Shown in pieces: positions 1-64,000 of a DNA stretch of 64,000 nucleotides. This DNA comes from a virus (lineage: Duplodnaviria; Caudoviricetes): IMG/VR virus record IMGVR_UViG_3300021255_004360, positions 3,350 through 67,349 of that record, one strand, 5' to 3'. The position numbers were made by a program, and so were the translations under genes. Below the pieces are notes generated by a model. That model was not told the DNA's origin. It saw only the letters and a list, made by a program, of their open reading frames with translations, and did not search any database. Positions within the stretch are counted from its first letter, which is position 1; every line of letters begins with the position of its first letter.

Positions 1-2
1 GA

Positions 3-1247
3 AAAGTCAAAATATTGGCAAATCGTTATTTGAGTGACTATGATTTATCTGTTTATATTGATGGCAATGTTGAGATAGTAGGCAATCTGACTGATTTTAT
101 ATCACAAAATTGTGATAATAAAAAAGGCTATATTTTCATACCAAAACATCCTTTAAGGGATTGTATATATGAAGAGGCAGATGCGTGTATCAAGTATAAG
201 AAAGGAGACCCCGATACGTTTAAGAAACAAGTGGAAGCGTACAAGAAAGAAGGTTTCCCAGAACATTACGGGCTAACGGAAAACAATATCATCATCCGTT
301 ATCATAATAATAAAGACTGTGCCAAATTGATGGAATCTTGGTGGAAGGAACTTGAAACCAGAAGCCATAGAGACCAATTGTCGTTGTTTTATTGTGTGTG
401 GAAACTTGGTGATGTTAAGGTAACTTTACTTGACAGAAAGTTTGTTGAAGGAGAGGTGTTCAAATTTTCTTATGCACACAACAACAAGTCAGAAAATGGA
501 AAACGTATATTATTTTTGGTTCAGTCTTGTAACAAAGAACGCTACGTTAATGAGGAACAAATCATAAGGGATACTTGGGGTAAGAGATTGAGAAAGAATT
601 GTGATTTGTATTTTTATCGTGGAGGTGGAAAAGATGTTATTGTAGGTGATGTATTAAGTCTCGAATGTGGTGATGAGTTGAATGATACCTTCCTAAAGAC
701 ATTGAGAGCCTTATCAATATTCAAGAACATTGGAAAGTATGATTTTATTGTAAGAACGAACACCAGCAATTGGGTAAACGTAGATTTATTGTTAAATACA
801 ATAGATAGGATGGATAAAAATGACCGTGTGTTCGTTGGAACTGGCGCTGTTTGTAATGCAGTAAGTAAAGGTGTTCCATTTTTGCGAGGCAACCTACTTA
901 TTTTCACTAAACAGGTGCTTTTAGATTTGATGATGGGGTTTAAAACGAGAGTGTTTACTGGTCTTGATGATGTTTGTATTGGATTTACTTTGTTTTACTA
1001 CTATAAAACAATTGGAGTCGATTATTTCAGCGTCTTACGAACAATAGACAACGTTGTTTTTGATGATAATTTCAAGGAGGATATGTTGTATGAGAATGTG
1101 ATTATAAGGTGTGCCGATTGGATTAAAAAACACGATTCTTCTATTTTGTTAACTTTGGATAAAATGTTTGTTGACGGTTCGCCATATGCAACATTGGACC
1201 GCATTAAAACATTAGAAACATATCTTGGTGTAATAAATCTCATTTAA
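3..1247 (+). CDS. Two-domain glycosyltransferase, 5'-partial: DUF616-like N-terminus plus GT31/galactosyltransferase-like C-terminus
   Basis: Frame is open from the window edge (KVKILANRYL). DUF616-like motifs SVYIDGN, GLTENNIIIRYHN and SHRDQLS; second domain with YDFIVRTN and DDVCIG. Ends TAA. Confidence 0.7.
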   Translation, partial: KVKILANRYLSDYDLSVYIDGNVEIVGNLTDFISQNCDNKKGYIFIPKHPLRDCIYEEADACIKYKKGDPDTFKKQVEAYKKEGFPEHYGLTENNIIIRYHNNKDCAKLMESWWKELETRSHRDQLSLFYCVWKLGDVKVTLLDRKFVEGEVFKFSYAHNNKSENGKRILFLVQSCNKERYVNEEQIIRDTWGKRLRKNCDLYFYRGGGKDVIVGDVLSLECGDELNDTFLKTLRALSIFKNIGKYDFIVRTNTSNWVNVDLLLNTIDRMDKNDRVFVGTGAVCNAVSKGVPFLRGNLLIFTKQVLLDLMMGFKTRVFTGLDDVCIGFTLFYYYKTIGVDYFSVLRTIDNVVFDDNFKEDMLYENVIIRCADWIKKHDSSILLTLDKMFVDGSPYATLDRIKTLETYLGVINLI

Positions 1248-1258
1248 GTTTAATTCAT

Positions 1259-2089
1259 ATGTTAGAATATTATAAAACACAATTGACACAGATGGGTAAG
1301 TGACTAAATCCTAATTTTAATATAGATAACCCTAAAACCATACAAGAGAAAATACAGTGGCTTAAATTGTATGATTGTACACCCTTAAAAACAAAGTGTG
1401 CGGATAAAATAAAAGTCCACGATTATTGTGAAGAGAAATTAGGCAAGGATATTTGCGTACCAATCATTAAAATATATAACAAAACAGACGAAATAAACTG
1501 GGAAGAGTTGCCAGATAGGTTTGTTATTAAATGTAATCACGGAAGTGGTATGAATATTATTGTCAAGGATAAGAAATTGTTAAACAAACAAGACGCTGTA
1601 AACAAACTTAACATCTGGATGCGTACAGATTTCGCTTTTCAGAACGGATATGAATATCACTATCACGACATTGAAAGAAAAATTTTTGCTGAAAGTTTTA
1701 TTGGCAAAGATAAAGGTGATTTGGTGGATTATAAGTTTTCGTGTTTTAATGGTGTTCCAAAAATATTGCAAGTAATGTGTGATAGATATTCTGGTAGGTT
1801 AAGACTTAATTATTATGATATGGATTTTAAACCTTTATATTGTAGTAGAAACGACCATCCAGCCAATTATAATATTACTGACGAAAAGCCAAATGGTTTT
1901 GATTTGATGGTTGGGTATTCTAAAATACTATCAAAGGATTTCAAATATGTTAGGGTGGATTTTTATGAAGTTAACGGCGTAGTATATCTTGGAGAGTTGA
2001 CATTTACACCAGGTAGTGGTTTTTTTAAATACAATGACGATAAGTGGTCACTGTTGTTTGGTGAGTGGTTGGATTTAAATAAAAATTAA
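1259..2089 (+). CDS. TupA-like ATP-grasp protein (one in-frame TGA at 1301)
   Basis: Reading TGA as Trp extends the 1367 ORF to ATG 1259 and restores the typical N-terminal NPKTIQEKIQWLKLYD. Also FVIKCNHGSG, DYKFSCFNG, YVRVDFY and GELTFTPGSG. Confidence 0.85.
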
Positions 2090-2102
2090 AAAAAGAAATA
2101 TT

Positions 2103-2606
2103 ATGGTTAAATATATGCCAGAAGACACTCAGGTCGTGTTCAGAGAAATACCTGATGAAATAACATTAGCAATTAATATCACTAATTGTCCACATCATTG
2201 TGAAGGGTGTCATTCACCTTATCTTAGGGAAGATATTGGAGAAGTATTGGATATTAAAACCATTGACGATTTATTGAAACGCAATGATGGTGTTACATGT
2301 GTCTGCTTTATGGGTGAGGGAAAAGACCCAGAATCCTTACATAAATTAGTAACACACATTAAGAAAACTTATAAAACAACAGCAATTGCACTATACACGG
2401 GCGCTGACGATGTAGAAGATGACTTTTATTGGGATAATTTGGATTATATCAAAATAGGGCATTATGATAAAAACTTTGGACCAATTGATAATCCAAACAC
2501 AAATCAAAGGCTATATATCGGTTGTGCGCTTTGCGGTGGTGTGGTTGAAGTGAACGGTGTTAAAAGATTTGGGTGGAAAGATATCACAGATAGTTTTTGG
2601 AAATAA
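2103..2606 (+). CDS. nrdG: Anaerobic ribonucleotide reductase activating enzyme (radical SAM, short Bacteroidota-like type)
   Basis: VVFREIPDEITLAINITNCPHHCEGCHSPYL with CxxxCxxC; CVCFMGEG; YIKIGHY...GPIDNPNTNQR. Confidence 0.9.
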   Translation: MVKYMPEDTQVVFREIPDEITLAINITNCPHHCEGCHSPYLREDIGEVLDIKTIDDLLKRNDGVTCVCFMGEGKDPESLHKLVTHIKKTYKTTAIALYTGADDVEDDFYWDNLDYIKIGHYDKNFGPIDNPNTNQRLYIGCALCGGVVEVNGVKRFGWKDITDSFWK

Positions 2607-2626
2607 AGAAAAAACGTGTATCTTTG
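2596..2626 (+). promoter_or_regulatory. Bacteroidota primary-sigma promoter upstream of NADAR
   Basis: TTTG (2596-2599), 19-nt spacer, TATCTTTG (2619-2626). Exact fit to TTTG-N19-21-TAnnTTTG, 14 nt before ATG 2641. Confidence 0.75.
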
Positions 2627-2640
2627 TAAAAAGATTATAT

Positions 2641-3138
2641 ATGAAAGAGATTGCTGGTACTAAAGTATTTGGAAAATATGTCTGTTTTTGGGGTAGTGTT
2701 TTTTCCAATTTTGCTCCTTGTAATATAGAAGCACAAGGTCATACTTTTAAAACATCTGAACAGTATTTTATGTGGCAGAAAGCAATGTATTTTGGCGATG
2801 TCGTAATTGCTGATGCTATTTTAAATGCAGAAGAGCCTAGGCTTGCGAAAGAGTTAGGCCGTAGGGTTAAAGGATATGATGATGAAGCGTGGAGCAAGGT
2901 TCGTTTCAATGCAATGTACAAAGCCGTTTTTGCGAAGTTCTCACAAAACAAAAAATACAAGGAAATTATCATTGACAAAATGTTTGATGGTAAGAACTTT
3001 GTTGAGGGTTCACCAGTAGACAATGTATGGGGTGTTGGTATTAGATGGGATGACCCTATGATTAAGGATGAATCTAAATGGATGGGAGAGAATCTTCTTG
3101 GTAAAGTATTAGATAAAGTTCGTGAAAATCTTTTATAA
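2641..3138 (+). CDS. NADAR (YbiA-like) family protein
   Basis: FSNF...TSEQYFMWQKA, AKELGRRV, KFSQN, EGSPVDNVWGVG and GENLLGKVL. Start moved to ATG 2641, after the promoter. Confidence 0.9.
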   Translation: MKEIAGTKVFGKYVCFWGSVFSNFAPCNIEAQGHTFKTSEQYFMWQKAMYFGDVVIADAILNAEEPRLAKELGRRVKGYDDEAWSKVRFNAMYKAVFAKFSQNKKYKEIIIDKMFDGKNFVEGSPVDNVWGVGIRWDDPMIKDESKWMGENLLGKVLDKVRENLL

Positions 3139-3140
3139 CA

Positions 3141-3962
3141 ATGGAAGAATTACCACAAAAAGTCGTAGTTGGGTGTATATGTGAGAGGCTTGGTAACATC
3201 ATGTTCCAGATTGGTGCATATATTACCTATGCCAAAAGATATAATAGAGTCTTATTTCTTGCAATAAACGAGCATGACAAGCAAAAGTTAAAGGAATATC
3301 GTAACTATTTTGAATTGTTAGATAGGTTCAAATTTCTTGATATAAAAGAACTACATCATAAGTATAAAAATATTGGTTTTTATTCCGAAACGCCAAAGTT
3401 TGACTATGAGCCAATACCAGATTGTTCAAATGATATTATTTCACTAGTTGGGTATTGGCAGAATGAGGATTATTTTGACAAGGACTTAGTTAAGGGATTC
3501 TTTAGACCGTCAGATGAGTATAAGAATCTTATTCTCGAAAAATACGGTGATTTATCTGAGGCAACATCAATTTCAGTTAGACACGGTGATGATTATGTGA
3601 AGCAGCAGGATTTTTTCGTAGTACCAAGCGCTAAATGGTATGAAGATGCGTATAATACTTATTTCCAAGGGACAAAGGTTATTATTACCAGTGATGATAT
3701 AGAATGGGCTAAGGAGAATATACATATTAAGGATGCGATTTTTGTAGAAGAAGGTGATAAAGTTAATGTATTTTGGGATTTGTTCACTTGTTCTTTATGT
3801 AAGAATCATATAATATATCCTGGTACTTATGGCTGGATGGGGGCGTGGCTTGGTGAGAGAGAAGATTCGAAAGTTATTTGCCCTGATAAGTGGTGGGGTC
3901 CGAAGAATCAAGGAATTTCTGAAAATATTGTACCAAAAAGATGGCTTAGATTTAAGCTGTAA
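3141..3962 (+). CDS. GT11 family alpha-1,2-fucosyltransferase-like protein
   Basis: RLGNIMFQ, GYWQNEDYF, SVRHGDDY (cf. HxRRGDY), SDDIEWAKEN, CKNHII and TYGWMGAWL. Confidence 0.85.
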   Translation: MEELPQKVVVGCICERLGNIMFQIGAYITYAKRYNRVLFLAINEHDKQKLKEYRNYFELLDRFKFLDIKELHHKYKNIGFYSETPKFDYEPIPDCSNDIISLVGYWQNEDYFDKDLVKGFFRPSDEYKNLILEKYGDLSEATSISVRHGDDYVKQQDFFVVPSAKWYEDAYNTYFQGTKVIITSDDIEWAKENIHIKDAIFVEEGDKVNVFWDLFTCSLCKNHIIYPGTYGWMGAWLGEREDSKVICPDKWWGPKNQGISENIVPKRWLRFKL

Positions 3963-3986
3963 TATTTCATGTTTTCAATTGTATGG

Positions 3987-4023
3987 AAAAAACACTTCAG
4001 TCAATAAGATTGGGGTGTTTTTT
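3987..4023 (+). terminator. Intrinsic terminator, possibly bidirectional
   Basis: AAAAAACACTTCAGTC / loop AATAA / GATTGGGGTGTTTTTT hairpin with G-U pairs, just after the GT11 stop. Confidence 0.65.
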
Positions 4024-4055
4024 GTTGATTTTTACATACTTAATTCATATCTTTA
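4024..4055 (+). promoter_or_regulatory. Near-consensus Bacteroidota-type promoter
   Basis: GTTG, 20 nt, TATCTTTA. Followed by AAAAGATTAT, as in the 2596 promoter. Confidence 0.5.
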
Positions 4056-4066
4056 TATAAAAGATT

Positions 4067-4945
4067 ATGTTTATGGTTAAAGTATTAGTATGTTGTATTG
4101 TAAGAGATGAAAATCAATATCTCAGGGAGTTTGTGGAATATTATAAAAAGATTGGTGCTGAGAACGTTATTATTTTTGATAATAATGTTACTGGTGGTGA
4201 GAATGTAGAAGACGTTATTAAGGATTATATTGATAACGGTTTTGTGATTCTTAAAGATTATAAGGATAAAAGAATTTGCCAATTACAATCATATCAAGAG
4301 TGTTATGATGATTATGGTGACAAGTATGATTGGATTTGTTTCTTTGATTGCGATGAGTTCCTTACATTTAGGAATAAGAGGATGACAATGCCAGAGTTTT
4401 TCTCAAATAAGAGATTTGATGGATACGATATGATTCACGTTAACTGGATGTTATATGGCGATAATGATTTGGTACGTAATGATGGAAGACCAGTGCTTGA
4501 ACGTTTCAAAAAACCAATGATGCCGTTTAATAAAAAAGTAAAATATCCCTTCCCAGAAAATAATCACATTAAAGCCATTGTTAGGGGTGGATTAAAAGGT
4601 GTTGTTTGGAAGGGTGTTTCACATACACCGTCAGAACCGCTTACTTGTTGTGACCCTGTTGGAAAGCCATGTAAATCAACATCTCCTTTCAATGATTATA
4701 ATTTTTCTGAGATGTGGCTGGCTCATTACACAACGAAAACAGCCGAGGAGTTTGCATACAAAATAAAACGTGGATTCCCAGATACAGCACCAGGAAGAAG
4801 AGAGGAGATAGACATGGCCAAAAGATTTTTCAAGTATTGTAAAATTACACCAGAAAAGGTTGAGGTTATTAAACAAATAACAGGAATTGATTTGAATCTT
4901 GAAGGTTTTGACTGTGTAATTTTCCAAAAATCAATTGTGGATTAG
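4067..4945 (+). CDS. GT-A fold glycosyltransferase (GT2-like/GT92-like)
   Basis: CCIVRDENQYLREFVEYY, IFDNN, WICFFDCDEF (DxD motif), KAIVRG and HYTTKTAEEF. Ends TAG. Confidence 0.8.
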   Translation: MFMVKVLVCCIVRDENQYLREFVEYYKKIGAENVIIFDNNVTGGENVEDVIKDYIDNGFVILKDYKDKRICQLQSYQECYDDYGDKYDWICFFDCDEFLTFRNKRMTMPEFFSNKRFDGYDMIHVNWMLYGDNDLVRNDGRPVLERFKKPMMPFNKKVKYPFPENNHIKAIVRGGLKGVVWKGVSHTPSEPLTCCDPVGKPCKSTSPFNDYNFSEMWLAHYTTKTAEEFAYKIKRGFPDTAPGRREEIDMAKRFFKYCKITPEKVEVIKQITGIDLNLEGFDCVIFQKSIVD

Positions 4946-4966
4946 TTAACTTGAAAAAACATTGTT

Positions 4967-4977
4967 AACTATTTATA
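4967..4977 (+). promoter_or_regulatory. Putative phage late promoter AACTATTTATA
   Basis: Intergenic, 18 nt upstream of the first baseplate gene. The same 11-mer recurs at 27248, 36718, 59791 and 61600. Confidence 0.65.
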
Positions 4978-4995
4978 AAAAAATAGTTTATTAAC

Positions 4996-5385
4996 ATGGC
5001 ACTTACCCAGAGATATGGTATCAAATACCCTTTCACATCGGATAATGATGATGAGATTTATGTTGACTTAAACAGTGATTATAAGAAATCAATAGAGTCA
5101 CAGGTTTTGCATGTCGTTTTCACCCCAAAGGGACAGCGTTTAAGAGACCCTGAGTTTGGCAGCGATTTTATCAAATATTTGTTTGAACCAAATGACGGAG
5201 CAACAGAAGACGCAGTTAAATCTTCAATCAAAGAATCCATTTCAAGGTATGTTCCAAATGTTGATTTCAAAGATATTGAAACAATGAAGGACCCATCAAC
5301 TGAAAACAGTATCATTGTAACCATTACATATACCATAAAGATGGGTGCATATGAAGAAGAAAATAAAGTATCATTAAAGATATAG
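4996..5385 (+). CDS. Baseplate wedge protein, T4 gp25-like
   Basis: IESQVLHVVFTPKGQRLRDPEFGSDFIKYLFEP matches the gp25 pattern TxKGERxxxPxFG. Directly precedes a gp6-like gene. Confidence 0.85.
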   Translation: MALTQRYGIKYPFTSDNDDEIYVDLNSDYKKSIESQVLHVVFTPKGQRLRDPEFGSDFIKYLFEPNDGATEDAVKSSIKESISRYVPNVDFKDIETMKDPSTENSIIVTITYTIKMGAYEEENKVSLKI

Positions 5386-5387
5386 GA

Positions 5388-7352
5388 ATGGAGAAAAAAA
5401 TATCATACCTTGACAGAACCTACGACAATTATAGGAGTTCTCTTATTGAGTTGTCAAAAATATATTACCCAGATTTGGCAAAGTCTTTTGACGATGCTTC
5501 TGTTGGGTCATGAATGATTGACTTGAATGCTGCAATTGCAGATGAATTGTCTTATCACATTGACAGAGTATTCCAAGAAACAAACATAAACAGTGCCACG
5601 AAAGCATCATCTGTTTATGCAATGGCAAGGAGTGCTGGGTTTAAGATTCCTGGCCCAAAAGGGGCTATGGCTTTAATAACATTTTCATGTACTTTACCAC
5701 TTAACAGCAGCCAATCACCTGATATGACATATGCTCCTACCATTAAAAAAGGTACAAAAGTTGCTTCTGGGTCACAATATTTTGAGTTGATGTCAGATGT
5801 TAATTTTGCAGAACAGTTTGATGAAAATGGTGTGAGCAACAGACTTTTTTATCCAGTAAGAAACTCAAACAACGTCATAGTGTTGTATAAGGTAACAAAA
5901 ACTGCTATGGTTGTTGCGGGTGATACAAGAATTTACAAGAAAACCATAACTTCAAGAGATATTGTTCCTTTCATGGAGATTGTGATTCCAGTTGAAAAGG
6001 TTATGAATGTTGAATCAGTATTGGTAAAGGATGGTGTTAGTTTTCAAACAAATCCAACGATGGGTGAGTTTTATGACTATCGTGAGAACTTCCAAGATTC
6101 AAAAGGCAGACAAGTAAGTAAGTTCTTTGAAGTTGATTGTTTGGCGCAGCAAGACATTTGGAAGGAAAAACTCGTAAGTAACCAACCAGACGGAACCGCT
6201 GTGGTGGACGTTGCTTATAATACCGCTGGAACTGGACAATATTATTATATAACGAAAGGTGAGTGGAAACCTGTGCATCAAAAATACATAACAGAGTTTA
6301 CTGATAACGGATATTTGAAAGTTATATTTGGTGCTGGAAGTGACTATTCATTACCAGATACTTCTGAGTTTGCTAAATATCAAATGTCTAAAATGGTGAA
6401 CAATAACGCTCTTGGAGTATTACCGAGCGCAAATACAACGGTGTTTATACTTTATCGCGCTGGCGGTGGAAAATCAAGCAACGTTTCACCAGGAGCAATC
6501 AACAAAATAACATATCTTAATGTTGAATTTGCTGGTACGATAGCAAATACGGATGTAAAGGGCACGAGTTCTGTAAAGGAAAGTATTCGAATAGAAGATA
6601 GTAGTGCCAGTGTTTCAGGAAAGGACATGCCTACTGTTGAAGAAGTAAGAAATATGATTAAGTATTATGTCGGCTCACAAGACAGGTGTGTAACTATCAA
6701 GGATTATGTTAGCCGCGTGTTGATGATGCCCCCAAAATATGGTACACCATTCCGTGTAAGCGGTGCAGAGGGAAATAATAAGGTAATGCTTTATTTGCTT
6801 GGCGTTGACCATGAAGGGCATCTTGATACCACAATACCAGAGCCACTTGTCAGTAACATTGAGAAATATCTTGACAATTATAGAATGATTAATGACTTTA
6901 TCGAGTTAAAGTCTGGAAGAATCATTAACCTTTCATTTGACATTGATATGTATGTTGATAAAAACTACAACAAATCCGATGTTGCAGCAGAAGTGGTAAG
7001 AATCTTGAGGGATTATATGGATATCAATAGGCACGAAATGGGTGATGATATTTTTGTTGGTGATATTGAGAAGGAGATTAGTAAGGTTGATGGCGTAATT
7101 AATGTTGTTGACATTAGAGTGTATAACGAATTCAATGACGGTTATTCATCCACAAAAACCAATCAAGAGTTTGCAAGTGGCGATGATGGTTGTGATATTG
7201 GCGGTGATGCTCGTGTCACATTTACTTCACCAACAGGTGGTAGGCAAATAGACCTTGTTGTAGCAGATAACATGCTTATTTCGGATGGTGACAGTATGTT
7301 TGAAATAAAATACCCACAAAGGGACATTAGATTGAGAATTAAGGAAAGATAA
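5388..7352 (+). CDS. Baseplate wedge protein, T4 gp6-like (654 aa; TGA at 5511)
   Basis: Read-through gives MEKKISYLDRTYDNYRSSLIELSKIYYPD...DASVGS[W]MIDL. Also YRAGGGKSSNV, SGKDMPTVEEVR and QDRCVTIKDY. Confidence 0.85.
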
Positions 7353-7603
7353 TGGGCTGTGCGTGTAAAGTTGGCAGAGATTTAAGTTATCTACAAAAAA
7401 AATATGGTGTAAAGAATGTGCCAGATAATAAAAGTACAAATATCAGACAGAATTCACGTATTTTTTTGGAGAAAGTTCTATTGTCATTAATACTGTTACC
7501 CTTTATCCCAATTTTACTTATTTGAACGATTATCAGGGGTTTTACAAATCACAAACCAATCAACATATCAAAATTATTTAAACTTGAACATGTCAGACAG
7601 TAA
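7352..7603 (+). CDS. Small membrane protein missing from the ORF track (83 aa; TGA at 7523)
   Basis: TAATG-coupled to gp6. MGCACK start; hydrophobic VLLSLILLPFIPILLI[W]TII; ends TAA, overlapping the next ATG at 7590. Confidence 0.65.
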
Positions 7604-10600
7604 CAAAACATATAGAATTAAGGCAAATATAAATGAGGATACGAATCTACACGTCAAATTGGACCAAGATTATGACGTGTTCCAGATTTTGTCGCTTGAA
7701 TTAGGGACGAGCGAGAGTTATAGATTACATGACTCCAATTATGGTGTTGTTGTTGGACGTGTTTTAGCAAATAACGGCTTTGGTGTTGAAAATGCAAAGA
7801 TAAGTGTTTTCATTAGTGCAGATACACAAACTTTAACCGATTCCGTTCTGTCATCAATCTACGGATATATGACACCAGCCGATAAAAACGGTGATGGTGT
7901 TAGATATAATCTTCTATCAGATGAAGAGTTGGATGAGTGCCACCAAGTAGTTGGTACTTTTCCAAGCAAAACGTATGTTTTATCAAATGATGCCTGAATT
8001 GAGGTATTCGACAAATACTACAAATATACTGTAAGAACTAATCATGCTGGTGATTATATGATTTGTGGCCTTCCAGTTGGTGTGAATATGCTCCATATGG
8101 ACTTGGATTTATCAGATTGTGGTATATTATCACAAAGGCCAAGGGATTTCGTTTATAAGGGCTATACAATTGAACAATTTGAGAATCCTAACCAATTTAA
8201 AACCAGCACAGAGTTAAGCACATTATCACAAATATTCACACAAGACATTTCAATTAATGTTAATCCGTTCTGGGGTAATGAGGATGAAGGACAAACAATA
8301 GGAATTACACGCCAAGACTTCAATATCCCATTTACTTTTGAACCGACCTGTGTTTTTATAGGCAGCGTAATTAGTGACAACTCTTCTAACGGTATTAGTA
8401 AGAAATGTGTACCTAGTGATAATATGGGCGAAATGGATGAACTTGTTACAGGTGAAGGTACTATTGAAATGATACGGAAAACCCCGTCAAATGATGTTGA
8501 GGAGTTTCAAGTAAAAGGTACGGAGGTGATTGACGGAAACGGTGTGTGGTGTTATCAGATTCCAATGAATCTTGATTATGTTAAACACGATGAATATGGT
8601 AACATCGTCCCAACAAATAATCCAAATCAAGGCATACCAACGAGAGCAAGAGTTCGTTTTAGAGTGTCAATGAATGATTTTGAGGAAAATGTTGACAATT
8701 TCTTCAGAGGAAAAGTTTTAGTACCACATAATCCGCAGAAGCCAGATGAATTGGATTATGTTTTTGGTACAAAAACAAAAGAGGAGTCGTATAGGGATTT
8801 ATTTTGGAACAATGTCTATACCGTAAAATCATACATACCAAGGTTTCAGAGGACAGTATTTTTAAAGGGGAAGAGGTTTACAGGAATAAAACATACGAAT
8901 ATATATGGACAAAACAATCCAATGCCATATAATAACATTAGAATTCGTTTACCATTCATGTTCACATTTCTTTGTGCCTTCATTAAGACATGTATTAGGA
9001 TTGTGAATTTTGTAAATTGGTTTATATATAGAACGGCTTGGATTATAGGCCAAATAAGCAGTGAGTCGAGAGCGGAAGAAGCTATTGCAAGACTTAACTA
9101 TGTTTTAATTGCAGATGGGTTATGTCCAGATTTGGACGGATGGTATTTTGCACCAGGAGCCAATACAAATAAGCCATATGAAGGGTATGGCCAAAAGAAT
9201 GGTGCAGACATAAGAATACGTGGGTCGGAAAATAATGTTTATTTGTTAAAAGAGACATATAATAGGCTAGCCAATGTAAACCGATATCAAAGTTTAATGA
9301 ATATTAAAACTTTTGAGGTTGAATGTGCGGAGTTGTATGAGTTTTTAATTAATAGTGGGTTTTCTCCCGCAACGATTCAAACACAACTTTTAATGTTAAT
9401 AAGCGTATTTGTTGTTGAATTAAATAATCTCACAAAAGACAATTTAAAACAACTTTTAAACGATACAGCAGTTGGCAGAGCGGTTTTATCTGACGAAAAA
9501 TACGTCAATCAGTTCTATTCTTATATGGTTGGAAGTGGTACTGGTGAAGTAGATTCAACGTCAATAGATTATAGCAATAAGGATGATGATGCAGACACTA
9601 TTTGCTTAACAACAAATATTGATTATTTGGTTAGTTGCATCGAAATGAACCTGGCACAAGAATATAAAGTCATAAATTTTGATTTTTATAATGACTGGTT
9701 AAACGGTACAATTTACATACCAAGATGGATGCGTTTTGTACGTGGTAAAAATACATTCCTTTTTGGTGCTTTTAAAGTTAAAGGGGCTATTAAGGGCTGT
9801 ATGAGTATGGATAGCGATGGGCTTAATCCAAAAGGAAAAGGGACTGGTGTGAAAGTTAAAGGATTTAGAAGAAAGAGGAGATATACACAACAATGTGCGA
9901 TTGGTTATGATGTAAGAGATAATGATACACCAGTTATATCTGAAAATATGAAAAGGGGTTGTACCAATAACGTTTATAAGCAAAAATGTCACGGTGTTGG
10001 CGGGTTCAAACAGTTGAAAATTTTTGGGAAAGACAACGGGGGAATTGTTCATTCACATTTGAATATGAAAAAGCAATACGTTTATTATTTTAAACCTTGT
10101 GAATGGACAGCTGATGGCAAAAAAGTTACGTTATTTGCCAACGATTTGGTTTTGCTTGGCTCCCTAAACGATTGCAGCCAACAAGGGATACCACAGCCAT
10201 TTAAATACCTTACAAGCACTTCCTATAAAATGCCAACCAATTTAGCCCTTACCAATATGGAGGATAATGCTTATCTTTATGGTAACGGTGACGATACTAT
10301 TTGTAGTGGTAAGCACTTTTTGGAGGAAACTGGGGTATCTGTTGCAGATAATACATTGGAAGGAACAATAAAACATTATCGTGGGACAAATGAACAAATC
10401 GAAGATGGTGATGAGGATGAATTCGTGGCATTAACTGAGGCTGCTGGTATAGCATGGAATTATACTGGACCAGACCAAGGAACCCCAGATTTTGAGAAAC
10501 TTTATCTTCCAGGCGGTCATTTTCTAGGTATGTCTTGTGTCAATTCAGAAACCAACATTAAATCATGTATTAATTTGGAAAGAGTGTGTGAGGCTGGTGC

Positions 10601-11234
10601 TGGTATTTCACAAAGGCATGAAATAATCTCTCGTTTGGAAAATGTTGGAAATGAAGTTGTTCCAAGATACAAGCATTTAGTGCCTACAGGATTAATTTCG
10701 AATGATGATATTATGGGTGGTGATTTTAGAACAATGTTCGCAACATTAAATCACAATAGATTATTATCAACATCCTTTGATGATACAAAGGGTGGTACTG
10801 GATATTACAAATATGACTTCTCTTATATGCGTACAAACGGTTTCAATGGTGTAATGCAGCCATATACACCACAAGATGGCGAATATAATAAACATTTGGT
10901 TGAAGGCACAGACTTTGTGGTTGAAAGACAATATGTAAATCCAGAAGAGACAACAGAACAAGAAATTGATGATATAGTTGCGTCTTCATATACGAGAACA
11001 CTAGAAAACGCCAATAGGGATTATGTCATGTTTAGATTGGGGTTGGATGACTTGTCAAGAACCAATGTATTAAGTAAGTTCGTGAAAAGTGAAAATGGTA
11101 TGTGGTTTATGCCACAATACGAGAACTCTTTCTATTTCTACTTCGGTCTTAAATCTGGCGCAACAGCTTTGGATGAATTAAATAAACAATTTTTCTCTAA
11201 TTGTAGTAATAATACAGACACCGATATTGAGTAA
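7590..11234 (+). CDS. Large baseplate-region virion protein (1214 aa; TGA at 7995)
   Basis: ORFs 7584 and 8058 are in frame and join as LSNDA[W]IEVFDKYYKYTVRTNHAGDYMI. Located in the baseplate operon; no specific family recognised. Confidence 0.7.
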
Positions 11235-13918
11235 TGAGAGAAAGTTTTTTAGATAGGAACAGGAGCGTATATTCAACAAACAATGAGTCAAATCTCCATG
11301 TTAATTTGACCCAAAAAGCGAGATTATACCCATTTGATGCTGTCAGGGCAAATATAGATAAATTGCAACTCTACAACGAAGAGAAAGACGCATCAAACAA
11401 TTTCCGTTTGATTTTCACAATTAACCCAATTTGTTCTAATGTTTTGTTTAACATGAGGACGGAGGCTATAAAGAACGAAGGTTCGATAACCGATTGTGTT
11501 GCATTAGTAAAAGATAATGATGTTGCTCCAAGCGAACAATATGCCGTTAATACAAGCCAATTGGATAGGGAGCAAGCAATCAAGGATACTGAATATTCAC
11601 ACCCAGAAATAGGGCAGTGGGTATATCATTGTGGGCTTGATATTTTCAACAACCATAAACTTAGAACGAATTCATTTATCTACATCAGTAAGGTAAAATA
11701 TGGGGAAAATTGTGAGTTTTATAATACATTGTGGGACTACAAGAGGGATAAAAATGGTGTTACAATAGAGGAAGTTTTGATTGATGATGGAACAATTGGT
11801 ACAGCAAGACCATCACATGTATATCAACTTGACAATATATTAACATTTCAAGAAGCGGTACAACAAAACTTATTACTAAGAAATGGTTGGTATGGATTTG
11901 TTAATGAAGGCTCAATCGAAATACCAAACGGAAAACTTTCTGGAATATACGTTAACAAGATAATGAACAACAATAAGGCTTGCGAGGTATATAACATGTA
12001 TCCAGACATTTCCTTATTCTCATTTGTTCCAAAATACAACAAATATCAGCAAAGAAAAGAATCTAATTGGGATTATTGTTTGACATATCCTTATTTTTCC
12101 GATAAGAATATGTTCAAGACAATTAACAACGAAAAGGACGGAATACTTATTATTTCATCTGGTACGTCTTACATGAGTAACGAAACATACCATTGGTATG
12201 AAACAAAATTGCCACATAACTTATCTGTTGGTGATTATGTGAGATTATATACAGCACCAAACAATTTTAAACGCATGAGAGTCGATAAGATTGGTGATGT
12301 AAACAATGGCAACCAAAAAAACATCTTCATGGTAAACTTTAATGGTAAATCTGTTCCACAAGCAACATACATCAAGAAAGATGCCATGGGTCTTGAATGT
12401 AAGTATTATTTCAGGGTTTTCAAGAAGTTGAGAAATATTGATGGTACAGATTTTAAAAGCGATTTATCAAGACAAGCGTTTGGAGAGAACATATATGGCG
12501 ATAGAATAGCCCAACTTACGTTCTTGGATACAATAAACCTTGATAATTTGGTTGATAATATTGGCCGTCCGCTTTCTGAAATTTATTTGACAATAGTCAA
12601 AAGAAACAAGGGGTGGGAAAAATGGTACAAAAATAATAAAAACTATATCGGTGAGGATATTGAATATTCACATTGTTTTGGTCCTGTTACTTGTGGCTTG
12701 GATTTAAGTGCCACAGAAACGGATTATAATGTTCACAAATTGCATAATAATCTATCTAACCCAACATTGCCTACACCAAAACCAATTGTTAAATATAAAG
12801 AGAAAGAAGGGGAAGACGAGACAGAAATAACTATTGATGACGAATTTTTCTATGGTGATATAGTTGAATTCAACCCATATACATTTGATGAGACAGTAAT
12901 CTCAAATGTCTATTATAGATTCAATACCGCACAAAGAGAAATGAGTGGCGATGGTTGAACATATAAAACGACTGATTTGGTTTCTGATGATTATGATGCT
13001 AATGGTTTTAGTACCGTGACGCAAGAGTTTTCTTCATACAAACCAGAAGGATATTATTATTTGCCACACTATAAGATACAACTACATAATATACAAGAAG
13101 AACCAAATAGATTTTTAGCACCAGTTGTTAAACCATATGAAGGAACATCCCCAGACACGGATGAAGATACAACAGACCCAAACATAACACTTAGTTATGC
13201 TGGCATATCTGGTACTAGAATTGTTGGAAATGTGATGACAGCCACAACAGAAAACCGCGTCAATGTAACAACTAACTCACCAACTGGTTATACTTTTGAG
13301 ATTGTTTTCGGGTCATTGGTCAAGATTACGGCATCAACTGACTACGATTATTATGTAGGTGATGTTTTCGGTGTTTGCAAATATAATTCTTCCGATACTA
13401 GTGAAGCAAATGTTTATTGAGGAACAGTTACTGCCGTTGATAAAGTTGATGTAGAAAATGATGGGGTTGTAAAAACATACCCTGTGTTAACAATCGAAAT
13501 AAAGGATTGGCCAGATTTGGATGTTAGTTCTTCTGATGAATTTGCGTTGACAGATGGTACTATACCGCAATACGCAATATACAATCCGTTAGAGCAAACG
13601 TTTATTTGGAAGGATGTTATTTTACCATCAGAAACACCGTCTAATGCAAGTACGTTTAATATGCCATTCTCAAATGGTTCATTTTACATTCACCAAAATG
13701 TAACATTCTTCTTAAGAAGACAAGACCCGTTTGGAATATATGGGTTGCAGGACACGTTTGATTACAGTAAAGAAACAAAATACGAGGATGAAACCGAGGA
13801 AGAGTTCAAACAAAGAGTTAATCCAGAAAGATATCTCGTTTTACTACTTAGAGAAAGAGAAGTTGCCACACAATTCTTGAAATTTGTTGCCACAGATATA
13901 ATTAATAATTGCTTGTAG
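11234..13918 (+). CDS. Baseplate-region hypothetical virion protein (894 aa; TGA at 12956 and 13418)
   Basis: Three track ORFs (11234, 12977, 13484) share one frame and are separated only by TGA. Ends TAG. Confidence 0.7.
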
Positions 13919-13920
13919 AT

Positions 13921-15267
13921 ATGAACACAATAAAAATAAGATTAGACATTGAATCACTAGACAATACCGTATATTCGTACAATCAAGTTGAACAAGAATG
14001 CGGTGTTGAGTATGTTACAGCATCAACCGTACCAGATGATTCTGAAATTGATGAAGAATCACCAAAATATCTCAAGGTGTGTAATCTTATTTTGACTTCT
14101 ACTACTGGTGATGATGAAGTAGACGTTGAAGGTAAATACTATAAGAAAGTATCTGGTAGTGAAACAACATACGCCTATGAAGAACAAACTGTAAAGGAAC
14201 CAGATAAATGTTATATTAGTGGCTATACAGAACTACCAGTAGCTTCTGCAATCACTGATATAGATGATGATTACATATATGTTAGTAGTTGGGATATTGC
14301 TTTCTTTAGAAAAGACAAGTATGTTACCAGCGAATATCTAAAATTGTGCATCCCCGTAAGTAATAATTATGAAACGAATCTATATCAGGAAGAAATGATA
14401 AACGATTTGTTTGTCAATGATATAAAAGCAAATGTCATACCAGGTGTTATTGACATGGAAAAAGTAGTCTTCACACCAGCATTTGAAAACAATGGCACGG
14501 TTTGTGATGCAAAAGAAATTATATTCAATTTACATTTTAGTAATAGGTTAATTGAATCTGGATGGACTGTTAATGAAAGCGTTAATGAATGGAACGGAAT
14601 ACCAGTTGGCACTGTTTTAACAACACAAATGTTAAGAACCTCTGACAATCTTGGCTTTCTTGGTTTTGAAGATGACGATGTGAGATACCAAACAAATAAA
14701 CTCAAGAAAAGTTTCTTACGTGTTTCTTTCTACACCTCCAAAAACCCTTTGGAACAAAAATTGTTAACATATAATACTTCATTCTTTGATTCTGGTGAAC
14801 TATATGGTAAATTTATGAATAATAGGGTTGATGTGAAGGATTTTGGAGTCAACAACAACGAAACACCAGATAGCACCAATAGTAATAGACTCGATTCAAG
14901 AATTACTGTCGTTGATAAAAACAACATAGACAAGTCCAGCGAAGGTTTTTACATCTATCTTTTTAACAATGAGGTTACAGAAAAAAATCCTACGAAAGAT
15001 ATTTATATGAAGGTTGAGTTTAATCATGCAAAATATGGTTTAACCGTGCCAGTTGGCAAGCCATATATTGATTTTATGACTAAACAAATACGACTGATGC
15101 CTTTTTCCGAGTTTTTTAACTCCATGTTCATTAAAATAAAACTAAAATATATTGCAGAAGAGAAAAGATTCGTTTATATTGTATCAGAAGACGGTATTTC
15201 AACACAAATAGATGAGCAGAATAGAAGAATAATTTTCAACCTTTTTGAAGTGAAATTTGAGGAATAA
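13921..15267 (+). CDS. Hypothetical virion protein (448 aa)
   Basis: ATG 13921 lies 2 nt after the upstream TAG. Long acidic ORF in the structural operon; ends TAA. Confidence 0.65.
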   Translation: MNTIKIRLDIESLDNTVYSYNQVEQECGVEYVTASTVPDDSEIDEESPKYLKVCNLILTSTTGDDEVDVEGKYYKKVSGSETTYAYEEQTVKEPDKCYISGYTELPVASAITDIDDDYIYVSSWDIAFFRKDKYVTSEYLKLCIPVSNNYETNLYQEEMINDLFVNDIKANVIPGVIDMEKVVFTPAFENNGTVCDAKEIIFNLHFSNRLIESGWTVNESVNEWNGIPVGTVLTTQMLRTSDNLGFLGFEDDDVRYQTNKLKKSFLRVSFYTSKNPLEQKLLTYNTSFFDSGELYGKFMNNRVDVKDFGVNNNETPDSTNSNRLDSRITVVDKNNIDKSSEGFYIYLFNNEVTEKNPTKDIYMKVEFNHAKYGLTVPVGKPYIDFMTKQIRLMPFSEFFNSMFIKIKLKYIAEEKRFVYIVSEDGISTQIDEQNRRIIFNLFEVKFEE

Positions 15268-18200
15268 ATGGAACACATTTTCAAAAAAATACGTATAGAA
15301 GAAAGCAGAACCAGAACACCTGGTTTAATGCCATTTATTCCATTTAACCAAAAATTCGAAGATTGATTGGTTCCGACAGTTGATGGCGTTGTAAGTAACT
15401 GGGGTGGATTTCCAGGTGACTTTGAAGTAGATGGCAAGAAAGTGTCATACGCCACACTTATGAGAAAGTATTTTGAAATTCAGAAAATACTTTTGAATGG
15501 TATCAAGTTGAAGGAAACAAAGAAAACAAACAACAATTGTTTCTATACCGATAATATCAAAATATGGGATACAAACCCAAGTGCATATACGGTTTGTGAT
15601 ATTTCAAAGTTTGGTGTTAATGGCCGAAAACTATATTATATAAAAAACTTTTCAACCGCACAAACACAAGATGCGAAAATCGGTGACATTTGCTATTATG
15701 ACAACATGTATCAAGTTTATTATGGCAATGGCGAATGATTACCGATTAAGAATGAGGTAGTTTTAACAAACAGACTATCAGATTATATTTCCTGTGGCGG
15801 TTCTGCTACAAGGGAACTTGCAGAAGATGTTATAGGGGTATATATCATACCAGAAGAATGTAAAGCGGAAAGAACGCCAGATTTCCTATATTATACACAG
15901 ATACCACTATGAATATCTTTGCTAAAGTATTTGAAAAACAAAGGTATATGCTGTAATAATCAATACAAGATGTATGGTGGTGACTGTCTTCTCAATAAAC
16001 TTACAGGTTTTACAATCACACCGTCAGCATATGAACCAATAGTTCCATCCATAGAACTTCCACTATTTTTAAGACAAAATTATAGTAACATTGGTGTTTT
16101 AACAACATACGATGAGTCAATGGACTTTGACCCAACACTGCCAGAAAATCAAGGACTTTACCCAGAAAGAGTAAGTGGATTATCAATTTCAGCTGAGTCA
16201 AAACTAAAAACATTAAGGTCAAGAAAGAGAGTTTACAATGAGGATGGCACATTAGCCGATTATATCCTTGTTGATGGCGTGAGACGTGTCCCTTACGAGA
16301 TTGGAGGGGATGGTGCTGCTTCCGCTAACACCTTCAACACATATTATATTGGTGATGGAAGGTATGTTGGAGATTTCGTTACGAAAATTACATATTTTGA
16401 TGAGGATGGGAATGAAACAACGCCAGAGTTAGCAAAATATGTTGAGTTTGAATATGTAATTGGTGGCGAGTTTACTGGTGAAGGAATTATAGATGACGAT
16501 GAGTGCGAATTAACGTTTAATGGCATAGAAGAGGATACAATTATAAATATTCCTGGTAGCGGTGGAACGTTTCATTTTGAGGTTGACACGACTTGTAGTG
16601 GTGGGTGAACAGCTTATATTGTTGAATGTGAAGACGAATACCTAACATTAAAACACACGTATAATGTCACTGGTGAAACAGTACAGGATGAACAAGGAAC
16701 ACTTACAATAACAGGTATCAGTGGTTTTGGCTCAATTGAAGAGGTAAATGTAGAATCAAATACATGGTGGCGTTTGTTGGATATACCGAGTGATAGGCTA
16801 TCATTTTCAACCGATTATGGTGTTGATTTCAGAGATTTGTTTATTACTGTAAACCCGTATAATGCAGGTGCGGATATAGGAATAATACAAATAACCGCTG
16901 CAACTGTGCAATATGGCACAAATTATGAAAACACGAAATACATTGTACTTGAACAAGATTCAGAATACATCACAATTAGTGGTTATACAGCCTGTACCAC
17001 ATGGGAAACCCAAACAAGTGGCGCGACAGAAGAACCAGTACCGTTTGTGGTTGATTCAAGTTTTGTTGATTGGGAGGTTATTTCAAAACCAGATTGGTGT
17101 GTTGTAACGAAAGAGAGCAATACACAAATGAACGTTTCTTTGCTGACGAATGAAACGATACACCCAAGGGATGGTGTTATAACGATTGGTAAGAACGGTG
17201 TTTATGCCACATTGTCTGTTTCACAAGAAAAGGGTATTGCTTACTTAATTGATGTGTTCCAAATTGTTGAAATTGAAGATGGAATTACTGGCAAGAGTTA
17301 TGAGGACATATATCTTGATGGTAATGAAGAAGCGTTATTTGGTGTTGAGATTTATGACCTCGAACATTTAGACAGTCCAATATCACCAATACCAAATTGG
17401 GGTATGGTTGATATTTCTACAACGTTCAATAATCCAACAGTTACTAATGATTACATTACCATCGCCGAATCAGCGTTTACATTCACAAACATGTACACAG
17501 GTTCTGGTGAAGCATATGGTACTGTTCATGTTTTCATGGAAAATACTTTGAATTGTTCAGCCTCAACACAAACAATATATCTATCTAAATATGTGTTATA
17601 TGTAGCCCCAGCAACTGGTGAGTGTGAAGAGAAAAGAGACGCTGAATTGAGGGACTGTGATATAACGAATGGTAGTGTGTTGGATTTGTGTGATGAAACA
17701 GAACAGAATTTCAATGTTTATACAAATGTTGAAACTGGTTGGACGGTAGAAATAGAGTTTGGGCCGTATTTGTCAATTGACTATACTTCGTTAACGTATG
17801 ACTGTACGAGTACATATCAAAAAGCACATGTTGGTTCTAACATAACATGGAAATTTACTAAAGAGTATGTTGTCACAACGGGAAGTGTTGAGGACTATGA
17901 ATATATATGTCCAAATCCTGAAGAATGTGAACCAACATTGGAAGATAAGTTTGCTCAAATGTATTCGCTGGGGTATTTCGTTGAATGTGGAGAATATACC
18001 TATGTTCATATAACAGAAACACAATACAAAAACAGAGAAGATAGTGGTGAGACATACACAGAAGCAAGTACTGTTCCTGTGGAAAATATAACAGAAGAAA
18101 GTCCTGTGTATCTCAAGGTTGATAACAATTATTGGATGAAGATATTAACACCAGACTGGTGTACTGTCATCCCAGACAATGGTACAATGGATACAGAGGT

Positions 18201-20499
18201 TGGTGTTTTTGTGGAAAGTAATCCTTACAACACAAGATATTTGGTATTAACACTTGAACAGTATGAAGCAATATATGATGAAGATGGTAATGAAATGGTT
18301 GTTACACCATTTAAACTCTTCATTATGCAAGGACAGTGTGAATCCGATGAGCCAGAAATTGATGTTGATACGGATGAATTGACATTCACAAAGAATACTG
18401 ATTTTGCAAGAATACAAATATCATCAAATACCAGTTGGGTGACAGACGTTTTTGTTGAATCAGATGGTGATGGATGGATAGTAGGTTCAACAGATGACCC
18501 AGAATATGGTATGCTTCCTACAAAATTCGCTGTTGTTTCAAAAATAAGCGATGGTGCACAATATGATTATATTGAAGTAATAAGTGACCCTGAAGCAAGC
18601 AATAATGGATATTGGAAGAAAGTAGCCACACCACCATCAAGTGAAAATATCGTAGAAGATAGAGGCGAGTGGTGTACTGTGATACCAGAGGAAGGGGAAG
18701 GTACACAGATAGTCGTTGTATTTGTAAGAACGAACAGTGGTGAACATGAAAGAATGGCTAGATTGATAATATCAGAGAACAGCAATTCAACAGAACCGCT
18801 TGAACCAACGGTTGTTAAAATCTTACAACTTGCTGGAACGATTGATGTTGATGAATCATTATATGTTTCATCTGGTTATACATATCCAGCAGGAGCAACA
18901 ATAGAAGAACAGAAACAATGGTTCGTGGACCAATATAATATGGGTATATTTAGTGACAACTATGATTTAGGAAATATGTGTAACATAACCATTCCTATTG
19001 ATATTTTCACAACAGTACCAGAAGGCTTTGAATATTATATTGAGTTCTGTGAGGGAATTGATTTGAAAGTAAAAGATGGGGAAGAAGATTGTACTGGACT
19101 GACAGTATCTTGCGTGAGGGATTTGAAGACATTAGATGTTGTTTCTAACGGATATTGGGCTTGCCTACCAGTATTTGAAGAAAATGAAACACCGTGAATT
19201 CGTGTAATTCCTTCAAACGGTTACGGTGACCAGACAATAGGATTATTTGTTTCTGAAAACGCTTCCACATTAGAGAGACAGTGTACTTTGTCATTTACTG
19301 GTGCTTCTGATTGTGAATGTGTTAGCAGTGGTGAGACATCATTAACAATCACAATAACACAAGAGGCGGCATCGGCAGTTACAATATTCCCAAGTACGTT
19401 AATGTTTACCCCTAAGAGTGATTTTAAGACAATTTATTTAACATCACAAAATGTTGGTTCGTGGGGTGTTTCAGAAATAACAAACCAAGGTAGTACGTGG
19501 TGTAGCGTTCTTCCTACATCTGGTGTTGGAAGTGATACGATTGTTGTAAAAGTCGATGCAAACATTGGTGCGGATAGGAGTTGTGATGTTGTGTTCACAG
19601 GGGTTAGCACGGCACATTCTACATCAAACTCTGTGTTACACGTAATGCAAAGCGGGCCATATCTTGAGGTATCACCTTCAAGTGTTGGTACGTTACAAGG
19701 AACCACAGATTTTGCCTCAGTAAATATTAGTTGCAATACTGTTTGGTCAGCAAGTTCTGATGCAGCATGGTGTTCCGTAACACCAAGCGTTGATGATGTG
19801 CATGGAAATATAACGCCAAACAAGTTATTGATTTTTGTTAAAGAAAATAGTGGTGAACAAAGAAGTTGTACCGTTACTGTTAGAACAATGGATGGAAGTG
19901 ATATAGTGAGAACGGTAACCGTAACACAAGCAAAGAGTGAGGGCGCAAAAGTAGAAACACCAAATGTCTATTTGATGAACGCAACTAAGACTGGATTGAC
20001 GTTTGGATGGGATGCTGTTAGCGGTGCTGAATCCTATGATATTTACTTTGATTTGGCAAGTAACCTTGAGGCTGGTGGTAAACCAACGAGAGTCATGGAT
20101 TCATTTACTGGAACAGCCGTAACATTTACATCATTAACGTCCTACTTAGCATCATCTGACGATGCCAGAGTCAATATACTTGGTGGACACGTAAGCGGTT
20201 ATACACCAGAAGATAGTTGGCCAATCGGAACTATATTGGATGAGGAACGTGTACCACATAGCGTTGTTGTTTACTCGTTACCAAACGGTACGCAATTCAG
20301 TTTAACTGGATTAACCGATGGATTGTCACCAGCAACTGAATATGTAATCGGTGTTGTTGCCCATTCACACATGGGAACAGCAATTGGTGAAACACTTGAA
20401 GGAAGATTTACTATTTATACAGAACCACCTGGTGCAGACAATGAGCCAGTCGGCCCTGAGGAAATAAACTCTGATTACTGACCATTAATAGATACGTAA
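15268..20499 (+). CDS. Large virion protein with BACON-like and FN3-like domains (about 1743 aa; 6 TGA)
   Basis: TGA at 15364, 15736, 15910, 16606, 19195 and 20479, all in one frame from ATG 15268. BACON-like motifs PDWCTVIP, SNTSWVT, CNTVWSASSDAAWCSVTP and N...R.C.V...Q; FN3-like LTFGWDAVSGAESY. The last TGA could be the stop (only 5 further codons). Confidence 0.75.
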
Positions 20500-20500
20500 T

Positions 20501-23500
20501 ATGCCAACACCTAAAACATGAGAATCTACATATAACGGAAAGCGTTTACATTTCGATAAAGAACTTAATGTTCTTTGTGAAATTGATACAGGCTGGACGG
20601 CTAATATTGATACGTGGGAACGCACAATGTACCCACCTATCATTGCTATGGATTCAAGAACCGTTTCAGGAGTTACATTTACGTGGGATAATGGTGATGC
20701 GGCAGCTACAGACAATATGATATCTGCCTACACAACATATTGGGGATGGATTGATAGTGGTGGTACAGAACACTACATTGACAATTCAACAGCCACAACA
20801 CAGACAAAAATCAGAGAATGTTCTGCCGAATACATAGAGCCAGGAACACCAATAATCTTGTGAGCAAGACAAACTCCTTACGAGGGACAATATTATGCTG
20901 GTGAGCATCTATTACCTTCATTGTTTAGTAGTTGTACTTTCACAACTTTGTCAAGGATAATGACTGTAACAACAATTACAATCACGAACCTTACACCAAG
21001 TTCATTTAACGTTGTTTGGAACACAGTACCAAACGCTATCGGTTATCAAGTGTTTTTGTACCTTGGTGATGGTGATGAAGGCGACACACCAATATCATCC
21101 ACAACAACAAATGGCAGTGCGTTAACTTATACAAACCTGTCAGCAGATACAACATATAGCATAAGAATTATTGCAAATGCAGATGGTATAGAATATGCTG
21201 ACTCGTTGATTAGTCATGCAGAACATACACATCTTGACCCGTTAATTCCATTGGACCCACCACAAAACATACAATTAGTGGACAGAACGGAATCAACATT
21301 AACATTTACATGGGAGCCACCTGAAAGTGTTGTTGGTTTAACTGGTTATACAGTATCAATACGCGGTGTTGGCGATTATGTGGTTGATGCAAACACAAAT
21401 ACAATTACCTTAACTAATTTAAGGGAGGGTGTAGAGTATGTAGTTTGGTTCAAGTCAAATGGTGATAAGTTGGATTATGATGATTCAATAGAGGTGTCAG
21501 CAACAGGAACACCAATGAGACAATCATTGATTGTTTCATCTGCAAAATTCCCAAGTTCAGAAACCATATATTGGGACCATGATACTGGTTATACATATGG
21601 AATACAACCACAACTAAATCTTTCAACACCAGCCAGTGTTTATACAAGTGTTATTTCTGGCTGGTCATATGATACTGTTGACTGGGATTCAAAAACAGCG
21701 TTGACACCAGTACAGATAACTCTTACCAACAAGACTCTTAATAGCATAACAGTGTCTTTGTCAACACCAGAAACTGATTGGCAAGGAAACCATGTTGTTG
21801 GTATTAATGAGGGTAGAACATATCTCAATCCAACCACAACAACGCAAAACAAAAGCGTAACAACAAAGACATTTACTGGATTGAACCCTGAAACTGATTA
21901 TACCATATCGGTGTTGCAACAAATTACAAATAGCGACAAGTATTTTGCGTGGGACAGCCCTTCGTTATATACATTGTCAACAATGGGACAAGCAAGACAA
22001 GTGGCAAACTTACGTATGATATCATCAACCGTAACATCTGTCACGTTTGCTTGGGAAGTAGGGCTATTTGGTGTTGGTTATAATGTTCATTACAAGAAAC
22101 AGAGAAATTTTGTTCCTACTACAGCAACAACAAAACAAGAATTGGACTACAATACAACACAAATTACAATAACAGGGTTGAGTGGTTCAACTGGTGACAC
22201 GTTGGCTGTATATTATATTGGGGTTGTTACACGTGGTGATGGTGTTAATTTTGTTGATTCAGATATAGTAACAGCATCTGGTACAACGCAAGCGTTGTTA
22301 AAATTGTCTGGTTATACAATCAATGAAACACATACAGCCAGAACAATTAAAATCAGTTGAACTACGCCAACCTATGGAGGTACGCCAAAAGGATATTATA
22401 TTTGGGTTGACGGAGGGTTATTGGATTACGTTTCCAATACAACACGCACATATACTGTTACTGGATGTGACCCAACAAGAACATATAGGTACGGCATAAT
22501 CGCAGAAGGTGACAACGTATATAATACTAGGTCTGATGTTGTAAGTGGAACGGTAACAACATCAGCACTAACGCCTTTAGCAACACCCACAGTTACTTGT
22601 ACGAACAGAGGCGCAAACAATTTGACTTTCGGTTGAGGTGCTATATCACATGCGTCTGGTTATCTTGTGGAAACAGGTACGACATCATCAAACTGGCAAC
22701 GTGTTGGAACAATAACCGATACGTCAATAGTATTGAATGGTCTGCAACCAGAACATACATATTACATTAGAGTACAAGCCGTGGCTGCTTCTGATTCAGA
22801 GTATGAAAGCAGTCAGTTTGGTGTAGCAAATGGAACAACATTATCTTTGGTGAAATTACAACCACCAAGGAATATCACTCTTATTGGTATGACACCAACC
22901 ACCTTGAAGTATAGTTACAACCATCCTGCTGACACAAGTGGTCTTACTGGCTATACATTCTACAAAAATAATGTTGTGTATAGTAACAAGGCAAGCGGTG
23001 CTACTAGAGAAATAGAGTTTACAAATTTAACACCAAACACACAATATACATTGGGATTTAGGTCTATGGGCGACCAGTCTTATGCTAGTGATTCGGATGT
23101 AGTTAATGTGTATGGCACACCACTACCAGAGGAATTGGTAATATCGTCAAACAAATTCCCAAGTTCAGAAACTTCATACTGAGACCCTACAACTGGCTAT
23201 ACATATGCTATACAACCAAGTTTAAATCTTTCAACGCCAGCCAATGTATTTACAACCGTTTTCACTGGATGGACGTTTGAAACAACAAGCTGACAAAGTA
23301 AAACAGCATTGACACCAGTTTCAATAACATTGGTGAGTTGGGATTATACTTCTGCCGTAACAAACTTTAGTACAGCAGAAGGTAGTAGTGTGTGGAATGG
23401 TAATTATTTGATTGAGGTGGCATCAGGGAGAACATTTACACAATCTAATGTTGTTACGTCTTTTACAAAAACAAAATCTACCACAAGTTGTAACATAACA

Positions 23501-26500
23501 AATTTGTTAGAAGGGCAAGAATATACGATAAGAATATACCAGAATCTGACAAGTAGTGACAATTATTTTGTGATGAACGATGGTTCATACTATACGTTCA
23601 GAACAAAACAACATGTATTGCCAGTAACCAACTTGTCAGCGGTTACCGTTGATGTAACTTCACTGACATTTACTTGGAATAGTGCGTTATACGCTTCTGG
23701 GTATGATGTTCGTTTCAAAACAGGTACAACCATAACAACGGCAGATACCAAGACAGCACTTACCACTACAATGATAACGTACAATAACCTTACTGGACAA
23801 ACAAATTATGTGGTAGGTGTCGTTTCAAAGGGTGATGGTGTTAACTTTGGTGACGCTACAGCAATGACGATTTATAATGTTAGAACATTAGACCTTGTAA
23901 AATTGACTGGCGTTACACTTACAGCAACAGCACTAGACCAAAGAACAATACGCCTTAACTGGGGTATAGGAAACACAGATGGAGTAACTGGTTACAGTAT
24001 TTATGTATCACAAACAAATACAAAACCAGCGAACCCACATTCTGTTTATTCAGGAACATCTACAACATCTCTTAGACTTGTTGATTTGAGCGCAAACAGA
24101 CAATATTATTTCTGGGTTGTGGCAAACGGGAATAAAGTTTATTATACAGATTCAGACCCTGTATCGGCAAGTACGAGTACATTAGCACCAGAAAAGTTAC
24201 CTAAACATTCTTTATATACTTGGACGCAGGAAAAACATTATATCACGTTGAGGTGAAATGTCCTATCCGCGTCAAACGAACATACGGCTGTAAATTATTC
24301 TATATACGCTTCAAGAAATGCAACTATGCCATCAACGCCTTATGAAACAACAACTGGTGGTAGTGGTGCTGTACGAGAGATTACTATTACCGATTTAACA
24401 CCAGGTACAAGATATTATTTTTGGATAGTTGCCAATGGTGATGGGGTGTGAACACAAAATTCTGATGTAAGTAACAGTCACACAACCAACACAACAGATT
24501 TGGATAAATTGGTTGTTACAATTGGAAGTACAACCAATATAACACCAAACAGTTTTACAATAAATTGGAGTGTTAACTATTCACAAGTAAATAATTTTAT
24601 AATTTATAGTGGAACTACTAATAATCCAACTACTGTCGTAGACAACAATGTTAGTAGTAGCAGGAGAGACTATACATTCAGCGGATTAGCCCCAAATACG
24701 CCTTATTATTTTGGCGTTGTGGCAAAGGGTGATAATTACAATACGACTGATTCTGATAAAGCAACTGGTTCTACAAGAACAAGCCAGTTGACACAACTTT
24801 ACATAACAGACATACAAGTAAGTTCTATTTCCGCAAAAAGTATGACAGTTGCGTGAACAGTGAGTGGTTCACCAGTTTCCAGTTATACAGTACAAGTTAG
24901 TTCCACCACATATACGTTTGATTCTGGTGTCACGTCACATAGGTTTACAGGACTAAACCCTAACACATCTTATACAATCAAAGTAAAGGCGATAGGTGTG
25001 GATGGACAATCATTGACTTCTGCTGAGAGGACAACAACAACAAGAACGATTGCAACATCTGGATTGAGTATAACAAACTTAACACAAACAGCGTCAACAA
25101 AAACATCTGCAAGTATTTCTTGGTCTGTAAGTCCTACTATACCTTCTAACACAACTTATGCAATACTTAGTGGTATAAGTTATGACAGAGTTGTTGCCAT
25201 TGGGCTTACCTCACCAAACTATACAATAAATGGATTGTCGTCAGGCATGTCTTATAATTTTGCTGTGTCTGCAATGACAACAAACGAAAATTATACAAAT
25301 TCAACATTAACTAATAGCGCAAAAATTACTGTCAAGACAAACTATGTTGGGGCAACAGCCGCTACGCTAACTAATTTCAACGCAACATATTCTCAAATAC
25401 CTGCGGCTGGTACTGGCAATAATTATGTTACTCCTACTAATGCAACAGCAAGTTCGATTACTTCTTATACCGTTTGGAATTATGCTGGGAATGTTGTAAC
25501 TACCGATAATTATACAAATAGCGCAATAGTAAGAACTTCTTCATCGCCAGCATTAACGTTTAGTGGTGTTAGCGCCAACTCAACAACAGCGCTTGATTTT
25601 AACACTGCTACTGGTGGTGTGAAAGTTGATACAAGGGGTAGTACAACTGGTGCACAGTGAACGGTATATACTGTTTATGGTGTATATAACAACACAGTAT
25701 CTAGTAACAGCGTTCAAGTTAAACAACAAAAGAATGAGTTTCTTAGTTATTCAGATTATGGTGTACCAGTTGCTGAATCTGGTCTGTTTGAAGCAAACAA
25801 AGTAATACCTGCAAGCGCATTTACAGCAACCGTTGGCACAACGTCAACTTCAACTGTTAAGACTACAACAGCCAAACTTAATACAGGTATAACACAAACA
25901 AGAAAGATAAATTATACTGCTGGGGTTGTAACTGATAACGAGTACAAACCTGGTTCAGCCTCGATTACCTATGGATTTAGTGGCACTTCTACTTTCAATT
26001 CACTTGGCACTAGTGTTGTTCCATCATCAACAACTAACGTGTATATCTGGTATGCAGCAAACGGCGTTACTGGCGGTCCACAAACAGTCACATTGGAGAG
26101 AAGTGAAAATGTTATAACATCTGGGTCAACAATAACCGTAACGAATTATTCGGATAACTCGATGAGTAATAGAATACAAGTACAGCCATCAAGTGTTACG
26201 CTTTCATTTTCTTTGTCTGGTGTGTTAAAATATACGAGTACTGAAACAGCCGTTACCACAAATCCTAATGACTACACGATTGAATTACTAGATGGTGGTA
26301 ATAGCGGAAATAGAACTTATACAACTGGAAAGATTGGTACGCAATTGACGATGAAGTTTTCATCACTTGAAACTAATACGACTCCTACAGCTAATACAAT
26401 TGTTAAATTTTCTTATGTTAGTTATAGTACTAGGACAAAATACATTTATGTTAGGGAACTTGCAAACACATCACAAGTCACATCACTAAATATTAATTGG

Positions 26501-27235
26501 AACAATTTCCAAGCCAATTTTGATTCATGGAGTGCTACAACGCTTGTAAACAGAATAACAAGCTTTGATTATACGAGGACATATACTTCACAGGCAACTC
26601 AACCATATTATGGTGAGACTAATTTATCGCTTTTGACTTCTGTGTCTTCAACTAACAATAGTTTCAGTGCAAGTTTAGATACAACACAAAAAACCATTAC
26701 TTTAACAACAACTAAAAATACTGGTAGTAGTGTTAAATCCACACAAATTGTGGTTACATATAGTGGGGCAACATATACTTCGGACGAGATTGCACAACCA
26801 TATTATGTTGTTGTTAGTCAAAGTTACAGTGTGTCGAGCGTATCTCTTGGGCAAACCCATGTAGAATGGAGTGGGGATACATATGTTTTAGTTGTAGATA
26901 ATTTAAGAGTGACAGTAACATTTAATAACCCTATGAATGGTAGAAATAAAACATACCACGTGGCGGCAGGACTTAAAGTAAATGGAACGGAAGATGAGGA
27001 AGGTATTAATCTTGAAACTTGGGGTGGTAATACTTATAATTGGGCCGTACCGTCAAACTCAGGCGCAACCACATTAACAATACTCCATTATGAAATAGAA
27101 ATTTCAGACATTGGTGAGTCAGGCGGTGGGACAATTAACAGTGTACAATTACTTTTTAGATTGGACCCTAGTCAAAGCGATTTAAATTTAAACAAAACGG
27201 GTTCCTCAACATGAGTAACAATACCAGTACAATAA
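20501..27235 (+). CDS. Giant protein with about 14 tandem FN3-like domains plus fibre-type modules (about 2244 aa; 11 TGA)
   Basis: TGA at 20519, 20861, 22358, 22634, 23180, 23291, 24254, 24449, 24854, 25658 and 27212, all in frame, with no TAA/TAG until 27233. Repeating ...W...GY.V...L.P.T.Y.I.V.A pattern. Confidence 0.8.
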
Positions 27236-27247
27236 AAAACAATACAA

Positions 27248-27258
27248 AACTATTTATA
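27248..27258 (+). promoter_or_regulatory. Putative phage late promoter AACTATTTATA
   Basis: Exact copy of the motif, intergenic, upstream of ATG 27307. Confidence 0.6.
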
Positions 27259-27306
27259 AAATAAAACAAATATCTTATAATAAAGATATTAAATGATTAG
27301 AAGAAT

Positions 27307-30018
27307 ATGGCAAACGATTGACTAAAAATAAAGGTAGACGGTACTAGTGAATGAGGCACTACTGGTACTGGTCCTTCTGGTACAACTGGAATAACCATTA
27401 GTGCTGATACTTGCAGCGAAGCCATTGCAAGATGCGCTACCATTGTGTTCAGAGCTGGAAGTCTTACAAAAAGATTGAAAGTCACACAAGGTATTTCTGC
27501 AAGTCCAAAAATACAATTAGTACCGAGTTTCCTTACTATAGGAAAGAACCAAACTGGTACTACAAACTTAACAGTAAGTAATGTTAGTGAAATAACTGGC
27601 TGGTATTGGGTGCTTACCTCACCTTCAACACAATCATTAATAAACGGTGTTGATATCTATAACGGAAACACATCAATCAGTTTGCCTTATACTGGTGTTG
27701 GTGTTTCGTCAACCGCAATTAAAGTTAAGAACAAAACAAACGATACTGGGAATCTTGTTTTGCAGGGTACGTTGTATTCATCTGATGGCACACAATTATC
27801 ATCACAGAACGTAAACTTCCAGTTGACTGGTGACCAGAATCCTGAACCAACAATCACTTTGACTTATGCTGGTGGAAGTGTGATTACACTTCACAGTGGT
27901 AGTACGGAAACAGTAACAGTATCTGTTAGCGTACCAAACGCAACAAGTTATGAATGAAGCGTTGGCTACGGCGACGTTTTATCTGGTATTGACATATCCC
28001 CTGTTAGTGGAACAACAAATAATGTAACAGTAACGTTAACAAACAACACATGGGATTCTGGACATACCAGTGTTTGGGGACAAGTTACGGCACACTATGC
28101 GGACGGAACAAGTAAAAACAGTTCTGTGTTTTCAATAGGTGTTGAGTTTCTACCAACTGATTATCACCTCAGAATTCGTATTGATTCACAACCTCAAACA
28201 TCTTTGGTATTCAATTCGTCAACAACAATGTCTTTCCATGTCGAAGATACAGAAGGACGAACAATTGTGGATAATGATTTATCTTGGGTGTTGACTTGTA
28301 CTAACCCAGGTAAAAGTGGGTATATTGTGTTGAACCCTGGTAATAACGCATTTTCAGCCGAAACAAACTATTCTGATAGCACTCAGTTAACAAATAGAAA
28401 CGTACAATGGGGCGTAGATAAACTCTCATTTAAACTTTCTCTCGTGAAAAACGGAACGATAATTGACTATATAGAAGGCGATTCGTCAGTTGATAGATTT
28501 ATAAACGATATTACACTTTATCCACAACCACAGTTAATTTTGGACACACCAAGTCCAACACAAGGTGACAATGGTATAATTGAACTTTCAAATGTTGGTA
28601 CAACTGACGAAGGAAGGGAAGTCAAGTTCGCAGCAAATATGAACTGGTCTGTTAGGTTTGATGTGGCCGATACTGCATTTTACTTTCTTAGCACAACAAG
28701 TGGTGAAGCAGGAACAGGTTCAACTGATTTGAAGACCGTAAAATTCTTTGCAGCACCAAACACAGAAACTGGAAGCTGGAAACACAATACGCTGCGTATT
28801 TACCTTGAAAATAATTTAGCTCAACGTTATGTTGATATAAACGTTTCTTACGTAGACCCATATCTCAGCGTTGTTTTCCCTGGTGAAGTGCAACATTTGC
28901 CAGCCATTGTTACATCTAACGCAATGTCTTTCAATTTGGATTCGAATGTTCGTGACTTGGATGTTGTTTATGACCCTGAACCATCACAATGGAGTGCTAT
29001 ATGGTTGTCAGCGTATACAGTTATAAGTGGTAATAACTATAAACTTCAATTAGATACCATATTGGAAAATGATACTGGTGATGAACGTCCAAGCACTAGT
29101 TCAATTAAAATTTATTTGGAAAAAACATACATTATACATCCATATCCACCAACAGACCCACGTAGTGCAGACACAATAACAAAAACAGTAAGTAGTGCTG
29201 GAAGTGAGTTGAAAGTAGTACAAAGTAGAAAAACAACCAACATATTCATTGTTAAAGTACACGGTGAAACGGTTTGGGACTCCACAGAGGGTGTTGCTGT
29301 TACAGAGTTTACTGACGTAGCCGCTAGTGGTTCTCCTGTTGATTATCTTAATCCGTTACAAATACAAGTATATGTGAAGGATTCGTCACAAACAGTAACA
29401 ATATTAGGTGCGGCTTATGATATTATGCAAACAAGTAACGGATACCTAAAAAAACCTGGTAGTGGTCAAGGTGATGCGTGGGTAAGGTTAAATAATGATG
29501 ACCTTCCATACCCTGATAATACAGCAACAAGACAGGGTGTATTATTACATTTGGAACCTAACAAGAGTTATACTAATACAGCACAAACAAGAGTGTATGT
29601 TTATGAGGATATGCAAGCAACAGTTTTAATGTGGACTGGCGTTTGAATACAACCAGCAAACGATGAAAGTGCTGTTAAAGATGCTTTTACTGTCTCTTGG
29701 GATGCCGCAAGCAAGGTAACTTTCACTGGAAGTGTAAGAATAGGTCTTAATGAACTACCACTAAACACTCAATTTAGGGTAAATATATATAATACAGCCG
29801 CAGCTCAAACACAAACAGAATTTTTTGATATAGATTTAGATTATGACATATCTGAAAGTGTTTTAACACCAGGCCGCACATATACGTTTAGTAAAAATTT
29901 TGAAATTGATTTGACAAAAATGACGAATAAGTATATTGAATTTGTGTTTAACAACACACAAACACAAAGAATGGCAATCACAGCACCAGGTAGTGCTAGC
30001 ATGTATTGGAATGTGTAA
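27307..30018 (+). CDS. BACON/Ig-like repeat protein (903 aa; TGA at 27319, 27352, 27955 and 29644)
   Basis: MAND[W]LKIK...ARCATIVFRAGSLTKRLKVTQ is a BACON-like start; also FAANMNWSV. One frame to TAA 30016. Confidence 0.7.
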
Positions 30019-30383
30019 TGAGAAACGGTATATTATATAGGGAGCGTTATCCAATAAGTTTTGAAAGTGACGGAACACCTGTGATTGATTATTCATCACA
30101 GGTGGAAGTCATATATAATAAGGATATTGGATTAAGTAGGCAATCCCAGAACAGTACCATCATTGAAATGGATTATGGCGGTGAATGGACACCAGAATCA
30201 GCATGTTCATCACCAGCATACAAACAAGATTATTTGAACAAAATTTGTGAAGAGCCAAACATCAAAGTTGATGTAACGTTAAACAGAGGAAATGCAACGG
30301 CATTTGAATCACATTTAAAAATGACTGAATGCAACACATTGGAGGATTTGGTCAATTATGGAAACAATTATTTTAACCTATAG
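30018..30383 (+). CDS. Hypothetical virion protein (121 aa)
   Basis: TAATG-coupled start MRNGILYRERYP. C-terminus EEPNIKVDVTLNRGNATAFESHLKMTECNTLEDLVNYGNNYF. Ends TAG. Confidence 0.6.
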   Translation: MRNGILYRERYPISFESDGTPVIDYSSQVEVIYNKDIGLSRQSQNSTIIEMDYGGEWTPESACSSPAYKQDYLNKICEEPNIKVDVTLNRGNATAFESHLKMTECNTLEDLVNYGNNYFNL

Positions 30384-30388
30384 AAGAT

Positions 30389-31264
30389 ATGAACAGTAAC
30401 GGATTATATGGAACAGTAAGGCCAGCGGTCTTAAACCCAGAGGATGCAGAGATTTTTTATTATTATCGTCCGACAAGGGGTGTAGAATCTGACGATTTTG
30501 TCGAAGGGTTCAAGCAATTGGAAGCGTCTGAGTGTTTAGTGCCAGCAACAGGAGAAAGTGTTGGTAGATTGAACGGCATGTTCAATTTAAGGCTTCCGTT
30601 AGACAAGTTCAACATGAAGGGTTATTATACTGTTTACATTAGGCCAAGGGAAATCGTGGCAACGATAGAGAATGTGTCAACATTGGTAGCAAATCCAACA
30701 GTCAAGGGTGTAATTTTCAATACCGAAGAGGTTGGTATAGATGATTTGACTGGATACAGAATCGAGTATGAGGATGACGAGGGTAATGTTACAATGGCAA
30801 GATTGATTACATCCTGCAATTATTGTGAACCACAAAAAGTTGTTGTCAGTGATAGTTATACAAGTGTTATCAGATATTCGTTAACAAACAATTCTTCACA
30901 ATACAGTATTGTTTTCTGTACTGTAACACCATCATCTGTTTCAGCATCAAGGCCAAACTCAATACCGTCAATTGGAAGGAAAGGTCAGAAAGTAAGATTA
31001 GTGAATACGAAGTTTGACCCTGTTATGTTGGAAATTGAAATGGTTGAGCACGACATTGAAACATTGACAACAATGATTGAGGGTGACCAGATTAGAGACC
31101 TTGACAATGGTCTTATCACAACATACAACGATAATAAAGAAATTTATCGTCAGCACGAATATTACACTTTGAAGTCTGAAAATGGCACACCATTATATGA
31201 CGTTAAAATTAAAAGGGACATCATTGACCCGACACAGGATTATAACAGTATTGTAGGTCAGTAA
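30389..31264 (+). CDS. Hypothetical virion protein (291 aa)
   Basis: Intact ORF between structural genes; no family recognised with certainty. Confidence 0.6.
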   Translation: MNSNGLYGTVRPAVLNPEDAEIFYYYRPTRGVESDDFVEGFKQLEASECLVPATGESVGRLNGMFNLRLPLDKFNMKGYYTVYIRPREIVATIENVSTLVANPTVKGVIFNTEEVGIDDLTGYRIEYEDDEGNVTMARLITSCNYCEPQKVVVSDSYTSVIRYSLTNNSSQYSIVFCTVTPSSVSASRPNSIPSIGRKGQKVRLVNTKFDPVMLEIEMVEHDIETLTTMIEGDQIRDLDNGLITTYNDNKEIYRQHEYYTLKSENGTPLYDVKIKRDIIDPTQDYNSIVGQ

Positions 31265-31267
31265 TAT

Positions 31268-33847
31268 ATGGCAAAATACATAAAGACGAAATCGAACTAC
31301 GTTCTAAAAAAGGAACATAAAAGAACGCAAGATGGAACAATTTTTGAACGTGATTATATGACAATCACGGACAAGGATGGTTTTTCTCCGTCCAATCCGA
31401 CAGATTATGGACAGTACAAATTCAGATTTGTTGTAAACGATGGTTTGAATTTACAGAAGAAGCATCAAAAAGGTACGTGGTTGAGGAATGAGTCTTATTG
31501 TATTGAAAACCATCCAGAATACTGGACGGATGGTTGTCTTCCAAACTATCTGACAACAGAAACAAAAATCGTTCTTAATCCAAATTATGAAAGTTTAACG
31601 GATTTTGCGTATTATGGTTCTGCGTTGGAATTAGTTAGAGCCACAATAACAGACATTATAGTTAGATTCCCCGCTGAATTGTATTTTACAAGCGATACAC
31701 AAAAACCAACAAGTTGGGGAATTACCAGTGGGAGATATTTTGTTGAGAATGATTATGGGATTAACGTACACACCCAAATGACGGCTAATGCGTTAGCAGA
31801 AACTGATAATCCATATAGATATTTTGCACATGGCGTTGTTGAGGATTATGTTGTCATAACACCAGACGGTGAAGAGAAATCAATCACCAATTGGAAGGTT
31901 ACGAACTTGGACGCTGGTAGTTGTTCAAAAGATGAAACTGTATATAAAGTTTGTAACGTTACAGTGTCTTATGATGGCGGGCAATTTAAACTTGAGGTGT
32001 GGAATCTTGGCCCTGGTGATGTAGTGGTAGTTTCAACGAGCAACTATAATGGTTATAGAATTAGACCAAATCAGGATATTATTGATGAGTTTTTCAATTC
32101 TCTTGATGGTTTTGAAAAGGTGATTTTGAACAAGAAAACAGTTCCTATATATACAGCGACATTCAACACACCTTTCAGTACAGATGATGGTTATTATTAC
32201 AAGAAAGAAAAATATACGTGGCCAAACAGTCATGATTGGAATCCGTCATTGTCTTCTTATGCGTATGATGTGTATGTTCAAAGATTGGTGTCTTTGGCAA
32301 CATTTCATGATGATTATGATACAGACAATCTCTGGCGTTCAATGACGCACGAAGCAATCAAAAATCTTGACTGGACTTTTATCAGACAGACAACAGACGA
32401 TATTGAAGAATATGAGAGCATTGACACATCAAGGATTCTTCCTGTATTAAAGGTGTGGGGTAGACAATATGATGATATCAAGCGTTACATTGACAATATC
32501 AAGTACATAACAAACGTGACGTACAATAAACAGAACAACACGCCAGATTATTTCATATCAGACACCTTGGAAATGGGTGGCTGGGAAACTGGAAGTGTTA
32601 CGTCAACATGGGATAATGACACAGTAACAGATGTGTTATATTCTGGACACACAACAGGATATACTGCAACAGAAGTAAACGTTGAAGTGTTGAGAAGATT
32701 GAAACTCAATTCACCATATCTTCTCAGAATGAAGGGTACTGTGAAGGGAATCAAATGTCTTCTTGGCTTATTTGGTATTGATGCAGATGTCACGGAATAT
32801 GTAAGGCGTGTTAATGGTGGAATTGGTGATTACACCTATGATGAAATTAAAGAATTGAATCTTTTAAAGACAGATATGCAAGGAGAGGTGTTGCCAGATG
32901 ATTTGTTGACTGGTCTTACACTTAAAAACATTGTTGAGTATGATGAAACAGGTGGTTCCCAATCTTCTATGGTAGTTCCTTGGTATGATGGAACAAAACA
33001 GTATGATGGCGATACCTATTTCCAAATGAAAGGTGGGTGGGGTAAATACGAGAGAGAGGTTCCGAATGTGGGAGCGCCAGAAACATCAGCAATAACCATT
33101 ACTGGATGAAGTGAAACCATATCAAATCTAAAGTTTGCCACAGGAATGGAAGACATGTCACGTATGGGTAGGTTGGTTGTTAAGACTGGTGATATTTGTT
33201 ATGTTGAGAATATCATGGAATTTTCATCCGAGCCATATGACGGTAAATATACTCCAAAACCAGGTGATGAGAATGATACTGTGGAAAACGCATCACATTA
33301 CTTTGTATTGGAGAATGATGATTATAGCAGCGTGTTAGGCTGGAACGATATAAATGGTTGCTATGGTTGGAGAAGTATTACCAATCAAGAATTGTTGAAC
33401 AATACAACAACAGCAGCAACGAATGTGCATTACTATGAATCAATCGTTGACAACAATGCAGGTAATAACCCACACTCTGGTGATGGTATTTATGATGGTG
33501 GTGAAGAGTTCTTCAATAGACTAAGACATCCGTTTGAACAAGCGATTGAAATAGGGCAATATGATACTTTGTCTGACGAAGAACTTGGTGAACTTACAGC
33601 CATAACATACGACATATCAGATGCAACAGCAGCATCTGGCAAGACAAAATATTATGCAAGAGATAATGAAAATGATTCTTATTATGTTTTAAACGATAAG
33701 AAACTTAACATTAATTTCAAGATGCCAGTTGGTTGTGATTTTGATATATATAAGAACTATGTGGTAAAGAACATATTAATTTATCTTGAGCAGATGTTAC
33801 CATCAACTGCAATAGTAAATTACGAGTTCACTACTAAAAGTTCTTAA
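31268..33847 (+). CDS. Baseplate wedge-like protein (859 aa; TGA at 33107)
   Basis: LLRMKGTVKGIKCLLGLFGI resembles the KGT motif of T4 gp7/P2 gpI-type wedge proteins. ORFs 31268 and 33146 join in frame. Confidence 0.6.
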
Positions 33848-34919
33848 GTGCTTTTCTTTGTTTCAAAGTCAGTGAAGATGGGTATTCGTGTTTTACAACG
33901 ACAGCCAAATCCCCATAGCCAATAAGTTTACCCCAGCCATCTATGACTGGCATGCCTTTTCCGTTAAATATAATGGACTTGTTGTCTGGAGAAAGTTCTG
34001 GAATTTTATACTTCAAAGTAGTACCGTCAATACATTTTATGCTGCCCTCATAACCGAGTAGCGCTTGGTTGAATGGTACTTTGTCATAGTATATTAGGTT
34101 GTTATTTCCAGCAATAACGAACTTATCGTGTGGTAAAACAGTGACATTAACAATTAAATCACCTTTTTCCCCACCATTTGGTGATTCTCCACCAAGTCCA
34201 TTGAATTTAACATTCATACCAGTTTGCACACCTCGTGGCAAATCAATAGTAACGTCAACATATTTACGAATTTTACCAGTGCCACCACAATTACTACAAG
34301 GTGAATCGGGAGAGGATTTACCAGTGCCACCGCAACAGCCACAAGTAGTTCTCATTGTTGACATGAAATTGCCCATACGATGCACTTGCTCCGTATAACC
34401 AAGTCCGTTGCAGAGTGGACAATCATGTGTTTTGCCATCACTTGAACCAGTTCCGTTACATTTGTCACATTTTATGGATTTTGCAATTTTTATGGTTTTT
34501 TTAACACCATTGTAGGCTTCTTCTAGCGTGATTTGTATGTTTGTTGTTATATTTTCACCCCGTTCTTGTCGTGGTGTAGATGGTCCGCGTCCCCAGCCTT
34601 GGAAACCAAAGCCAGCAGCCTGGTTTGCTCTGCGTAAGAATTCCTCCATATCAATATCAACACCAAAGCCACCAGACATTTTAGCGTCATATTCATTTCT
34701 TTGTGCTTCATCAGATAAAACAGAGTTTGCCTCTGAAATTTCCTTGAATTTTTCTTCCGCGTCTTTCTTTTCCTTTTCGGATGCATTTACCCATTTGTCT
34801 GGATGATATTTTATGGACAAATTACGAAATTTTTTAGAGACAATTTTCTCAAAATCCTTTCCATGCAGTTTCTTTTCTTCATCAGTAATGCCAAGTATGG
34901 AGTAATAATCTTTATTCAT
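33834..34919 (-). CDS. dnaJ: Full-length class A DnaJ chaperone
   Basis: J-domain with HPD (KYHPDKW), G/F-rich linker, four CxxCxGxG repeats (CDKCNGTG, CPLCNGLG, CGCCGGTG, CSNCGGTG) and C-terminal domain. Ends TAG; overlaps the convergent gene by 14 nt. Confidence 0.95.
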   Translation of the reverse strand: MNKDYYSILGITDEEKKLHGKDFEKIVSKKFRNLSIKYHPDKWVNASEKEKKDAEEKFKEISEANSVLSDEAQRNEYDAKMSGGFGVDIDMEEFLRRANQAAGFGFQGWGRGPSTPRQERGENITTNIQITLEEAYNGVKKTIKIAKSIKCDKCNGTGSSDGKTHDCPLCNGLGYTEQVHRMGNFMSTMRTTCGCCGGTGKSSPDSPCSNCGGTGKIRKYVDVTIDLPRGVQTGMNVKFNGLGGESPNGGEKGDLIVNVTVLPHDKFVIAGNNNLIYYDKVPFNQALLGYEGSIKCIDGTTLKYKIPELSPDNKSIIFNGKGMPVIDGWGKLIGYGDLAVVVKHEYPSSLTLKQRKALKNF

Positions 34920-34945
34920 ATCAATCTTTTTGTTATAAGCACCTC

Positions 34946-34976
34946 CAAAGATACTGAATAAAAACCTAAAAACAAA
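34946..34976 (-). promoter_or_regulatory. Bacteroidota primary-sigma promoter for dnaJ
   Basis: Minus strand reads TTTG, 19 nt, TATCTTTG. Exact consensus, 26 nt upstream of the dnaJ ATG. Confidence 0.75.
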
Positions 34977-34983
34977 AGAAAAT

Positions 34984-34994
34984 GACTATTTATT
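34984..34994 (+). promoter_or_regulatory. Late-promoter motif variant GACTATTTATT
   Basis: Intergenic, 18 nt before ATG 35013, back-to-back with the dnaJ promoter. Confidence 0.5.
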
Positions 34995-35012
34995 TAAGAA
35001 TAAGAGTTTGCT

Positions 35013-36710
35013 ATGCAGAATATTAAACATAATAGTGTCAGAGCGTTAGACTTAAGACTACTTAATGACGAGTATTACGATTTCATGTTGTATAGAGGGG
35101 AAGTTATAGGTAACAGTTTCTTTGAAGATTGTTATCTTGCACAGATACTTCCTTGTTCATTGGAAGAAGATGGAAAATACTATTCTAGGTCAACGTGGGT
35201 GGACGCAGTAAATGGTGGTGACGTGAAATTAAACAACATTGGTTTTACTGGTGTTGACAACGGTTTTATACGTTTTGAGAAAGACAAAATCACAAACAAG
35301 GAATTTTGGAAGATATTCACAGGGTCAACTTATGAAATTGATTCGGAAGACAAAAGGTTTTTCATGACTCCGATTACTGGAAATACAATGCATTACAGGT
35401 ATCCGTACTCAATTGAAGTAGATGAAGATGATGGCCAGCAATATTTCTCTTTCCAAGGTGGGTTTTTACAAGGATTCTTTAAAGCAGAGGGATATGATTA
35501 TCAAACGTTACCCAACAAGATAGACACAGAATGGGTTATGTCTTTTGAATTGAGAAGGAGAAGTGATTATGTTGTGGAACCAGACACTATTAATGGTGTA
35601 CACCCAGAAAACAATGGAATTTTCTTCTATATGGGAACCAGAGCAGAAAATAAGTTTTGGCATTATTACAAAACCGATAAAGAAACAATGGACGCTCTGA
35701 AAATCGGCGATTTTGCTGAGGATGAGTATATGGAGAAGGAAGAAGAATGTGATATCCTAACACCAGAAGGAAATGTTGTTAAAAAGGATGAGGTTGCTGT
35801 TGAGGATTGGGTGGAAGGATATGTTGTTAAAGAACCTTGTGATATTGATAATGTAATTGATTATCCAATAGACCATGAATATTGGGAAGAGGATATTAAT
35901 ATAGAAAGTAACGATTTTAACACCAAGGATGGTATAGGTTCTGACACACAAGGATATTATGAAATTGAAACCGACAACAAGTTTATCACATTCAACAGAA
36001 CATGCTCTGGGTTTACGGTTGATACTTATCCTGGTGATGATGTTAAAGTTGTTTTAACTGGTAAGAAGCGTCCAAATATCAACTGATTCCCACTAATGAA
36101 TAGAACCAAAACTGGTGTTACAGTAGAAACAGCAGACTGGTATCTTGAAAACGTATATGAAGGTGACGATGCTGAATATGATATCTATGATGATATTAAG
36201 AACAATGCTTTTGCACTAAAGATGAATGATGATGGAAGCGTTGGATATAAATATGGCATTCTTGATTGTGATGCTGAACACCATTATTCTGTCGTTGAGG
36301 AATACAGCAAACCAAATATGGTTCCTGATAACAAATGGAGTAAAATTACAGTAAGATTCAAGTTGGATTTCCCAAGATTTTCAAAGTGCGACAATAGCAA
36401 CAAAAAAATGAAAATCTATCTCTATGTGGATGGTTTTTTGGTACTTGTCAGTAAAGAATTACCAGCATTGAATTTTAAAGCGTTAGGGGAAACATATCAA
36501 AAACAAGAAGGTGTACCATTCAACTTGTCACTTGGTGGAGGCACACAGGGGCTTATGGAAGAAATTTTCCCAGATTACTATAGACCGTCTGGTTATGTTC
36601 TTCCTTTGGAAAGAGATTTTGGGGGTAGTTTTATGGGCGATATAAAATACTTTATCTTCTATGGTTGCCACCTGCCTTGCAATGATGTGCGAAAACTTGA
36701 TATTATTTAA
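35013..36710 (+). CDS. Virion protein with a possible ConA/LamG-like fold (565 aa; TGA at 36084)
   Basis: ORFs 35013 and 36096 join as NIN[W]FPLMNRT. KWSKITVRF...KIYLYVDG...FNLSLGGG...FMGDIK resembles LamG strands. Confidence 0.55.
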
Positions 36711-36717
36711 AATCAAT

Positions 36718-36728
36718 AACTATTTATA
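36718..36728 (+). promoter_or_regulatory. Putative phage late promoter AACTATTTATA
   Basis: Exact motif, 16 nt upstream of ATG 36745. Confidence 0.6.
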
Positions 36729-36744
36729 AGAAAATAAGAAGGAT

Positions 36745-37317
36745 ATGAACGGAATTACATATTTTAAACTATTGAACCCTAAATATGGGGGCGACACAAC
36801 AAAAGGTTGTGCATTAACTGGTGCAGAAGTAGATGGTAACTTCAATTTTTTAAGAGGTTACGATGTTGAGTCAATTGGCCTTATCAACAACAATACAACA
36901 TTTCGCCTAAAACGTGTCAATGGTGAAAATCTTGATGTTGACCTTCAAAATGACACAATTAGAAGAGAACTTGACGAAATTTCTGGAAAAACAGAAAGCA
37001 TTTCTGGTAAAGTTGATACAAATGCAGAAAAGATTAGAGTACTTGAGGATAAAGTAAGAAGACTTGAAGAGTCAAATGAAAGACTTGAACAAATCGTTAA
37101 TGACCTTGCTACGTTAATACATTCAATGGATTTTGAAGAAGTACCTGGCACGGAATTCGAACAAAAAGTACGCAAAGTTGTTAGCGATTTTATCGTACCA
37201 ACTGAAACGTCTGTTGCTTATGATGTAACACCAAACACCATCGAGCCACGCAGTATGGTGCTAAGATTTGGTAGAAATGCTCAGTTTAGGGCTGACATGG
37301 GAAACGGTAATCAATAG
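36745..37317 (+). CDS. Fibre/baseplate-associated coiled-coil protein (190 aa)
   Basis: LTGAEVDGNFNFL resembles the L..E.D.NF..L motif at fibre N-termini; central heptad coiled coil. Confidence 0.5.
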   Translation: MNGITYFKLLNPKYGGDTTKGCALTGAEVDGNFNFLRGYDVESIGLINNNTTFRLKRVNGENLDVDLQNDTIRRELDEISGKTESISGKVDTNAEKIRVLEDKVRRLEESNERLEQIVNDLATLIHSMDFEEVPGTEFEQKVRKVVSDFIVPTETSVAYDVTPNTIEPRSMVLRFGRNAQFRADMGNGNQ

Positions 37318-37337
37318 AAAAAAATATTTTTCAAAAT

Positions 37338-37366
37338 AAGCCTCATGAAAGTGGGGCTTTTCTTTT
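37338..37366 (+). terminator. Intrinsic terminator
   Basis: AAGCCTCAT-GAAA-GTGGGGCTT hairpin followed by TTCTTTT. Confidence 0.8.
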
Positions 37367-37372
37367 GTACAA

Positions 37373-37382
37373 AGTATTTATC
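37373..37382 (+). promoter_or_regulatory. Late-promoter motif variant AGTATTTATC
   Basis: Between the terminator and ATG 37426. Confidence 0.45.
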
Positions 37383-37425
37383 AATAAATGATAATAGATA
37401 AAAAAGTCAAAAATGTTATATAACT

Positions 37426-40400
37426 ATGGCAATGAAAGTAATACACAAGCACAGTGGTGGTTATTCAAATAAAACCGCACAAGCACCAGAAGCATCATCA
37501 ATAACAAAGGGTGAAATTGCAGTAAATACGAGTAATGTTGACCCTTCGTTATTTATTAAAAAACAAGATAACACTCTCGCACAGTTCAGTGCAATCAAAA
37601 GAAGCGAAATTGAAGGGATACAAAGCAACATAACAAGTTTAGATGAACGTCTGGAGGAGTTGGACGCAAGCAAACTTGGGACTGGTGATACCGCAGCAGC
37701 AGCAAATAAACTTGCAGCAGCAAAAACAATTATTATAAGCGGTTCTGTTACTGGTAGTGCATCAACTGATTTTTCAAGTTCTGTTACTATCACAACAACT
37801 ACCAATCACAGTCACAGTGAATATGCGCCTAAAAATGGTAGCATATCAAATAACTTCAGCGCAAATACATTGACTGCAAACAAGGTTAGTGCATCAACCA
37901 TTACAGGTGCAACTGCCGTGTATGGCGCGACAATCTATGAAGGTGGTACGGCTTTAAATGAAAAGTATGCTGCAAAAGGTAATTATGCAAATGTACACGG
38001 AAATAGTGCCAATACTTTCAGTGCAAGCACATTCTATGAAGGAAACAGTTCGTTAAGTGATAAATATGCGGCGCTCCATGGGGACACAGCCAATACTTTT
38101 AGTGGTTCAACATTGTATGGTAATCTTCAGGGTGGTACAGTTAGAGGAACAAACGTAAGCGCATCAACAATTACAGGCACAAGTGCTGTTTACACACAAA
38201 CACTTTCTGCCAGCACAGTTGCCAAAGCACCAACCGTGTGCGGAACAACAGCAGTATATGGTGCGACAATTTATGAGGCTGGACAAGCCCTTAATTTGAG
38301 ATATCAAGAAAAAGGTGATTATGCTAATTTGCATGGAAATAGCGCTAATACATTTAGTGGAAGCACTTTCTACGAAGGTAATAAATCATTGTCAGACAAA
38401 TATCAACCAAAAGGCAATTATGCCAATGTTAATGGTGACATTAATCAACCGTTTAGTGCAAGTTCACTAGATGTTAAAAATAGTGTAACGACATCTTCGT
38501 TAACAACAAATGATGCTACAGTACAAGACTTGACTGTAACAAATTCTGCTGAGTTTAAAGACCTAACAGCAACAACCTCGATTCATTCCGCAACAATTTA
38601 TGAGGGTGGTACTGCTTTAAGCGAGAAATATGCAGCTAAAGGAAACTATGCTAATGTTAATGGTGATACAAGTAAGCCTTTCAGTGCTAGTACATTTTAT
38701 GGGAACTTGCAGGGAGGTACTGTCAAGGGTACGTCAGTTAGTGCTACAACAATCACAGGCGCAACCCACGTAAGTGGCGGTACAATCATTGGTACGACTG
38801 TCAAGGGTTCTACAGTAAGTGCAGCAACCGTAACTGGTGCTACATCAGTGCAAGCACCTACCGTTAGTGCATCAACACTTGTTAAGGCTCCTACAGTTTG
38901 TGGTACTACAGCCGTATATGGAGCAACGATTTACGAGGGTGGCACTGCTTTAAGTGAAAAATATGCTGCAAAAGGTAATTATGCAGATTTACATGGAAAT
39001 AGTGCTAATACTTTTAGTGCAAGTACTTTCTATGAGGGTGATAAGAGTTTATCACAAAAATATCAACCAAAAGGCGATTATGCTGCGTTACATGGTAACA
39101 CAAGTAACACTTTCAGTGGTTCAACCTTCTATGGTAATCTTCAGGGTGGTACGGTTAGAGGAACAAACGTAAGCGCTTCAACAATTACAGGTGCAACCGC
39201 TGTATATGGTGCAACGTTATATCAAGGTGGAAGTCCATTAAATGATTTATATCAAGCAAAAGGTAACTACGCAAATGTACATGGAAACAGTGCCAATACT
39301 TTCAGTGCCAGTACGTTATATGAAGGCAGTAGTTCGTTAAGTAGCAAGTACGCTGCTCTCCACGGAAATACGGGAAATACGTTCAGTGGCTCTACATTAT
39401 ATGGTAACCTTCAAGGTGGAACAGTTAGGGGTACGGATGTTAGTGCTGCCACAATCACTGGTGCTACAAGCGTTGTTGCACCTAACATTACTGGTAGTAC
39501 GGCTGTGTATGGCGCAACGATTTATGAAGGTGGCACTGCTTTAAGTGAGAAATACGCAGCTAAAGGAAACTATGCTAATGTTAATGGTGATACTGGAAAA
39601 ACGTTCAGCGCAAGCACGTTCTACGGAAATATGCAGGGTGGAACTATTAAAGGTAGTTCTGTCAGCGCAACCACAATCACAGGTGCAACCCACGTAAGTG
39701 GTGGTACTATTATCGGTACAACGGTCAAAGGTAGCACTGTAAGTGCAGCAACTGTAACTGGCGCAACATCAGTGCAAGCGCCTACCGTTAGTGCATCAAC
39801 ACTTGTTAAGGCTCCTACAGTTTGTGGTACTACAGCCGTATATGGTGCAACACTTTATGAGGGTGGTACAGCATTGAATCAGAAATATCAACCAAAGGGT
39901 GATTATGCAAAAGTTAATGGTGATATAAACACCGCATTTAGTGCAAGTACATTATATGAGGGTGATAGTTCATTGAGTGATAAATATCAACCAAAAGGCG
40001 ATTATGCTGCCCTACACGGAGATACAGCCAACACATTTAGTGGTTCAACATTATACGGTAATATTCAAGGTGGCACAGTTAGAGGAACAAACGTAAGCGC
40101 ATCAACAATCACAGGTGCAACCGCTGTATATGGTGCAACACTTTATGAGGGTGGTACTGCATTAAATCAAAAATATCAGACAAAAGGTGATTATGCTGCT
40201 TTACACGGAAATACAGCCAACACATTTAGTGGTTCAACGTTGTATGGTAACCTTCAGGGTGGTACAGTTAGAGGAACAAACGTAAGTGCATCAACAATCA
40301 CAGGTGCAACCGCTGTATATGGTGGCACAATCATTGGTACGACTGTCAAGGGTTCTACAGTAAGTGCAGCAACCGTAACTGGAGCAACTATTGTTAAAGC

Positions 40401-42198
40401 CCCTACGATATCTGGTACAACAACAGTTGCTGGCCCTACGGTTTGTGGTACTACAGCCGTATATGGTGCAACAATTTACGAAGGCGGTACGTCATTAGGT
40501 GACAAGTATCAACTAAAAGGTAGTTTTGCTAACGTTAATGGTGATACTGGAGAAACATTCAGCGCAAGTACGTTCTATGAGGGTGATAGTTCATTAAGTG
40601 ATAAGTATGCTGCATTGCATGGAAATACAGGTAACACGTTCAGTGGTTCAACTTTCTATGGTGCATTTAACGGTAATTTAAATGGAACTACCGCAACGTT
40701 AAGTGGTGCAATCAAGGGTGGCTCAGTTAGTGCTGCTACAATTACTGGTGCAACTGCTGTATATGGCGCAACAATTTACGAGGGTGGTACTGCTTTGAAT
40801 CAAAAATACCAAGAAAAAGGTAATTATGCTGATTTACACGGAAATACAGCCAACACATTTAGTGGTTCAACATTGTATGGTAATATTCAAGGTGGCACAG
40901 TTAGAGGCACAAATATTAGTGCTGCAACTATTACTGGCGCAACCCACGTAAGTGGTGCTACTATTATCGGTACAACGGTCAAAGGTAGCACTGTAAGTGC
41001 AGCAACCGTAACTGGAGCAACTATTGTTAAAGCCCCTACGGTATCTGGTACAACGACTGTTGCTGGTCCTACGGTTTGCGGTACTACAGCCGTATATGGC
41101 GCGACAATCTATGAAGGTGGAACTGCTTTAAGTGAGAAATATCAGGAGGCTGGTGATTATGCTGAATTGCATGGTAACACAGGTGTCACGTTCAGTGGCT
41201 CAACATTGTATGGTAATATCCAGGGTGGAACTGTTAAGGGTAGTTCTGTTAGTGCAACAACAATTACTGGCGCAACCCACGTAAGTGGTGCTACTATTAT
41301 CGGTACAACGGTCAAAGGTAGCACTGTAAGTGCAGCAACCGTAACTGGAGCAACAGAGGTTAAGGCTCCTACCATTAGCGGTACAACTAAGATTGGTGCG
41401 CCGAATATTACAGCAACAACAGGGTTATATGGCGCAACGATTTACGAAAACGGAACATCACTCGCATCAAAATATGCAGCATTACATGGTAGTGCAAGTA
41501 ATACTTTCACAGCATCAACTTTCTACGGAAATATTGCATGGGGTAATATAACAGGCAAACCAGCATCGTTTAGTGATTATGGTTTAAAGGTGCAAGGAGA
41601 TGGTAAATACACAAGCGCATCAACAAATGGTGCAAGTGCAATAACAGTAAGTGCAATCACAAAAGATGTTTCTGCTGCAACGTCAACTGCAACGGCATTG
41701 GCTGATGCTTACCAAACAAAAGCATATATCGAAAACTATGTTGCAAATGCTTTATCTTCATCCGTTTCCTACAAAGGAACAACGACAACGTATTCAGTTG
41801 CGGCCAAAGTTGGCGATATGTATATTGCAAGCAGTTCATTTACCATCCCTTCTGGTCAGTCAGCAAACGGTGCTGCTGTTACTGTTGAAAATGGTGACTA
41901 CATCATTTGTAGAACAAGTGGCACTACCACGACAAGTAAATGGGATGTTGTACAAAAGAACTTAACTAACGCAGTCACATATTCACAGTCAATGACGAAT
42001 GGACAGGTTGTCATTGCAAGTGGTACTGGTACTATTAAATCACAATCATTAGCTTCAACAACAGTTGGTAATTCTGATAAAGTTGATGGCTACCATGTGG
42101 CTGTTGTTACATCAACATCAGCAATGACAGATGCCAATACCATTTATATCTTAAGGGGAACAGCAACTGACCCAGAATCACAGTTGTCACAAATTTAA
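37426..42198 (+). CDS. Long repeat-rich tail fibre-like protein (1590 aa)
   Basis: N-terminal KGEIAVNT...PSLFIK fibre-anchor-like motif; about 1200 aa of shuffled short repeats; distinct C-terminal domain. No TGA; ends TAA. Confidence 0.7.
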   Translation: MAMKVIHKHSGGYSNKTAQAPEASSITKGEIAVNTSNVDPSLFIKKQDNTLAQFSAIKRSEIEGIQSNITSLDERLEELDASKLGTGDTAAAANKLAAAKTIIISGSVTGSASTDFSSSVTITTTTNHSHSEYAPKNGSISNNFSANTLTANKVSASTITGATAVYGATIYEGGTALNEKYAAKGNYANVHGNSANTFSASTFYEGNSSLSDKYAALHGDTANTFSGSTLYGNLQGGTVRGTNVSASTITGTSAVYTQTLSASTVAKAPTVCGTTAVYGATIYEAGQALNLRYQEKGDYANLHGNSANTFSGSTFYEGNKSLSDKYQPKGNYANVNGDINQPFSASSLDVKNSVTTSSLTTNDATVQDLTVTNSAEFKDLTATTSIHSATIYEGGTALSEKYAAKGNYANVNGDTSKPFSASTFYGNLQGGTVKGTSVSATTITGATHVSGGTIIGTTVKGSTVSAATVTGATSVQAPTVSASTLVKAPTVCGTTAVYGATIYEGGTALSEKYAAKGNYADLHGNSANTFSASTFYEGDKSLSQKYQPKGDYAALHGNTSNTFSGSTFYGNLQGGTVRGTNVSASTITGATAVYGATLYQGGSPLNDLYQAKGNYANVHGNSANTFSASTLYEGSSSLSSKYAALHGNTGNTFSGSTLYGNLQGGTVRGTDVSAATITGATSVVAPNITGSTAVYGATIYEGGTALSEKYAAKGNYANVNGDTGKTFSASTFYGNMQGGTIKGSSVSATTITGATHVSGGTIIGTTVKGSTVSAATVTGATSVQAPTVSASTLVKAPTVCGTTAVYGATLYEGGTALNQKYQPKGDYAKVNGDINTAFSASTLYEGDSSLSDKYQPKGDYAALHGDTANTFSGSTLYGNIQGGTVRGTNVSASTITGATAVYGATLYEGGTALNQKYQTKGDYAALHGNTANTFSGSTLYGNLQGGTVRGTNVSASTITGATAVYGGTIIGTTVKGSTVSAATVTGATIVKAPTISGTTTVAGPTVCGTTAVYGATIYEGGTSLGDKYQLKGSFANVNGDTGETFSASTFYEGDSSLSDKYAALHGNTGNTFSGSTFYGAFNGNLNGTTATLSGAIKGGSVSAATITGATAVYGATIYEGGTALNQKYQEKGNYADLHGNTANTFSGSTLYGNIQGGTVRGTNISAATITGATHVSGATIIGTTVKGSTVSAATVTGATIVKAPTVSGTTTVAGPTVCGTTAVYGATIYEGGTALSEKYQEAGDYAELHGNTGVTFSGSTLYGNIQGGTVKGSSVSATTITGATHVSGATIIGTTVKGSTVSAATVTGATEVKAPTISGTTKIGAPNITATTGLYGATIYENGTSLASKYAALHGSASNTFTASTFYGNIAWGNITGKPASFSDYGLKVQGDGKYTSASTNGASAITVSAITKDVSAATSTATALADAYQTKAYIENYVANALSSSVSYKGTTTTYSVAAKVGDMYIASSSFTIPSGQSANGAAVTVENGDYIICRTSGTTTTSKWDVVQKNLTNAVTYSQSMTNGQVVIASGTGTIKSQSLASTTVGNSDKVDGYHVAVVTSTSAMTDANTIYILRGTATDPESQLSQI
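37880..41530 (+). repeat. Coding mosaic of short tandem peptide repeats
   Basis: Recurring units GATAVYGATIYEGGTAL.EKY, KG.YA.(V/L)HG..ANTFS.ST(F/L)Y and GGTV(R/K)GT.VSA.TITG. Exact 65-nt DNA repeat at 38857-38921 and 39781-39845. Boundaries approximate. Confidence 0.9.
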
Positions 42199-42256
42199 TA
42201 ATTGGAATAGATTAGGAGAGGTAATAGGTGAGTAGTAAACAGATTAATTTTTAGTT

Positions 42257-42290
42257 AAAAACCCAGTGCGAAACCTGGGTTTTTTCTTTA
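42257..42290 (+). terminator. Intrinsic terminator
   Basis: AAAAACCCAG-TGCGAAAC-CTGGGTTTTT hairpin plus U-tract. Confidence 0.8.
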
Positions 42291-42319
42291 TTAAAAGAGG
42301 TAATAAACTATATTAATGT

Positions 42320-42329
42320 AGTATTTATT
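42320..42329 (+). promoter_or_regulatory. Late-promoter motif variant AGTATTTATT
   Basis: 18 nt before ATG 42348, just after a terminator. Confidence 0.5.
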
Positions 42330-42347
42330 AAAAAATAGTCTATAAAT

Positions 42348-45300
42348 ATGTCAAAGAAGGATGTTATTGAAACCAACAAACTCTATGTGGGTACTGGTGG
42401 CACGATTGATGGTCTGTACATCGGTTCCCCAACAGATGAATCAAGATATGCTGTTTTAACAGATGATAACGCACAAAAGACAGTTATTTACGACAAAGTA
42501 GAATATGAATTTGTTGTTGATGATATTGCAAACACAGTACCAGCAAACGGTGGTACGTATAATGTAACCGCAAGTATATCAAAGAAAACACATGGTGATG
42601 GAACGGTTGAAAGTCCGCTTCCATTTTCACCTACTTCTTTCACTATACCAGCAAATACAGGTGCATCGTATTCAAGTTCTGTAACAATTACCCAATCTGG
42701 TAGTGCTTTGATTGATGTTTGTGATTTTACAGTTGAAGCAGATTACGTTACAAGTTTGTCTTTGACACTCAACGCACCAGCCGTAATTCCTGCGTCTGGT
42801 GGTAGTGTAAACAGTACAACTTATACATTGGTAGCAAACTATAAAAGTGGTAGGGTTGTTAGTAACGTCAGTACCGCTACATTAGAATGAACTGGTGTAA
42901 CTGCTGGCTCAAAAGGAACAACAATTAGTAACCAAACTGATGCTGGTACTTTGAGAGCGCAAGCCACATTTGGTGGCAAAACAACAACGGCTACAGTAAC
43001 CGTAAAACAACAAGCCAACTATGTGACAGCTGTTGTTGCGTCTGGTAGTAGTTCTACAACACACTTTAGGTATGCTAACATTGGTCCTGCTGCCACATCT
43101 GCAAACATAACTGGACAAGGTGGTGGCGAATATACCTTCACGAGTGGTTCAAAATTGAATGATTCTTCTTCATCACCTTCATTTGGTGGTACAGCAACTT
43201 ATACAAGAAACGGATTTACGCTTGCATCCTCACAAAACGGATTTACGGCTGTTAATGCAACCTCAGGTAAATTAACTGCCACATCACTTGGAACAACAAT
43301 CAGTAATGCAAGAACTTCCGCTAATGTGTCTGGTAAATTGACTATTACGTACACTCACGCATCTGCATATAGTGCTGGTGGCACGGTAACAAGTCCTGCT
43401 TTTACATCAACAGCCACATGTACACAAACAGGTAACTATGTAACAGCAATAACAGTTTCAACAAGCCCAGCTGTTTCTTATAGTGAGTTCCATGCCAGTG
43501 GTGGAACAAAAAATGATGCTGGTACAGATGGTGTAATAACATATAAGTTTACAACAGCACAGGAAACAACAACAGCCCCTGCTGGCGGTACATTAACAAC
43601 CACACCTTCATATGCTATGACAAATGGTGGAGGTTTCTATTTGACAAACACAACCGCTGGTACTGTTAGTGCAGATACAAGAGGCACTACAAGTGGTGCT
43701 ACAAGAACCTCTAACACAATCACAAAAACAGTCAACTATTCTTTCGCACACTCATCAACATACAGTGCTGGGGGAACAAAAACCGCAAGCGCAACTGCAA
43801 CTGGAACAGCGACACAAGGTGAAAATGTTAGAACAAGCACCAACTATTCAGCTAATACATATACAGGCAGTGTGACAATTGGAAGTGGTTTACATGCTTC
43901 TGGTGGTAGTGCAACCGTAACATACAACGCTTGGCACACAGCATATGACCTATATACTTCAGGCGCATATAACAATAGCCACACAGTTTATGACCCTTGT
44001 AAGGTCACGATTACAACAAACGGAAACTCAAGGTTTAGTGGAAGTGGAACAAAGAGTACGGCAAGTTCTACGAACTCGACTTTTACATTGTCACACTCAA
44101 CTATGGGTACTACTGCAACTACGGACAATGTTACGGTAACTCTTTATAATACAACATATAGTTCAACAAGCGGTGTCAAGACTGCAAGTACGTCAGTAAC
44201 AAATGCAATCACAAATACCAATTACTCTGCCAACACATACACTGGTAGCGTTACAATTGGCAGTGGTTTACATGCTTCTGGTGGTAGTGCAACTGTAACC
44301 TACAATGCATGGCATAGTGCTTATGATTTATATACGTCTGGTGAATATAACAACAGCCATACAGTGTATGACCCTTGTAAGGTTACAATTACAACAAATG
44401 GTAACTCAAGATTTAGTGGTAGTGGTACAAAATCTACAGCAAGTTCAACAAATTCAACATTTACGCTAAGTCACACAACAATGGGTAGTGCTGTGACAAC
44501 GGATAATGTTACACTTACACTCTATAATACAACGTATAGTTCAACAAGTGGAGTTAAAACTGCAAGTTCATCAGTAACTAATACTTTAACGTACAAATAT
44601 CCTGCCATTACGAGCATTTCATATCCAGCACACGATGCAACAAGTGGTACTGTAACGCCTACAATTAAAGGTAGTTGTTATCCTACATACACTTCAACTG
44701 TTACTGGCGCACAAGTAACTAATATAACATTAACGGTTACAAGCGCATCAATGACTGCTGGAAATGGCGCAACAATTAACACATCTACTGGTGTTATCAC
44801 ATGGGCAGCAAATACAACAACAAGCCTTGACAGCCCAGCACCAGCCAGAACATCTAATACAGCAACACTAAACGTAAGTTTTGGCTCAACATATAGCAAC
44901 TTAACCGCAAGCGGTACTGCAACGGCAACACAAAATGCAGATGCAATATCAAGTACAGTTATTTCAAATCTTTCCGCTAATACCTATACTGCTTCAACAT
45001 CACCAGCACCTGCTGGACAGAGCACATTTACTTTAAGTGGTGGTAAGGCTACCGTTACTTATGTTTCTGGTGCTAAATTCTATCCTACTGCAACGTTGTC
45101 ATCATCATATCGTACTAGTTCAAGTTCTAGAAAAGTTACATTCAGTTCAACTAATATGACGAGCGCAACAACAAGCGTAACATGCACAGTCCCAAGTTTG
45201 ACTTATTCACATATAGCAGCAGGTTCCTATACCGTAACTTCAACATATGGTGGCGTTTCAAAAACTATTACAATATATCAAGCAGCAAATGGTGTGACTG

Positions 45301-48300
45301 GTATAACAGCGAATAACACAATATCTTACGCTCAAATACCAGCATCAGGTGGTACGGTTAATCCTACTGTATCAACAGCATACACGTTGCATTATGCTTC
45401 AACATATACAACACAGGGTTCGTCAGTTACAACATATGGTACAGTAAGTTCAACCACAAGTTATGCTATGACTGCTGGAAATGGCTTTTCATTGAAGTCA
45501 ACTTCAACGGGTCAGGTAAGTGCAACAACAAAAGGTACAACCGTTACTGGTGCTACAACTTCAAACACTGTGACAATGACAGTAAATTATACTTGGACAC
45601 CAGCAACATCTTATACATTTGGTTTTACAGAACAAACATGTACTGGTACTAAAACAACTAATGTAACACAAGCAGCAAACGCTGTCACGGCAACAGAATA
45701 CTCAACACCAACGATTACAAGCCCTACTGCTGGAGCATCAATTGGTACAATTCCTGCTGCTGGAGGTACGGTTACGCCTACAAAGACTGCAAGCCAGACG
45801 ATTACATATACATTTACATCTACCGCTACAAGTTCAAAGACAAATTCAACATTCACATGGACATCAGTGTTGACAAATGGTAACGGCTTCTACTTAACAA
45901 ATGCAACCAATGGTACAATTAGTGCGGCAACAAAAGGTACAACCGTTACGGGTGCTACAACGTCAAATACAGCCACATTATACGCATGGGCTAACGGAAA
46001 AACAGGTTCAACTACATATAAAGCAGTACAAGCAAAGAATGAAATAACTGGTTATACTGCTTATGAAACACCTTATGGCGGTACTTTCAGTGCAAGTTTA
46101 ATACCTGCAAGTGGTGGTACTTCAAATGTTACGTCAAATACAAGCTCTGTTAAACAAAAAAGAAAGGCTGTGTATAGTTCAACAGCAACCGCTGCAACCG
46201 CAACAGAATTCACACCAACATCAATTACAACTGGTGTTACAGGTAATGGTTCCGTTGCAAGCAAAGGTACAACCGTCTCAAACGAAACAACCGCAAAAAC
46301 ATTGACATGTTGGTATGCTGCAAATGGTGTTACTGCTTCATCAACGGTTTATGCATTACAACAAGCAAACTACGTAACTGTTGTACAGGCTTCAGGTACA
46401 ACCTCTGACTCACATTCACACTTCTCTTATGCTAATATTGCAGCAAAAACCACTACGGCCACCCCTACTTTGGCTGGAACCGCAGTATATACTTTCACAA
46501 GTGGTTCAAAACAGACAAGTAATTCAACAACGCCATTTGGTGGTACTGCGACATACACGAGAAGTAATTACACGCTTGCTGCTTCACAAAACGGATTTAC
46601 GGCAGTAAACGCTTCTACTGGTGTATTAACCGCTACTGCTCGTGGTACTACAATTGGTAATGCCAGAACATCAGCGAATGTAAGCGGTGACTTAGTAGTA
46701 ACATACACACACGGTGCTTCATACAGCAATGGTGGTACTGTGACAAGTTCAGCATATACCTCAACCGCTACTTGTACACAAACAGGTAACTATGTGACTG
46801 CTATTACTTTGACAACAAATCCTGCTGTTACCTATGCTGCTATTCCAGCAAGTGGTGGAAGTGCAACAGATAGCGGTTCGAATGGGGTTTTAAGATATAC
46901 ATTCACGTCAGGTAGTTATACTGCAACTAAACCTTCAACAACATATGGAGCCTTAACTTCTGCTGCAACATACACAATGGAAAGTGGAAATGGTTTCTCT
47001 TTGACAAATGCAACAAATGGTACGGTAAGTGCAACAACGAAAGGCACAACGGTCTCTAATGTTACTTCATCTGAAACCGTTACAAAATCTATTACTTACA
47101 CTTGGACACCTACCACATCATATAATGCTGCTGGAACGATAACAAAAACAAGTAGTGCTACTGGAAAAGCAACACAAGCAGCGAATAATGTTGCTAGTTA
47201 TGTCGGTTACACAACACCAAGTGGTTACACATTCAGTGGAACACAAGTACCAGCGGCTGGTGGTACTTCAACAATTACATCAACTGGTACTTTGTCACAA
47301 AAGGCTTATCCAGTATATAATTCAACAGCAACTGGTTCATCGTTAGTGAACGTTACTGGCACAGTTACAACGGGTGTTACTGGAAATGGTGCAATTGCAT
47401 CAAAAGGTACAACTGTTTCAAATGTAACAACAAACGCAAAAACCGTTACTTGTTGGTACGCAGCAAATGGTGTTACTGCAACATCATCTCTCAATATTTC
47501 ACAAGCAGCAAACTATGTTGTTACAGTTCAGGCTTCAGGTACAACCTCTGGCTCACATTCACACTTCTCTTATGCTAATATTGCAGCCAAAGCAACATCG
47601 GCCAGCCCTACTTTGGCTGGAACCGCAGTATATACTTTCAGCAGTGGTTCAAAAGAGACAAGTAATTCAACAACACCATTTGGTGGTACAGCAACATATA
47701 CAAGAAGTAATTATACACTTGCATCCTCACAAAACGGATTTACAGCCGTAAATTCAAGCAATGGTACGCTTACTGCAACTGCTCGTGGTACGACAATTGG
47801 TAATGCTAGAACATCAGCGAATGTAAGTTGTGATTTGGTTGTTTCCTATACACATGGTTCAAGTTATAGTGCTGGTGGTACTGTGACAAGTTCTGCGTAC
47901 ACTTCAACCGCAACCTGTACACAAGAAGGAAACTATGTAACTGCAATAACGGTTTCAACAAATCCTGCTGTTACCTATGCTGCTATTCCAGCAAGTGGTG
48001 GCAGTGCAACTGATAGTGGTACTAATGGTGCTGTAACTTATACATTTAGCAGTACAAGTACGTCAACAAGCGCTCCAGCATCAACATATGGCTCTTTATC
48101 CATAACCAAAACTTATTCAATGACGAATGGTAATGGTTTTACATTGAAGGATGCAAGTACTGGCCAGGTAAGTGCAACAACAAAGGGTACTACTGTAACT
48201 GGCGCAACTAATTCGAACACGATTACAAAAGCAGTTACTTACACATGGACACCTACTACATCATACAATGCTGCTGGAACAAAAACAGCAACAAAGAATG

Positions 48301-51300
48301 CAACTGGTACTGCATCACAATCAGCTAATGCTGTAACAAGTACAACGTGGGGTAATGTAACAATTACTTCACCTACTGGTGCTTCCCTTGGTGAAATTCC
48401 AGCAGGTGGTGGTAGCAAGACACCAACTAAAACCGCAACACAAAGTGGTACAAATCACTACACATCTGGTGCAGAATCCACAACCTCCAATAACTCCTTT
48501 ACTTGGTCCGTTGCTTTTACAAACTCTGGTAATTACACGTTAAAGAGTTCAACAACAGGCGAAATTAGTGCAAGTACAAGAGGAACAACGACTGGCAATG
48601 CAACAACTTCCAACACAGCAACAATAACTTGTACTGGTGCTGGAAGCAAAACCGCTACCGCAACCTATTATGTAACACAACAGGCAAATGCTGTAACAAG
48701 TACAACATGGGGTAATGTAACAATCACCTCACCTACTGGCGCATCGCTTGGTGAAATTCCAGCAGGTGGTGGTAGTAAAACACCTACAAAGACAGCAACA
48801 CAAAGCGGAACAAATCATTATACATCTGGTGCAGAAGCTACAACATCAAACAACTCATTCACCTGGTCTGTTGCATTTACAAACTCTGGTAACTACACAC
48901 TGAAGAGTTCAAGTACTGGTGAGATTAGCGCAAGTACAAGAGGTACAACAAGTGGTGCAACAACAACATCTAATACCGCTACAATAACTTGCACAGGTGC
49001 TGGAAGTAAGACAGCAACCGCAACTTATTACGTAACACAACAAGCAAATAATTATACGGATACTTGGAACAATCCTGTGATTTCCTCACCAACCGCAGGT
49101 GCTTCACTTGGTGAAATCGCAGCGAGTGGCGGTAGCAAGACACCTACGCTTACAGCCACACAAAGTGGCACGAGAACGTGGACTTCAACATCAACGTCTG
49201 CAATTACGAATACGAACTTTACATGGGTTGTTACATTTACAAACTCTGGAAACTATACGTTAAAGAGTTCAACTACTGGCCAAATCAGCGCTTCCACAAG
49301 AGGTACTACAAGTGGTGCTACAACGACTTCAAATACAGCAACTGCCAAATGTACTGGTAGCGGTAGTAAATCAGCATCTACAACCTACTATGTAACACAA
49401 GCAGCAAATACTTACACGGATTCTTGGAACAATCCTGTGATTACATCACCAAATGGTGCTTCAATTGGTGAAATCCCAGCAGGTGGTGGTAGCAAGACAC
49501 CTACACTCACAGCCACACAAAGTGGTACGAGAACATACGCATCAACTGCAACGTCGGCGATTACCAATACGAACTTTACATGGTCTGTTGCATTCACAGC
49601 TTCTGGTAATTTCACATTGAAAAGCGCAACTACTGGACAAATCAGCGCCGCAACAAAAAGCACAAATGTTTCTAACACAACAACCTCAAATACTGCCACC
49701 GCAACATGTACTGGCTCTGGAAGTAAGACAGCAACTGCGACCTATTATGTAACACAGCAGGCTAACTATATCGTGACTGTTACACCGAAAGCCACCGCTT
49801 CTGGAAATGGAAAACACTTCTTTTATAACAATATTGCTGCATCTGCAACAAGCGCAGCTGTTACAAAGTCTGGTAGTTGTGATTTGACATATACAAGTGG
49901 TGCAGTAAACTCAAGTGTTGGTTCATATGCTACAAGTTCATATACTAGAACTTACACACTTGCAGCATCACAAAACGGTTTCACAAAAGTTAACGCATCT
50001 ACTGGTGCATTAACAGCTACGGCACGTGGTACGACAATCGGCAATGCTAGAACCTCTGCAAACGTAACAAGCGTTCTAACCGTTACTATCACACATAATA
50101 GCACGTATAGCGCTGGTGGTACGGTTACAGGTTCAATGACTTCTGTCACTACCTGTACACAAGAAGGAAACTATGTTACTGGCTTAACAGTTGTAACAGC
50201 CCCTAGTGTTGGATATCCTCTTATTCCAGCCTCTGGTGGTACTGTATCAGAAACTGGCAATAACGGTACAGTAAGATTCGCCTATAGTAGTAATAGCACT
50301 GGTACAACAATACCAAGTTCAACATATGGTACTTTGACTACACCTAAAACATATGCCATGACTAATGGTAATGGTTTCTCTTTGACAAATGCAACAAATG
50401 GTACGGTAAGTGCAACAACGAGAGGAGCAACTACGGGTACAAGTCGCACCTCATCTTCAATCACAAAGACTGTTACCTATACTTGAACACCTACCACATC
50501 ATACAATGCTGCTGGAACAAAAACTGTTACAGGAACAGGTACTGGTACTGCTACACAACAAGCAAATGCTTACACAGATATATGGAATTATCCATCCTTG
50601 AGCCTCGTAAATGTCAAACTTGGCTCAACACTTGCTGCTGGTGGTGGTAGCGCAACATTATCAATTAGTACCGTGAAGAGTAATTTTACACAAACTGGCA
50701 GAAGAAGATATACATCTGGTTCTGAAGAAAATATTAGTAATAGTGGAAGTGGAAGTGATGTTTCTGTAAGAGGTACAATGGATAATGGTAATGGTTTTGT
50801 ATTATTAACATCTGATACAATTACAGTTAGTGCAGTTACGAAGGGCACAACAGTAACTGGTCAAACAACTTCAAACACAATCACAATTATTGCTGTTGGT
50901 AAAGATAACAAGGCTTGCACAGGCTCTTGTTATTCTGTACAGGCTGCTAATGCTGTAACAAATACCGCGTATGGTGACATCACTGTGTCACAACCATCAA
51001 GTGGTAGTTCGATTGGCGAAATTCCTGCATCTGGTGGTACTATAACGCCTTCAATAAAGGCTGCAAGTCAGACTATTACATATACATTTACATCTACTGC
51101 CACAAGTTCAAAGACGAATTCAACGTTTACTTGAACGGCTACGATGACAAATGAGCGTGGTTTCTATCTAACGAATGCCACCAATGGTACTGTTAGCGCT
51201 GTAACAAAAGGTACAACTATAACTGGCGTAACCACTTCAAATACTGTTACATACAAAGCTGTTAATGGTGGTAAAACTGGTACAACAACATATTATGTAA

Positions 51301-53600
51301 CACAACAAGCAAATGCAGTTGTTGGATACTTTGATTACCAAGCACCATCTGGTGTTACGTTTGCTGCTGCAACAGTTCCAGCATCTGGTGGAAAACCAGT
51401 TATTACACCAGATACATCAAATGCAACAACAAAAGCAAAAGCAATTTATACAAGTAAAGCATCAGGAACATCATATACAACATTAAATAACGTTACTGGT
51501 ATCACAACAGGTACTACGACAGCATTGCCAACCGTTGCAAGTAAAGGACTTGTATATACCAGTGCCGTGACAAATAACGTTGCACAAGTAACATGTTGGT
51601 ATGCTGCTGGTGGAAAAACTGGTGCGACTGTAAACGTGAAAGTCAAACAAGCAAGAAACCGTATTGCCAGTGCTAGACTTGAACAAACTGATAGCACTAA
51701 GCCATTGTATTATTTTACAGGCGATGTTCCAGCAAAAGGAAGTCATTATGTTTTACCAGGTGTTTCTAATTCACATGTTGTATATGTAATGGATAGTGGT
51801 GCGGAAGGTACAAAATCACAAATATTGAGCGTTTCGCCTACTCCATATGAATGAACGGAAACAGTAAAATATTATAGTGGTTCTGGGGAATATGATACAT
51901 ATAGTGGACCAGACTATGAAACAACTTATGGTAATGACAAGGGTACAGCCATCTCCAATCGTACACTGTTGGCTACTGTGTGGCAAAAAACTTCTTCTTT
52001 GATAAGGTATAACACTTATTCCGATGTGGTATTCAATAATTCGGGTTCACCGCTTGTGGCTGAGGCTGCTGTCTATCAAGAGGGTAATTATGTCACTGCG
52101 TTTACATGCAGTAGTGGTAGTATTAGCGTAAGTTTTCGCGGTTCAGGAACTTCGTATCGTTTTCGTGCATCAGGAGAGACGAAAGGTGACTATTATTCTG
52201 GGAATAGCCCTTATTTTAGTTTCACAAGATTTTACTTCACCAGTGGTGATTGAACATACACACAACCTTCAGCAACATATGGTATAATGCAAACAGCAGT
52301 AACATATACAATGGAAAATGGTAACGGTTTCACATTTAACCCTAATACAAAACTTTTAACAGCAGAATCAAAAGGTACAGTTGTATCGGATATCACGTCT
52401 TCAAATACTATAACTAAGTCTGCCGTTGCTACGTGAATACCGACTGCAAACTATACTCCAGCCAACATGCCAAATGGTGGACTAATCAGTTCTACCGCAA
52501 GTTCTGTTACAACTCAAGCAACGCAAGAAGCAAATGCAGCAACTTCAACTAGTGGTCGTACACTCTACGCATCTGGTATTTCTGGCTATAATTATTCGAT
52601 GACAGTAAGTTCTGATACTGGTACTACGGTAGCTAAGGCCATGCCATCTGCACAAACTGGAAGCTTTAGAATTAGTTTCACTGGCCAATGTTCAACAAAA
52701 AAATGAACACAATACCAGAAGTGAACTAAGTACACGTCAACCGCTACTGGTTATACGATACAGCCAATAGAATATTCTAGTACTACAAATACGGTAAAAG
52801 ATAGTTATGTGGCGTTACCTACAACAATTGTGACAACTGGAAACACAGCCGTTGAATCGCCAGTACATGGTACTACATCGTGAACAAGACCATATTATAG
52901 GTGTAAGAAAAATCCTACAACATCAGTAAGAACGCATGCTTTTGTTGGTTATATATTGGACCCATCTGATAGTGGTATTACCGCATATACACATCCACAG
53001 TTGTTAATTTACCAAAAGGCTGGTACTGGAACTACGAGTTGTTCACCACAATGTACATCAAATGCTTCAAGCGCAACATATTCTGGTGGCCCTTGTACTT
53101 GTAACTCAGTTGCTTGTATACAATGTACATCTGACTATTATGGGCCATGTGGCAGTCAATGTACGTGTCATGCTGTAAATTGTCAAACACAATGTGATTG
53201 TAATGGTGTTGCTTGTAGTCAATGTCTGTCAAAGGCTGCTTGTACTTGTGATAGTGAATCTTGTAGTCAATGTACTTGCAACACAGAATCTTGCGCTGGA
53301 TATTGTACTTGTGATGCTGTAACGGATACCAGTTGTACATGCAACACCGTTGGTTGTGCACAATGTACTTGTGATACTGTTGCTTGTGTACAATGTACTT
53401 GCGATGGACAAACTTGTGCTGTGTGTACGGCTGATGGCGGGTGCAAACCATATTGCTCTTGCGATACCGTATGTACTGAGACTTGGAAGAGCACTTATTG
53501 TAACGCACATCAGACACATGGATGTAACATGTACAACTGTAGTGTGTATGATGGGACAGGAACTTGTTCTTGCAACTCCGTATGCCCAACTAATAATTAA
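42348..53600 (+). CDS. Giant Thr/Ser-rich fibre-like protein with a C-terminal Cys-rich domain (3750 aa; 9 TGA)
   Basis: TGA at 42888, 50484, 51132, 51852, 52251, 52434, 52704, 52722 and 52881, all in the frame of ATG 42348; I read the gaps and found no TAA/TAG before 53598. About 120-aa modules with IPA.GG, (K/R)GTT and TQ.AN. Confidence 0.85.
43839..44590 (+). repeat. Tandem duplication of a 126-aa module
   Basis: Copies start at 43839 and 44217 (TNYSANTYTGSVTIGSGLHASGG...); about 8 amino-acid differences by manual count. Confidence 0.9.
48324..49760 (+). repeat. Four tandem modules of about 120 aa
   Basis: AN.....W.N..I.SP.GAS.GEI.A.GGSKTPT.TATQSGT...CTG.GSK.A..TYYVTQ units starting at about 48324, 48684, 49044 and 49401. 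Confidence 0.9.
53040..53600 (+). other. Cys-rich CxC-repeat domain forming the C-terminus of the giant fibre
   Basis: 42 Cys in 186 aa and 11 CxC motifs. Shares CAGYCTC, QCTSD, TCAVC and CNSV with the next gene. Confidence 0.85.
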
Positions 53601-53626
53601 ATTATAAACATATAACATAAAAAGAA

Positions 53627-54478
53627 ATGGCAAAAATTATAGATGAATACGACATCAATGATGGTATTTTGTTAGGTGCGGATGGCTGTTGTGAGGGTAT
53701 TGATATGTGCGATAAATGTGCAGACGATACATGTCTTGATTGTGACACTGATTGTTCTTGTGATAGTCAATGTACACATTGTCAGGGTGAGGGGTGCGAC
53801 TGTAATGACCCAACTGGCCCAATGGGTGAATGTGACCGTGACAATAGCTGCGCTTGTGATGGATATTGTGCTTGTGATGTTTATTGCTCAAAATGTACAG
53901 TACACACAATATGTGACTGTGATGGCGGTGTTTGCAGTTGCGATTCTGTTTGTTCTCCACAAAACGCAACCACATCTGGATATTGTACTTGTAATGGCCA
54001 ATGTACATGCAATGCAGTTTCATGCGCTCAATGTGCCTGTAATGCACAAAGCTGTACAGCACAATGTACTTGTGACGCTGTTTCGTGCACGGCTTTCTGT
54101 GATTGCGATGCTGTTTCATGTGCTGGATATTGTACATGTAATGCTAAAAGTTGTGGCCCAAAATGTACGTGTGATAGTGTTAGTTGCAGCAAATGTACAA
54201 ATCATGGTGCATGTTCCTGTGATACTGACCCTTGTCCACATTGTTTGTGTAATATTCACGTTTGTGCACAATGTACTGCAACTGAATGTACTTCACAAGC
54301 CATATGTGATTGTAACTCTGTTGGTTGTGTACAATGTACTAGTGACGGTGCATGTCCAAGCGTATGTCCAACACAGGTTATGTGTATGTGTCACGAGCAA
54401 GATACTTGCACGTGTGATGTACAATGTACTTGCCACGCTAAAACATGTGCTGTGTGTAACTGTAATGCAGAAGAATAG
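53627..54478 (+). CDS. Cys-rich repeat protein, putative radical-SAM substrate (RiPP-precursor-like; 283 aa)
   Basis: 68 Cys and 20 CxC motifs after a 20-aa Cys-free acidic N-terminus (MAKIIDEYDINDGILLGADG). A-rich start context; ends TAG; adjacent to the rSAM/SPASM gene. ORF is secure; function is inferred. Confidence 0.75.
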   Translation: MAKIIDEYDINDGILLGADGCCEGIDMCDKCADDTCLDCDTDCSCDSQCTHCQGEGCDCNDPTGPMGECDRDNSCACDGYCACDVYCSKCTVHTICDCDGGVCSCDSVCSPQNATTSGYCTCNGQCTCNAVSCAQCACNAQSCTAQCTCDAVSCTAFCDCDAVSCAGYCTCNAKSCGPKCTCDSVSCSKCTNHGACSCDTDPCPHCLCNIHVCAQCTATECTSQAICDCNSVGCVQCTSDGACPSVCPTQVMCMCHEQDTCTCDVQCTCHAKTCAVCNCNAEE

Positions 54479-54526
54479 TACTTTACTTTCAAATAATTTT
54501 GTTTTATATTATATAAAAAATAGAAT

Positions 54527-56113
54527 ATGGATGTATTTTCACAACCAGTTGGATATGCTATTAATTTTTTAGGTGGCCAACAGAAAAGAGACGATAGTGT
54601 AAAGTATCGTAGATTAAAATATTTAGTAGATGTTGATTTAGAAGATAACAGAAAAGCAATCTACAATTTGTTAACCAGTTGTGGTGTTGTTTTGAATCAA
54701 GACGAGTTGAAACAGATAGAGGATTTTAAGAAAGACTCAATTTGTGTTAACTATTTGATTGAGAATTATTTCTTCGTACCAGAGGATTATGACGAGAAGG
54801 CTGAGGTAGATAAATACAGAGAAGAATCTGTTATCAAAAAGAAAACATTCTTGGTCACACCAACTGAGTTTACTATTTTACCAACTACGGATTGTAATGC
54901 CAGATGCTTTTATTGTTTTGAGAGGGGCAAAAAAATAACCGTCATGACAATGGATATGGCAAATAAAGTTGCTGATTATATTATAGATTGTTGGAATAAA
55001 ACCAAAGAGACGATTGTTCTAAGATGGTTTGGTGGCGAACCACTATACAACATGAAAGCAATTGATGTCATTTGTAAGCGGTTAACAGAGAATGGTGTTG
55101 ATTTCAAATCAAGTATCATATCCAATGGTTATCTGTTTAGTGAGGATGTAGCAATAAAGGCTGTCAACGATTGGAAAATGACACACGCACAAATAACGTT
55201 GGATGGTACAAAAGATGTTTACAATAAAACAAAGAGTTACATTTATGATGATGAGAATCCGTTTGAGGTTATTATGCGTAACATGGAATCCATGTTGAAA
55301 GCTGGTTTCGGTATAAGCATCAGAATGAATGTTGGTACACATAACGGTGATGATTTGAAAGAGTTGGTATCATATCTTAATGAAAGGTTCAAGAATGATA
55401 TGAATCGAAAATTCTCTGTATATGCTCATCCAATATTTGAAACTGGTATGGATGATGAAACCAAGAGAACGCCAGAGGAACGTGCATTGGTTTATCAGAA
55501 ACTGGAAGAATTGGAACAACACATGAAGAGTATTGGCATTTCATTAGGTATAGGAAGGTTAGGCGGTTTAAGAACAAGACACTGTATGGTGGATGGTGGA
55601 AAAGCCATACTTATTCTACCAGATGGAAAACTTGGACTATGTGAACATTATACCGATTCTGAATATTTTGGACAACTTGGAGACGATAGAGAATCCTGGG
55701 ATTGGGGAGAGATTAAATCCTTGGTAGAACAGACAGATATGTTACCAGAATGTGGTGATTGTGTTCTTTATCCTACCTGTTATAGATTGAAGAAATGCTT
55801 GGATGAAATTTTCTGTGACAAGTATGTTGTTGATTGGACAATGAGGCGTACAATAGAGAATATCAAAGCAAAAATAAACTCATTCTATAAGAATGCGAAT
55901 AACAATTGTTCTTGTGGGAACAACCAAACACCAAGATATGATTTATATGCTGGCAAGATAGAGTTCAACAACCTTATTTCTTTTGTTATGCTCCAAGAAG
56001 CAAAAATCAAAAGAATTAGTGAGAAATTAGGCATTGATTTTAGCGATTTAGACACGGAATATAATGAAAAACAAAAGAATGTTCCGAAACAAGGAACACA
56101 AAGTCAAGAATAA
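54527..56113 (+). CDS. Radical SAM enzyme with SPASM domain, peptide-maturase type (528 aa)
   Basis: CNARCFYC (CxxxCxxC), WFGGEPL, SNGY and QITLDG. SPASM CMVDGGKAILILPDGKLGLC (C-x13-G-x4-C) then CGDCVLYPTCYRLKKC...C. About 110-aa N-terminal extension (IYNLLT...YLIENYFFVPEDYDE) sits where RRE domains usually occur. Confidence 0.92.
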   Translation: MDVFSQPVGYAINFLGGQQKRDDSVKYRRLKYLVDVDLEDNRKAIYNLLTSCGVVLNQDELKQIEDFKKDSICVNYLIENYFFVPEDYDEKAEVDKYREESVIKKKTFLVTPTEFTILPTTDCNARCFYCFERGKKITVMTMDMANKVADYIIDCWNKTKETIVLRWFGGEPLYNMKAIDVICKRLTENGVDFKSSIISNGYLFSEDVAIKAVNDWKMTHAQITLDGTKDVYNKTKSYIYDDENPFEVIMRNMESMLKAGFGISIRMNVGTHNGDDLKELVSYLNERFKNDMNRKFSVYAHPIFETGMDDETKRTPEERALVYQKLEELEQHMKSIGISLGIGRLGGLRTRHCMVDGGKAILILPDGKLGLCEHYTDSEYFGQLGDDRESWDWGEIKSLVEQTDMLPECGDCVLYPTCYRLKKCLDEIFCDKYVVDWTMRRTIENIKAKINSFYKNANNNCSCGNNQTPRYDLYAGKIEFNNLISFVMLQEAKIKRISEKLGIDFSDLDTEYNEKQKNVPKQGTQSQE

Positions 56114-56135
56114 ATTAGTTTACTGTACATTAAAT

Positions 56136-56165
56136 GGGAGTGAAGAAATTCGCTCCCTTTTTTTG
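56136..56165 (+). terminator. Intrinsic terminator closing the fibre/Cys-protein/rSAM unit
   Basis: GGGAGTGAA-GAAA-TTCGCTCCC hairpin followed by a long T run. Confidence 0.85.
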
Positions 56166-56200
56166 TTTTTATAGAAAAAATCACTATTTTTAAACATAAA

Positions 56201-56632
56201 ATGGAAGGAAAAAAACATAGCATATCTATAGGAGAAAATCTTTATAAGGATTTGAAAGAATATTGTGAACTTAATTCGTTGAAAATGAATGAGTTTGTAG
56301 AATCTTTGTTGAAAGATGCGTTTATGGTTGAGAAATATGGTGATGCACCGTTCTTTACAAAACCAAACATTAGTGAGTCAGAAGTAAAACGGGAAACAAT
56401 TGTTGCTGTTCCACTTAAATCGGATGTTGTTGACAGCAACGGTAGAATATATACGGAACAAGCAATTTCGGAAGCCCTTAAAAACTTTAAACAAGAAACA
56501 CAAATTACAGTTAACGAAAACACAGGGGAAGTGTTTTTAGACACAAACCATACATCAGTACAAGAGGTGACGATTCCAGAGAAACAAGTTACAGAAAACA
56601 AACCAAAAAGGAAAGTAACCAAATTAAAATAA
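56201..56632 (+). CDS. Hypothetical protein with a possible ribbon-helix-helix N-terminus (143 aa)
   Basis: KKHSISIGENLYKDLKEYC...MNEFVESLL fits a beta-alpha-alpha pattern. Confidence 0.5.
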   Translation: MEGKKHSISIGENLYKDLKEYCELNSLKMNEFVESLLKDAFMVEKYGDAPFFTKPNISESEVKRETIVAVPLKSDVVDSNGRIYTEQAISEALKNFKQETQITVNENTGEVFLDTNHTSVQEVTIPEKQVTENKPKRKVTKLK

Positions 56633-56635
56633 AAT

Positions 56636-59044
56636 ATGGCTAAAAAACAGCAAATAGTAATAGGAAAAAATGCTCAGGTACGTATTCAATGGAACGTATC
56701 TTCGGTAGATTACACCGATGAAAAGAAAGATGCGATAAGGGAATTATTCGCCAAAAAATACAATTTACCAGTTTCCAAGGTGAAAGTGGAGCCTAATTTT
56801 ATGACTGGTATTTGTGGTGAGGAAATATCACTTAACAAGGACACCATACAGAACATCAATGACCCGAAATTCCATCAGCAATTATATGTGCAGTATTTGG
56901 AAGATAAGAAAGCAAAGGGTGAGATTGAGGATTATGATTTGGATGAAATTTTAAAAATTGACAGCCAGATTAATACCCTTATTGATTTCAGTACTTATGA
57001 TAAAGGTAGGAGATATACTTTAAAGTGGCTTGATTGGGATAATTTTTTGGCTTTCGGTGAGGGCAACCATGTTGATTTCACGGACTTTAAAGGCTTGATT
57101 TTACTGAACAGTATTCCAGACAATCAAGGTGGTAAATCAACATTTGCTTATGACATATTACATTTCCTTTTCTTTGGTAGAACCAATTCTGGTAAGATGA
57201 AAGTGCTTGATAGGGCATTTAATCGTCATCTTCCAGAGGCTAGAAAATGTAAGGTAGAGGGGTGTATAGAAATTGATGGACTTAACTATATTATTAGGAG
57301 AACATTAACACGTAGTGCTTATAACGGTAAGAACGCTACAAGGACGGTAACGCAAAAGGTAGAGTACTTTAGAGTGCTTGATAATGGCGAGTTGGAAGAA
57401 TTGGAAGATATTGATAATCTCAATGAGCAAACCAGTGTAAAGACCACGCAAGCCATTAAGGAAGCAATCGGTAATGAAAGGGACTTCGACCTTGTTATTT
57501 CTGCTAATTCAGATAACTTGAAGGAACTTATTTCTCTTAAAGATACTGAGAGAGGCAGATTGTTAAGTCGCTGGATTGGTTTGCTCCCATTGGAAGATAA
57601 AGACATTAAAGCCCGTGAGAAATGGAATAAGGAAATCAATGTAAATCGTTATTGCACAAGATATAATAGTGAAGTCGTAAAACAGGAAATTGAAAACCTT
57701 ACTGCTCAGAACGAGGAAAACGAAAAACAAATCAAGAAATATGAGAAGATTGTTAGTGATTGTGAAGAAAAGATTAAGAAAGAAAATGTAACAAAAGATG
57801 CACTTCTTTCATCAAAGAAAACAATTGACAATAACTTGATGAAGGTTGATGTGCATACATTGGAAACGAGAATTGCTGACATCACACAACAAGGATTGAA
57901 AAAGACGGCAGAAAAAAAAGCACATGAGTCTGTTATTGAACAGATGAAAGATGTTAAAATTGTTGATGAAAACGTTTACGGTGAATTGAATAAGAAACAT
58001 CAGAAATGTGTTGAGTATATCGCTTCTTTGAAGTCTGATATTAAAAACTTGAGAGATACAAACAAAAAACTTACAGAAAGTGAATATTGTCCTACTTGTA
58101 AGAGAAAATTTGAAAATGTAGATAATAGTGCTATCGTTAAGCAAAACGAAAAACTTATATATGACAAGATTCAAGAAGGAATTATGATAAGTGAAGAAAA
58201 AAAGAATCTTGAAACAGAGTTAGCCAAACTTGATGAAGCCAGAAAACTTTATTATGAGAAGAACAAACATGAATTAGCTGTTTCGCAGTGCAATGTTGAA
58301 ATTGAGCGTCTTCGGAATGAACTTAAAGACTGTAACGCAACGAAGAAGGAGATAATAGCAAATAAGTCTGCTATTGAAGAAAACAACAAGATTGACAACG
58401 CCCTCAATATTGCAAACGCCAATATCAAAAATGAAGAAAACATTAGAACAAGCGCAAAAGAAACAATAGTTGCTTTTAAGAAAGATATTGAACGGAATAA
58501 CACAGCCATCACAGAACGACAGATTGTGATAACCAAGATAGAGGAAGAAACAAAAATCGAAAAGAACTGGAAGATATACCTTATGCTTGTTGGTAAAGAT
58601 GGCGTTGGTAAGATGGTACTTAGGCACACATTACCTATTATCAATAGCGAACTTCACAGAATTCTTGAAGATGTTTGCGATTTTGATGTTGAGGTTACTA
58701 TGAATGAGAAAAATGATGTCGATTTCATTTTAATCTGTAAAGATGATGGTGTAAGGCAAGAATTGTGTGCTGGTTCTGGTTTCGAGCAAACCGCAGCAGC
58801 ACTTGCATTGCGTGTTGTATTAGGCAACATGAGTGCTTTGTCAAAGCCTCCGTTCCTCGTCCTTGATGAAATTTTAGGTGGTGTTGCGAAGGTAAATTAT
58901 GATAATATGAGAAAACTTTACGAGAAAATTTCCCAATATTATAAATTTATAATGCAAATAACCCATTTAAGCGACATTGCTGATTGGCACGATAGAACCA
59001 TCACAATAGTCAAGAAGAATCATGTTTCCAGGGTTGAGTTGTAA
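56636..59044 (+). CDS. SbcC/Rad50/T4 gp46-like SMC-family recombination ATPase (802 aa)
   Basis: Walker A NQGGKST, coiled coils, zinc hook CPTC, signature-like GSGFEQ, Walker B LVLDEILG and H-loop ITHL. Confidence 0.9.
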   Translation: MAKKQQIVIGKNAQVRIQWNVSSVDYTDEKKDAIRELFAKKYNLPVSKVKVEPNFMTGICGEEISLNKDTIQNINDPKFHQQLYVQYLEDKKAKGEIEDYDLDEILKIDSQINTLIDFSTYDKGRRYTLKWLDWDNFLAFGEGNHVDFTDFKGLILLNSIPDNQGGKSTFAYDILHFLFFGRTNSGKMKVLDRAFNRHLPEARKCKVEGCIEIDGLNYIIRRTLTRSAYNGKNATRTVTQKVEYFRVLDNGELEELEDIDNLNEQTSVKTTQAIKEAIGNERDFDLVISANSDNLKELISLKDTERGRLLSRWIGLLPLEDKDIKAREKWNKEINVNRYCTRYNSEVVKQEIENLTAQNEENEKQIKKYEKIVSDCEEKIKKENVTKDALLSSKKTIDNNLMKVDVHTLETRIADITQQGLKKTAEKKAHESVIEQMKDVKIVDENVYGELNKKHQKCVEYIASLKSDIKNLRDTNKKLTESEYCPTCKRKFENVDNSAIVKQNEKLIYDKIQEGIMISEEKKNLETELAKLDEARKLYYEKNKHELAVSQCNVEIERLRNELKDCNATKKEIIANKSAIEENNKIDNALNIANANIKNEENIRTSAKETIVAFKKDIERNNTAITERQIVITKIEEETKIEKNWKIYLMLVGKDGVGKMVLRHTLPIINSELHRILEDVCDFDVEVTMNEKNDVDFILICKDDGVRQELCAGSGFEQTAAALALRVVLGNMSALSKPPFLVLDEILGGVAKVNYDNMRKLYEKISQYYKFIMQITHLSDIADWHDRTITIVKKNHVSRVEL

Positions 59045-59071
59045 AAATAAAAGAGGAAAGAATATGAAAAA

Positions 59072-59785
59072 ATGCCTATTAAAAAGAGAGTTGTGGTCGA
59101 TGATTATGATTCACAACAAAAAAGATATTTTGATGAAATTTCAAAAACAAAACCACTAACAAAAGAAGAAGAATTTTTACTTTGGAAAGATTATAAAGAG
59201 AACAAAAACATAGAAGCAAGAAACAAATTAGTAGAAGCAAACCTTAAGTTTGTAGCAACAATTGCCAACTCATATAGAGGACGTGGTTTATCATATTCTG
59301 ATTTAATCGCAGAAGGTAATATCGGGCTTATTAGAGCCGTAGATAAGTTTGAAGCCACGAGAGGATATAAGATGATAAGTTACTCTGTCTGGTGGATAAG
59401 ACAAGCGATATTGGAGGCCATAGAAAAAAGAAATAATATCAATGGCGATGAACTACCAAAAGATTATGAAGACCAAGTACCTGATGAAGATGAAAGCACG
59501 TATTTTAGTAAAGAAGAAACCCCTTCAAGATTCGTGGACGATGAAGATGATAAAACGGATAAAAAACAAGCAATTGCTGAGTTGTTAAATGTTTTGGATG
59601 ACCGCGAGGCTGAAATAATAACAAGATATTATGGATTACTTGAAGACCCAATAAACTTAGAGGACATTGGTAATGAGTTGAATTTAAGTAAAGAAAGGGT
59701 TAGACAAATAATGGAAAAGGGGCTAAAAAAAATGCGCAGTGCTTATATGGAACGACAAAGTTTTGTGAGGATAAACAGAAACTAA
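59072..59785 (+). CDS. Sigma-70 family RNA polymerase sigma factor (regions 1.2, 2 and 4; region 3 reduced)
   Basis: LTKEEE...[30 protein letters not shown]...[17 protein letters not shown] and [18 protein letters not shown]. Confidence 0.9.
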
Positions 59786-59790
59786 AATTA

Positions 59791-59801
59791 AACTATTTAT
59801 A
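59791..59801 (+). promoter_or_regulatory. Putative phage late promoter AACTATTTATA
   Basis: Exact motif, 23 nt before ATG 59825. Confidence 0.6.
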
Positions 59802-59824
59802 TAATACGATAAATTTAAAAAAAC

Positions 59825-60298
59825 ATGGCAAGTAAGAAAACTACCACAAAAAAAGAAATGAAGATTGTTGATGACGTAAAAGAGACTAAAGTAGAAGAAG
59901 AAATCATTAACGATACTGAAGAAGTCAAAGAGGAAATCAAAAACGAGGAAGACACCTTGACAGAGGCTAATACAGACGAAACACCAACCACAAGTGAAAT
60001 TGTGGAAAATATGTCAGAAGCAATTGACACCTTGGGAGAAACAGAAGAAACGCAGCAAGAAGTCAATGATGTTGATGAAATTAAGAACGAGGTTGAAGAA
60101 TTGAATGATACTTTTAAAGAACTTAATGAAAGTAAAAAAGTGTTTGAAGAGAAAATCAACGCAAGTCCAGAAAAAGCCGAGGAGATTATTCAACAAGAAA
60201 TTAAAAAAGTCACCGACATTAAAAATAAGATTAAAAAAAGAAATATAGCCCAACAACGTATGACAATGTTATGGAACGGGCAAGATTTTGGAGGTTAA
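59825..60298 (+). CDS. Acidic coiled-coil hypothetical protein (157 aa)
   Basis: Glu/Lys-rich ORF downstream of the late motif. Confidence 0.65.
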   Translation: MASKKTTTKKEMKIVDDVKETKVEEEIINDTEEVKEEIKNEEDTLTEANTDETPTTSEIVENMSEAIDTLGETEETQQEVNDVDEIKNEVEELNDTFKELNESKKVFEEKINASPEKAEEIIQQEIKKVTDIKNKIKKRNIAQQRMTMLWNGQDFGG

Positions 60299-60299
60299 T

Positions 60300-60812
60300 A
60301 TGGCAAACAACGAAGAAATTAGAGATATGCTGAATAGGATAAGAGTTATCCAAGAGCATAAAAGAGGTGTAGAAAACACAAAAAAAGTACTCGAAGAAGA
60401 GGCTAATAACGGCAAACATGAAAATGGTATTGCTATTACCAACGACCCAAAGTTTGGTAATAATGTTTTAGCAAGCCAAATTGAAATGTTTAGAAGTTCC
60501 GTTGATGGTGGTGCTGAATTTACAGACCCATCAGAAGAAAATGTCGCTGAAAGCCCTCTGATTTATATGCCAGATGATAAAAATCTTGTATTCAGTGGTA
60601 CAATTCCGAGTTTGAATAATTTAAAATGGCAGTTTAAACTTAGAACAAATACTGGCGATGGCTGTTTCATATGGACGGATGGATTTATTCTAAACGAAAA
60701 GAATCTAAAGACTTTACATAAACTTCAAGGATTCTATGAAAACTGGAAGAATGATTGGCAGAAAGAATCTGGAGACCTTGAAAGAATGGGAAAGGCAATA
60801 CAAAAAGACTAA
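60300..60812 (+). CDS. Hypothetical protein (170 aa)
   Basis: ATG 60300 lies 1 nt after the upstream TAA; ends TAA. Confidence 0.65.
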   Translation: MANNEEIRDMLNRIRVIQEHKRGVENTKKVLEEEANNGKHENGIAITNDPKFGNNVLASQIEMFRSSVDGGAEFTDPSEENVAESPLIYMPDDKNLVFSGTIPSLNNLKWQFKLRTNTGDGCFIWTDGFILNEKNLKTLHKLQGFYENWKNDWQKESGDLERMGKAIQKD

Positions 60813-60840
60813 AAACAATTAACCCCTATAAAAAGTATGT

Positions 60841-61410
60841 ATGTCTAAACAATTGTATATTGATAACTGGAATAATAGTAATGCAAAGATACAAATTAAC
60901 AATGCTATCTCAAACAGATATACTGCACTAAATGGTTTAACGTCTATTGAATTACCAGACAACAAGTCACATGCTGTTCCTGCTTTTCTTGCAACGGCAA
61001 TGGGTTTTGGAAAAGGTAGTGATACAAGTTGGTATCAGTTGTTCATACCGCCATCATATGACAGAGTAATAAAAGTAAGAATATCCGACCACTTGTCTTC
61101 ACCTTCAGAATGGCCACCAATTGAAGATAGTCTCCCAAATAAAAGGTATTCAATTGTGATTTTCAATAGGCATAGTATGAACATTCAGTATAAACAAGGA
61201 ATTAAATATATAGATTGGAATACTTATACTGTAGATGGTATTGACGTATGTGAACTCGTCATATATTGTGAATTAATTCCACAAATATGGACATTTCTGT
61301 ATAAAGCACTTCTATGCCTTTATAACGGGGGAAATCCAGAAGATAATACATTAACAGATTTTATCGCAAATATTGAACAGGACACAAGTGTTTCAACTTT
61401 AATATCATAA
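60841..61410 (+). CDS. Hypothetical protein (189 aa)
   Basis: Intact ORF containing IKVRISDH; less acidic than its neighbours. Confidence 0.6.
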   Translation: MSKQLYIDNWNNSNAKIQINNAISNRYTALNGLTSIELPDNKSHAVPAFLATAMGFGKGSDTSWYQLFIPPSYDRVIKVRISDHLSSPSEWPPIEDSLPNKRYSIVIFNRHSMNIQYKQGIKYIDWNTYTVDGIDVCELVIYCELIPQIWTFLYKALLCLYNGGNPEDNTLTDFIANIEQDTSVSTLIS

Positions 61411-61443
61411 TAATAGCAATTCCTAATTGTTTTATGGAACATA

Positions 61444-61473
61444 TCGGTGACTCTTATGAGTCACTGATTTTTT
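61444..61473 (+). terminator. Intrinsic terminator, followed by a second hairpin at 61480-61507
   Basis: TCGGTGACTC-TTAT-GAGTCACTGA plus TTTTTT. Second stem AAAGTCCAG/CTGGACTTT. Confidence 0.75.
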
Positions 61474-61599
61474 CATAGAAAAGTCCAGCCTTTTTCGACT
61501 GGACTTTAACAATTTATTTAATGGGATGAATTGCATCAACCTTGATTGTTGTTTAAAACATTACTCACCAGTTGTCAATGTTAGTTTTTTAGATAAACC

Positions 61600-61610
61600 A
61601 ACTATTTATA
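61600..61610 (+). promoter_or_regulatory. Putative phage late promoter AACTATTTATA
   Basis: Exact motif, 18 nt before ATG 61629. Confidence 0.6.
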
Positions 61611-61628
61611 AGTAAATAATATATAGGT

Positions 61629-61853
61629 ATGAAAGTTTTAGTAACTGAAGAGCAATTACATAGGCTAGTAACGGAGGAGTTCGTTAAGACGTGTGACCTT
61701 GACAAAAAAGTCAAGAACGCTCTTTCTGATGCTATTAGGAACGACAAAAATTTTGAAAAAAGAGTAAAAAACATCGCTGCGGATTGTATTAAGACGATGT
61801 ATAGAATACTCTTCCAAAGAAGTAATTTTTATGATTCAGATTTAAGGAACTAA
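61629..61853 (+). CDS. Hypothetical protein (74 aa)
   Basis: Downstream of the late motif; TAATG-coupled to the next gene. Confidence 0.6.
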   Translation: MKVLVTEEQLHRLVTEEFVKTCDLDKKVKNALSDAIRNDKNFEKRVKNIAADCIKTMYRILFQRSNFYDSDLRN

Positions 61854-62548
61854 TGATAGATATGACAAAAATATACGAGCGTTATTTTCCTGATAGGATA
61901 ACAAGGCAGGGTTTCATTGGTAATGCGTTGGTTTACATCAAGCAACTACTCAACTCCCCAACAACTGCCAAGGTTAGTGACTATCTCGAAAATTATGGTG
62001 TCACATCCGAAAAATTATTGAAAGAATTGCTCGATAATCGTATCTTGATTAGAAGTGAAAAAATACGTAGGGATGATGACGGTAAAGATTCATTCTGTAT
62101 ATCATACAAGCCAGGTAAGAAGAATGTAAATTATAATTCTGTGTTAAGAAATCTGTATATTAAATGATTTGAAAACTATAAGGTAGATAACGATATGTAC
62201 TTAAAAGAGGAAGACGGCGGCTATGCTGGTACAAATGGTGCTTCAAGCGCAGCGGACGTGAATGATACGGCTCCGATAATGCCTTTAACAATCAAAAACA
62301 AAAAGGGAGAAAATGAAGAGCCAATTATTAGGAGAACATTTGCGGAAGGCAAGAAAAGAACAATCATAATTACAAATAAGCAAAAGAAATATCTTGAAGA
62401 AGTAACTTCAACAATGTCTGTTGGTGGTGGTGTTGAAGGAAGTGTAGAAGGTGGTAACAGTTATGCGTATGATGCCCCTGCTTTCCTTGACGCTGATACG
62501 GCAGACCATAAAGATATGATGAAAAAAAGTTGGCAAGGAGAAATTTAA
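61853..62548 (+). CDS. Hypothetical protein (231 aa; TGA at 62165)
   Basis: Track ORFs 61853 and 62195 are in frame and join as NLYIK[W]FENYKVDNDMYLKEE. Confidence 0.65.
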
Positions 62549-62549
62549 A

Positions 62550-62744
62550 ATGAGTCAGTATAAAGATGTTTTTAACAAAGATGCATACAAGAAACTTGTT
62601 GACATCAATAAGGAAATTGAAGAAGAGAAAAATTCATTTGAACCAGACGCAGAAAAACTTCAAAATCTTTATATGAAACAAGTAATGCAATCAATGTTTT
62701 TAAACGACATGATTATTGGACCAAGAAACTTTAGACCATATTAA
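62550..62744 (+). CDS. Hypothetical protein (64 aa)
   Basis: Starts 1 nt after the upstream TAA; ends TAA. Confidence 0.55.
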   Translation: MSQYKDVFNKDAYKKLVDINKEIEEEKNSFEPDAEKLQNLYMKQVMQSMFLNDMIIGPRNFRPY

Positions 62745-62766
62745 TAATACATATAAACGAAAAGAA

Positions 62767-63576
62767 ATGGAAACAGTTTACAAAGTAAGCGATATTAAGA
62801 AACTTATCCAGGAAAGTTCTCAGGAATTCAAGGCAAAACTTGGAGACAACGTAGAAAATGAGGATAAGAAAAATAGCAGGGAGGCTTACGATAAATCTGC
62901 ACAAAGAGCAAAGGAGTATAATGGCAAGTTTAAGGCTCCTGAAAAAGCAAAGTATGAAAAAGTTGATGGGAATAAAACACTCACTGACGTAAGGTTTGAT
63001 TTTGAACCAAGCAAAGAATATAAGGATAAGGCTAAAGAACAAGCCAAAGGATATACTTCTGTTGATGAGAAAAATAACGGTATTGAAAAAGCTGGTGCTG
63101 AGTTCAATGATGATGCTTGGGAAGGAATCAAGAAAGCTGGTGAGAAAATGCATGACAATGAAGACAATTTTGCGCATTTAGGTATCTGGGGTCACAATAT
63201 GCCTAAAGATATGATTGGTTATCCTGACCTTTATGAAAACAAGAATGTAAAAACTATCTTCTTCAAAAAGACAACATTCTTGACAGAGGGTCATATGATT
63301 TCAAGAATCCCAGACGAATTCAAAAATGAAGGGTCCATATTCAAAATGAAAGATAAAACAGGTAACAGTTACCTAGTTGAATGGAGTGACAATAAAGCAA
63401 ATATTATTGGCCACGAAAACAAGAAAGGCTTGGAAGAATCAGTTGATAGAATGAAGAAACTGATGGGATACAAGCCTGAAGAGTACTTTGCAACTTCAAC
63501 ATCTAGCCAAAGGTTAAATGAAAATGAAGATACTTTCCAAAAACAATTGAATAACATCCGTAAACTTATGAAGTAA
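62767..63576 (+). CDS. Charged hypothetical protein, possibly head/core-associated (269 aa)
   Basis: ATG 62767 in A-rich context; Lys/Glu-rich with EESVDRMKKL and RLNENE. Role is a guess. Confidence 0.55.
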   Translation: METVYKVSDIKKLIQESSQEFKAKLGDNVENEDKKNSREAYDKSAQRAKEYNGKFKAPEKAKYEKVDGNKTLTDVRFDFEPSKEYKDKAKEQAKGYTSVDEKNNGIEKAGAEFNDDAWEGIKKAGEKMHDNEDNFAHLGIWGHNMPKDMIGYPDLYENKNVKTIFFKKTTFLTEGHMISRIPDEFKNEGSIFKMKDKTGNSYLVEWSDNKANIIGHENKKGLEESVDRMKKLMGYKPEEYFATSTSSQRLNENEDTFQKQLNNIRKLMK

Positions 63577-63577
63577 A

Positions 63578-64000
63578 ATGGCAGAAAATAAGATTCCAGA
63601 AGCATCTAACAATGCTGGTAACACTATTGGCTGGTTAGAAAAGATTTTGAGCCTAAAAGAACGCTATGGTGTTAAAAACATCATATCAAGTTTATTAATT
63701 CTGTTTATTGCAATTATTGTTGGATGAGTGGCATTTAACCCGTCTGCGTTTATTGAACGTGTTGAAAGAATACAAACAGAAAAGCATGTGATGGTAATTG
63801 AAAAGCGTAGACAGATTGACCCGCTTATTAAAGCAGATTTGGTTGATTTACGTAGTGAGGTGAATGCATCAAGAGCCTTCATTTTTGAAGCTCATAATGG
63901 TGGTAGCAATTTGAACGGGTTACCATTTCTTTACGTGGACATGACATATGATGAACCGCGTCACGATTTAGTTAGAATCCAAGATGAATATAAGAACATA
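63578..64000 (+). CDS. Putative holin, T4 gpT-like topology, 3'-partial (TGA at 63725)
   Basis: Short N-terminus, one hydrophobic helix IISSLLILFIAIIVG[W]VAF, then a soluble domain (RAFIFEAHNGGSNLNGLPFLYVDMTYD) open to the window end. Missing from the ORF track. Confidence 0.55.

Follow-up and report, generated by a model that had tools for sequence, protein, structure and literature searches.

The evidence supports reading TGA as a sense codon for tryptophan (genetic code 4) in the phage from which a 64-kb stretch of DNA, here called the window, was analysed. We consider it very probable that the window derives from a large T4-like ruminant-gut myovirus and that TGA specifies tryptophan in this phage. 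This reading, put forward in a preliminary description of the sequence, was borne out by a tryptophan column in orthologues, exchanges of TGA and TGG, amino acid log-odds at the TGA sites, and a tRNA(UCA) gene in a close relative. As that description also stated, the phenomenon itself is already known, TGA-recoded phages having been reported previously (10.1101/2021.08.26.457843; PMC13037316).

Gene prediction under code 4 produced 33 genes with 42 in-frame TGA codons, and the genes end in 25 TAA, 7 TAG and no TGA codons. During curation, TGAs 2551, 63548 and 63569 were removed as they lie upstream of the real starts, judging from orthologous gene calls in the relatives L025 and L034, and TGA 7523 was added in a conserved small gene (7352-7603). 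The curated set has 40 in-frame TGAs in 13 genes (Table 1), the same number as first proposed. TGA thus represents ~16%, or about one sixth, of the tryptophan codons in the window. Because TGA is so sparse (40 codons in ~20,800), a crude measure of ORF cover increases only from 0.89 to 0.98 when the code is changed.

Table 1. Genes that carry TGA in frame and other parts of the window
Feature	Position	Strand	In-frame TGA	Remarks
Glycosyltransferase gene	3..1247	+	none	First of a mostly TGA-free block (3-4945)
TupA-like ATP-grasp gene	1259..2089	+	1301 (codon 15)	Pfam ATPgrasp_TupA from residue 30
Baseplate wedge (gp6/J-like) gene	5388..7352	+	5511 (codon 42)	Matches PHROG 219
Small conserved gene, 83 aa	7352..7603	+	7523	84-aa gene at same place in standard-code L032
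Baseplate-associated gene, 1216 aa	7584..11234	+	7995	
894-aa gene	11234..13918	+	12956, 13418	
BACON-domain giant, 1743 aa	15268..20499	+	15364, 15736, 15910, 16606, 19195, 20479	Six BACON domains (Pfam)
FN3-repeat giant, 2244 aa	20501..27235	+	20519, 20861, 22358, 22634, 23180, 23291, 24254, 24449, 24854, 25658, 27212 (11)	Twelve fn3 stretches (Pfam)
903-aa gene	27307..30018	+	27319, 27352, 27955, 29644	
859-aa gene	31268..33847	+	33107	
565-aa gene	35013..36710	+	36084	
Thr/Ser-rich repeat fibre, 3750 aa	42348..53600	+	42888, 50484, 51132, 51852, 52251, 52434, 52704, 52722, 52881 (nine)	
TGA-free block	53627..61410	+	none	Cys-rich protein, radical SAM enzyme, SbcC/gp46-like ATPase, sigma factor, small genes
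231-aa gene	61853..62548	+	62165	TGA conserved in L034
Holin-like gene, one transmembrane helix	63578..64000, runs off window	+	63725 (codon 50)	TGA conserved in L034; start placed from L034 gene calls

All 40 interruptions of the curated genes are TGA; in-frame TAG, TAA and frameshifts do not occur among them. After an in-frame TGA the frame runs on without a stop for 159 codons (median), compared with 5 after the TAA or TAG at gene ends, and the downstream coding-potential score is positive for 40 of 42 TGAs as against 5 of 31 true gene ends. This continuity of frame and coding signal across the TGAs is not due to chance. In the ATP-grasp gene, the first code-11 start after TGA 1301 falls at residue 37, past the start of the Pfam match, so the domain needs to be read through that TGA or from upstream of it. 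Database homologues of the 903-aa gene are fragments called with code 11, which in at least four lineages end just ahead of codon 217. Broken pieces of recoded genes are already present in public protein databases.

The observation that no re-annotated gene ends in TGA holds in our map, yet it is partly circular, being true by construction when genes are called with code 4. The stop codons of genes without an internal TGA give an independent check, and all 23 of these genes end in TAA or TAG, while TGA is the stop in ~17% of long ORFs in standard-code relatives. In the TGA-free block alone there are 26 TGG codons and no TGA, and every gene is terminated by TAA or TAG. No gene in the window needs TGA as a stop.

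TGAs 20479 and 27212 are each located six codons before the TAA of a giant gene, and may be former stops. It is conceivable, if rather improbable, that TGA has two meanings in this phage, acting as a sense codon inside genes and as a functional or partial stop at certain positions, for which these two are the candidates; such a situation would be compatible with the tryptophan reading. Two of the 17 TGAs in the two giants are end-proximal where a uniform spread would give ~0.02-0.03 per gene, and former TGA stops are to be expected after a recent change given their frequency in the ORFs of relatives. With a suppressor present, however, both sites would mostly be read through to TAA, and the pattern could also be coincidence.

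The repeats within the long proteins provide an internal comparison. All five pairs of repeat copies originally reported to align TGA with TGG were reproduced letter for letter: 50484 with 47103 and 48246, 51132 with 45858, 23180 with 21572, 23291 with 21683, and 22634 with 20008. TGA stands opposite TGG in paralogous repeats at 55-79% identity; in the FN3-repeat giant, the repeats matching 23180 and 23291 to TGG do so with E values of 1e-19 to 1e-23, and in the fibre, TGAs 50484, 51132 and 52434 align with TGG of its own repeats. TGA 19195 in the BACON-domain giant is opposite a paralogous tryptophan. The four TGAs said to occupy the conserved FN3 tryptophan position were found there as well, with 22358, 22634 and 24854 placed by aligning the FN3 repeats of this protein with an HMM and 24254 by eye (motif ITLR-TGA).

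Orthologues give the same assignment. The codon aligned with TGA 5511 in the baseplate wedge gene is TGG in 20 of 20 standard-code orthologues, and four relatives with 75-80% identity, each a contig from a different assembly, keep it as TGA, so that close relatives conserve it through 20-25% protein divergence. At TGA 7523, the aligned codon is TGG in L024, L025 and L026; at 7995, L025 has TGA and L024 has TGG; and the TGG at 9726 in the window is TGA in L024. In the 903-aa gene, the relative L033 (47% identity) has TGG at 27319 but TGA at 27352 and, after a one-residue gap shift, at 27955. TGA and TGG therefore swap in both directions between close relatives. In L019, which at 51% identity is the closest of the standard-code relatives, TGG stands opposite TGA 36084, and three more distant ones have Lys there. 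Other sites are in variable columns, such as 12956 (Ala or Ser in distant orthologues) and 33107 (Tyr in the closest relative, Thr in others). Roughly one in two orthologous columns opposite TGA varies (Q, Y, A, S, M, T, K) and does not hold tryptophan, so that the residue is identified mainly from the conserved columns and from the swaps between close relatives. Where the aligned column is conserved, the sequence alignments show TGA paired with tryptophan (TGG).

Summed over 16 sites, BLOSUM62 log-odds rank tryptophan first (42.1), followed by Tyr at 19.9, with Cys (-27.2) and Gly (-33.2) far below; neither of the latter two residues, which homologues were to be checked for according to the preliminary description, accounts for the TGA columns. 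Phages that use code 25, where TGA is glycine, do exist (10.1101/2021.08.26.457843), among them phages of Absconditabacteria and Gracilibacteria, which are also rumen dwellers, yet we consider this code extremely unlikely here. Glycine comes 18th among the 20 amino acids by log-odds, a result that contradicts code 25; it occupies no conserved column opposite TGA, and the body and G73 of the tRNA(UCA) described below match tRNA-Trp, not tRNA-Gly.

The genes that contain TGAs are intact, conserved and under purifying selection. In a scaffold with 93.5% nucleotide identity, 11 of 12 TGAs are kept and the remaining one is TAT (Tyr); the aligned part of the fibre includes eight of them, with seven kept and 52251 being the one replaced. 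Among 817 codons that differ from this relative, 550 are synonymous, and substitutions downstream of the TGAs are distributed 81/51/148 over the three codon positions, a third-position bias. Metagenome runs of bovine and sheep gut, originating from several studies, contain the stretch, and indels in contigs from other runs are net multiples of three. The GenBank phage set had matches below 27% identity only. A change from TGG to TGA takes a single transition, and the TGAs might on that ground be put down to nonsense mutations, or to errors of assembly, in an element that is decaying or poorly assembled. We give this virtually no credence: the interruptions are exclusively TGA, in-frame TAG, TAA and frameshifts being absent, the same TGAs are found again in independent assemblies (75-97% identity), the indels of other runs preserve the frame, and purifying selection continues downstream. 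The recurrence of the TGAs and this continuing selection contradict such an origin.

Neither the window nor the 67-kb contig contains a tRNA gene. The preliminary description had suggested a search for tRNA-Trp(UCA), tryptophanyl-tRNA synthetase (TrpRS) or a release factor; the tRNA was found in a relative, while RF1 and TrpRS were not found on the 67-kb contig, and no domain of either was seen in the window genes or the gene calls of the relative's scaffold, the parts covered being the 67 kb of the contig and a further ~26 kb of the relative. The tRNA gene (L040:16848-16921) belongs to a 93-97% identical relative, at a place that corresponds to ~22 kb beyond the end of the window, and it stands alone among replication-type genes. 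It is 74 nt long with anticodon UCA, scores 71.2 bits against the Rfam tRNA model, which it matches end to end as a standard cloverleaf with a 7-bp acceptor stem and a 5-nt variable loop, and has no intron. Its anticodon arm differs from that of 30 phage tRNA-Trp(CCA) genes only in the change of C34 to U. With the anticodon arm masked, the four nearest tRNA bodies are all tRNA-Trp, and the discriminator is G73 as in those genes, whereas tRNA-Cys genes identified by the same pattern have T there.

ARAGORN labels this tRNA 'SeC' because of its TCA anticodon, which could be taken to mean that UGA encodes selenocysteine. However, a tRNA-Sec exceeds this length and carries an extended extra arm, unlike the cloverleaf found here, and Cys scores -27.2 at the TGA columns; selenocysteine decoding was rejected as neither the architecture of tRNA-Sec nor an alignment of TGA with Cys was observed. 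Untargeted leaky readthrough without a dedicated tRNA is likewise scarcely credible, as occasional readthrough could not carry translation past the 11 TGAs of a single protein.

The TGAs cluster in genes for baseplate, fibre and lysis-side functions, and replication and regulatory genes have hardly any. TGA makes up 40 of 190 TGA and TGG codons (21%) in virion and lysis-side genes but just 2 of 76 (3%) elsewhere (Fisher p = 6e-5), and the DnaB-like and NrdD genes that lie on the contig upstream of the glycosyltransferase gene are both TGA-free. Judging from the relative, the phage would bring its own opal-suppressor tRNA, of tRNA-Trp type with anticodon UCA instead of CCA, which would read UGA in a host otherwise on the standard code. 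Given the concentration of TGA in baseplate, fibre and lysis-side genes, late proteins would become full-length only once the suppressor is active. Such timing of late genes would correspond to the code-switch model proposed for recoded phages by Borges et al. (10.1101/2021.08.26.457843). Genes tend to have their first TGA close to the N-terminus (combined p = 0.018), a position that would suit a gate against long truncated fibre products before the switch.

If the host itself used code 4, for example as a Mycoplasmatota-type bacterium, the phage would merely mirror it and there would be no code switch. The contig carries no suppressor tRNA of its own, which leaves room for this explanation, but we find it very unlikely. 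In native code-4 bacteria (Mycoplasmatales, Entomoplasmatales), TGA occurs in the whole genome and in all gene classes and is usually the main tryptophan codon, and AT-rich genomes of this kind prefer TGA throughout. The codon has the same meaning here and a tRNA-Trp(UCA) as its probable decoder, yet TGA is a minority of tryptophan codons, is almost absent from early-type genes, and would be decoded by a phage-borne tRNA, such as the near-identical relative carries. Sister lineages are on the standard code. BACON domains and distant homology to Flavobacterium phages point to Bacteroidota, a background (code 11) that the preliminary description assumed and that these two features only suggest.

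The standard code is retained in relatives whose protein identity is 60% or lower, some of them on contigs of 360-410 kb, and the recoding is confined to a sub-lineage among standard-code sisters. We tentatively propose, as a possibility that falls short of the likelier case, that TGA was reassigned to tryptophan independently and fairly recently in an otherwise standard-code family of ruminant-gut T4-like jumbo phages (~360-410 kb), outside the named recoded clades. TGA use sparse enough to escape coding-density detection would fit a recent change, as would the two giant adhesin genes that may keep former TGA stops, now read through to a back-up TAA.

Among known systems, the closest are the 'Agate' and 'Jade' clades of gut phages, which recode TGA to tryptophan in standard-code hosts (Borges et al., 10.1101/2021.08.26.457843; later Nat Microbiol 2022). 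Shared features are in-frame TGAs found chiefly in structural and lysis genes while the standard code serves for replication genes, standard-code relatives in the same family, an animal gut source including cattle, and a recoded transmembrane protein in the lysis region. Those clades also have a phage-encoded tRNA(UCA), which here is seen in the 93-97% identical relative and is absent from the 67-kb contig. In contrast to these clades, quoted at ~127-210 kb, the standard-code relatives here are on larger contigs. Jade phages have a 'code-change module' of tRNA(UCA), TrpRS and RF1 upstream of the lysis cassette, of which RF1 and TrpRS were unseen in the parts covered here. No terminase was found on the contig. 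A survey of jumbo phage genomes reported TGA recoding and suppressor tRNAs, with rumen among the habitats (PMC13037316), and our phage resembles those recoded jumbo phages in background, habitat and codon. That survey calls recoding from a coding-density gain of at least 10%, compared with the small rise in ORF cover seen here, and lineages like this phage may be at the edge of coding-density filters. Opal-recoded crAss-like phages (Yutin et al. 2021; PMC7886860) also use TGA as tryptophan in late genes, have a presumed Bacteroidota host and encode BACON-domain proteins. Their podovirus virion is unrelated to the T4-like contractile-tail baseplate found here (gp25 and gp6 homologues), and the tRNA differs from theirs in being free of introns.

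The standard code breaks the window into dozens of fragments, and its genes are unreadable unless TGA is allowed as tryptophan; the adhesin-like fibre proteins (1743, 2244 and 3750 residues), together with one baseplate and one holin-like protein, emerge only under code 4. This phage adds a well-documented example to a known pattern rather than a new phenomenon. With a recoded sub-lineage nested among standard-code sisters, TGA/TGG swaps caught between close relatives and a decoder tRNA identified, it could serve studies of how phages change their code and use that change for timing late genes.

The window is a piece of a large T4-like myovirus, as judged from its Pfam and PHROGs gene content: baseplate wedge proteins gp25 and gp6/J, a DnaB-like helicase fragment, NrdD and an NrdG-like protein, a glycosyltransferase cluster, a TupA-like ATP-grasp enzyme, a NADAR protein, a radical SAM enzyme, an SbcC/gp46-like ATPase, a sigma-70 factor and the domain-repeat proteins and DnaJ of the table. 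Almost every gene lies on the + strand of the source, a single contig of 67,349 bp without a terminal repeat (window, bases 3350-67349). Contigs of up to 360-410 kb carry homologues of the baseplate protein, NrdD and the SbcC-like protein, and the closest GenBank phages, Flavobacterium phage vB_FspM_immuto and a 484-kb uncultured phage, share less than 27% identity. At least half of the words sampled from an 8-kb stretch are present in runs labeled bovine or sheep gut metagenome, which come from several studies in addition to the probable source.

Features of the window and of related loci, with coordinates (window positions unless a locus is named)
Feature	Location	Remarks
gp6/J baseplate gene	5388-7352	contains TGA 5511
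Small conserved gene	7352-7603	contains TGA 7523
BACON gene	15268-20499	1743 aa, six BACON domains
End of BACON gene, TGA to TAA	20479-20499	TGA exactly six codons ahead of TAA
FN3 gene	20501-27235	2244 aa, 12 FN3 domains
End of FN3 gene, TGA to TAA	27212-27235	TGA exactly six codons ahead of TAA
903-aa gene	27307-30018
1590-aa protein	37426-42198	two Trp codons only, no TGA, no convincing family match; flanked by recoded genes
Thr/Ser-rich fibre gene	42348-53600	3750 aa
Fibre gene to radical SAM gene	42348-56113	Cys-rich domain at fibre C-terminus, then a free Cys-rich protein without any Trp, then the radical SAM enzyme (Pfam match); no TGA in the genes of this stretch after the fibre
189-aa gene	60841-61410
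Intergenic gap	61410-61853	443 nt; terminator-like hairpins and a small ORF, no tRNA
Holin-like gene	63578-64000
DnaJ gene		- strand
Glycoside hydrolase gene, near-identical relative	L037:2526-6992 (-)	1488 aa, family 2 domain, 10 in-frame TGAs; at the site of the window's 189-aa gene
LRR_5 repeat gene, near-identical relative	L037:12325-20466	>2700 aa, two TGAs
UCA tRNA, near-identical relative	L040:16848-16921	TGA-free neighbours of replication type: 1765-aa protein, primase-like protein, phosphoesterase, ClpP, ThyX
DnaB intein, standard-code relative	L028:7375-9882	LAGLIDADG endonuclease; in DnaB-like helicase
DUF723 gene, standard-code relative	L028:20744-21673	between gp25 and the gp6-like gene

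Read with the standard code (code 11), the + strand falls apart into numerous fragments that share a frame; these merge into a tight gene array when TGA is read as tryptophan (code 4). Our initial gene set held 42 in-frame TGAs and ended in 25 TAA, seven TAG and no TGA stops. Orthologous gene calls place 2551, 63548 and 63569 upstream of where the NADAR and holin-like genes truly begin, and the small conserved gene adds 7523, so the curated total is 40, the number given in the preliminary description. Beyond a TGA the reading frame remains open for a median of 159 codons, versus five beyond true gene ends. A codon-usage score, with TGA-free genes as its training set, is positive past 40 of the 42 TGAs versus 5 of 31 true ends. 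The two exceptions, 20479 and 27212, each precede the TAA of a giant, adhesin-like gene by six codons and may be former TGA stops past which translation now continues to a back-up stop; two TGAs so close to gene ends are unlikely under an even TGA spread. A comparison of coding density had been proposed as a check, and ORF cover rises from 0.89 (code 11) to 0.98 (code 4) in the window while it is the same under both codes in 22 related loci. About 17% of long ORFs in standard-code relatives end in TGA. All 23 window genes without an internal TGA also lack a terminal one, which at that rate would have a chance of about 1.5%.

The assignment to tryptophan rests on paralogues and orthologues. All five TGA/TGG repeat pairs in the preliminary description match its text exactly, and of the four TGAs said to occupy the conserved FN3 tryptophan position, three sit in the Trp column when the FN3 repeats of the protein are aligned with one another, and the fourth is placed there by eye. 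With local windows of 30 residues on each side of every TGA, the paralogue alignments with the best E values (1e-19 to 1e-28) place Trp opposite TGA every time; in weaker alignments the residue is Trp, Tyr or Phe, with some noise. A whole-protein self-BLAST with X at TGA, which the local windows replaced, was misleading: it aligned the Thr/Ser-rich repeats out of register and returned no Trp. Opposite TGA 5511, every standard-code orthologue compared has TGG, including 18 of 18 IMG/VR relatives (~44% identity) and the loci L028 and L032, and the closest relative, L019, has TGG at 36084. Other TGA sites fall in variable columns occupied by Q, Y, A, S, M, T or K. Summed over 16 sites, BLOSUM62 log-odds favor W (42.1) over Y (19.9), with C (-27.2) and G (-33.2) far behind; alignment of TGA with Gly or Cys, named earlier as grounds for rejecting the reading, is not what these scores favor.

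Stop codons of this kind could also reflect pseudogenes or assembly error. Database hits are sharply split between N-terminally truncated code-11 calls at 75% identity or more and full-length proteins at 59% or less. Four contigs at 75-80% identity retain the TGA at 5511 and carry TGA or TGG at 7523, 7995 and 9726. All database homologues of the 903-aa gene are fragments, several stopping just short of codon 217; in L033, a recoded relative at 47% identity over this gene, 27319 is TGG and both 27352 and 27955 are TGA. A search of viral contigs with the 903-aa gene found no relatives. Gene calls are fragmented on the contigs of P0247 and P0243, two further recoded relatives, of which the latter is in an NCBI assembly. 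A 93,463-bp ENA scaffold matches window positions 46665-60826 and 61865-64000 at 93.5-96% nucleotide identity and retains 11 of 12 TGAs (the twelfth is TAT) and all 42 TGGs; 550 of its 817 differing codons are synonymous, and in the 3750-aa gene the substitutions beyond the TGAs number 81, 51 and 148 by codon position. Contigs of four other runs covering 15268-30018 are mostly 95-99% identical, with indels that are net multiples of three, and among the 40 differences listed of 907 none changes a TGA codon. Together, these comparisons with close relatives rule out pseudogenes and assembly error.

The recoded branch is nested within a family of very large phages that otherwise use the standard code, and its TGA density is low. 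TAG recoding was suspected in L019, where the lone TAG proved to be an ordinary stop with the next gene following in frame. One standard-code relative, L028, has a 90% identical NrdD and an intein in its DnaB-like helicase; the intein site lies upstream of the window, and the contig has only the C-terminal part of DnaB. The DUF723 insertion of L028 is absent from the gp25/gp6 junction of the window.

A search for decoder genes had been suggested as a further check. Neither ARAGORN nor Rfam detected a tRNA in the window or elsewhere on the 67,349-bp contig, and a permissive Rfam scan of the window gave no tRNA-like match. The near-identical relative (93-97% identity), ENA scaffold STEW19-1_SAMEA5383789_METAG-scaffold_48, has one stand-alone tRNA at about position 71,967, roughly 22 kb beyond the point matching the window's end; RF1 and TrpRS were not found in this scaffold up to position 75,728 of 93,463. 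The tRNA (74 nt, anticodon UCA) matches the Rfam tRNA model over its full length (71.2 bits) and folds into a normal cloverleaf; it has no second anticodon-like hairpin. Its anticodon arm occurs in 35 viral contigs, in 30 cases in tRNA-Trp(CCA), in four in tRNA-Cys and in one in another UCA tRNA (L058, a 168-kb contig). When that arm is masked, tRNA-Trp takes the first four places among 154 phage tRNAs ranked by similarity, and tRNA-Gly and tRNA-Cys are distant; the discriminator is G73, as in those tRNA-Trp genes, and T in the tRNA-Cys genes. Standard-code relatives (L076-L078) have a tRNA-Trp(CCA) within a six-tRNA array. Derivation of the suppressor from this family tRNA was considered and rejected, as the two are not close and the suppressor is more similar to tRNA-Trp of other phages. 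Among 155 tRNAs in viral contigs retrieved with the Trp anticodon-arm pattern (L041-L075), three have anticodon CTA (amber suppressors, labeled 'Pyl' by ARAGORN). Viral contigs searched with the primase-like neighbor of the UCA tRNA yielded no relatives.

In genes for the baseplate, the fibres and the lysis side, 40 of 190 Trp codons are TGA, versus 2 of 76 elsewhere (p = 6e-5). First TGAs lean N-terminal, for example at codons 5, 7, 15, 33 and 42 (Fisher-combined p = 0.018 versus a uniform spread, 12 genes). Borges et al. described such a pattern and a model of late-gene gating, and this distribution agrees with both; the TGA-rich late genes would be gated under that model, with a timing that we infer.

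TGA-recoded phages that carry suppressor tRNAs, have close relatives on the standard code and use the codon mainly in structural and lysis genes have been described (preprint 10.1101/2021.08.26.457843), as have TGA-recoded jumbo phages, rumen ones among them (PMC13037316), and the phenomenon is therefore already known, as the preliminary description had said. The code-4 reading is thus a correct and useful re-annotation of the window within it. Particular to this lineage are the nesting of the recoded branch, its low TGA density and two TGAs that may be former stops.

Follow-up and report, generated by a model that had tools for sequence, protein, structure and literature searches.

What does a radical SAM enzyme do in a phage that encodes it directly behind two cysteine-rich sequences, one of them a free protein and the other the end of a giant repeat protein? 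The question is raised by a three-gene block in the 64-kb stretch of DNA that was analysed (the window). Our answer, to which we give a probability of roughly 60% from sequence features and from analogy with characterised enzymes, is that a dedicated maturase staples the Cys-repeat tip of a fibre with thioether rings, the block being a late tail-fibre operon. The original prediction for this DNA had proposed a cross-linked fibre tip of this kind; the sequence elements that it listed were all confirmed, and its interpretation is supported by the comparisons described below.

The gene block, its genetic code and the giant protein

The block comes from a phage of about 384 kb from ruminant gut, in which TGA is read as Trp. 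It consists of three + strand genes bracketed by two terminator-like hairpins (Table 1), which are the two top-scoring sites of the region: the first ends an upstream gene of 1590 aa and marks the upstream limit of the block, and the second starts 22 nt past the stop codon of the radical SAM gene and closes it. The scan of positions 41800–57000 found no internal terminator between the three genes, which are separated by gaps of 26 nt and 48 nt, the latter lying between the free Cys-rich protein and the radical SAM gene. This agrees with the single + strand block between terminators that had been described, and so does the gene content, since no peptidase or exporter gene is found among the genes inside the block. 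The 17-nt A/T motif at the start of the block occurs without mismatch at 4970 and 42322, in both cases a short distance 5′ of a start codon (ends 9–10 nt ahead of the ATGs at 4996 and 42348), and is matched four times with up to two mismatches vs. 0.18 matches expected; it is possibly a promoter or an initiation signal.

Table 1. Positions of the features of the block in the window, with the data by which each is recognised.
Feature	Coordinates	Strand	Details
Terminator-like hairpin	42257..42284	+	10 pairs, T-run; second-best site in scan of 41800–57000
17-nt A/T motif TATTTATTAAAAAATAG (also given as TATTTATWAAAAAATAG)	42322..42338	+	recurring motif 5′ of the ATG of the putative fibre gene
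Giant Ser/Thr-rich repeat protein, 3750 aa	42348..53600	+	single frame only with TGA = W (9 in-frame TGA)
Cys-rich C-terminal tip domain, aa 3556–3750	53013..53597	+	42 Cys in 195 residues
Free Cys-rich protein, 283 aa, 68 Cys (24%)	53627..54478	+	20 C-x-C-[D/N/H] units
Radical SAM/SPASM enzyme, 528 aa	54527..56113	+	PF04055 4.8e-13; AF2 mean pLDDT 84.9
RRE-like N-terminal domain, aa 1–100	54527..54826	+	four strands then three helices; AF2 pLDDT above 90
SPASM cysteine region C353-x13-G367-x4-C372...C409-x2-C412-x5-C418-x5-C424-x5-C430	55583..55816	+	alignment A1
Terminator-like hairpin	56136..56157	+	9 pairs, 5 GC, T7 run; best site in scan of 41800–57000

In-frame TGA codons occur not only in the gene for the giant protein but also in 13 other long frames. 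The reading of TGA as Trp (code 4) is supported because TGA and TGG exchange at homologous Trp codons in L035, an independently assembled relative whose fibre is 91% identical to that of the window: W3459 and W3512, encoded by TGA in the window, are TGG in L035, and W1014, encoded by TGA in L035, is TGG in the window. A suppressor tRNA was not found within the 64-kb window.

The giant protein, whose body consists of 36.6% Ser and Thr, is probably a tail fibre or an adhesin and as such would be present in the virion. Searched as a whole against Pfam and PHROG it matched no family, and no fibre family. The fibre reading comes from context: its gene sits downstream of a baseplate-wedge homologue and of other giant repeat proteins, the upstream gene in five relatives (L120, L123, L045, L128, and L143) ends in a Peptidase_S74 tail-fibre chaperone, and BACON domains lie inside the Cys-rich proteins of three others (L008, L038, and L173). 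By count, the last 195 residues do hold the 42 Cys reported for them, in which 11 C-x-C-[D/N/H] units follow each other with a period of 10–11 aa; an N-terminal leader is absent from the fused tip. Fused Cys-rich tips are also present in L001, L002, and L003, where they are uninterrupted by any stop under code 11.

The radical SAM enzyme and its nearest families

The enzyme scores 50 bits against the radical SAM family PF04055 (cut-off 29.5 bits), and its cluster motif C123-x3-C127-x2-C130 is invariant in 29 homologues. The SPASM motif comprises seven cysteines (CX9-15GX4C, gap, CX2CX5CX3C, gap, C) and is associated with two auxiliary [4Fe-4S] clusters. The phage enzyme has all seven (C353, C372, C409, C412, C418, C424, and C430), and neither these nor G367 vary among the 29 sequences of alignment A1; the fourth spacing is x5 vs. 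x3 in the standard motif, and in structural alignments the region coincides with the SPASM domains of anSME and CteB. The Pfam matches are PF04055 and Fer4_12 only; the Pfam SPASM model PF13186 gave no match at E ≤ 0.1, with HMMER filters that drop weak matches. Judged from the cysteine pattern and from the structural match of the model, the enzyme would belong to the SPASM subgroup, and the full set of SPASM cysteines originally ascribed to it is borne out.

The description of the N-terminal extension as RRE-like also stood. The alignments with CteB (model residues 30–451 to chain residues 1–448) and TigE (model residues 23–454) span this domain, whereas the structural alignment with anSME begins only at residue 111, and it is only with RRE-bearing maturases that the domain is aligned. 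Matches of the NCBIfam maturase profiles begin at residues 26–34 of the enzyme.

Among the NCBIfam families the top matches are TIGR04463, Clo7bot, CefB, FlmE/OhkG, geopeptide, and PapB, with the CXXX-repeat family and CcpM also among the best; several of these families are defined by Cys-repeat substrates. The best model, TIGR04463, matches residues 34–418 with E 3.6e-40 and 138 bits, which is far below the family cut-off of 525 bits, and the enzyme is therefore a relative rather than a member of this family. The match of PapB (NF047865) covers residues 115–418 only (E 6.4e-22; 78 bits vs. a cut-off of 340). Indeed, the enzyme is under the cut-off of every characterised family and a member of none. 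CteB is the best match both in the PDB profile search (3.5e-20) and in Foldseek (7e-15). An anSME-type assignment is less likely: anSME has no N-terminal domain of this kind, and the sulfatase motif C/S-x-P/A-x-R is found neither in the fibre tip nor in the free protein. anSME gave no match in the PDB profile search at E ≤ 0.01, and its family is not among the best 25 of 43 NCBIfam matches. By sequence the enzyme thus sides with the peptide- and protein-modifying SPASM maturases, the grouping on which the original prediction depended.

SPASM enzymes perform many reactions, and it is conceivable, if unlikely, that the enzyme acts on the Cys-rich domains by another chemistry, e.g., sactionine formation (S to C-alpha), C–C or C–O cross-linking, epimerisation, or a Cys oxidation like that of anSME. 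The structural core scores of anSME (Z 22.1–22.6 over residues 111–453) and CteB (Z 22.0) are tied, Foldseek also lists SuiB, SkfB, and EpeE, and the enzyme misses the cut-off of each characterised family. The nearest families by sequence, however, have Cys-rich substrates, and CrpC, PapB, and CteB all make Cys thioethers; both candidate substrates lack the sulfatase motif, and the conserved D/N at +3 from Cys matches the C-x-x-acceptor pattern of CrpA.

Cys-rich repeats and their pairing with the enzyme in relatives

The free Cys-rich protein is, as had been proposed, a paralogue of the fibre tip (BLASTP E 7e-14, 36–37% identity), with which it also shares 30/33-nt DNA repeats. The residue next to each of the 31 CxC motifs in these two sequences is D, N, or H (31/31). 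Across the enzyme's clade 69% of 520 CxC motifs have D or N in this position vs. 16% background, with C-[T/S]-C-[D/N] as the conserved motif. Of the 26 columns that do not vary in an alignment of the orthologues of the free protein, 24 are Cys. The N-termini of these proteins, including the "leader-like N-terminus" of the free protein, are poorly conserved among relatives. Protein family searches gave no match for the free protein, and AF2 gave no usable model and no autonomous fold (pLDDT 32); docking gave no answer. The protein is a candidate for either a second substrate or a helper of the CrpB type.

Homologue trees of 182 and 60 sequences place the enzyme in a clade of about 20 rows (SH-aLRT 98), mostly from recoded gut phages. 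A strong Cys-rich neighbour is present in 15 of 20 clade rows; there is one exception, and three rows have short flanks. In the bacterial sister clade, whose rows come from genome bins, such a neighbour was found in 1 of 132 rows and only as a code-4 reading. Four diverged lineages (enzyme identity 41–58%) retain both the fused tip and the free protein, and L001, L002, and L003, with enzymes in this range of identity to that of the window, have all three components; in L118 (70% identical), a short contig, what can be seen is just a Cys-rich gene 5′ of the enzyme gene. Orthologues of the free protein adjoin the enzyme gene upstream in L001, L002, L003, L118, and L035. Retention of the pairing in these relatives is in line with the original prediction. 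Beyond the clade, 9 of 10 enzymes of a more distant phage clade come directly after a tail-tip protein (PF06605 or gp58-like) with a Cys/Asp-rich tail at its end, and for L135 and L161, from the wider enzyme group, no Cys-rich protein is encoded in the 5 kb around the enzyme.

Could the CxC repeats simply be a metal-binding needle, the enzyme acting elsewhere or only on the free protein? Both Cys-rich sequences have a metallothionein-like composition (23–24% Cys, rich in D, N, S, and T, with hardly any aromatics), and the lack of an autonomous fold for the free protein in AF2 also speaks for this reading. The tip of the long tail fibre of phage T4 holds iron in His-x-His sites and is comparable in principle. 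Metals have also been suggested to be involved in the function of CrpA (PMC13692751, Dieter et al., 2026). We nevertheless regard this explanation as improbable. It leaves unexplained that enzyme and Cys-rich protein are adjacent in recoded and non-recoded phages alike and not in the bacterial sister clade, and that in relatives one to three enzyme paralogues stand beside, and scale with, very large Cys-rich proteins, in which as many as 171 Cys are found. Cross-linking and metal binding do not exclude each other.

A further possibility, which we rate as very unlikely, is that a diffusible RiPP-like factor, e.g., an antibacterial or host-manipulating one, is made from the free protein, which would then be no virion component, with the fused copy as an evolutionary by-product. 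The free protein does start with a short Cys-free N-terminus, RRE-like domains are typical of leader-dependent maturases, and in L008 and L038 a gene for a papain-like peptidase lies upstream of the Cys-rich gene. Yet the operon of the window has neither peptidase nor exporter, the Cys-rich products of the clade are proteins of 150–1100 aa rather than peptides, conservation of the fused tip extends over four lineages, and fusions to fibre or BACON domains recur, as does the position after fibre genes with an S74 chaperone. A chance adjacency, with the enzyme as an auxiliary metabolic gene, can practically be dismissed: bacterial enzymes close in sequence (about 39% identity) adjoin DUF1015 with no visible substrate, but the clustering of the Cys-rich-neighbour label on the tree was never equalled in 500 shuffles, and the phage pairing persists at enzyme identities near 40% and across different genetic codes.

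Proposed reaction and comparison with known systems

If the enzyme is a dedicated maturase of the fibre tip, the block would encode a fibre with a distal Cys-repeat domain of 195 residues, a free paralogue of this domain, and an RRE-radical SAM-SPASM enzyme that probably takes the Cys-rich domains as its substrate, binding them in the anoxic cytoplasm of the host. SAM would be cleaved at the radical SAM [4Fe-4S] cluster and a hydrogen abstracted from the acceptor side chain, after which the Cys sulfur would be joined to the acceptor carbon. The acceptor is most likely the Asp or Asn three residues after the donor Cys, because each C-x-C-[D/N] unit is at the same time a C-x-x-[D/N] motif. The presumed outcome is a ladder of small thioether rings of the ranthionine type, like that made by CrpC on CrpA, by which the fibre tip, perhaps along with an associated subunit, would be held together covalently and independently of the redox state. 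The analysis thus points to chemical stapling of a fibre tip by a phage. Our literature search found no paper describing this for any virus particle, in agreement with the earlier statement that a virion protein with such a maturation is not known.

In classical RiPP clusters a conserved leader forms part of a short precursor, and a leader peptidase, an exporter, or both are encoded; the phage block is without these. anSME (PDB 4K36–4K39) shares the radical SAM and SPASM core fold and, too, acts on Cys of a full-length protein; it differs in having no N-terminal RRE-like domain. PapB/PapA (freyrasin) and NxxcB/NxxcA, as cited in the CrpC paper (PMC13692751), form small thioether rings at repeated Cys...Asp/Asn motifs. 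Their spacings are C-x3-D and N-x-x-C vs. C-x-x-[D/N] in the phage, and the PapB profile, from its start at residue 115, does not match the long N-terminal domain. CteB, which forms Cys thioethers in SCIFF (thermocellin; PDB 5WGG/5WHY), aligns from the RRE-like domain through SPASM over 371–390 residues, although the identity is only 14–16%; its substrate is a peptide of about 45 aa with a leader, whereas in the phage a protein of 283 aa and one domain of a giant protein are the candidates, and the phage enzyme carries an extra helical C-terminal extension (aa 432–528 in the AF2 model).

The closest precedent, which is missing from the original prediction, is CrpC/CrpA from the methanogen Methanococcus voltae (PMC13692751, Dieter et al., 2026), in a paper that does not mention phages. 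CrpC is the one characterised member of TIGR04463 and cross-links the Cys-rich repeats of the 28.8-kDa protein CrpA by thioethers at C-x-x-acceptor motifs, as demonstrated by mass spectrometry, alkylation, and desulfurisation. CrpC and the enzyme of the phage, a recoded virus of gut bacteria, have in common the RRE-radical SAM-SPASM architecture, the seven SPASM cysteines, and a neighbouring gene whose Cys-rich repeat product is of protein rather than peptide size; in both cases there is a second paralogous protein (CrpB in M. voltae), and the core cluster is without protease or exporter. The CrpA motifs are of the C-x-x-D/Q type, similar to the phage motif; the repeats of CrpA are 17 aa long vs. 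10–11 aa (C-[T/S]-C-[D/N]-x3-C) in the phage, where, in a further difference from CrpA, a putative fibre of 3750 aa carries one copy of the candidate substrate as a fusion at its end.

The radical SAM enzyme and its likely chemistry

The radical SAM enzyme of the block (528 aa) matches PF04055 at 4.8e-13 and has C123, C127 and C130 and, as originally predicted, the SPASM cysteines as well, seven more that are invariant and stand in a SPASM-like pattern. The predicted RRE-like N-terminal extension was also borne out. In the AF2 model (pLDDT 84.9) the first 100 residues form four strands and three helices, and CteB (the SCIFF maturase) and TigE align structurally from model residues 30 and 23, respectively, to about residue 452, whereas the alignment of the anaerobic sulfatase-maturating enzyme (anSME) starts only at residue 111. 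Since CteB and TigE span the N-terminus and anSME does not, the RRE-like domain is considered confirmed. Beyond the SPASM region there is a helical extension of about 95 residues with a low-confidence linker (aa 459–479), which is present in the closest relatives (521–528 aa) and missing from most others (450–490 aa).

Among the NCBIfam models TIGR04463 scores highest (3.6e-40, 138 bits), followed by those of the Clo7bot, CefB (Cys-every-fifth), FlmE/OhkG, geopeptide, PapB, CXXX-repeat and CcpM maturases, all with scores far under the curated cut-offs. A search of the PDB with the single sequence found nothing and a profile was therefore required; the profile of 29 sequences matched CteB (3.5e-20) and SkfB, and anSME was absent from its matches at E <= 0.01. 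Foldseek ranked CteB first. By sequence, its nearest SPASM enzymes are maturases of peptides and proteins, CteB among them. That the enzyme would not group with anSME holds for the profile and for the sulfatase target motif, which is in neither Cys-rich sequence, but not for the core fold, in which anSME ties with CteB in VIA-align. A search of IMG/VR for close relatives with the single enzyme sequence yielded none, and the GenBank phages contain only distant matches (22–28% identity).

The reading we favor, with a probability of roughly 0.6, is that the enzyme thioether-links the Cys-rich domains and that the resulting ladder of small rings stabilizes the fibre tip. The enzyme would bind these domains and form thioethers from Cys to side chains, most likely between the first Cys of a C-x-C-[D/N] motif and its D or N at +3, and the ladder would do its work where disulfides are unavailable. 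The class of the enzyme, the motif grammar and the genomic linkage are demonstrated; the substrate, the type of bond, the acceptor residue and the presence in the virion are what we infer here. Another SPASM chemistry acting on the same Cys-rich substrate is unlikely.

The giant protein and the Cys-rich sequences

The stretch comes from an IMG/VR virus contig that has 67,349 bases and is estimated to be 19% complete. A near-identical relative was found on a 384-kb contig, and gut metagenomes of cattle and sheep, produced in more than 10 studies, contain the stretch. Only with TGA as Trp do the long genes of the window stay open; the fibre frame has nine in-frame TGA and then gives the 3750-aa product. 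In L035, an independent assembly whose fibre is 91% identical, TGA stands opposite TGG at homologous Trp positions, in both directions. This exchange indicates that the read-through is real and that the Cys-rich end is part of the giant protein, in agreement with the predicted fusion. In the more distant loci L001, L002 and L003 the fibre repeats continue into the Cys-rich end with zero stops even in the standard code. A joint product of the fibre gene and the free Cys-rich gene, made by read-through, was considered and rejected, the two being in different frames and separate genes in all relatives.

The two hairpins that were predicted to bound the block are indeed the best two terminator-like sites of the region, and the intergenic gaps within it are 26 and 48 nt. 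None of its three genes is preceded by a Shine-Dalgarno-like sequence, the absence of which is usual in Bacteroidota and their phages. The 17-nt motif TATTTATWAAAAAATAG has 4 matches where 0.18 are expected. RNA-library contigs from three ruminant studies contain short segments of both the Cys-rich and the enzyme gene (~99–100% identity), a weak hint of expression, which because of patchy coverage and possible DNA carry-over is not counted as proof of transcription. Elsewhere in the window the DnaJ gene is the sole long minus-strand gene, an unusual chaperone within a structural region, and the order of the SbcC/Rad50-like and sigma-70 genes after the block is kept in L002 and L035.

Positions of features in the window and, where a locus is named, in related loci
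Feature	Position	Strand	Remarks
Glycosyltransferase homologues	3-3962		phrog_26101, phrog_2644
Motif TATTTATWAAAAAATAG	4970-4986		ends 9-10 nt ahead of start codon 4996
Full DnaJ homologue	33834-34919	-	J domain, CXXCXGXG zinc domain, C-terminal domain
Motif TATTTATWAAAAAATAG, 2 mismatches	36721-36737		about 8-10 nt before a start codon
Terminator-like hairpin	42257
Motif TATTTATWAAAAAATAG	42322-42338		ends 9-10 nt ahead of start codon 42348
Fibre gene	42348-53600	+
CdtA/C lectin-type match	48795-49040		PF03498; fibre aa ~2150-2230
Free Cys-rich gene	53627-54478	+
GGT insertion (3 nt, in-frame)	54346		bovine-gut strain variant
Enzyme gene	54527-56113	+
C-terminal helical extension	55820-56110		enzyme aa 432-528
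Terminator-like hairpin	56136
SbcC/Rad50-like protein	in 56636-59785		802 aa, phrog_77; directly 3' of block
Sigma-70-family factor	in 56636-59785		237 aa, regions 2 and 4
Papain-like peptidase, L008	4010-4564		small; PF00112, faint C39-like match
Papain-like peptidase, L038	477-1064		small; PF00112, faint C39-like match
Tail-tip ORF with Cys-rich tail (L012, L014, L015, L016, L017, L020, L021, L024, L026)	ending at ~6001 of each locus, just before enzyme		siphophage-like IMG/VR contigs

The 3750-aa protein matched no known fibre family, so that its assignment as a fibre rests on context. Genes for a homologue of the baseplate wedge and for a series of giant repeat proteins precede the block; in five relatives a Peptidase_S74 tail-fibre chaperone ends the gene immediately before the Cys-rich gene; and three Cys-rich proteins of relatives contain BACON domains. 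In nine of the ten viral contigs of a more distant clade, the gene directly before that of the enzyme encodes a protein of the tail tip (PF06605 Prophage_tail, phrog_1067/5555 or gp58-like), the final 40–80 residues of these proteins being Cys/Asp/Gly-rich; in siphophage-like contigs a conserved helix, W-D-[VI]-T-x-x-L-x-W-[LF]-D-x-R, precedes this tail. The CdtA/C match within the fibre (30.7 bits in three stretches) lies in Ser/Thr-rich repeats and is treated as unreliable; it may reflect a beta-trefoil-like sugar-binding module or an artefact of composition. Glycosylation of the fibres is conceivable, as they are very Ser/Thr-rich and genes of glycosyltransferase homologues precede those of the baseplate and fibre.

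Ser and Thr together make up 36.6% of the fibre body, whose 3555 residues include 24 Cys; the tip has 42 Cys in its final 195 residues and the free protein 68 in 283. Tip and free protein are paralogues (E 7e-14, 36–37% identity), with DNA repeats of 30/33 nt that are 60–78% identical. Both are built from a unit of 10–11 residues, C-x-C-[D/N]-x3-C-x2-3, and in all 31 CxC motifs of the window the next residue is D, N or H. Neither sequence matched a family in Pfam, NCBIfam or PHROG. Modelling of the free protein with AF2 yielded no fold (pLDDT 32, 5-row alignment), so that a beta-helix or solenoid cannot be judged from it, and the complex prediction of enzyme aa 1–460 with residues 1–120 of the free protein scored 0.00, which neither supports nor opposes binding. 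That the CxC needle instead binds metal, with the enzyme acting elsewhere or on the free protein only, has in our view a rather small chance of being correct.

With HMMER the Cys-rich protein had just two relatives, a low number that probably reflects composition filters; there was no usable match for the free protein in the protein atlas and none to the Cys-rich protein among GenBank phages. The strain variant with the GGT insertion in the free Cys-rich gene, which also has many substitutions, fits a coding sequence under selection. Among relatives the free proteins show poor conservation of their N-termini, which makes a classical leader doubtful. It is improbable that the free protein is the source of a diffusible RiPP-like product.

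Pairing of enzyme and Cys-rich proteins in relatives

The favored reading, linking of the Cys-rich domains by the enzyme, would go along with inheritance of the two as a pair, and the original prediction had named such co-occurrence as a check. In the metagenomic loci L001, L002 and L003 (enzyme identity 58, 56 and 41%) the module is complete, the enzyme being accompanied by the free Cys-rich protein and by a fibre whose end is Cys-rich; the short contig L118 (70%) shows only a Cys-rich protein upstream of the enzyme. The 182 homologues gathered from IMG/VR, metagenomes and genome bins were each scored for a dense Cys stretch in codes 11, 4 and 15. In a FastTree tree the window falls in a clade of 22–23 rows, 16 with a strong Cys-rich neighbor, as compared with 1 of 132 rows in the sister clade, this one only as a code-4 reading. 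In IQ-TREE (60 rows) the clade comprises 20 rows (SH-aLRT 98) with 15 strong cases; three rows have too little flank, L135 is the one real exception, and L161, just outside, is a second. The pairing is therefore borne out (15/20 versus 1/132), and adjacency of the enzyme to Cys-rich genes by mere chance is hardly credible.

Recoded phages, with TAG read as Gln or TGA as Trp, form the majority of the clade. The Cys-rich proteins of its members range from 290 to 1117 residues, contain as many as 171 Cys and are accompanied by one to three paralogues of the enzyme; of 520 CxC motifs, 69% have D or N as the next residue, versus a background of 16%. In many relatives (L008, L037, L038, L119–L123, L173) two or three tandem paralogues accompany one very large Cys-rich protein; L173, for example, has three enzymes around a protein of 1117 aa that contains 147 Cys. 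In L008 and L038, both TAG-recoded, the papain-like gene is directly upstream of the BACON-Cys-rich gene and could encode a processing protease not present in the window.

The sister clade is mostly from bacterial bins of ruminant and other guts; the enzymes of L004–L007 and most of L036–L115 (Clostridia, Oscillospiraceae, Prevotella, Bacteroidales) have no Cys-rich neighbor. In Ruminococcus-type loci the enzyme gene comes after one for a DUF1015 protein and one for a small membrane protein, and beside these bacterial enzymes (~39% identical) no substrate is visible. A degenerate DNA pattern for CxC[D/N]x3Cx2CxC[D/N] retrieved from IMG/VR only unrelated Cys low-complexity (CCCD runs, giant-virus contigs), none near the enzyme family, and is no valid test of enzyme-free tips.

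Implications and comparison with known systems

A few virions are known to be stabilized covalently, e.g., by the isopeptide chainmail of the HK97 capsid. The literature searched describes neither a virion protein modified by a radical SAM enzyme nor the thioether stapling of one, in line with the original prediction, which knew of none. If the favored reading is correct, a structural post-translational modification of the virus particle would be produced by RiPP-type radical SAM chemistry, which would then reach the viral receptor-binding apparatus, beyond small peptides and one archaeal protein. It would explain the cysteine ladders in phages of reducing, protease-rich habitats, where disulfides fail, and many proteins of recoded gut phages would have a mass and an antigenic or binding surface not predictable from sequence alone. 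Three genes and a defined motif make a directly testable system.

The closest precedent is CrpC of Methanococcus voltae, a TIGR04463 member that binds three [4Fe-4S]-clusters and puts thioether, most likely ranthionine, links on the 28.8-kDa Cys-repeat protein CrpA at C-x-x-acceptor motifs, a second paralogous protein, CrpB, being in the same cluster (PMC13692751). This paper, in which phages are absent, is the only one found that names TIGR04463. Both systems have a Cys-repeat protein and a second paralogous protein alongside the enzyme. By analogy, and tentatively, at slightly less than even odds, phages of anoxic guts may covalently staple host-binding fibre tips via RiPP-type radical SAM thioethers, the free paralogue being a second stapled subunit or a CrpB-like helper and the C-[T/S]-C-[D/N] ladder a new cross-linked fold. 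Thioether maturation of Cys-rich repeat proteins by radical SAM/SPASM enzymes is known; new is the biological setting. Here the Cys-rich domain is joined directly to a fibre of 3750 aa, the genome is that of a recoded ruminant megaphage, the C-[T/S]-C-[D/N] grammar is a distinct one, and the window offers, at a score below the TIGR04463 cut-off, the closest link by sequence to the characterized CrpC family.

Follow-up and report, generated by a model that had tools for sequence, protein, structure and literature searches.

In the window, a 64,000-nucleotide stretch of DNA from a phage of the Caudoviricetes, three genes follow one another on the + strand. The first (42348..53600) encodes a repeat protein of 3750 amino acids, presumed to be a tail fibre or adhesin, in a single frame with nine TGA codons read as Trp. 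Its last 186 residues (53040..53597, + strand) form a C-terminal Cys-rich domain that has 42 cysteines and 11 CxC motifs followed by Asp, Asn or His (CxC[D/N/H]). The second gene (53627..54478) encodes a free Cys-rich protein of 283 amino acids with 68 cysteines and 20 CxC[D/N/H] motifs. Both Cys-rich segments were defined from the translations and with a motif script; for counting, 42348-53600 was translated with TGA as Trp and 53627-54478 with the standard code. The third gene (54527..56113) encodes a radical SAM/SPASM enzyme of 528 amino acids, recognized by Pfam, NCBIfam and its predicted model.

The sequence supports reading the TGA codons of the fibre gene as Trp. There is no TAA or TAG in the frame over 11.2 kb; TGA alone interrupts it. 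Internal repeats place a TGG-encoded Trp opposite two of the TGA codons, and the TGA at 52881 pairs with a Trp in a relative, P0122, that was called under the standard code. We found no suppressor tRNA on the 67-kb contig. The initial annotation had called the Cys-rich end a fibre tip. The frame that joins this end to the giant protein holds up, but the identity as a fibre is suggested by genomic context only, that is, by a baseplate wedge match at 5388-7352, upstream of the gene. The protein itself had no family match in Pfam or PHROG. A scan of genes near the locus gave no strong match to a protease or an exporter; 56201-56632 gave weak, sub-threshold protease matches only. These phages come from the rumen, which is anaerobic. 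RNA-library contigs from one sheep gut run are identical to parts of the enzyme gene, but DNA carry-over could account for these matches, so they are no proof of transcription.

The CxC motifs in this phage follow a strict rule. It had been claimed that all 31 (11 in the fibre and 20 in the free protein) are followed by Asp, Asn or His (28 D/N and 3 H), and our script gave the identical count. In the fibre, where all 11 CxC motifs lie within the last 186 residues, the next residue (the slot) is, in order, N, H, N, D, N, D, N, D, D, D, N. In the free protein it is D, N, D, D, D, D, N, N, N, D, D, N, D, D, N, N, H, D, H, N. The totals are 15 D, 13 N and 3 H. D, N and H together make up 21% of the non-Cys residues, and the chance of 31/31 is ~1e-21. 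When Cys positions were kept in 20,000 shuffles, the maximum was 16 of 31 slots with D, N or H. The other cysteines are followed mostly by T, S or A, and Cys-rich antisense frames elsewhere in the window have no rule after CxC.

The Cys-rich repeat is regular, 10-11 residues long, with a Thr conserved between the two cysteines of CxC. The core unit that had been proposed, C-x-C-[D/N]-x3-C, fits 19 of the 31 motifs; 8 of the 31 have x2-C instead. Copies of the repeat are only 60-78% alike in DNA. Thus, the pattern is kept up at the protein level and does not come from recent tandem DNA duplication. The strain variants listed inside the two segments number 25, of which 9 change a residue and none falls at a Cys or at a slot D/N. 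Cysteines make up 23-24% of both domains, CxC and CxxC spacing is dense, and Tyr is present. D or N lies three residues after the Cys (i+3) for 37 of the 110 cysteines, and D, N, E or Q for 54 of 110. D/N frequency is 34% at i+3 compared to 10% at i+4, and D/N/E/Q account for 49-78% of the residues three positions after a Cys. In this phage, cysteines outnumber D/N by about three to one, so a different role is needed for most of them.

By sequence, the free protein is a paralogue of the fibre C-terminal domain (BLASTP, 39% identity, E = 4e-16), and it has orthologues in three related loci (L001, L002 and L138). Its Cys-free N-terminus is not conserved; the relatives start with CICN. It had no match in Pfam, NCBIfam or PHROG, and single-sequence structure prediction gave no usable fold (pLDDT 35). 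A phmmer search of 1.8 billion representatives returned two weak matches: P0122, which is a relative's fibre tip, and P0123. We judged P0123, on a eukaryote-like contig, to be irrelevant. Compositional correction probably hides true relatives in this search. A word-indexed search found no longer fused forms of the array, and a search of the ESM Atlas gave no usable match. The Cys content and CxC density fit those of metallothioneins; the size (metallothioneins are below about 10 kDa) does not, Tyr is present, and no Pfam or NCBIfam model matches. The candidate substrates, one a protein of 283 aa and the other the C-terminal part of a protein of 3750 aa, also do not have the form of short, leader-bearing ranthipeptide precursors.

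The enzyme matches Radical_SAM and Fer4_12 in Pfam. TIGR04463 is the top of 40 matching RiPP-maturase families (138 bits, E = 3.6e-40, enzyme residues 34-418), and the nearest families (TIGR04463, Clo7bot, CefB and PapB) are all maturases of Cys peptides. The score is far under the curated NCBIfam cut-off of 525 bits for TIGR04463, so function is extrapolated across a large distance. The PapB family NF047865 gave 78 bits (cut-off 340), and TIGR03906 (44 bits) and TIGR04115 (62 bits) were weak. The CxxxCxxC motif is C123/C127/C130, and the SPASM-type cysteines are C353, C372 (with G367 four residues before it), C409, C412, C418, C424 and C430. All ten are invariant in 34 homologues and fit the pattern predicted for a radical SAM motif plus two auxiliary clusters.

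The predicted model of the enzyme (pLDDT 86 overall) has an RRE-like N-terminal domain at about residues 23-110, with strands at 27-56, helices at 58-100 and pLDDT > 88. The closest solved structure by sequence is CteB (PDB 5WGG, 5WHY; E = 5e-19, identity 13-16%), and in a fold search CteB reached Z 21-22 over model residues 30-453. anSME, the maker of formylglycine, tied with CteB at Z 22, and SkfB, SuiB and EpeE matched too. CteB and TigE carry an RRE domain, whereas anSME does not. Alignments to CteB and TigE begin at model residue 23-30, indicating that the match includes the N-terminal RRE-like domain; alignment to anSME begins only at residue 111. Together, the family matches and the model support placing the enzyme in the thioether-forming, RiPP-maturase branch of radical SAM/SPASM proteins. 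By sequence comparison, it is a distant relative of thioether synthases of the CrpC, CteB and PapB type.

We found that relatives of the enzyme in other phages also have Cys-rich neighbours. Scanning IMG/VR with an alignment-based query gave 12 loci; a single-protein query gave nothing. There was no close relative in GenBank phages (best identity 27%). Homologues of the enzyme number roughly 2,200 in all. A Cys-rich segment adjoins the enzyme relative in every phage locus examined, over 28-99% enzyme identity. The coupling of enzyme and array is thus kept in distant phages as well. The adjacent segment is present at 54-99% enzyme identity (L138, L001, L002 and L140) and at ~41% (L006, L003, L142 and L143). 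In L007 and L015 (36-37%), the enzyme is upstream of the segment, not downstream. The neighbours are short peptides in L014, short Cys/Asp-rich peptides in L012, and Cys-rich C-terminal tails in L008, L009 and L011. The coupled loci cover phages that use TGA=W, TAG=Q and the standard code, and both gene orders. A homologue from Ruminococcus (39% identity) has no obvious Cys-rich neighbour, so an array next to the enzyme may be a phage-specific arrangement. Two CxC[D/N]x3Cx2 units, back-translated into a DNA pattern, matched 119 loci in IMG/VR. Those that passed a Cys-density filter were all simple tandem DNA repeats or unrelated low-complexity frames, none with the enzyme.

The rule after CxC is looser in the relatives than the strict grammar described for this phage. 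The slot is D or N in 74% of 214 motifs from related phages, and the rest are mostly Y, E, H and Q; Gly is never found there. L007, L015 and L142 have Y and H at the slot. In orthologous columns of the fibre domain (P0121, P0122, L001 and L002), the slot residue toggles while the Cys is fixed. Toggling among D, N, Q, E, H and Y would also fit a polar structural residue or a metal ligand. We know of no single characterized ranthisynthase that accepts all six.

We observed directly the grammar, the class and architecture of the enzyme, and the conserved adjacency of enzyme and array. The arrays are likely the substrate of the adjacent enzyme, and the product is probably a thioether. That the link runs from Cys(i) to the D/N at i+3 is a tentative assignment, with a little less than an even chance of being right. 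Taken as a whole, and by analogy with known systems, we somewhat favour the notion that the CxC[D/N/H] arrays are substrate motifs for enzyme-made thioether (ranthionine) staples on a virion adhesin. Acting in the anaerobic cytoplasm of the host, the enzyme would remove a hydrogen from a carbon in the side chain of the residue at i+3 relative to a Cys. That carbon would then join the Cys sulfur to form a ranthionine bridge, with an acceptor that here would be mostly Asp or Asn. Repeated along the array, this would make many small rings that staple the fibre C-terminal domain and the free paralogue. The second Cys of CxC may link to the residue at +5, a position filled by V, Q, E, D or N in some 75-85% of motifs, giving overlapping rings. 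Because thioether rings are redox-insensitive, they would suit a particle that comes from a reducing cytoplasm and is released into a reducing rumen, where disulfides are unreliable. Thioether chemistry could coexist with metal binding or disulfides.

Several observations run counter to stapling. They include the low TIGR04463 score, the toggling of the slot residue, the surplus of cysteines over D/N and the low pLDDT of the free protein. The fibre-fused domain has no N-terminal leader for RRE binding, and relatives of the free protein lack its Cys-free start. In addition, anSME equals CteB in fold score.

The spacing of the proposed link has a precedent. CrpC, a member of TIGR04463 from Methanococcus voltae, puts ranthionine links on the 28.8-kDa repeat protein CrpA, joining Cys to i+3 at CAVD, PCAGD, CAGM and CPLV, within a repeated C-X-X-Q/D (PMC13692751). 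The initial annotation had offered two registers. Cx2[D/N], read from the first Cys of CxC, agrees with these C-x-x-D/Q sites (PMC13692751); the alternative, [D/N]x3C, is not conserved across lineages. The CX3D spacing of PapB and the NxxC spacing of NxxcB, which had been brought in as models, are not enriched in these arrays (D/N at i+4 is the 10% given above).

The likeness to CrpC and CrpA extends to the whole cluster. In both, a radical SAM/SPASM enzyme with an RRE lies beside a large protein with a repeated, C-terminal Cys motif that contains C-x-x-D/Q. Both clusters have a second related gene (CrpB there, the free paralogue here), and the family of CrpC is the top match of the phage enzyme. 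There are also differences. By the NCBI rule, the phage enzyme is not a member of TIGR04463 (138 vs 525 bits). The repeat of CrpA is 17 residues, whereas that of the phage is 10-11 and has CxC doublets. The phage candidate substrates can hold as many as 138 cysteines in one domain; they are joined to giant virion-type proteins of the BACON/Ig-like kind and share no N-terminal leader domain. The system here is phage-encoded.

Other thioether systems are partly similar. QhpD, a radical SAM/SPASM enzyme, makes Cys-Asp (beta-carbon) and Cys-Glu (gamma-carbon) thioethers in QhpC, a protein subunit and not a secreted peptide; a single enzyme takes Asp as well as Glu. In contrast to the phage arrays, QhpC has three links and no repeat array and is the small subunit of a cellular enzyme, and the related families TIGR03906 and TIGR04115 are the weak ones noted above. 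PapB (freyrasin, six CX3D repeats) and NxxcB link Cys to the beta-carbon of Asp or Asn, respectively, but in short secreted peptides with leaders. CteB, whose fold match includes the RRE-like domain, also forms thioethers; it links Cys to the gamma-carbon of Thr in the 45-residue SCIFF peptide and is only 13-16% identical to the phage enzyme.

The best of the alternatives, which we consider unlikely, is that the arrays are metal-binding chains, with CxC thiolates as ligands, the slot D/N/H/E/Q/Y as an extra or second-shell ligand, and few or none of the motifs modified by the enzyme. The high Cys content and dense CxC and CxxC are as expected for such chains, and all the slot residues (D, N, H, E, Q and Y) carry O or N donors. 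Tips of the T4 fibres gp37 and gp12 bind metal through repeated short motifs, a textbook precedent. The gp37 needle has HxH iron sites, in which a short motif with two ligands recurs along the distal end of the fibre; it uses His and not Cys, has no modifying enzyme, and is an analogy only. The authors of the CrpA study suspect a metal-related role for the modified protein as well (PMC13692751). However, metal binding gives no reason for a RiPP-type maturase to have remained next to the arrays through deep divergence and rearranged gene order. There was no match to metallothionein or another family, and Asn and Gln, although common at the slot, are poor ligands for thiophilic metals. Metal binding also does not exclude thioether formation.

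It is less probable that the enzyme does other chemistry on the arrays: sactionine (alpha-carbon) thioethers, conversion of Cys to formylglycine, epimerization, or C-C or C-O cross-links through slot Tyr or His. The anSME tie and the matches to SkfB, SuiB and EpeE fit this notion, as do the Y and H at the slot in three loci. The best family and structure matches, including the RRE-like domain, are nevertheless to thioether synthases, and the pairing of Cys with Asp, Asn, Glu or Gln agrees with the ranthionine acceptors of QhpC, freyrasin and CrpA. The recognition motif of anSME, C/S-x-P/A-x-R, is absent from the arrays.

A structural disulfide ladder or tight solenoid, with D/N as a turn-forming residue and the enzyme unrelated to the arrays, seems quite improbable. 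The regular repeat, the fixed Cys and the conserved Thr inside CxC would suit such a fold, and the beetle antifreeze protein, with 12-residue TCT repeats, is a solenoid analogue. In contrast, phage particles are put together in a reducing cytoplasm, and these phages inhabit the anaerobic rumen, so that disulfides could not be relied on; the slot is never occupied by Gly, which is the other classic turn residue; and the conserved adjacency of the enzyme would have no explanation. Spontaneous Cys(i)-Asn/Gln(i+3) internal thioesters, acting as reactive warheads for covalent attachment by the fibre tip, have the identical spacing to the CGEQ motif of complement C3 and alpha-2-macroglobulin and would be at home on an adhesin, but are very improbable, as Asp, His, Tyr and Glu are about equally frequent at the slot and cannot lose ammonia to form a thioester, and no radical SAM enzyme would be needed.

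We return to enzyme-made thioether staples. To our knowledge, nearly all radical SAM thioether chemistry has so far been linked to small peptides that are secreted. It was first proven on a large Cys-rich protein in September 2026, with CrpA from a methanogen (PMC13692751). In the literature on phage radical SAM enzymes together with cysteine-rich proteins, ranthipeptides, thioethers or virions, we found no such system described, and the phage system, as read from sequence, would probably be the first radical SAM thioether system that acts on a protein of the virus particle. More broadly, and as a conjecture we hold a little short of evenly, large recoded phages from ruminant and other gut-type metagenomes might, with radical SAM enzymes of their own, staple the distal domains of fibres and BACON adhesins directly with tens of thioether rings in place of disulfides. 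The free paralogue would then be a second stapled adhesin that docks at the tip; alternatively, it would help by bringing the fibre domain, which lacks a leader, to the enzyme.

If true, a structural protein of a virus would carry a RiPP-type modification, with ranthipeptide arrays at the scale of whole proteins. The same logic would operate in phages at the distal ends of giant fibres and of BACON adhesins, whose role is clear. The motif rule (CxC then D/N; more broadly, Cys with D/N/E/Q at i+3) provides a handle for mutagenesis and for mining. If confirmed, compact repeat scaffolds with many enzyme-made rings would be available for protein engineering, and Crp-type systems would have a concrete, testable biological role. 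For the phages, confirmation would mean a new viral way to harden or shape receptor-binding parts where disulfides are unreliable.

We found that the Cys-rich arrays at the end of the presumed fibre and in the adjacent free protein are, judging from sequence and gene neighbourhood, most likely substrates of the radical SAM enzyme encoded beside them. The three genes lie in order on the + strand. The fibre gene (42348-53600, 66 Cys) ends in a Cys-rich domain, here called the tip (53040-53597), that makes up its last 186 residues and holds 42 of the 66 cysteines. It is followed by the gene for the free Cys-rich protein (53627-54478; 283 aa, 68 Cys) and the gene for the enzyme (54527-56113; 528 aa). 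The tip and the free protein are paralogues (39% identity, E = 4e-16). A baseplate wedge match (5388-7352) and a run of giant repeat proteins indicate that the region is a tail module. Since the 3750-aa protein has no family match in Pfam or PHROG, "fibre" is a presumptive name. In one piece of it (46848-51347), residues 651-730 weakly match the Pfam domain of cytolethal distending toxin A/C (ricin-type lectin-like). The match has no single significant stretch and probably reflects a sugar-binding, beta-trefoil-like repeat.

The phage appears to read TGA as Trp. The fibre frame has nine internal stops, all TGA, with no TAA or TAG across 11.2 kb. Under the standard code the region appears fragmented; with TGA as Trp it encodes a single protein of 3750 aa. 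Internal paralogous repeats (TYTW-TPTTSYNA and SKTNSTFTW-T) have a TGG-encoded Trp where two of the TGA codons stand, and the TGA at 52881 corresponds in alignment to a Trp of P0122, a fibre-tip relative called under the standard code. One TGA is at codon 181 and eight are in the last 1040 codons; codons 182-2712 use only TGG. Across the window, many long + strand genes are whole only under code 4. No suppressor tRNA was found on the 67-kb contig, which is the whole assembly. Bovine and sheep gut metagenomes (more than 10 studies) contain near-identical DNA, as does a 384-kb contig. Downstream of the enzyme are genes for a 143-aa protein (56201-56632) with weak, sub-threshold matches to XkdF/S78-like proteases, an 802-aa SbcC-like protein (56636-59044) with a Rad50 zinc-hook-like stretch, and a putative sigma-70-type factor (59072-59785), assigned by synteny only: the equivalent gene in a related locus (L002) and in the 384-kb contig carries Sigma70_r2/r4. 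A glycoside hydrolase family 2 gene lies near the locus, on the opposite strand, in the relative L140 (2872-4350) and in the 384-kb contig. It may be carried by the phage or mark a junction with host DNA.

The initial annotation had claimed that every CxC motif, 11 in the fibre and 20 in the free protein, is followed by Asp, Asn or His, and a scripted count reproduced this. All 11 motifs of the fibre are in its C-terminal domain, and the residue right after CxC (the slot) is D in 15 of the 31 motifs, N in 13 and H in three. These residues make up 21% of non-Cys positions, giving a chance of ~1e-21 for 31/31; of 20,000 shuffles with the cysteines fixed in place, the best reached 16/31. After the other cysteines, an internal control, the next residue is mainly T, S or A. 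Cys-rich antisense frames of Thr/Ser-rich genes in the same window showed no residue preference after CxC. The proposed core unit, C-x-C-[D/N]-x3-C, describes 19 of the 31 motifs; eight have x2-C instead. The repeats have a period of 30 or 33 bases, and copies are only 60-78% alike in DNA, which argues that selection on the protein keeps the pattern. We also placed contigs from three DNA runs on the locus. The 25 single-base differences listed in the two Cys-rich segments include nine that change a residue, and no Cys or slot D/N is among the residues changed; the differences that fall in Cys codons (three) and in a slot Asp codon (one) are all silent. The sample is small and the differences point in the expected direction.

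The enzyme matches Radical_SAM and Fer4_12 in Pfam and 40 families in NCBIfam. The top-scoring ones comprise maturases that act on Cys-containing peptides: TIGR04463 (138 bits), Clo7bot (114), CefB ("Cys-every-fifth"; 101), FlmE/OhkG (100), geopeptide (85) and PapB (78), all far under their respective cut-offs. Aligning 34 homologues showed that the three cysteines of CxxxCxxC (C123, C127, C130) are invariant, as are seven others downstream of them, which is consistent with a SPASM domain that would hold two auxiliary clusters. Among solved structures, a profile search ranked the thioether synthase CteB highest (E = 5e-19), ahead of SkfB and SuiB. An AlphaFold model built on the same alignment was confident (pLDDT 86), and TigE and CteB were its top Foldseek ranks. 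Both align from model residues 23-30 to ~453 (Z 21-22), including an N-terminal strand-and-helix domain. In contrast, anSME, which does not have that domain, aligns only from residue 111, with the same Z. The domain order is thus an RRE-like domain, a radical SAM core and SPASM. Beyond SPASM is a C-terminal extension of ~95 residues (432-528) with predicted long helices and a low-confidence linker (460-480), covered by no match in the structure searches.

That the enzyme acts on the arrays as its substrate is supported chiefly by the fact that the two remain adjacent in other phages. More than 2,000 homologues of the enzyme are present among metagenome proteins, and we examined the neighbourhoods of a subset. 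In a close clade (L138, L001, L002 and L140; enzyme identity 54-99%), a giant protein with a Cys-rich end is followed by a free Cys-rich protein and the enzyme. At ~41% identity, L006 has genes for a protein of 2655 aa, a Cys-rich protein of 151 aa and the enzyme; two TAG=Gln phages, L003 and L143, each encode a ~700-aa BACON-domain protein with 42 CxC, then two radical SAM proteins (421 and ~480 aa); and L142 encodes a Cys-rich protein of 434 aa (5269-6573; 94 Cys, 35 CxC), whose gene follows a fibre gene bearing Phage_fiber_rpt and Peptidase_S74 and precedes two radical SAM genes. L142 and L143 were picked for contig size alone, with their content unseen. The order is reversed in L007 and L015, huge contigs from IMG/VR (254 and 435 kb; 36-37% identity): there the enzyme comes before a BACON protein of 952 or 832 aa, in which up to 138 Cys fall within 607 residues. 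More distant loci have short peptides with CxC[D/N] (L014; 34% identity), or, at 28-36% identity, 700-830-aa proteins with short Cys/Asp-rich tails (L008, L009, L011) or short Cys/Asp-rich peptides (L012). For a Ruminococcus homologue (39% identity), no Cys-rich neighbour was found. Among the phage loci examined, adjacency outlasts deep divergence, three genetic codes and a change in gene order.

Two of these loci have additional genes. Directly upstream of the BACON/Cys-rich gene, L003 (1959-2513) and L143 (4010-4564) have a gene for a papain-like protein of 184 aa (Peptidase_C1; C39_2 matches faintly). This protein could be a processing protease, and the extra radical SAM protein could be a second modifying enzyme; neither is present at the window's locus. 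In L143, ~6 kb downstream of the radical SAM pair, there is also a gene for a reverse transcriptase (RVT_1; 15574-16542) that may belong to a diversity-generating retroelement.

The grammar is looser in the relatives. Across 214 CxC motifs in related loci, the slot is D/N in 74% and almost all the remainder is Y, E, H or Q. L142 and L143 add further slot residues of the same kinds, including, at five positions in L142, TAG codons read as Gln, an allowed residue there. In orthologue alignments the Cys columns are nearly invariant while the slot toggles among D, N, Q, H, E and Y. Strict D/N/H is thus a property of the window's lineage alone, and the family rule is a polar residue, mostly D/N. 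Only three positions are fixed across lineages: the two cysteines of CxC and the slot.

The initial annotation had cast D/N as a thioether acceptor, in a Cx2[D/N] or a [D/N]x3C register. The second is weakened, since that spacing is not conserved in L003, L007 and L015. Offsets +4 and -3 from Cys, those of the precedents it cited (PapB CX3D and NxxC), are not enriched. With any Cys as the anchor a wider rule emerges: at the third residue after it (i+3), D/N/E/Q account for 49% in the window, 53% in the close clade, 78% in L003, and 47% in L007 and L015 (plus 27% H/Y). Motif residue +5, which is i+3 of the second Cys, is V, Q, E, D or N in ~75-85% of motifs. The tip has 20 candidate C-x-x-[D/N/E/Q] sites, and the free protein has 34.

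The i to i+3 register has an experimental precedent. In Methanococcus voltae, the 28.8-kDa CrpA is modified by CrpC, which belongs to TIGR04463 and has an RRE and three iron-sulfur clusters; ten copies of a 17-residue Cys motif containing C-X-X-Q/D make up the C-terminal half of CrpA (Dieter et al., ACS Bio Med Chem Au, September 2026; PMC13692751). Losses of 2 Da were located at CAVD, PCAGD, CAGM and CPLV by mass spectrometry with alkylation and deuterium desulfurisation; the links behave as ranthionine (side-chain carbon), not sactionine, and Cys is N-terminal to the acceptor in every link (PMC13692751). Processing was partly kept without the leader or RRE, and a second gene, CrpB, increased yield (PMC13692751). 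These results lend experimental support both to the Cx2[D/N] register of the initial annotation and to processing of a large protein without a leader. TIGR04463 is also the best family of the phage enzyme, but the two enzymes are only distantly related.

The phage enzyme most likely makes a thioether from Cys to a side-chain carbon of residue i+3. D/N would be the preferred acceptor, with Q, E, H and Y tolerated. We infer that the carbon radical would be stabilised at a beta-methylene beside a pi system in D, N, H and Y, and at a gamma-methylene beside a carbonyl in E and Q. Several observations count against this reading: the low family score of the enzyme, the approximately threefold excess of Cys over D/N, the lack of a conserved leader, the equal fold scores of anSME and CteB, and the toggling of the slot among D, N, Q, E, H and Y, which a metal ligand or a structural polar residue would also explain. 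The rival explanations are not mutually exclusive, and metal binding may well occur alongside cross-links.

Stapling by thioethers would be redox-proof, which would make sense for an exposed adhesin domain that is made while the cytoplasm is reducing and then acts in the anaerobic gut. For the free paralogue two roles are conceivable, that of a further stapled adhesin or a helper role like the one proposed for CrpB. We found no description of such a phage radical SAM/Cys-rich system in the literature, and the CrpC/CrpA paper does not mention phages (PMC13692751). The interpretation of the initial annotation is supported in part and is now sharper, with an i to i+3 register and a looser grammar in relatives. 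This system is most likely a Crp/Qhp-type installation of protein thioethers; what is new relative to Crp/Qhp would be that it is encoded by phages and fused to virion adhesins.
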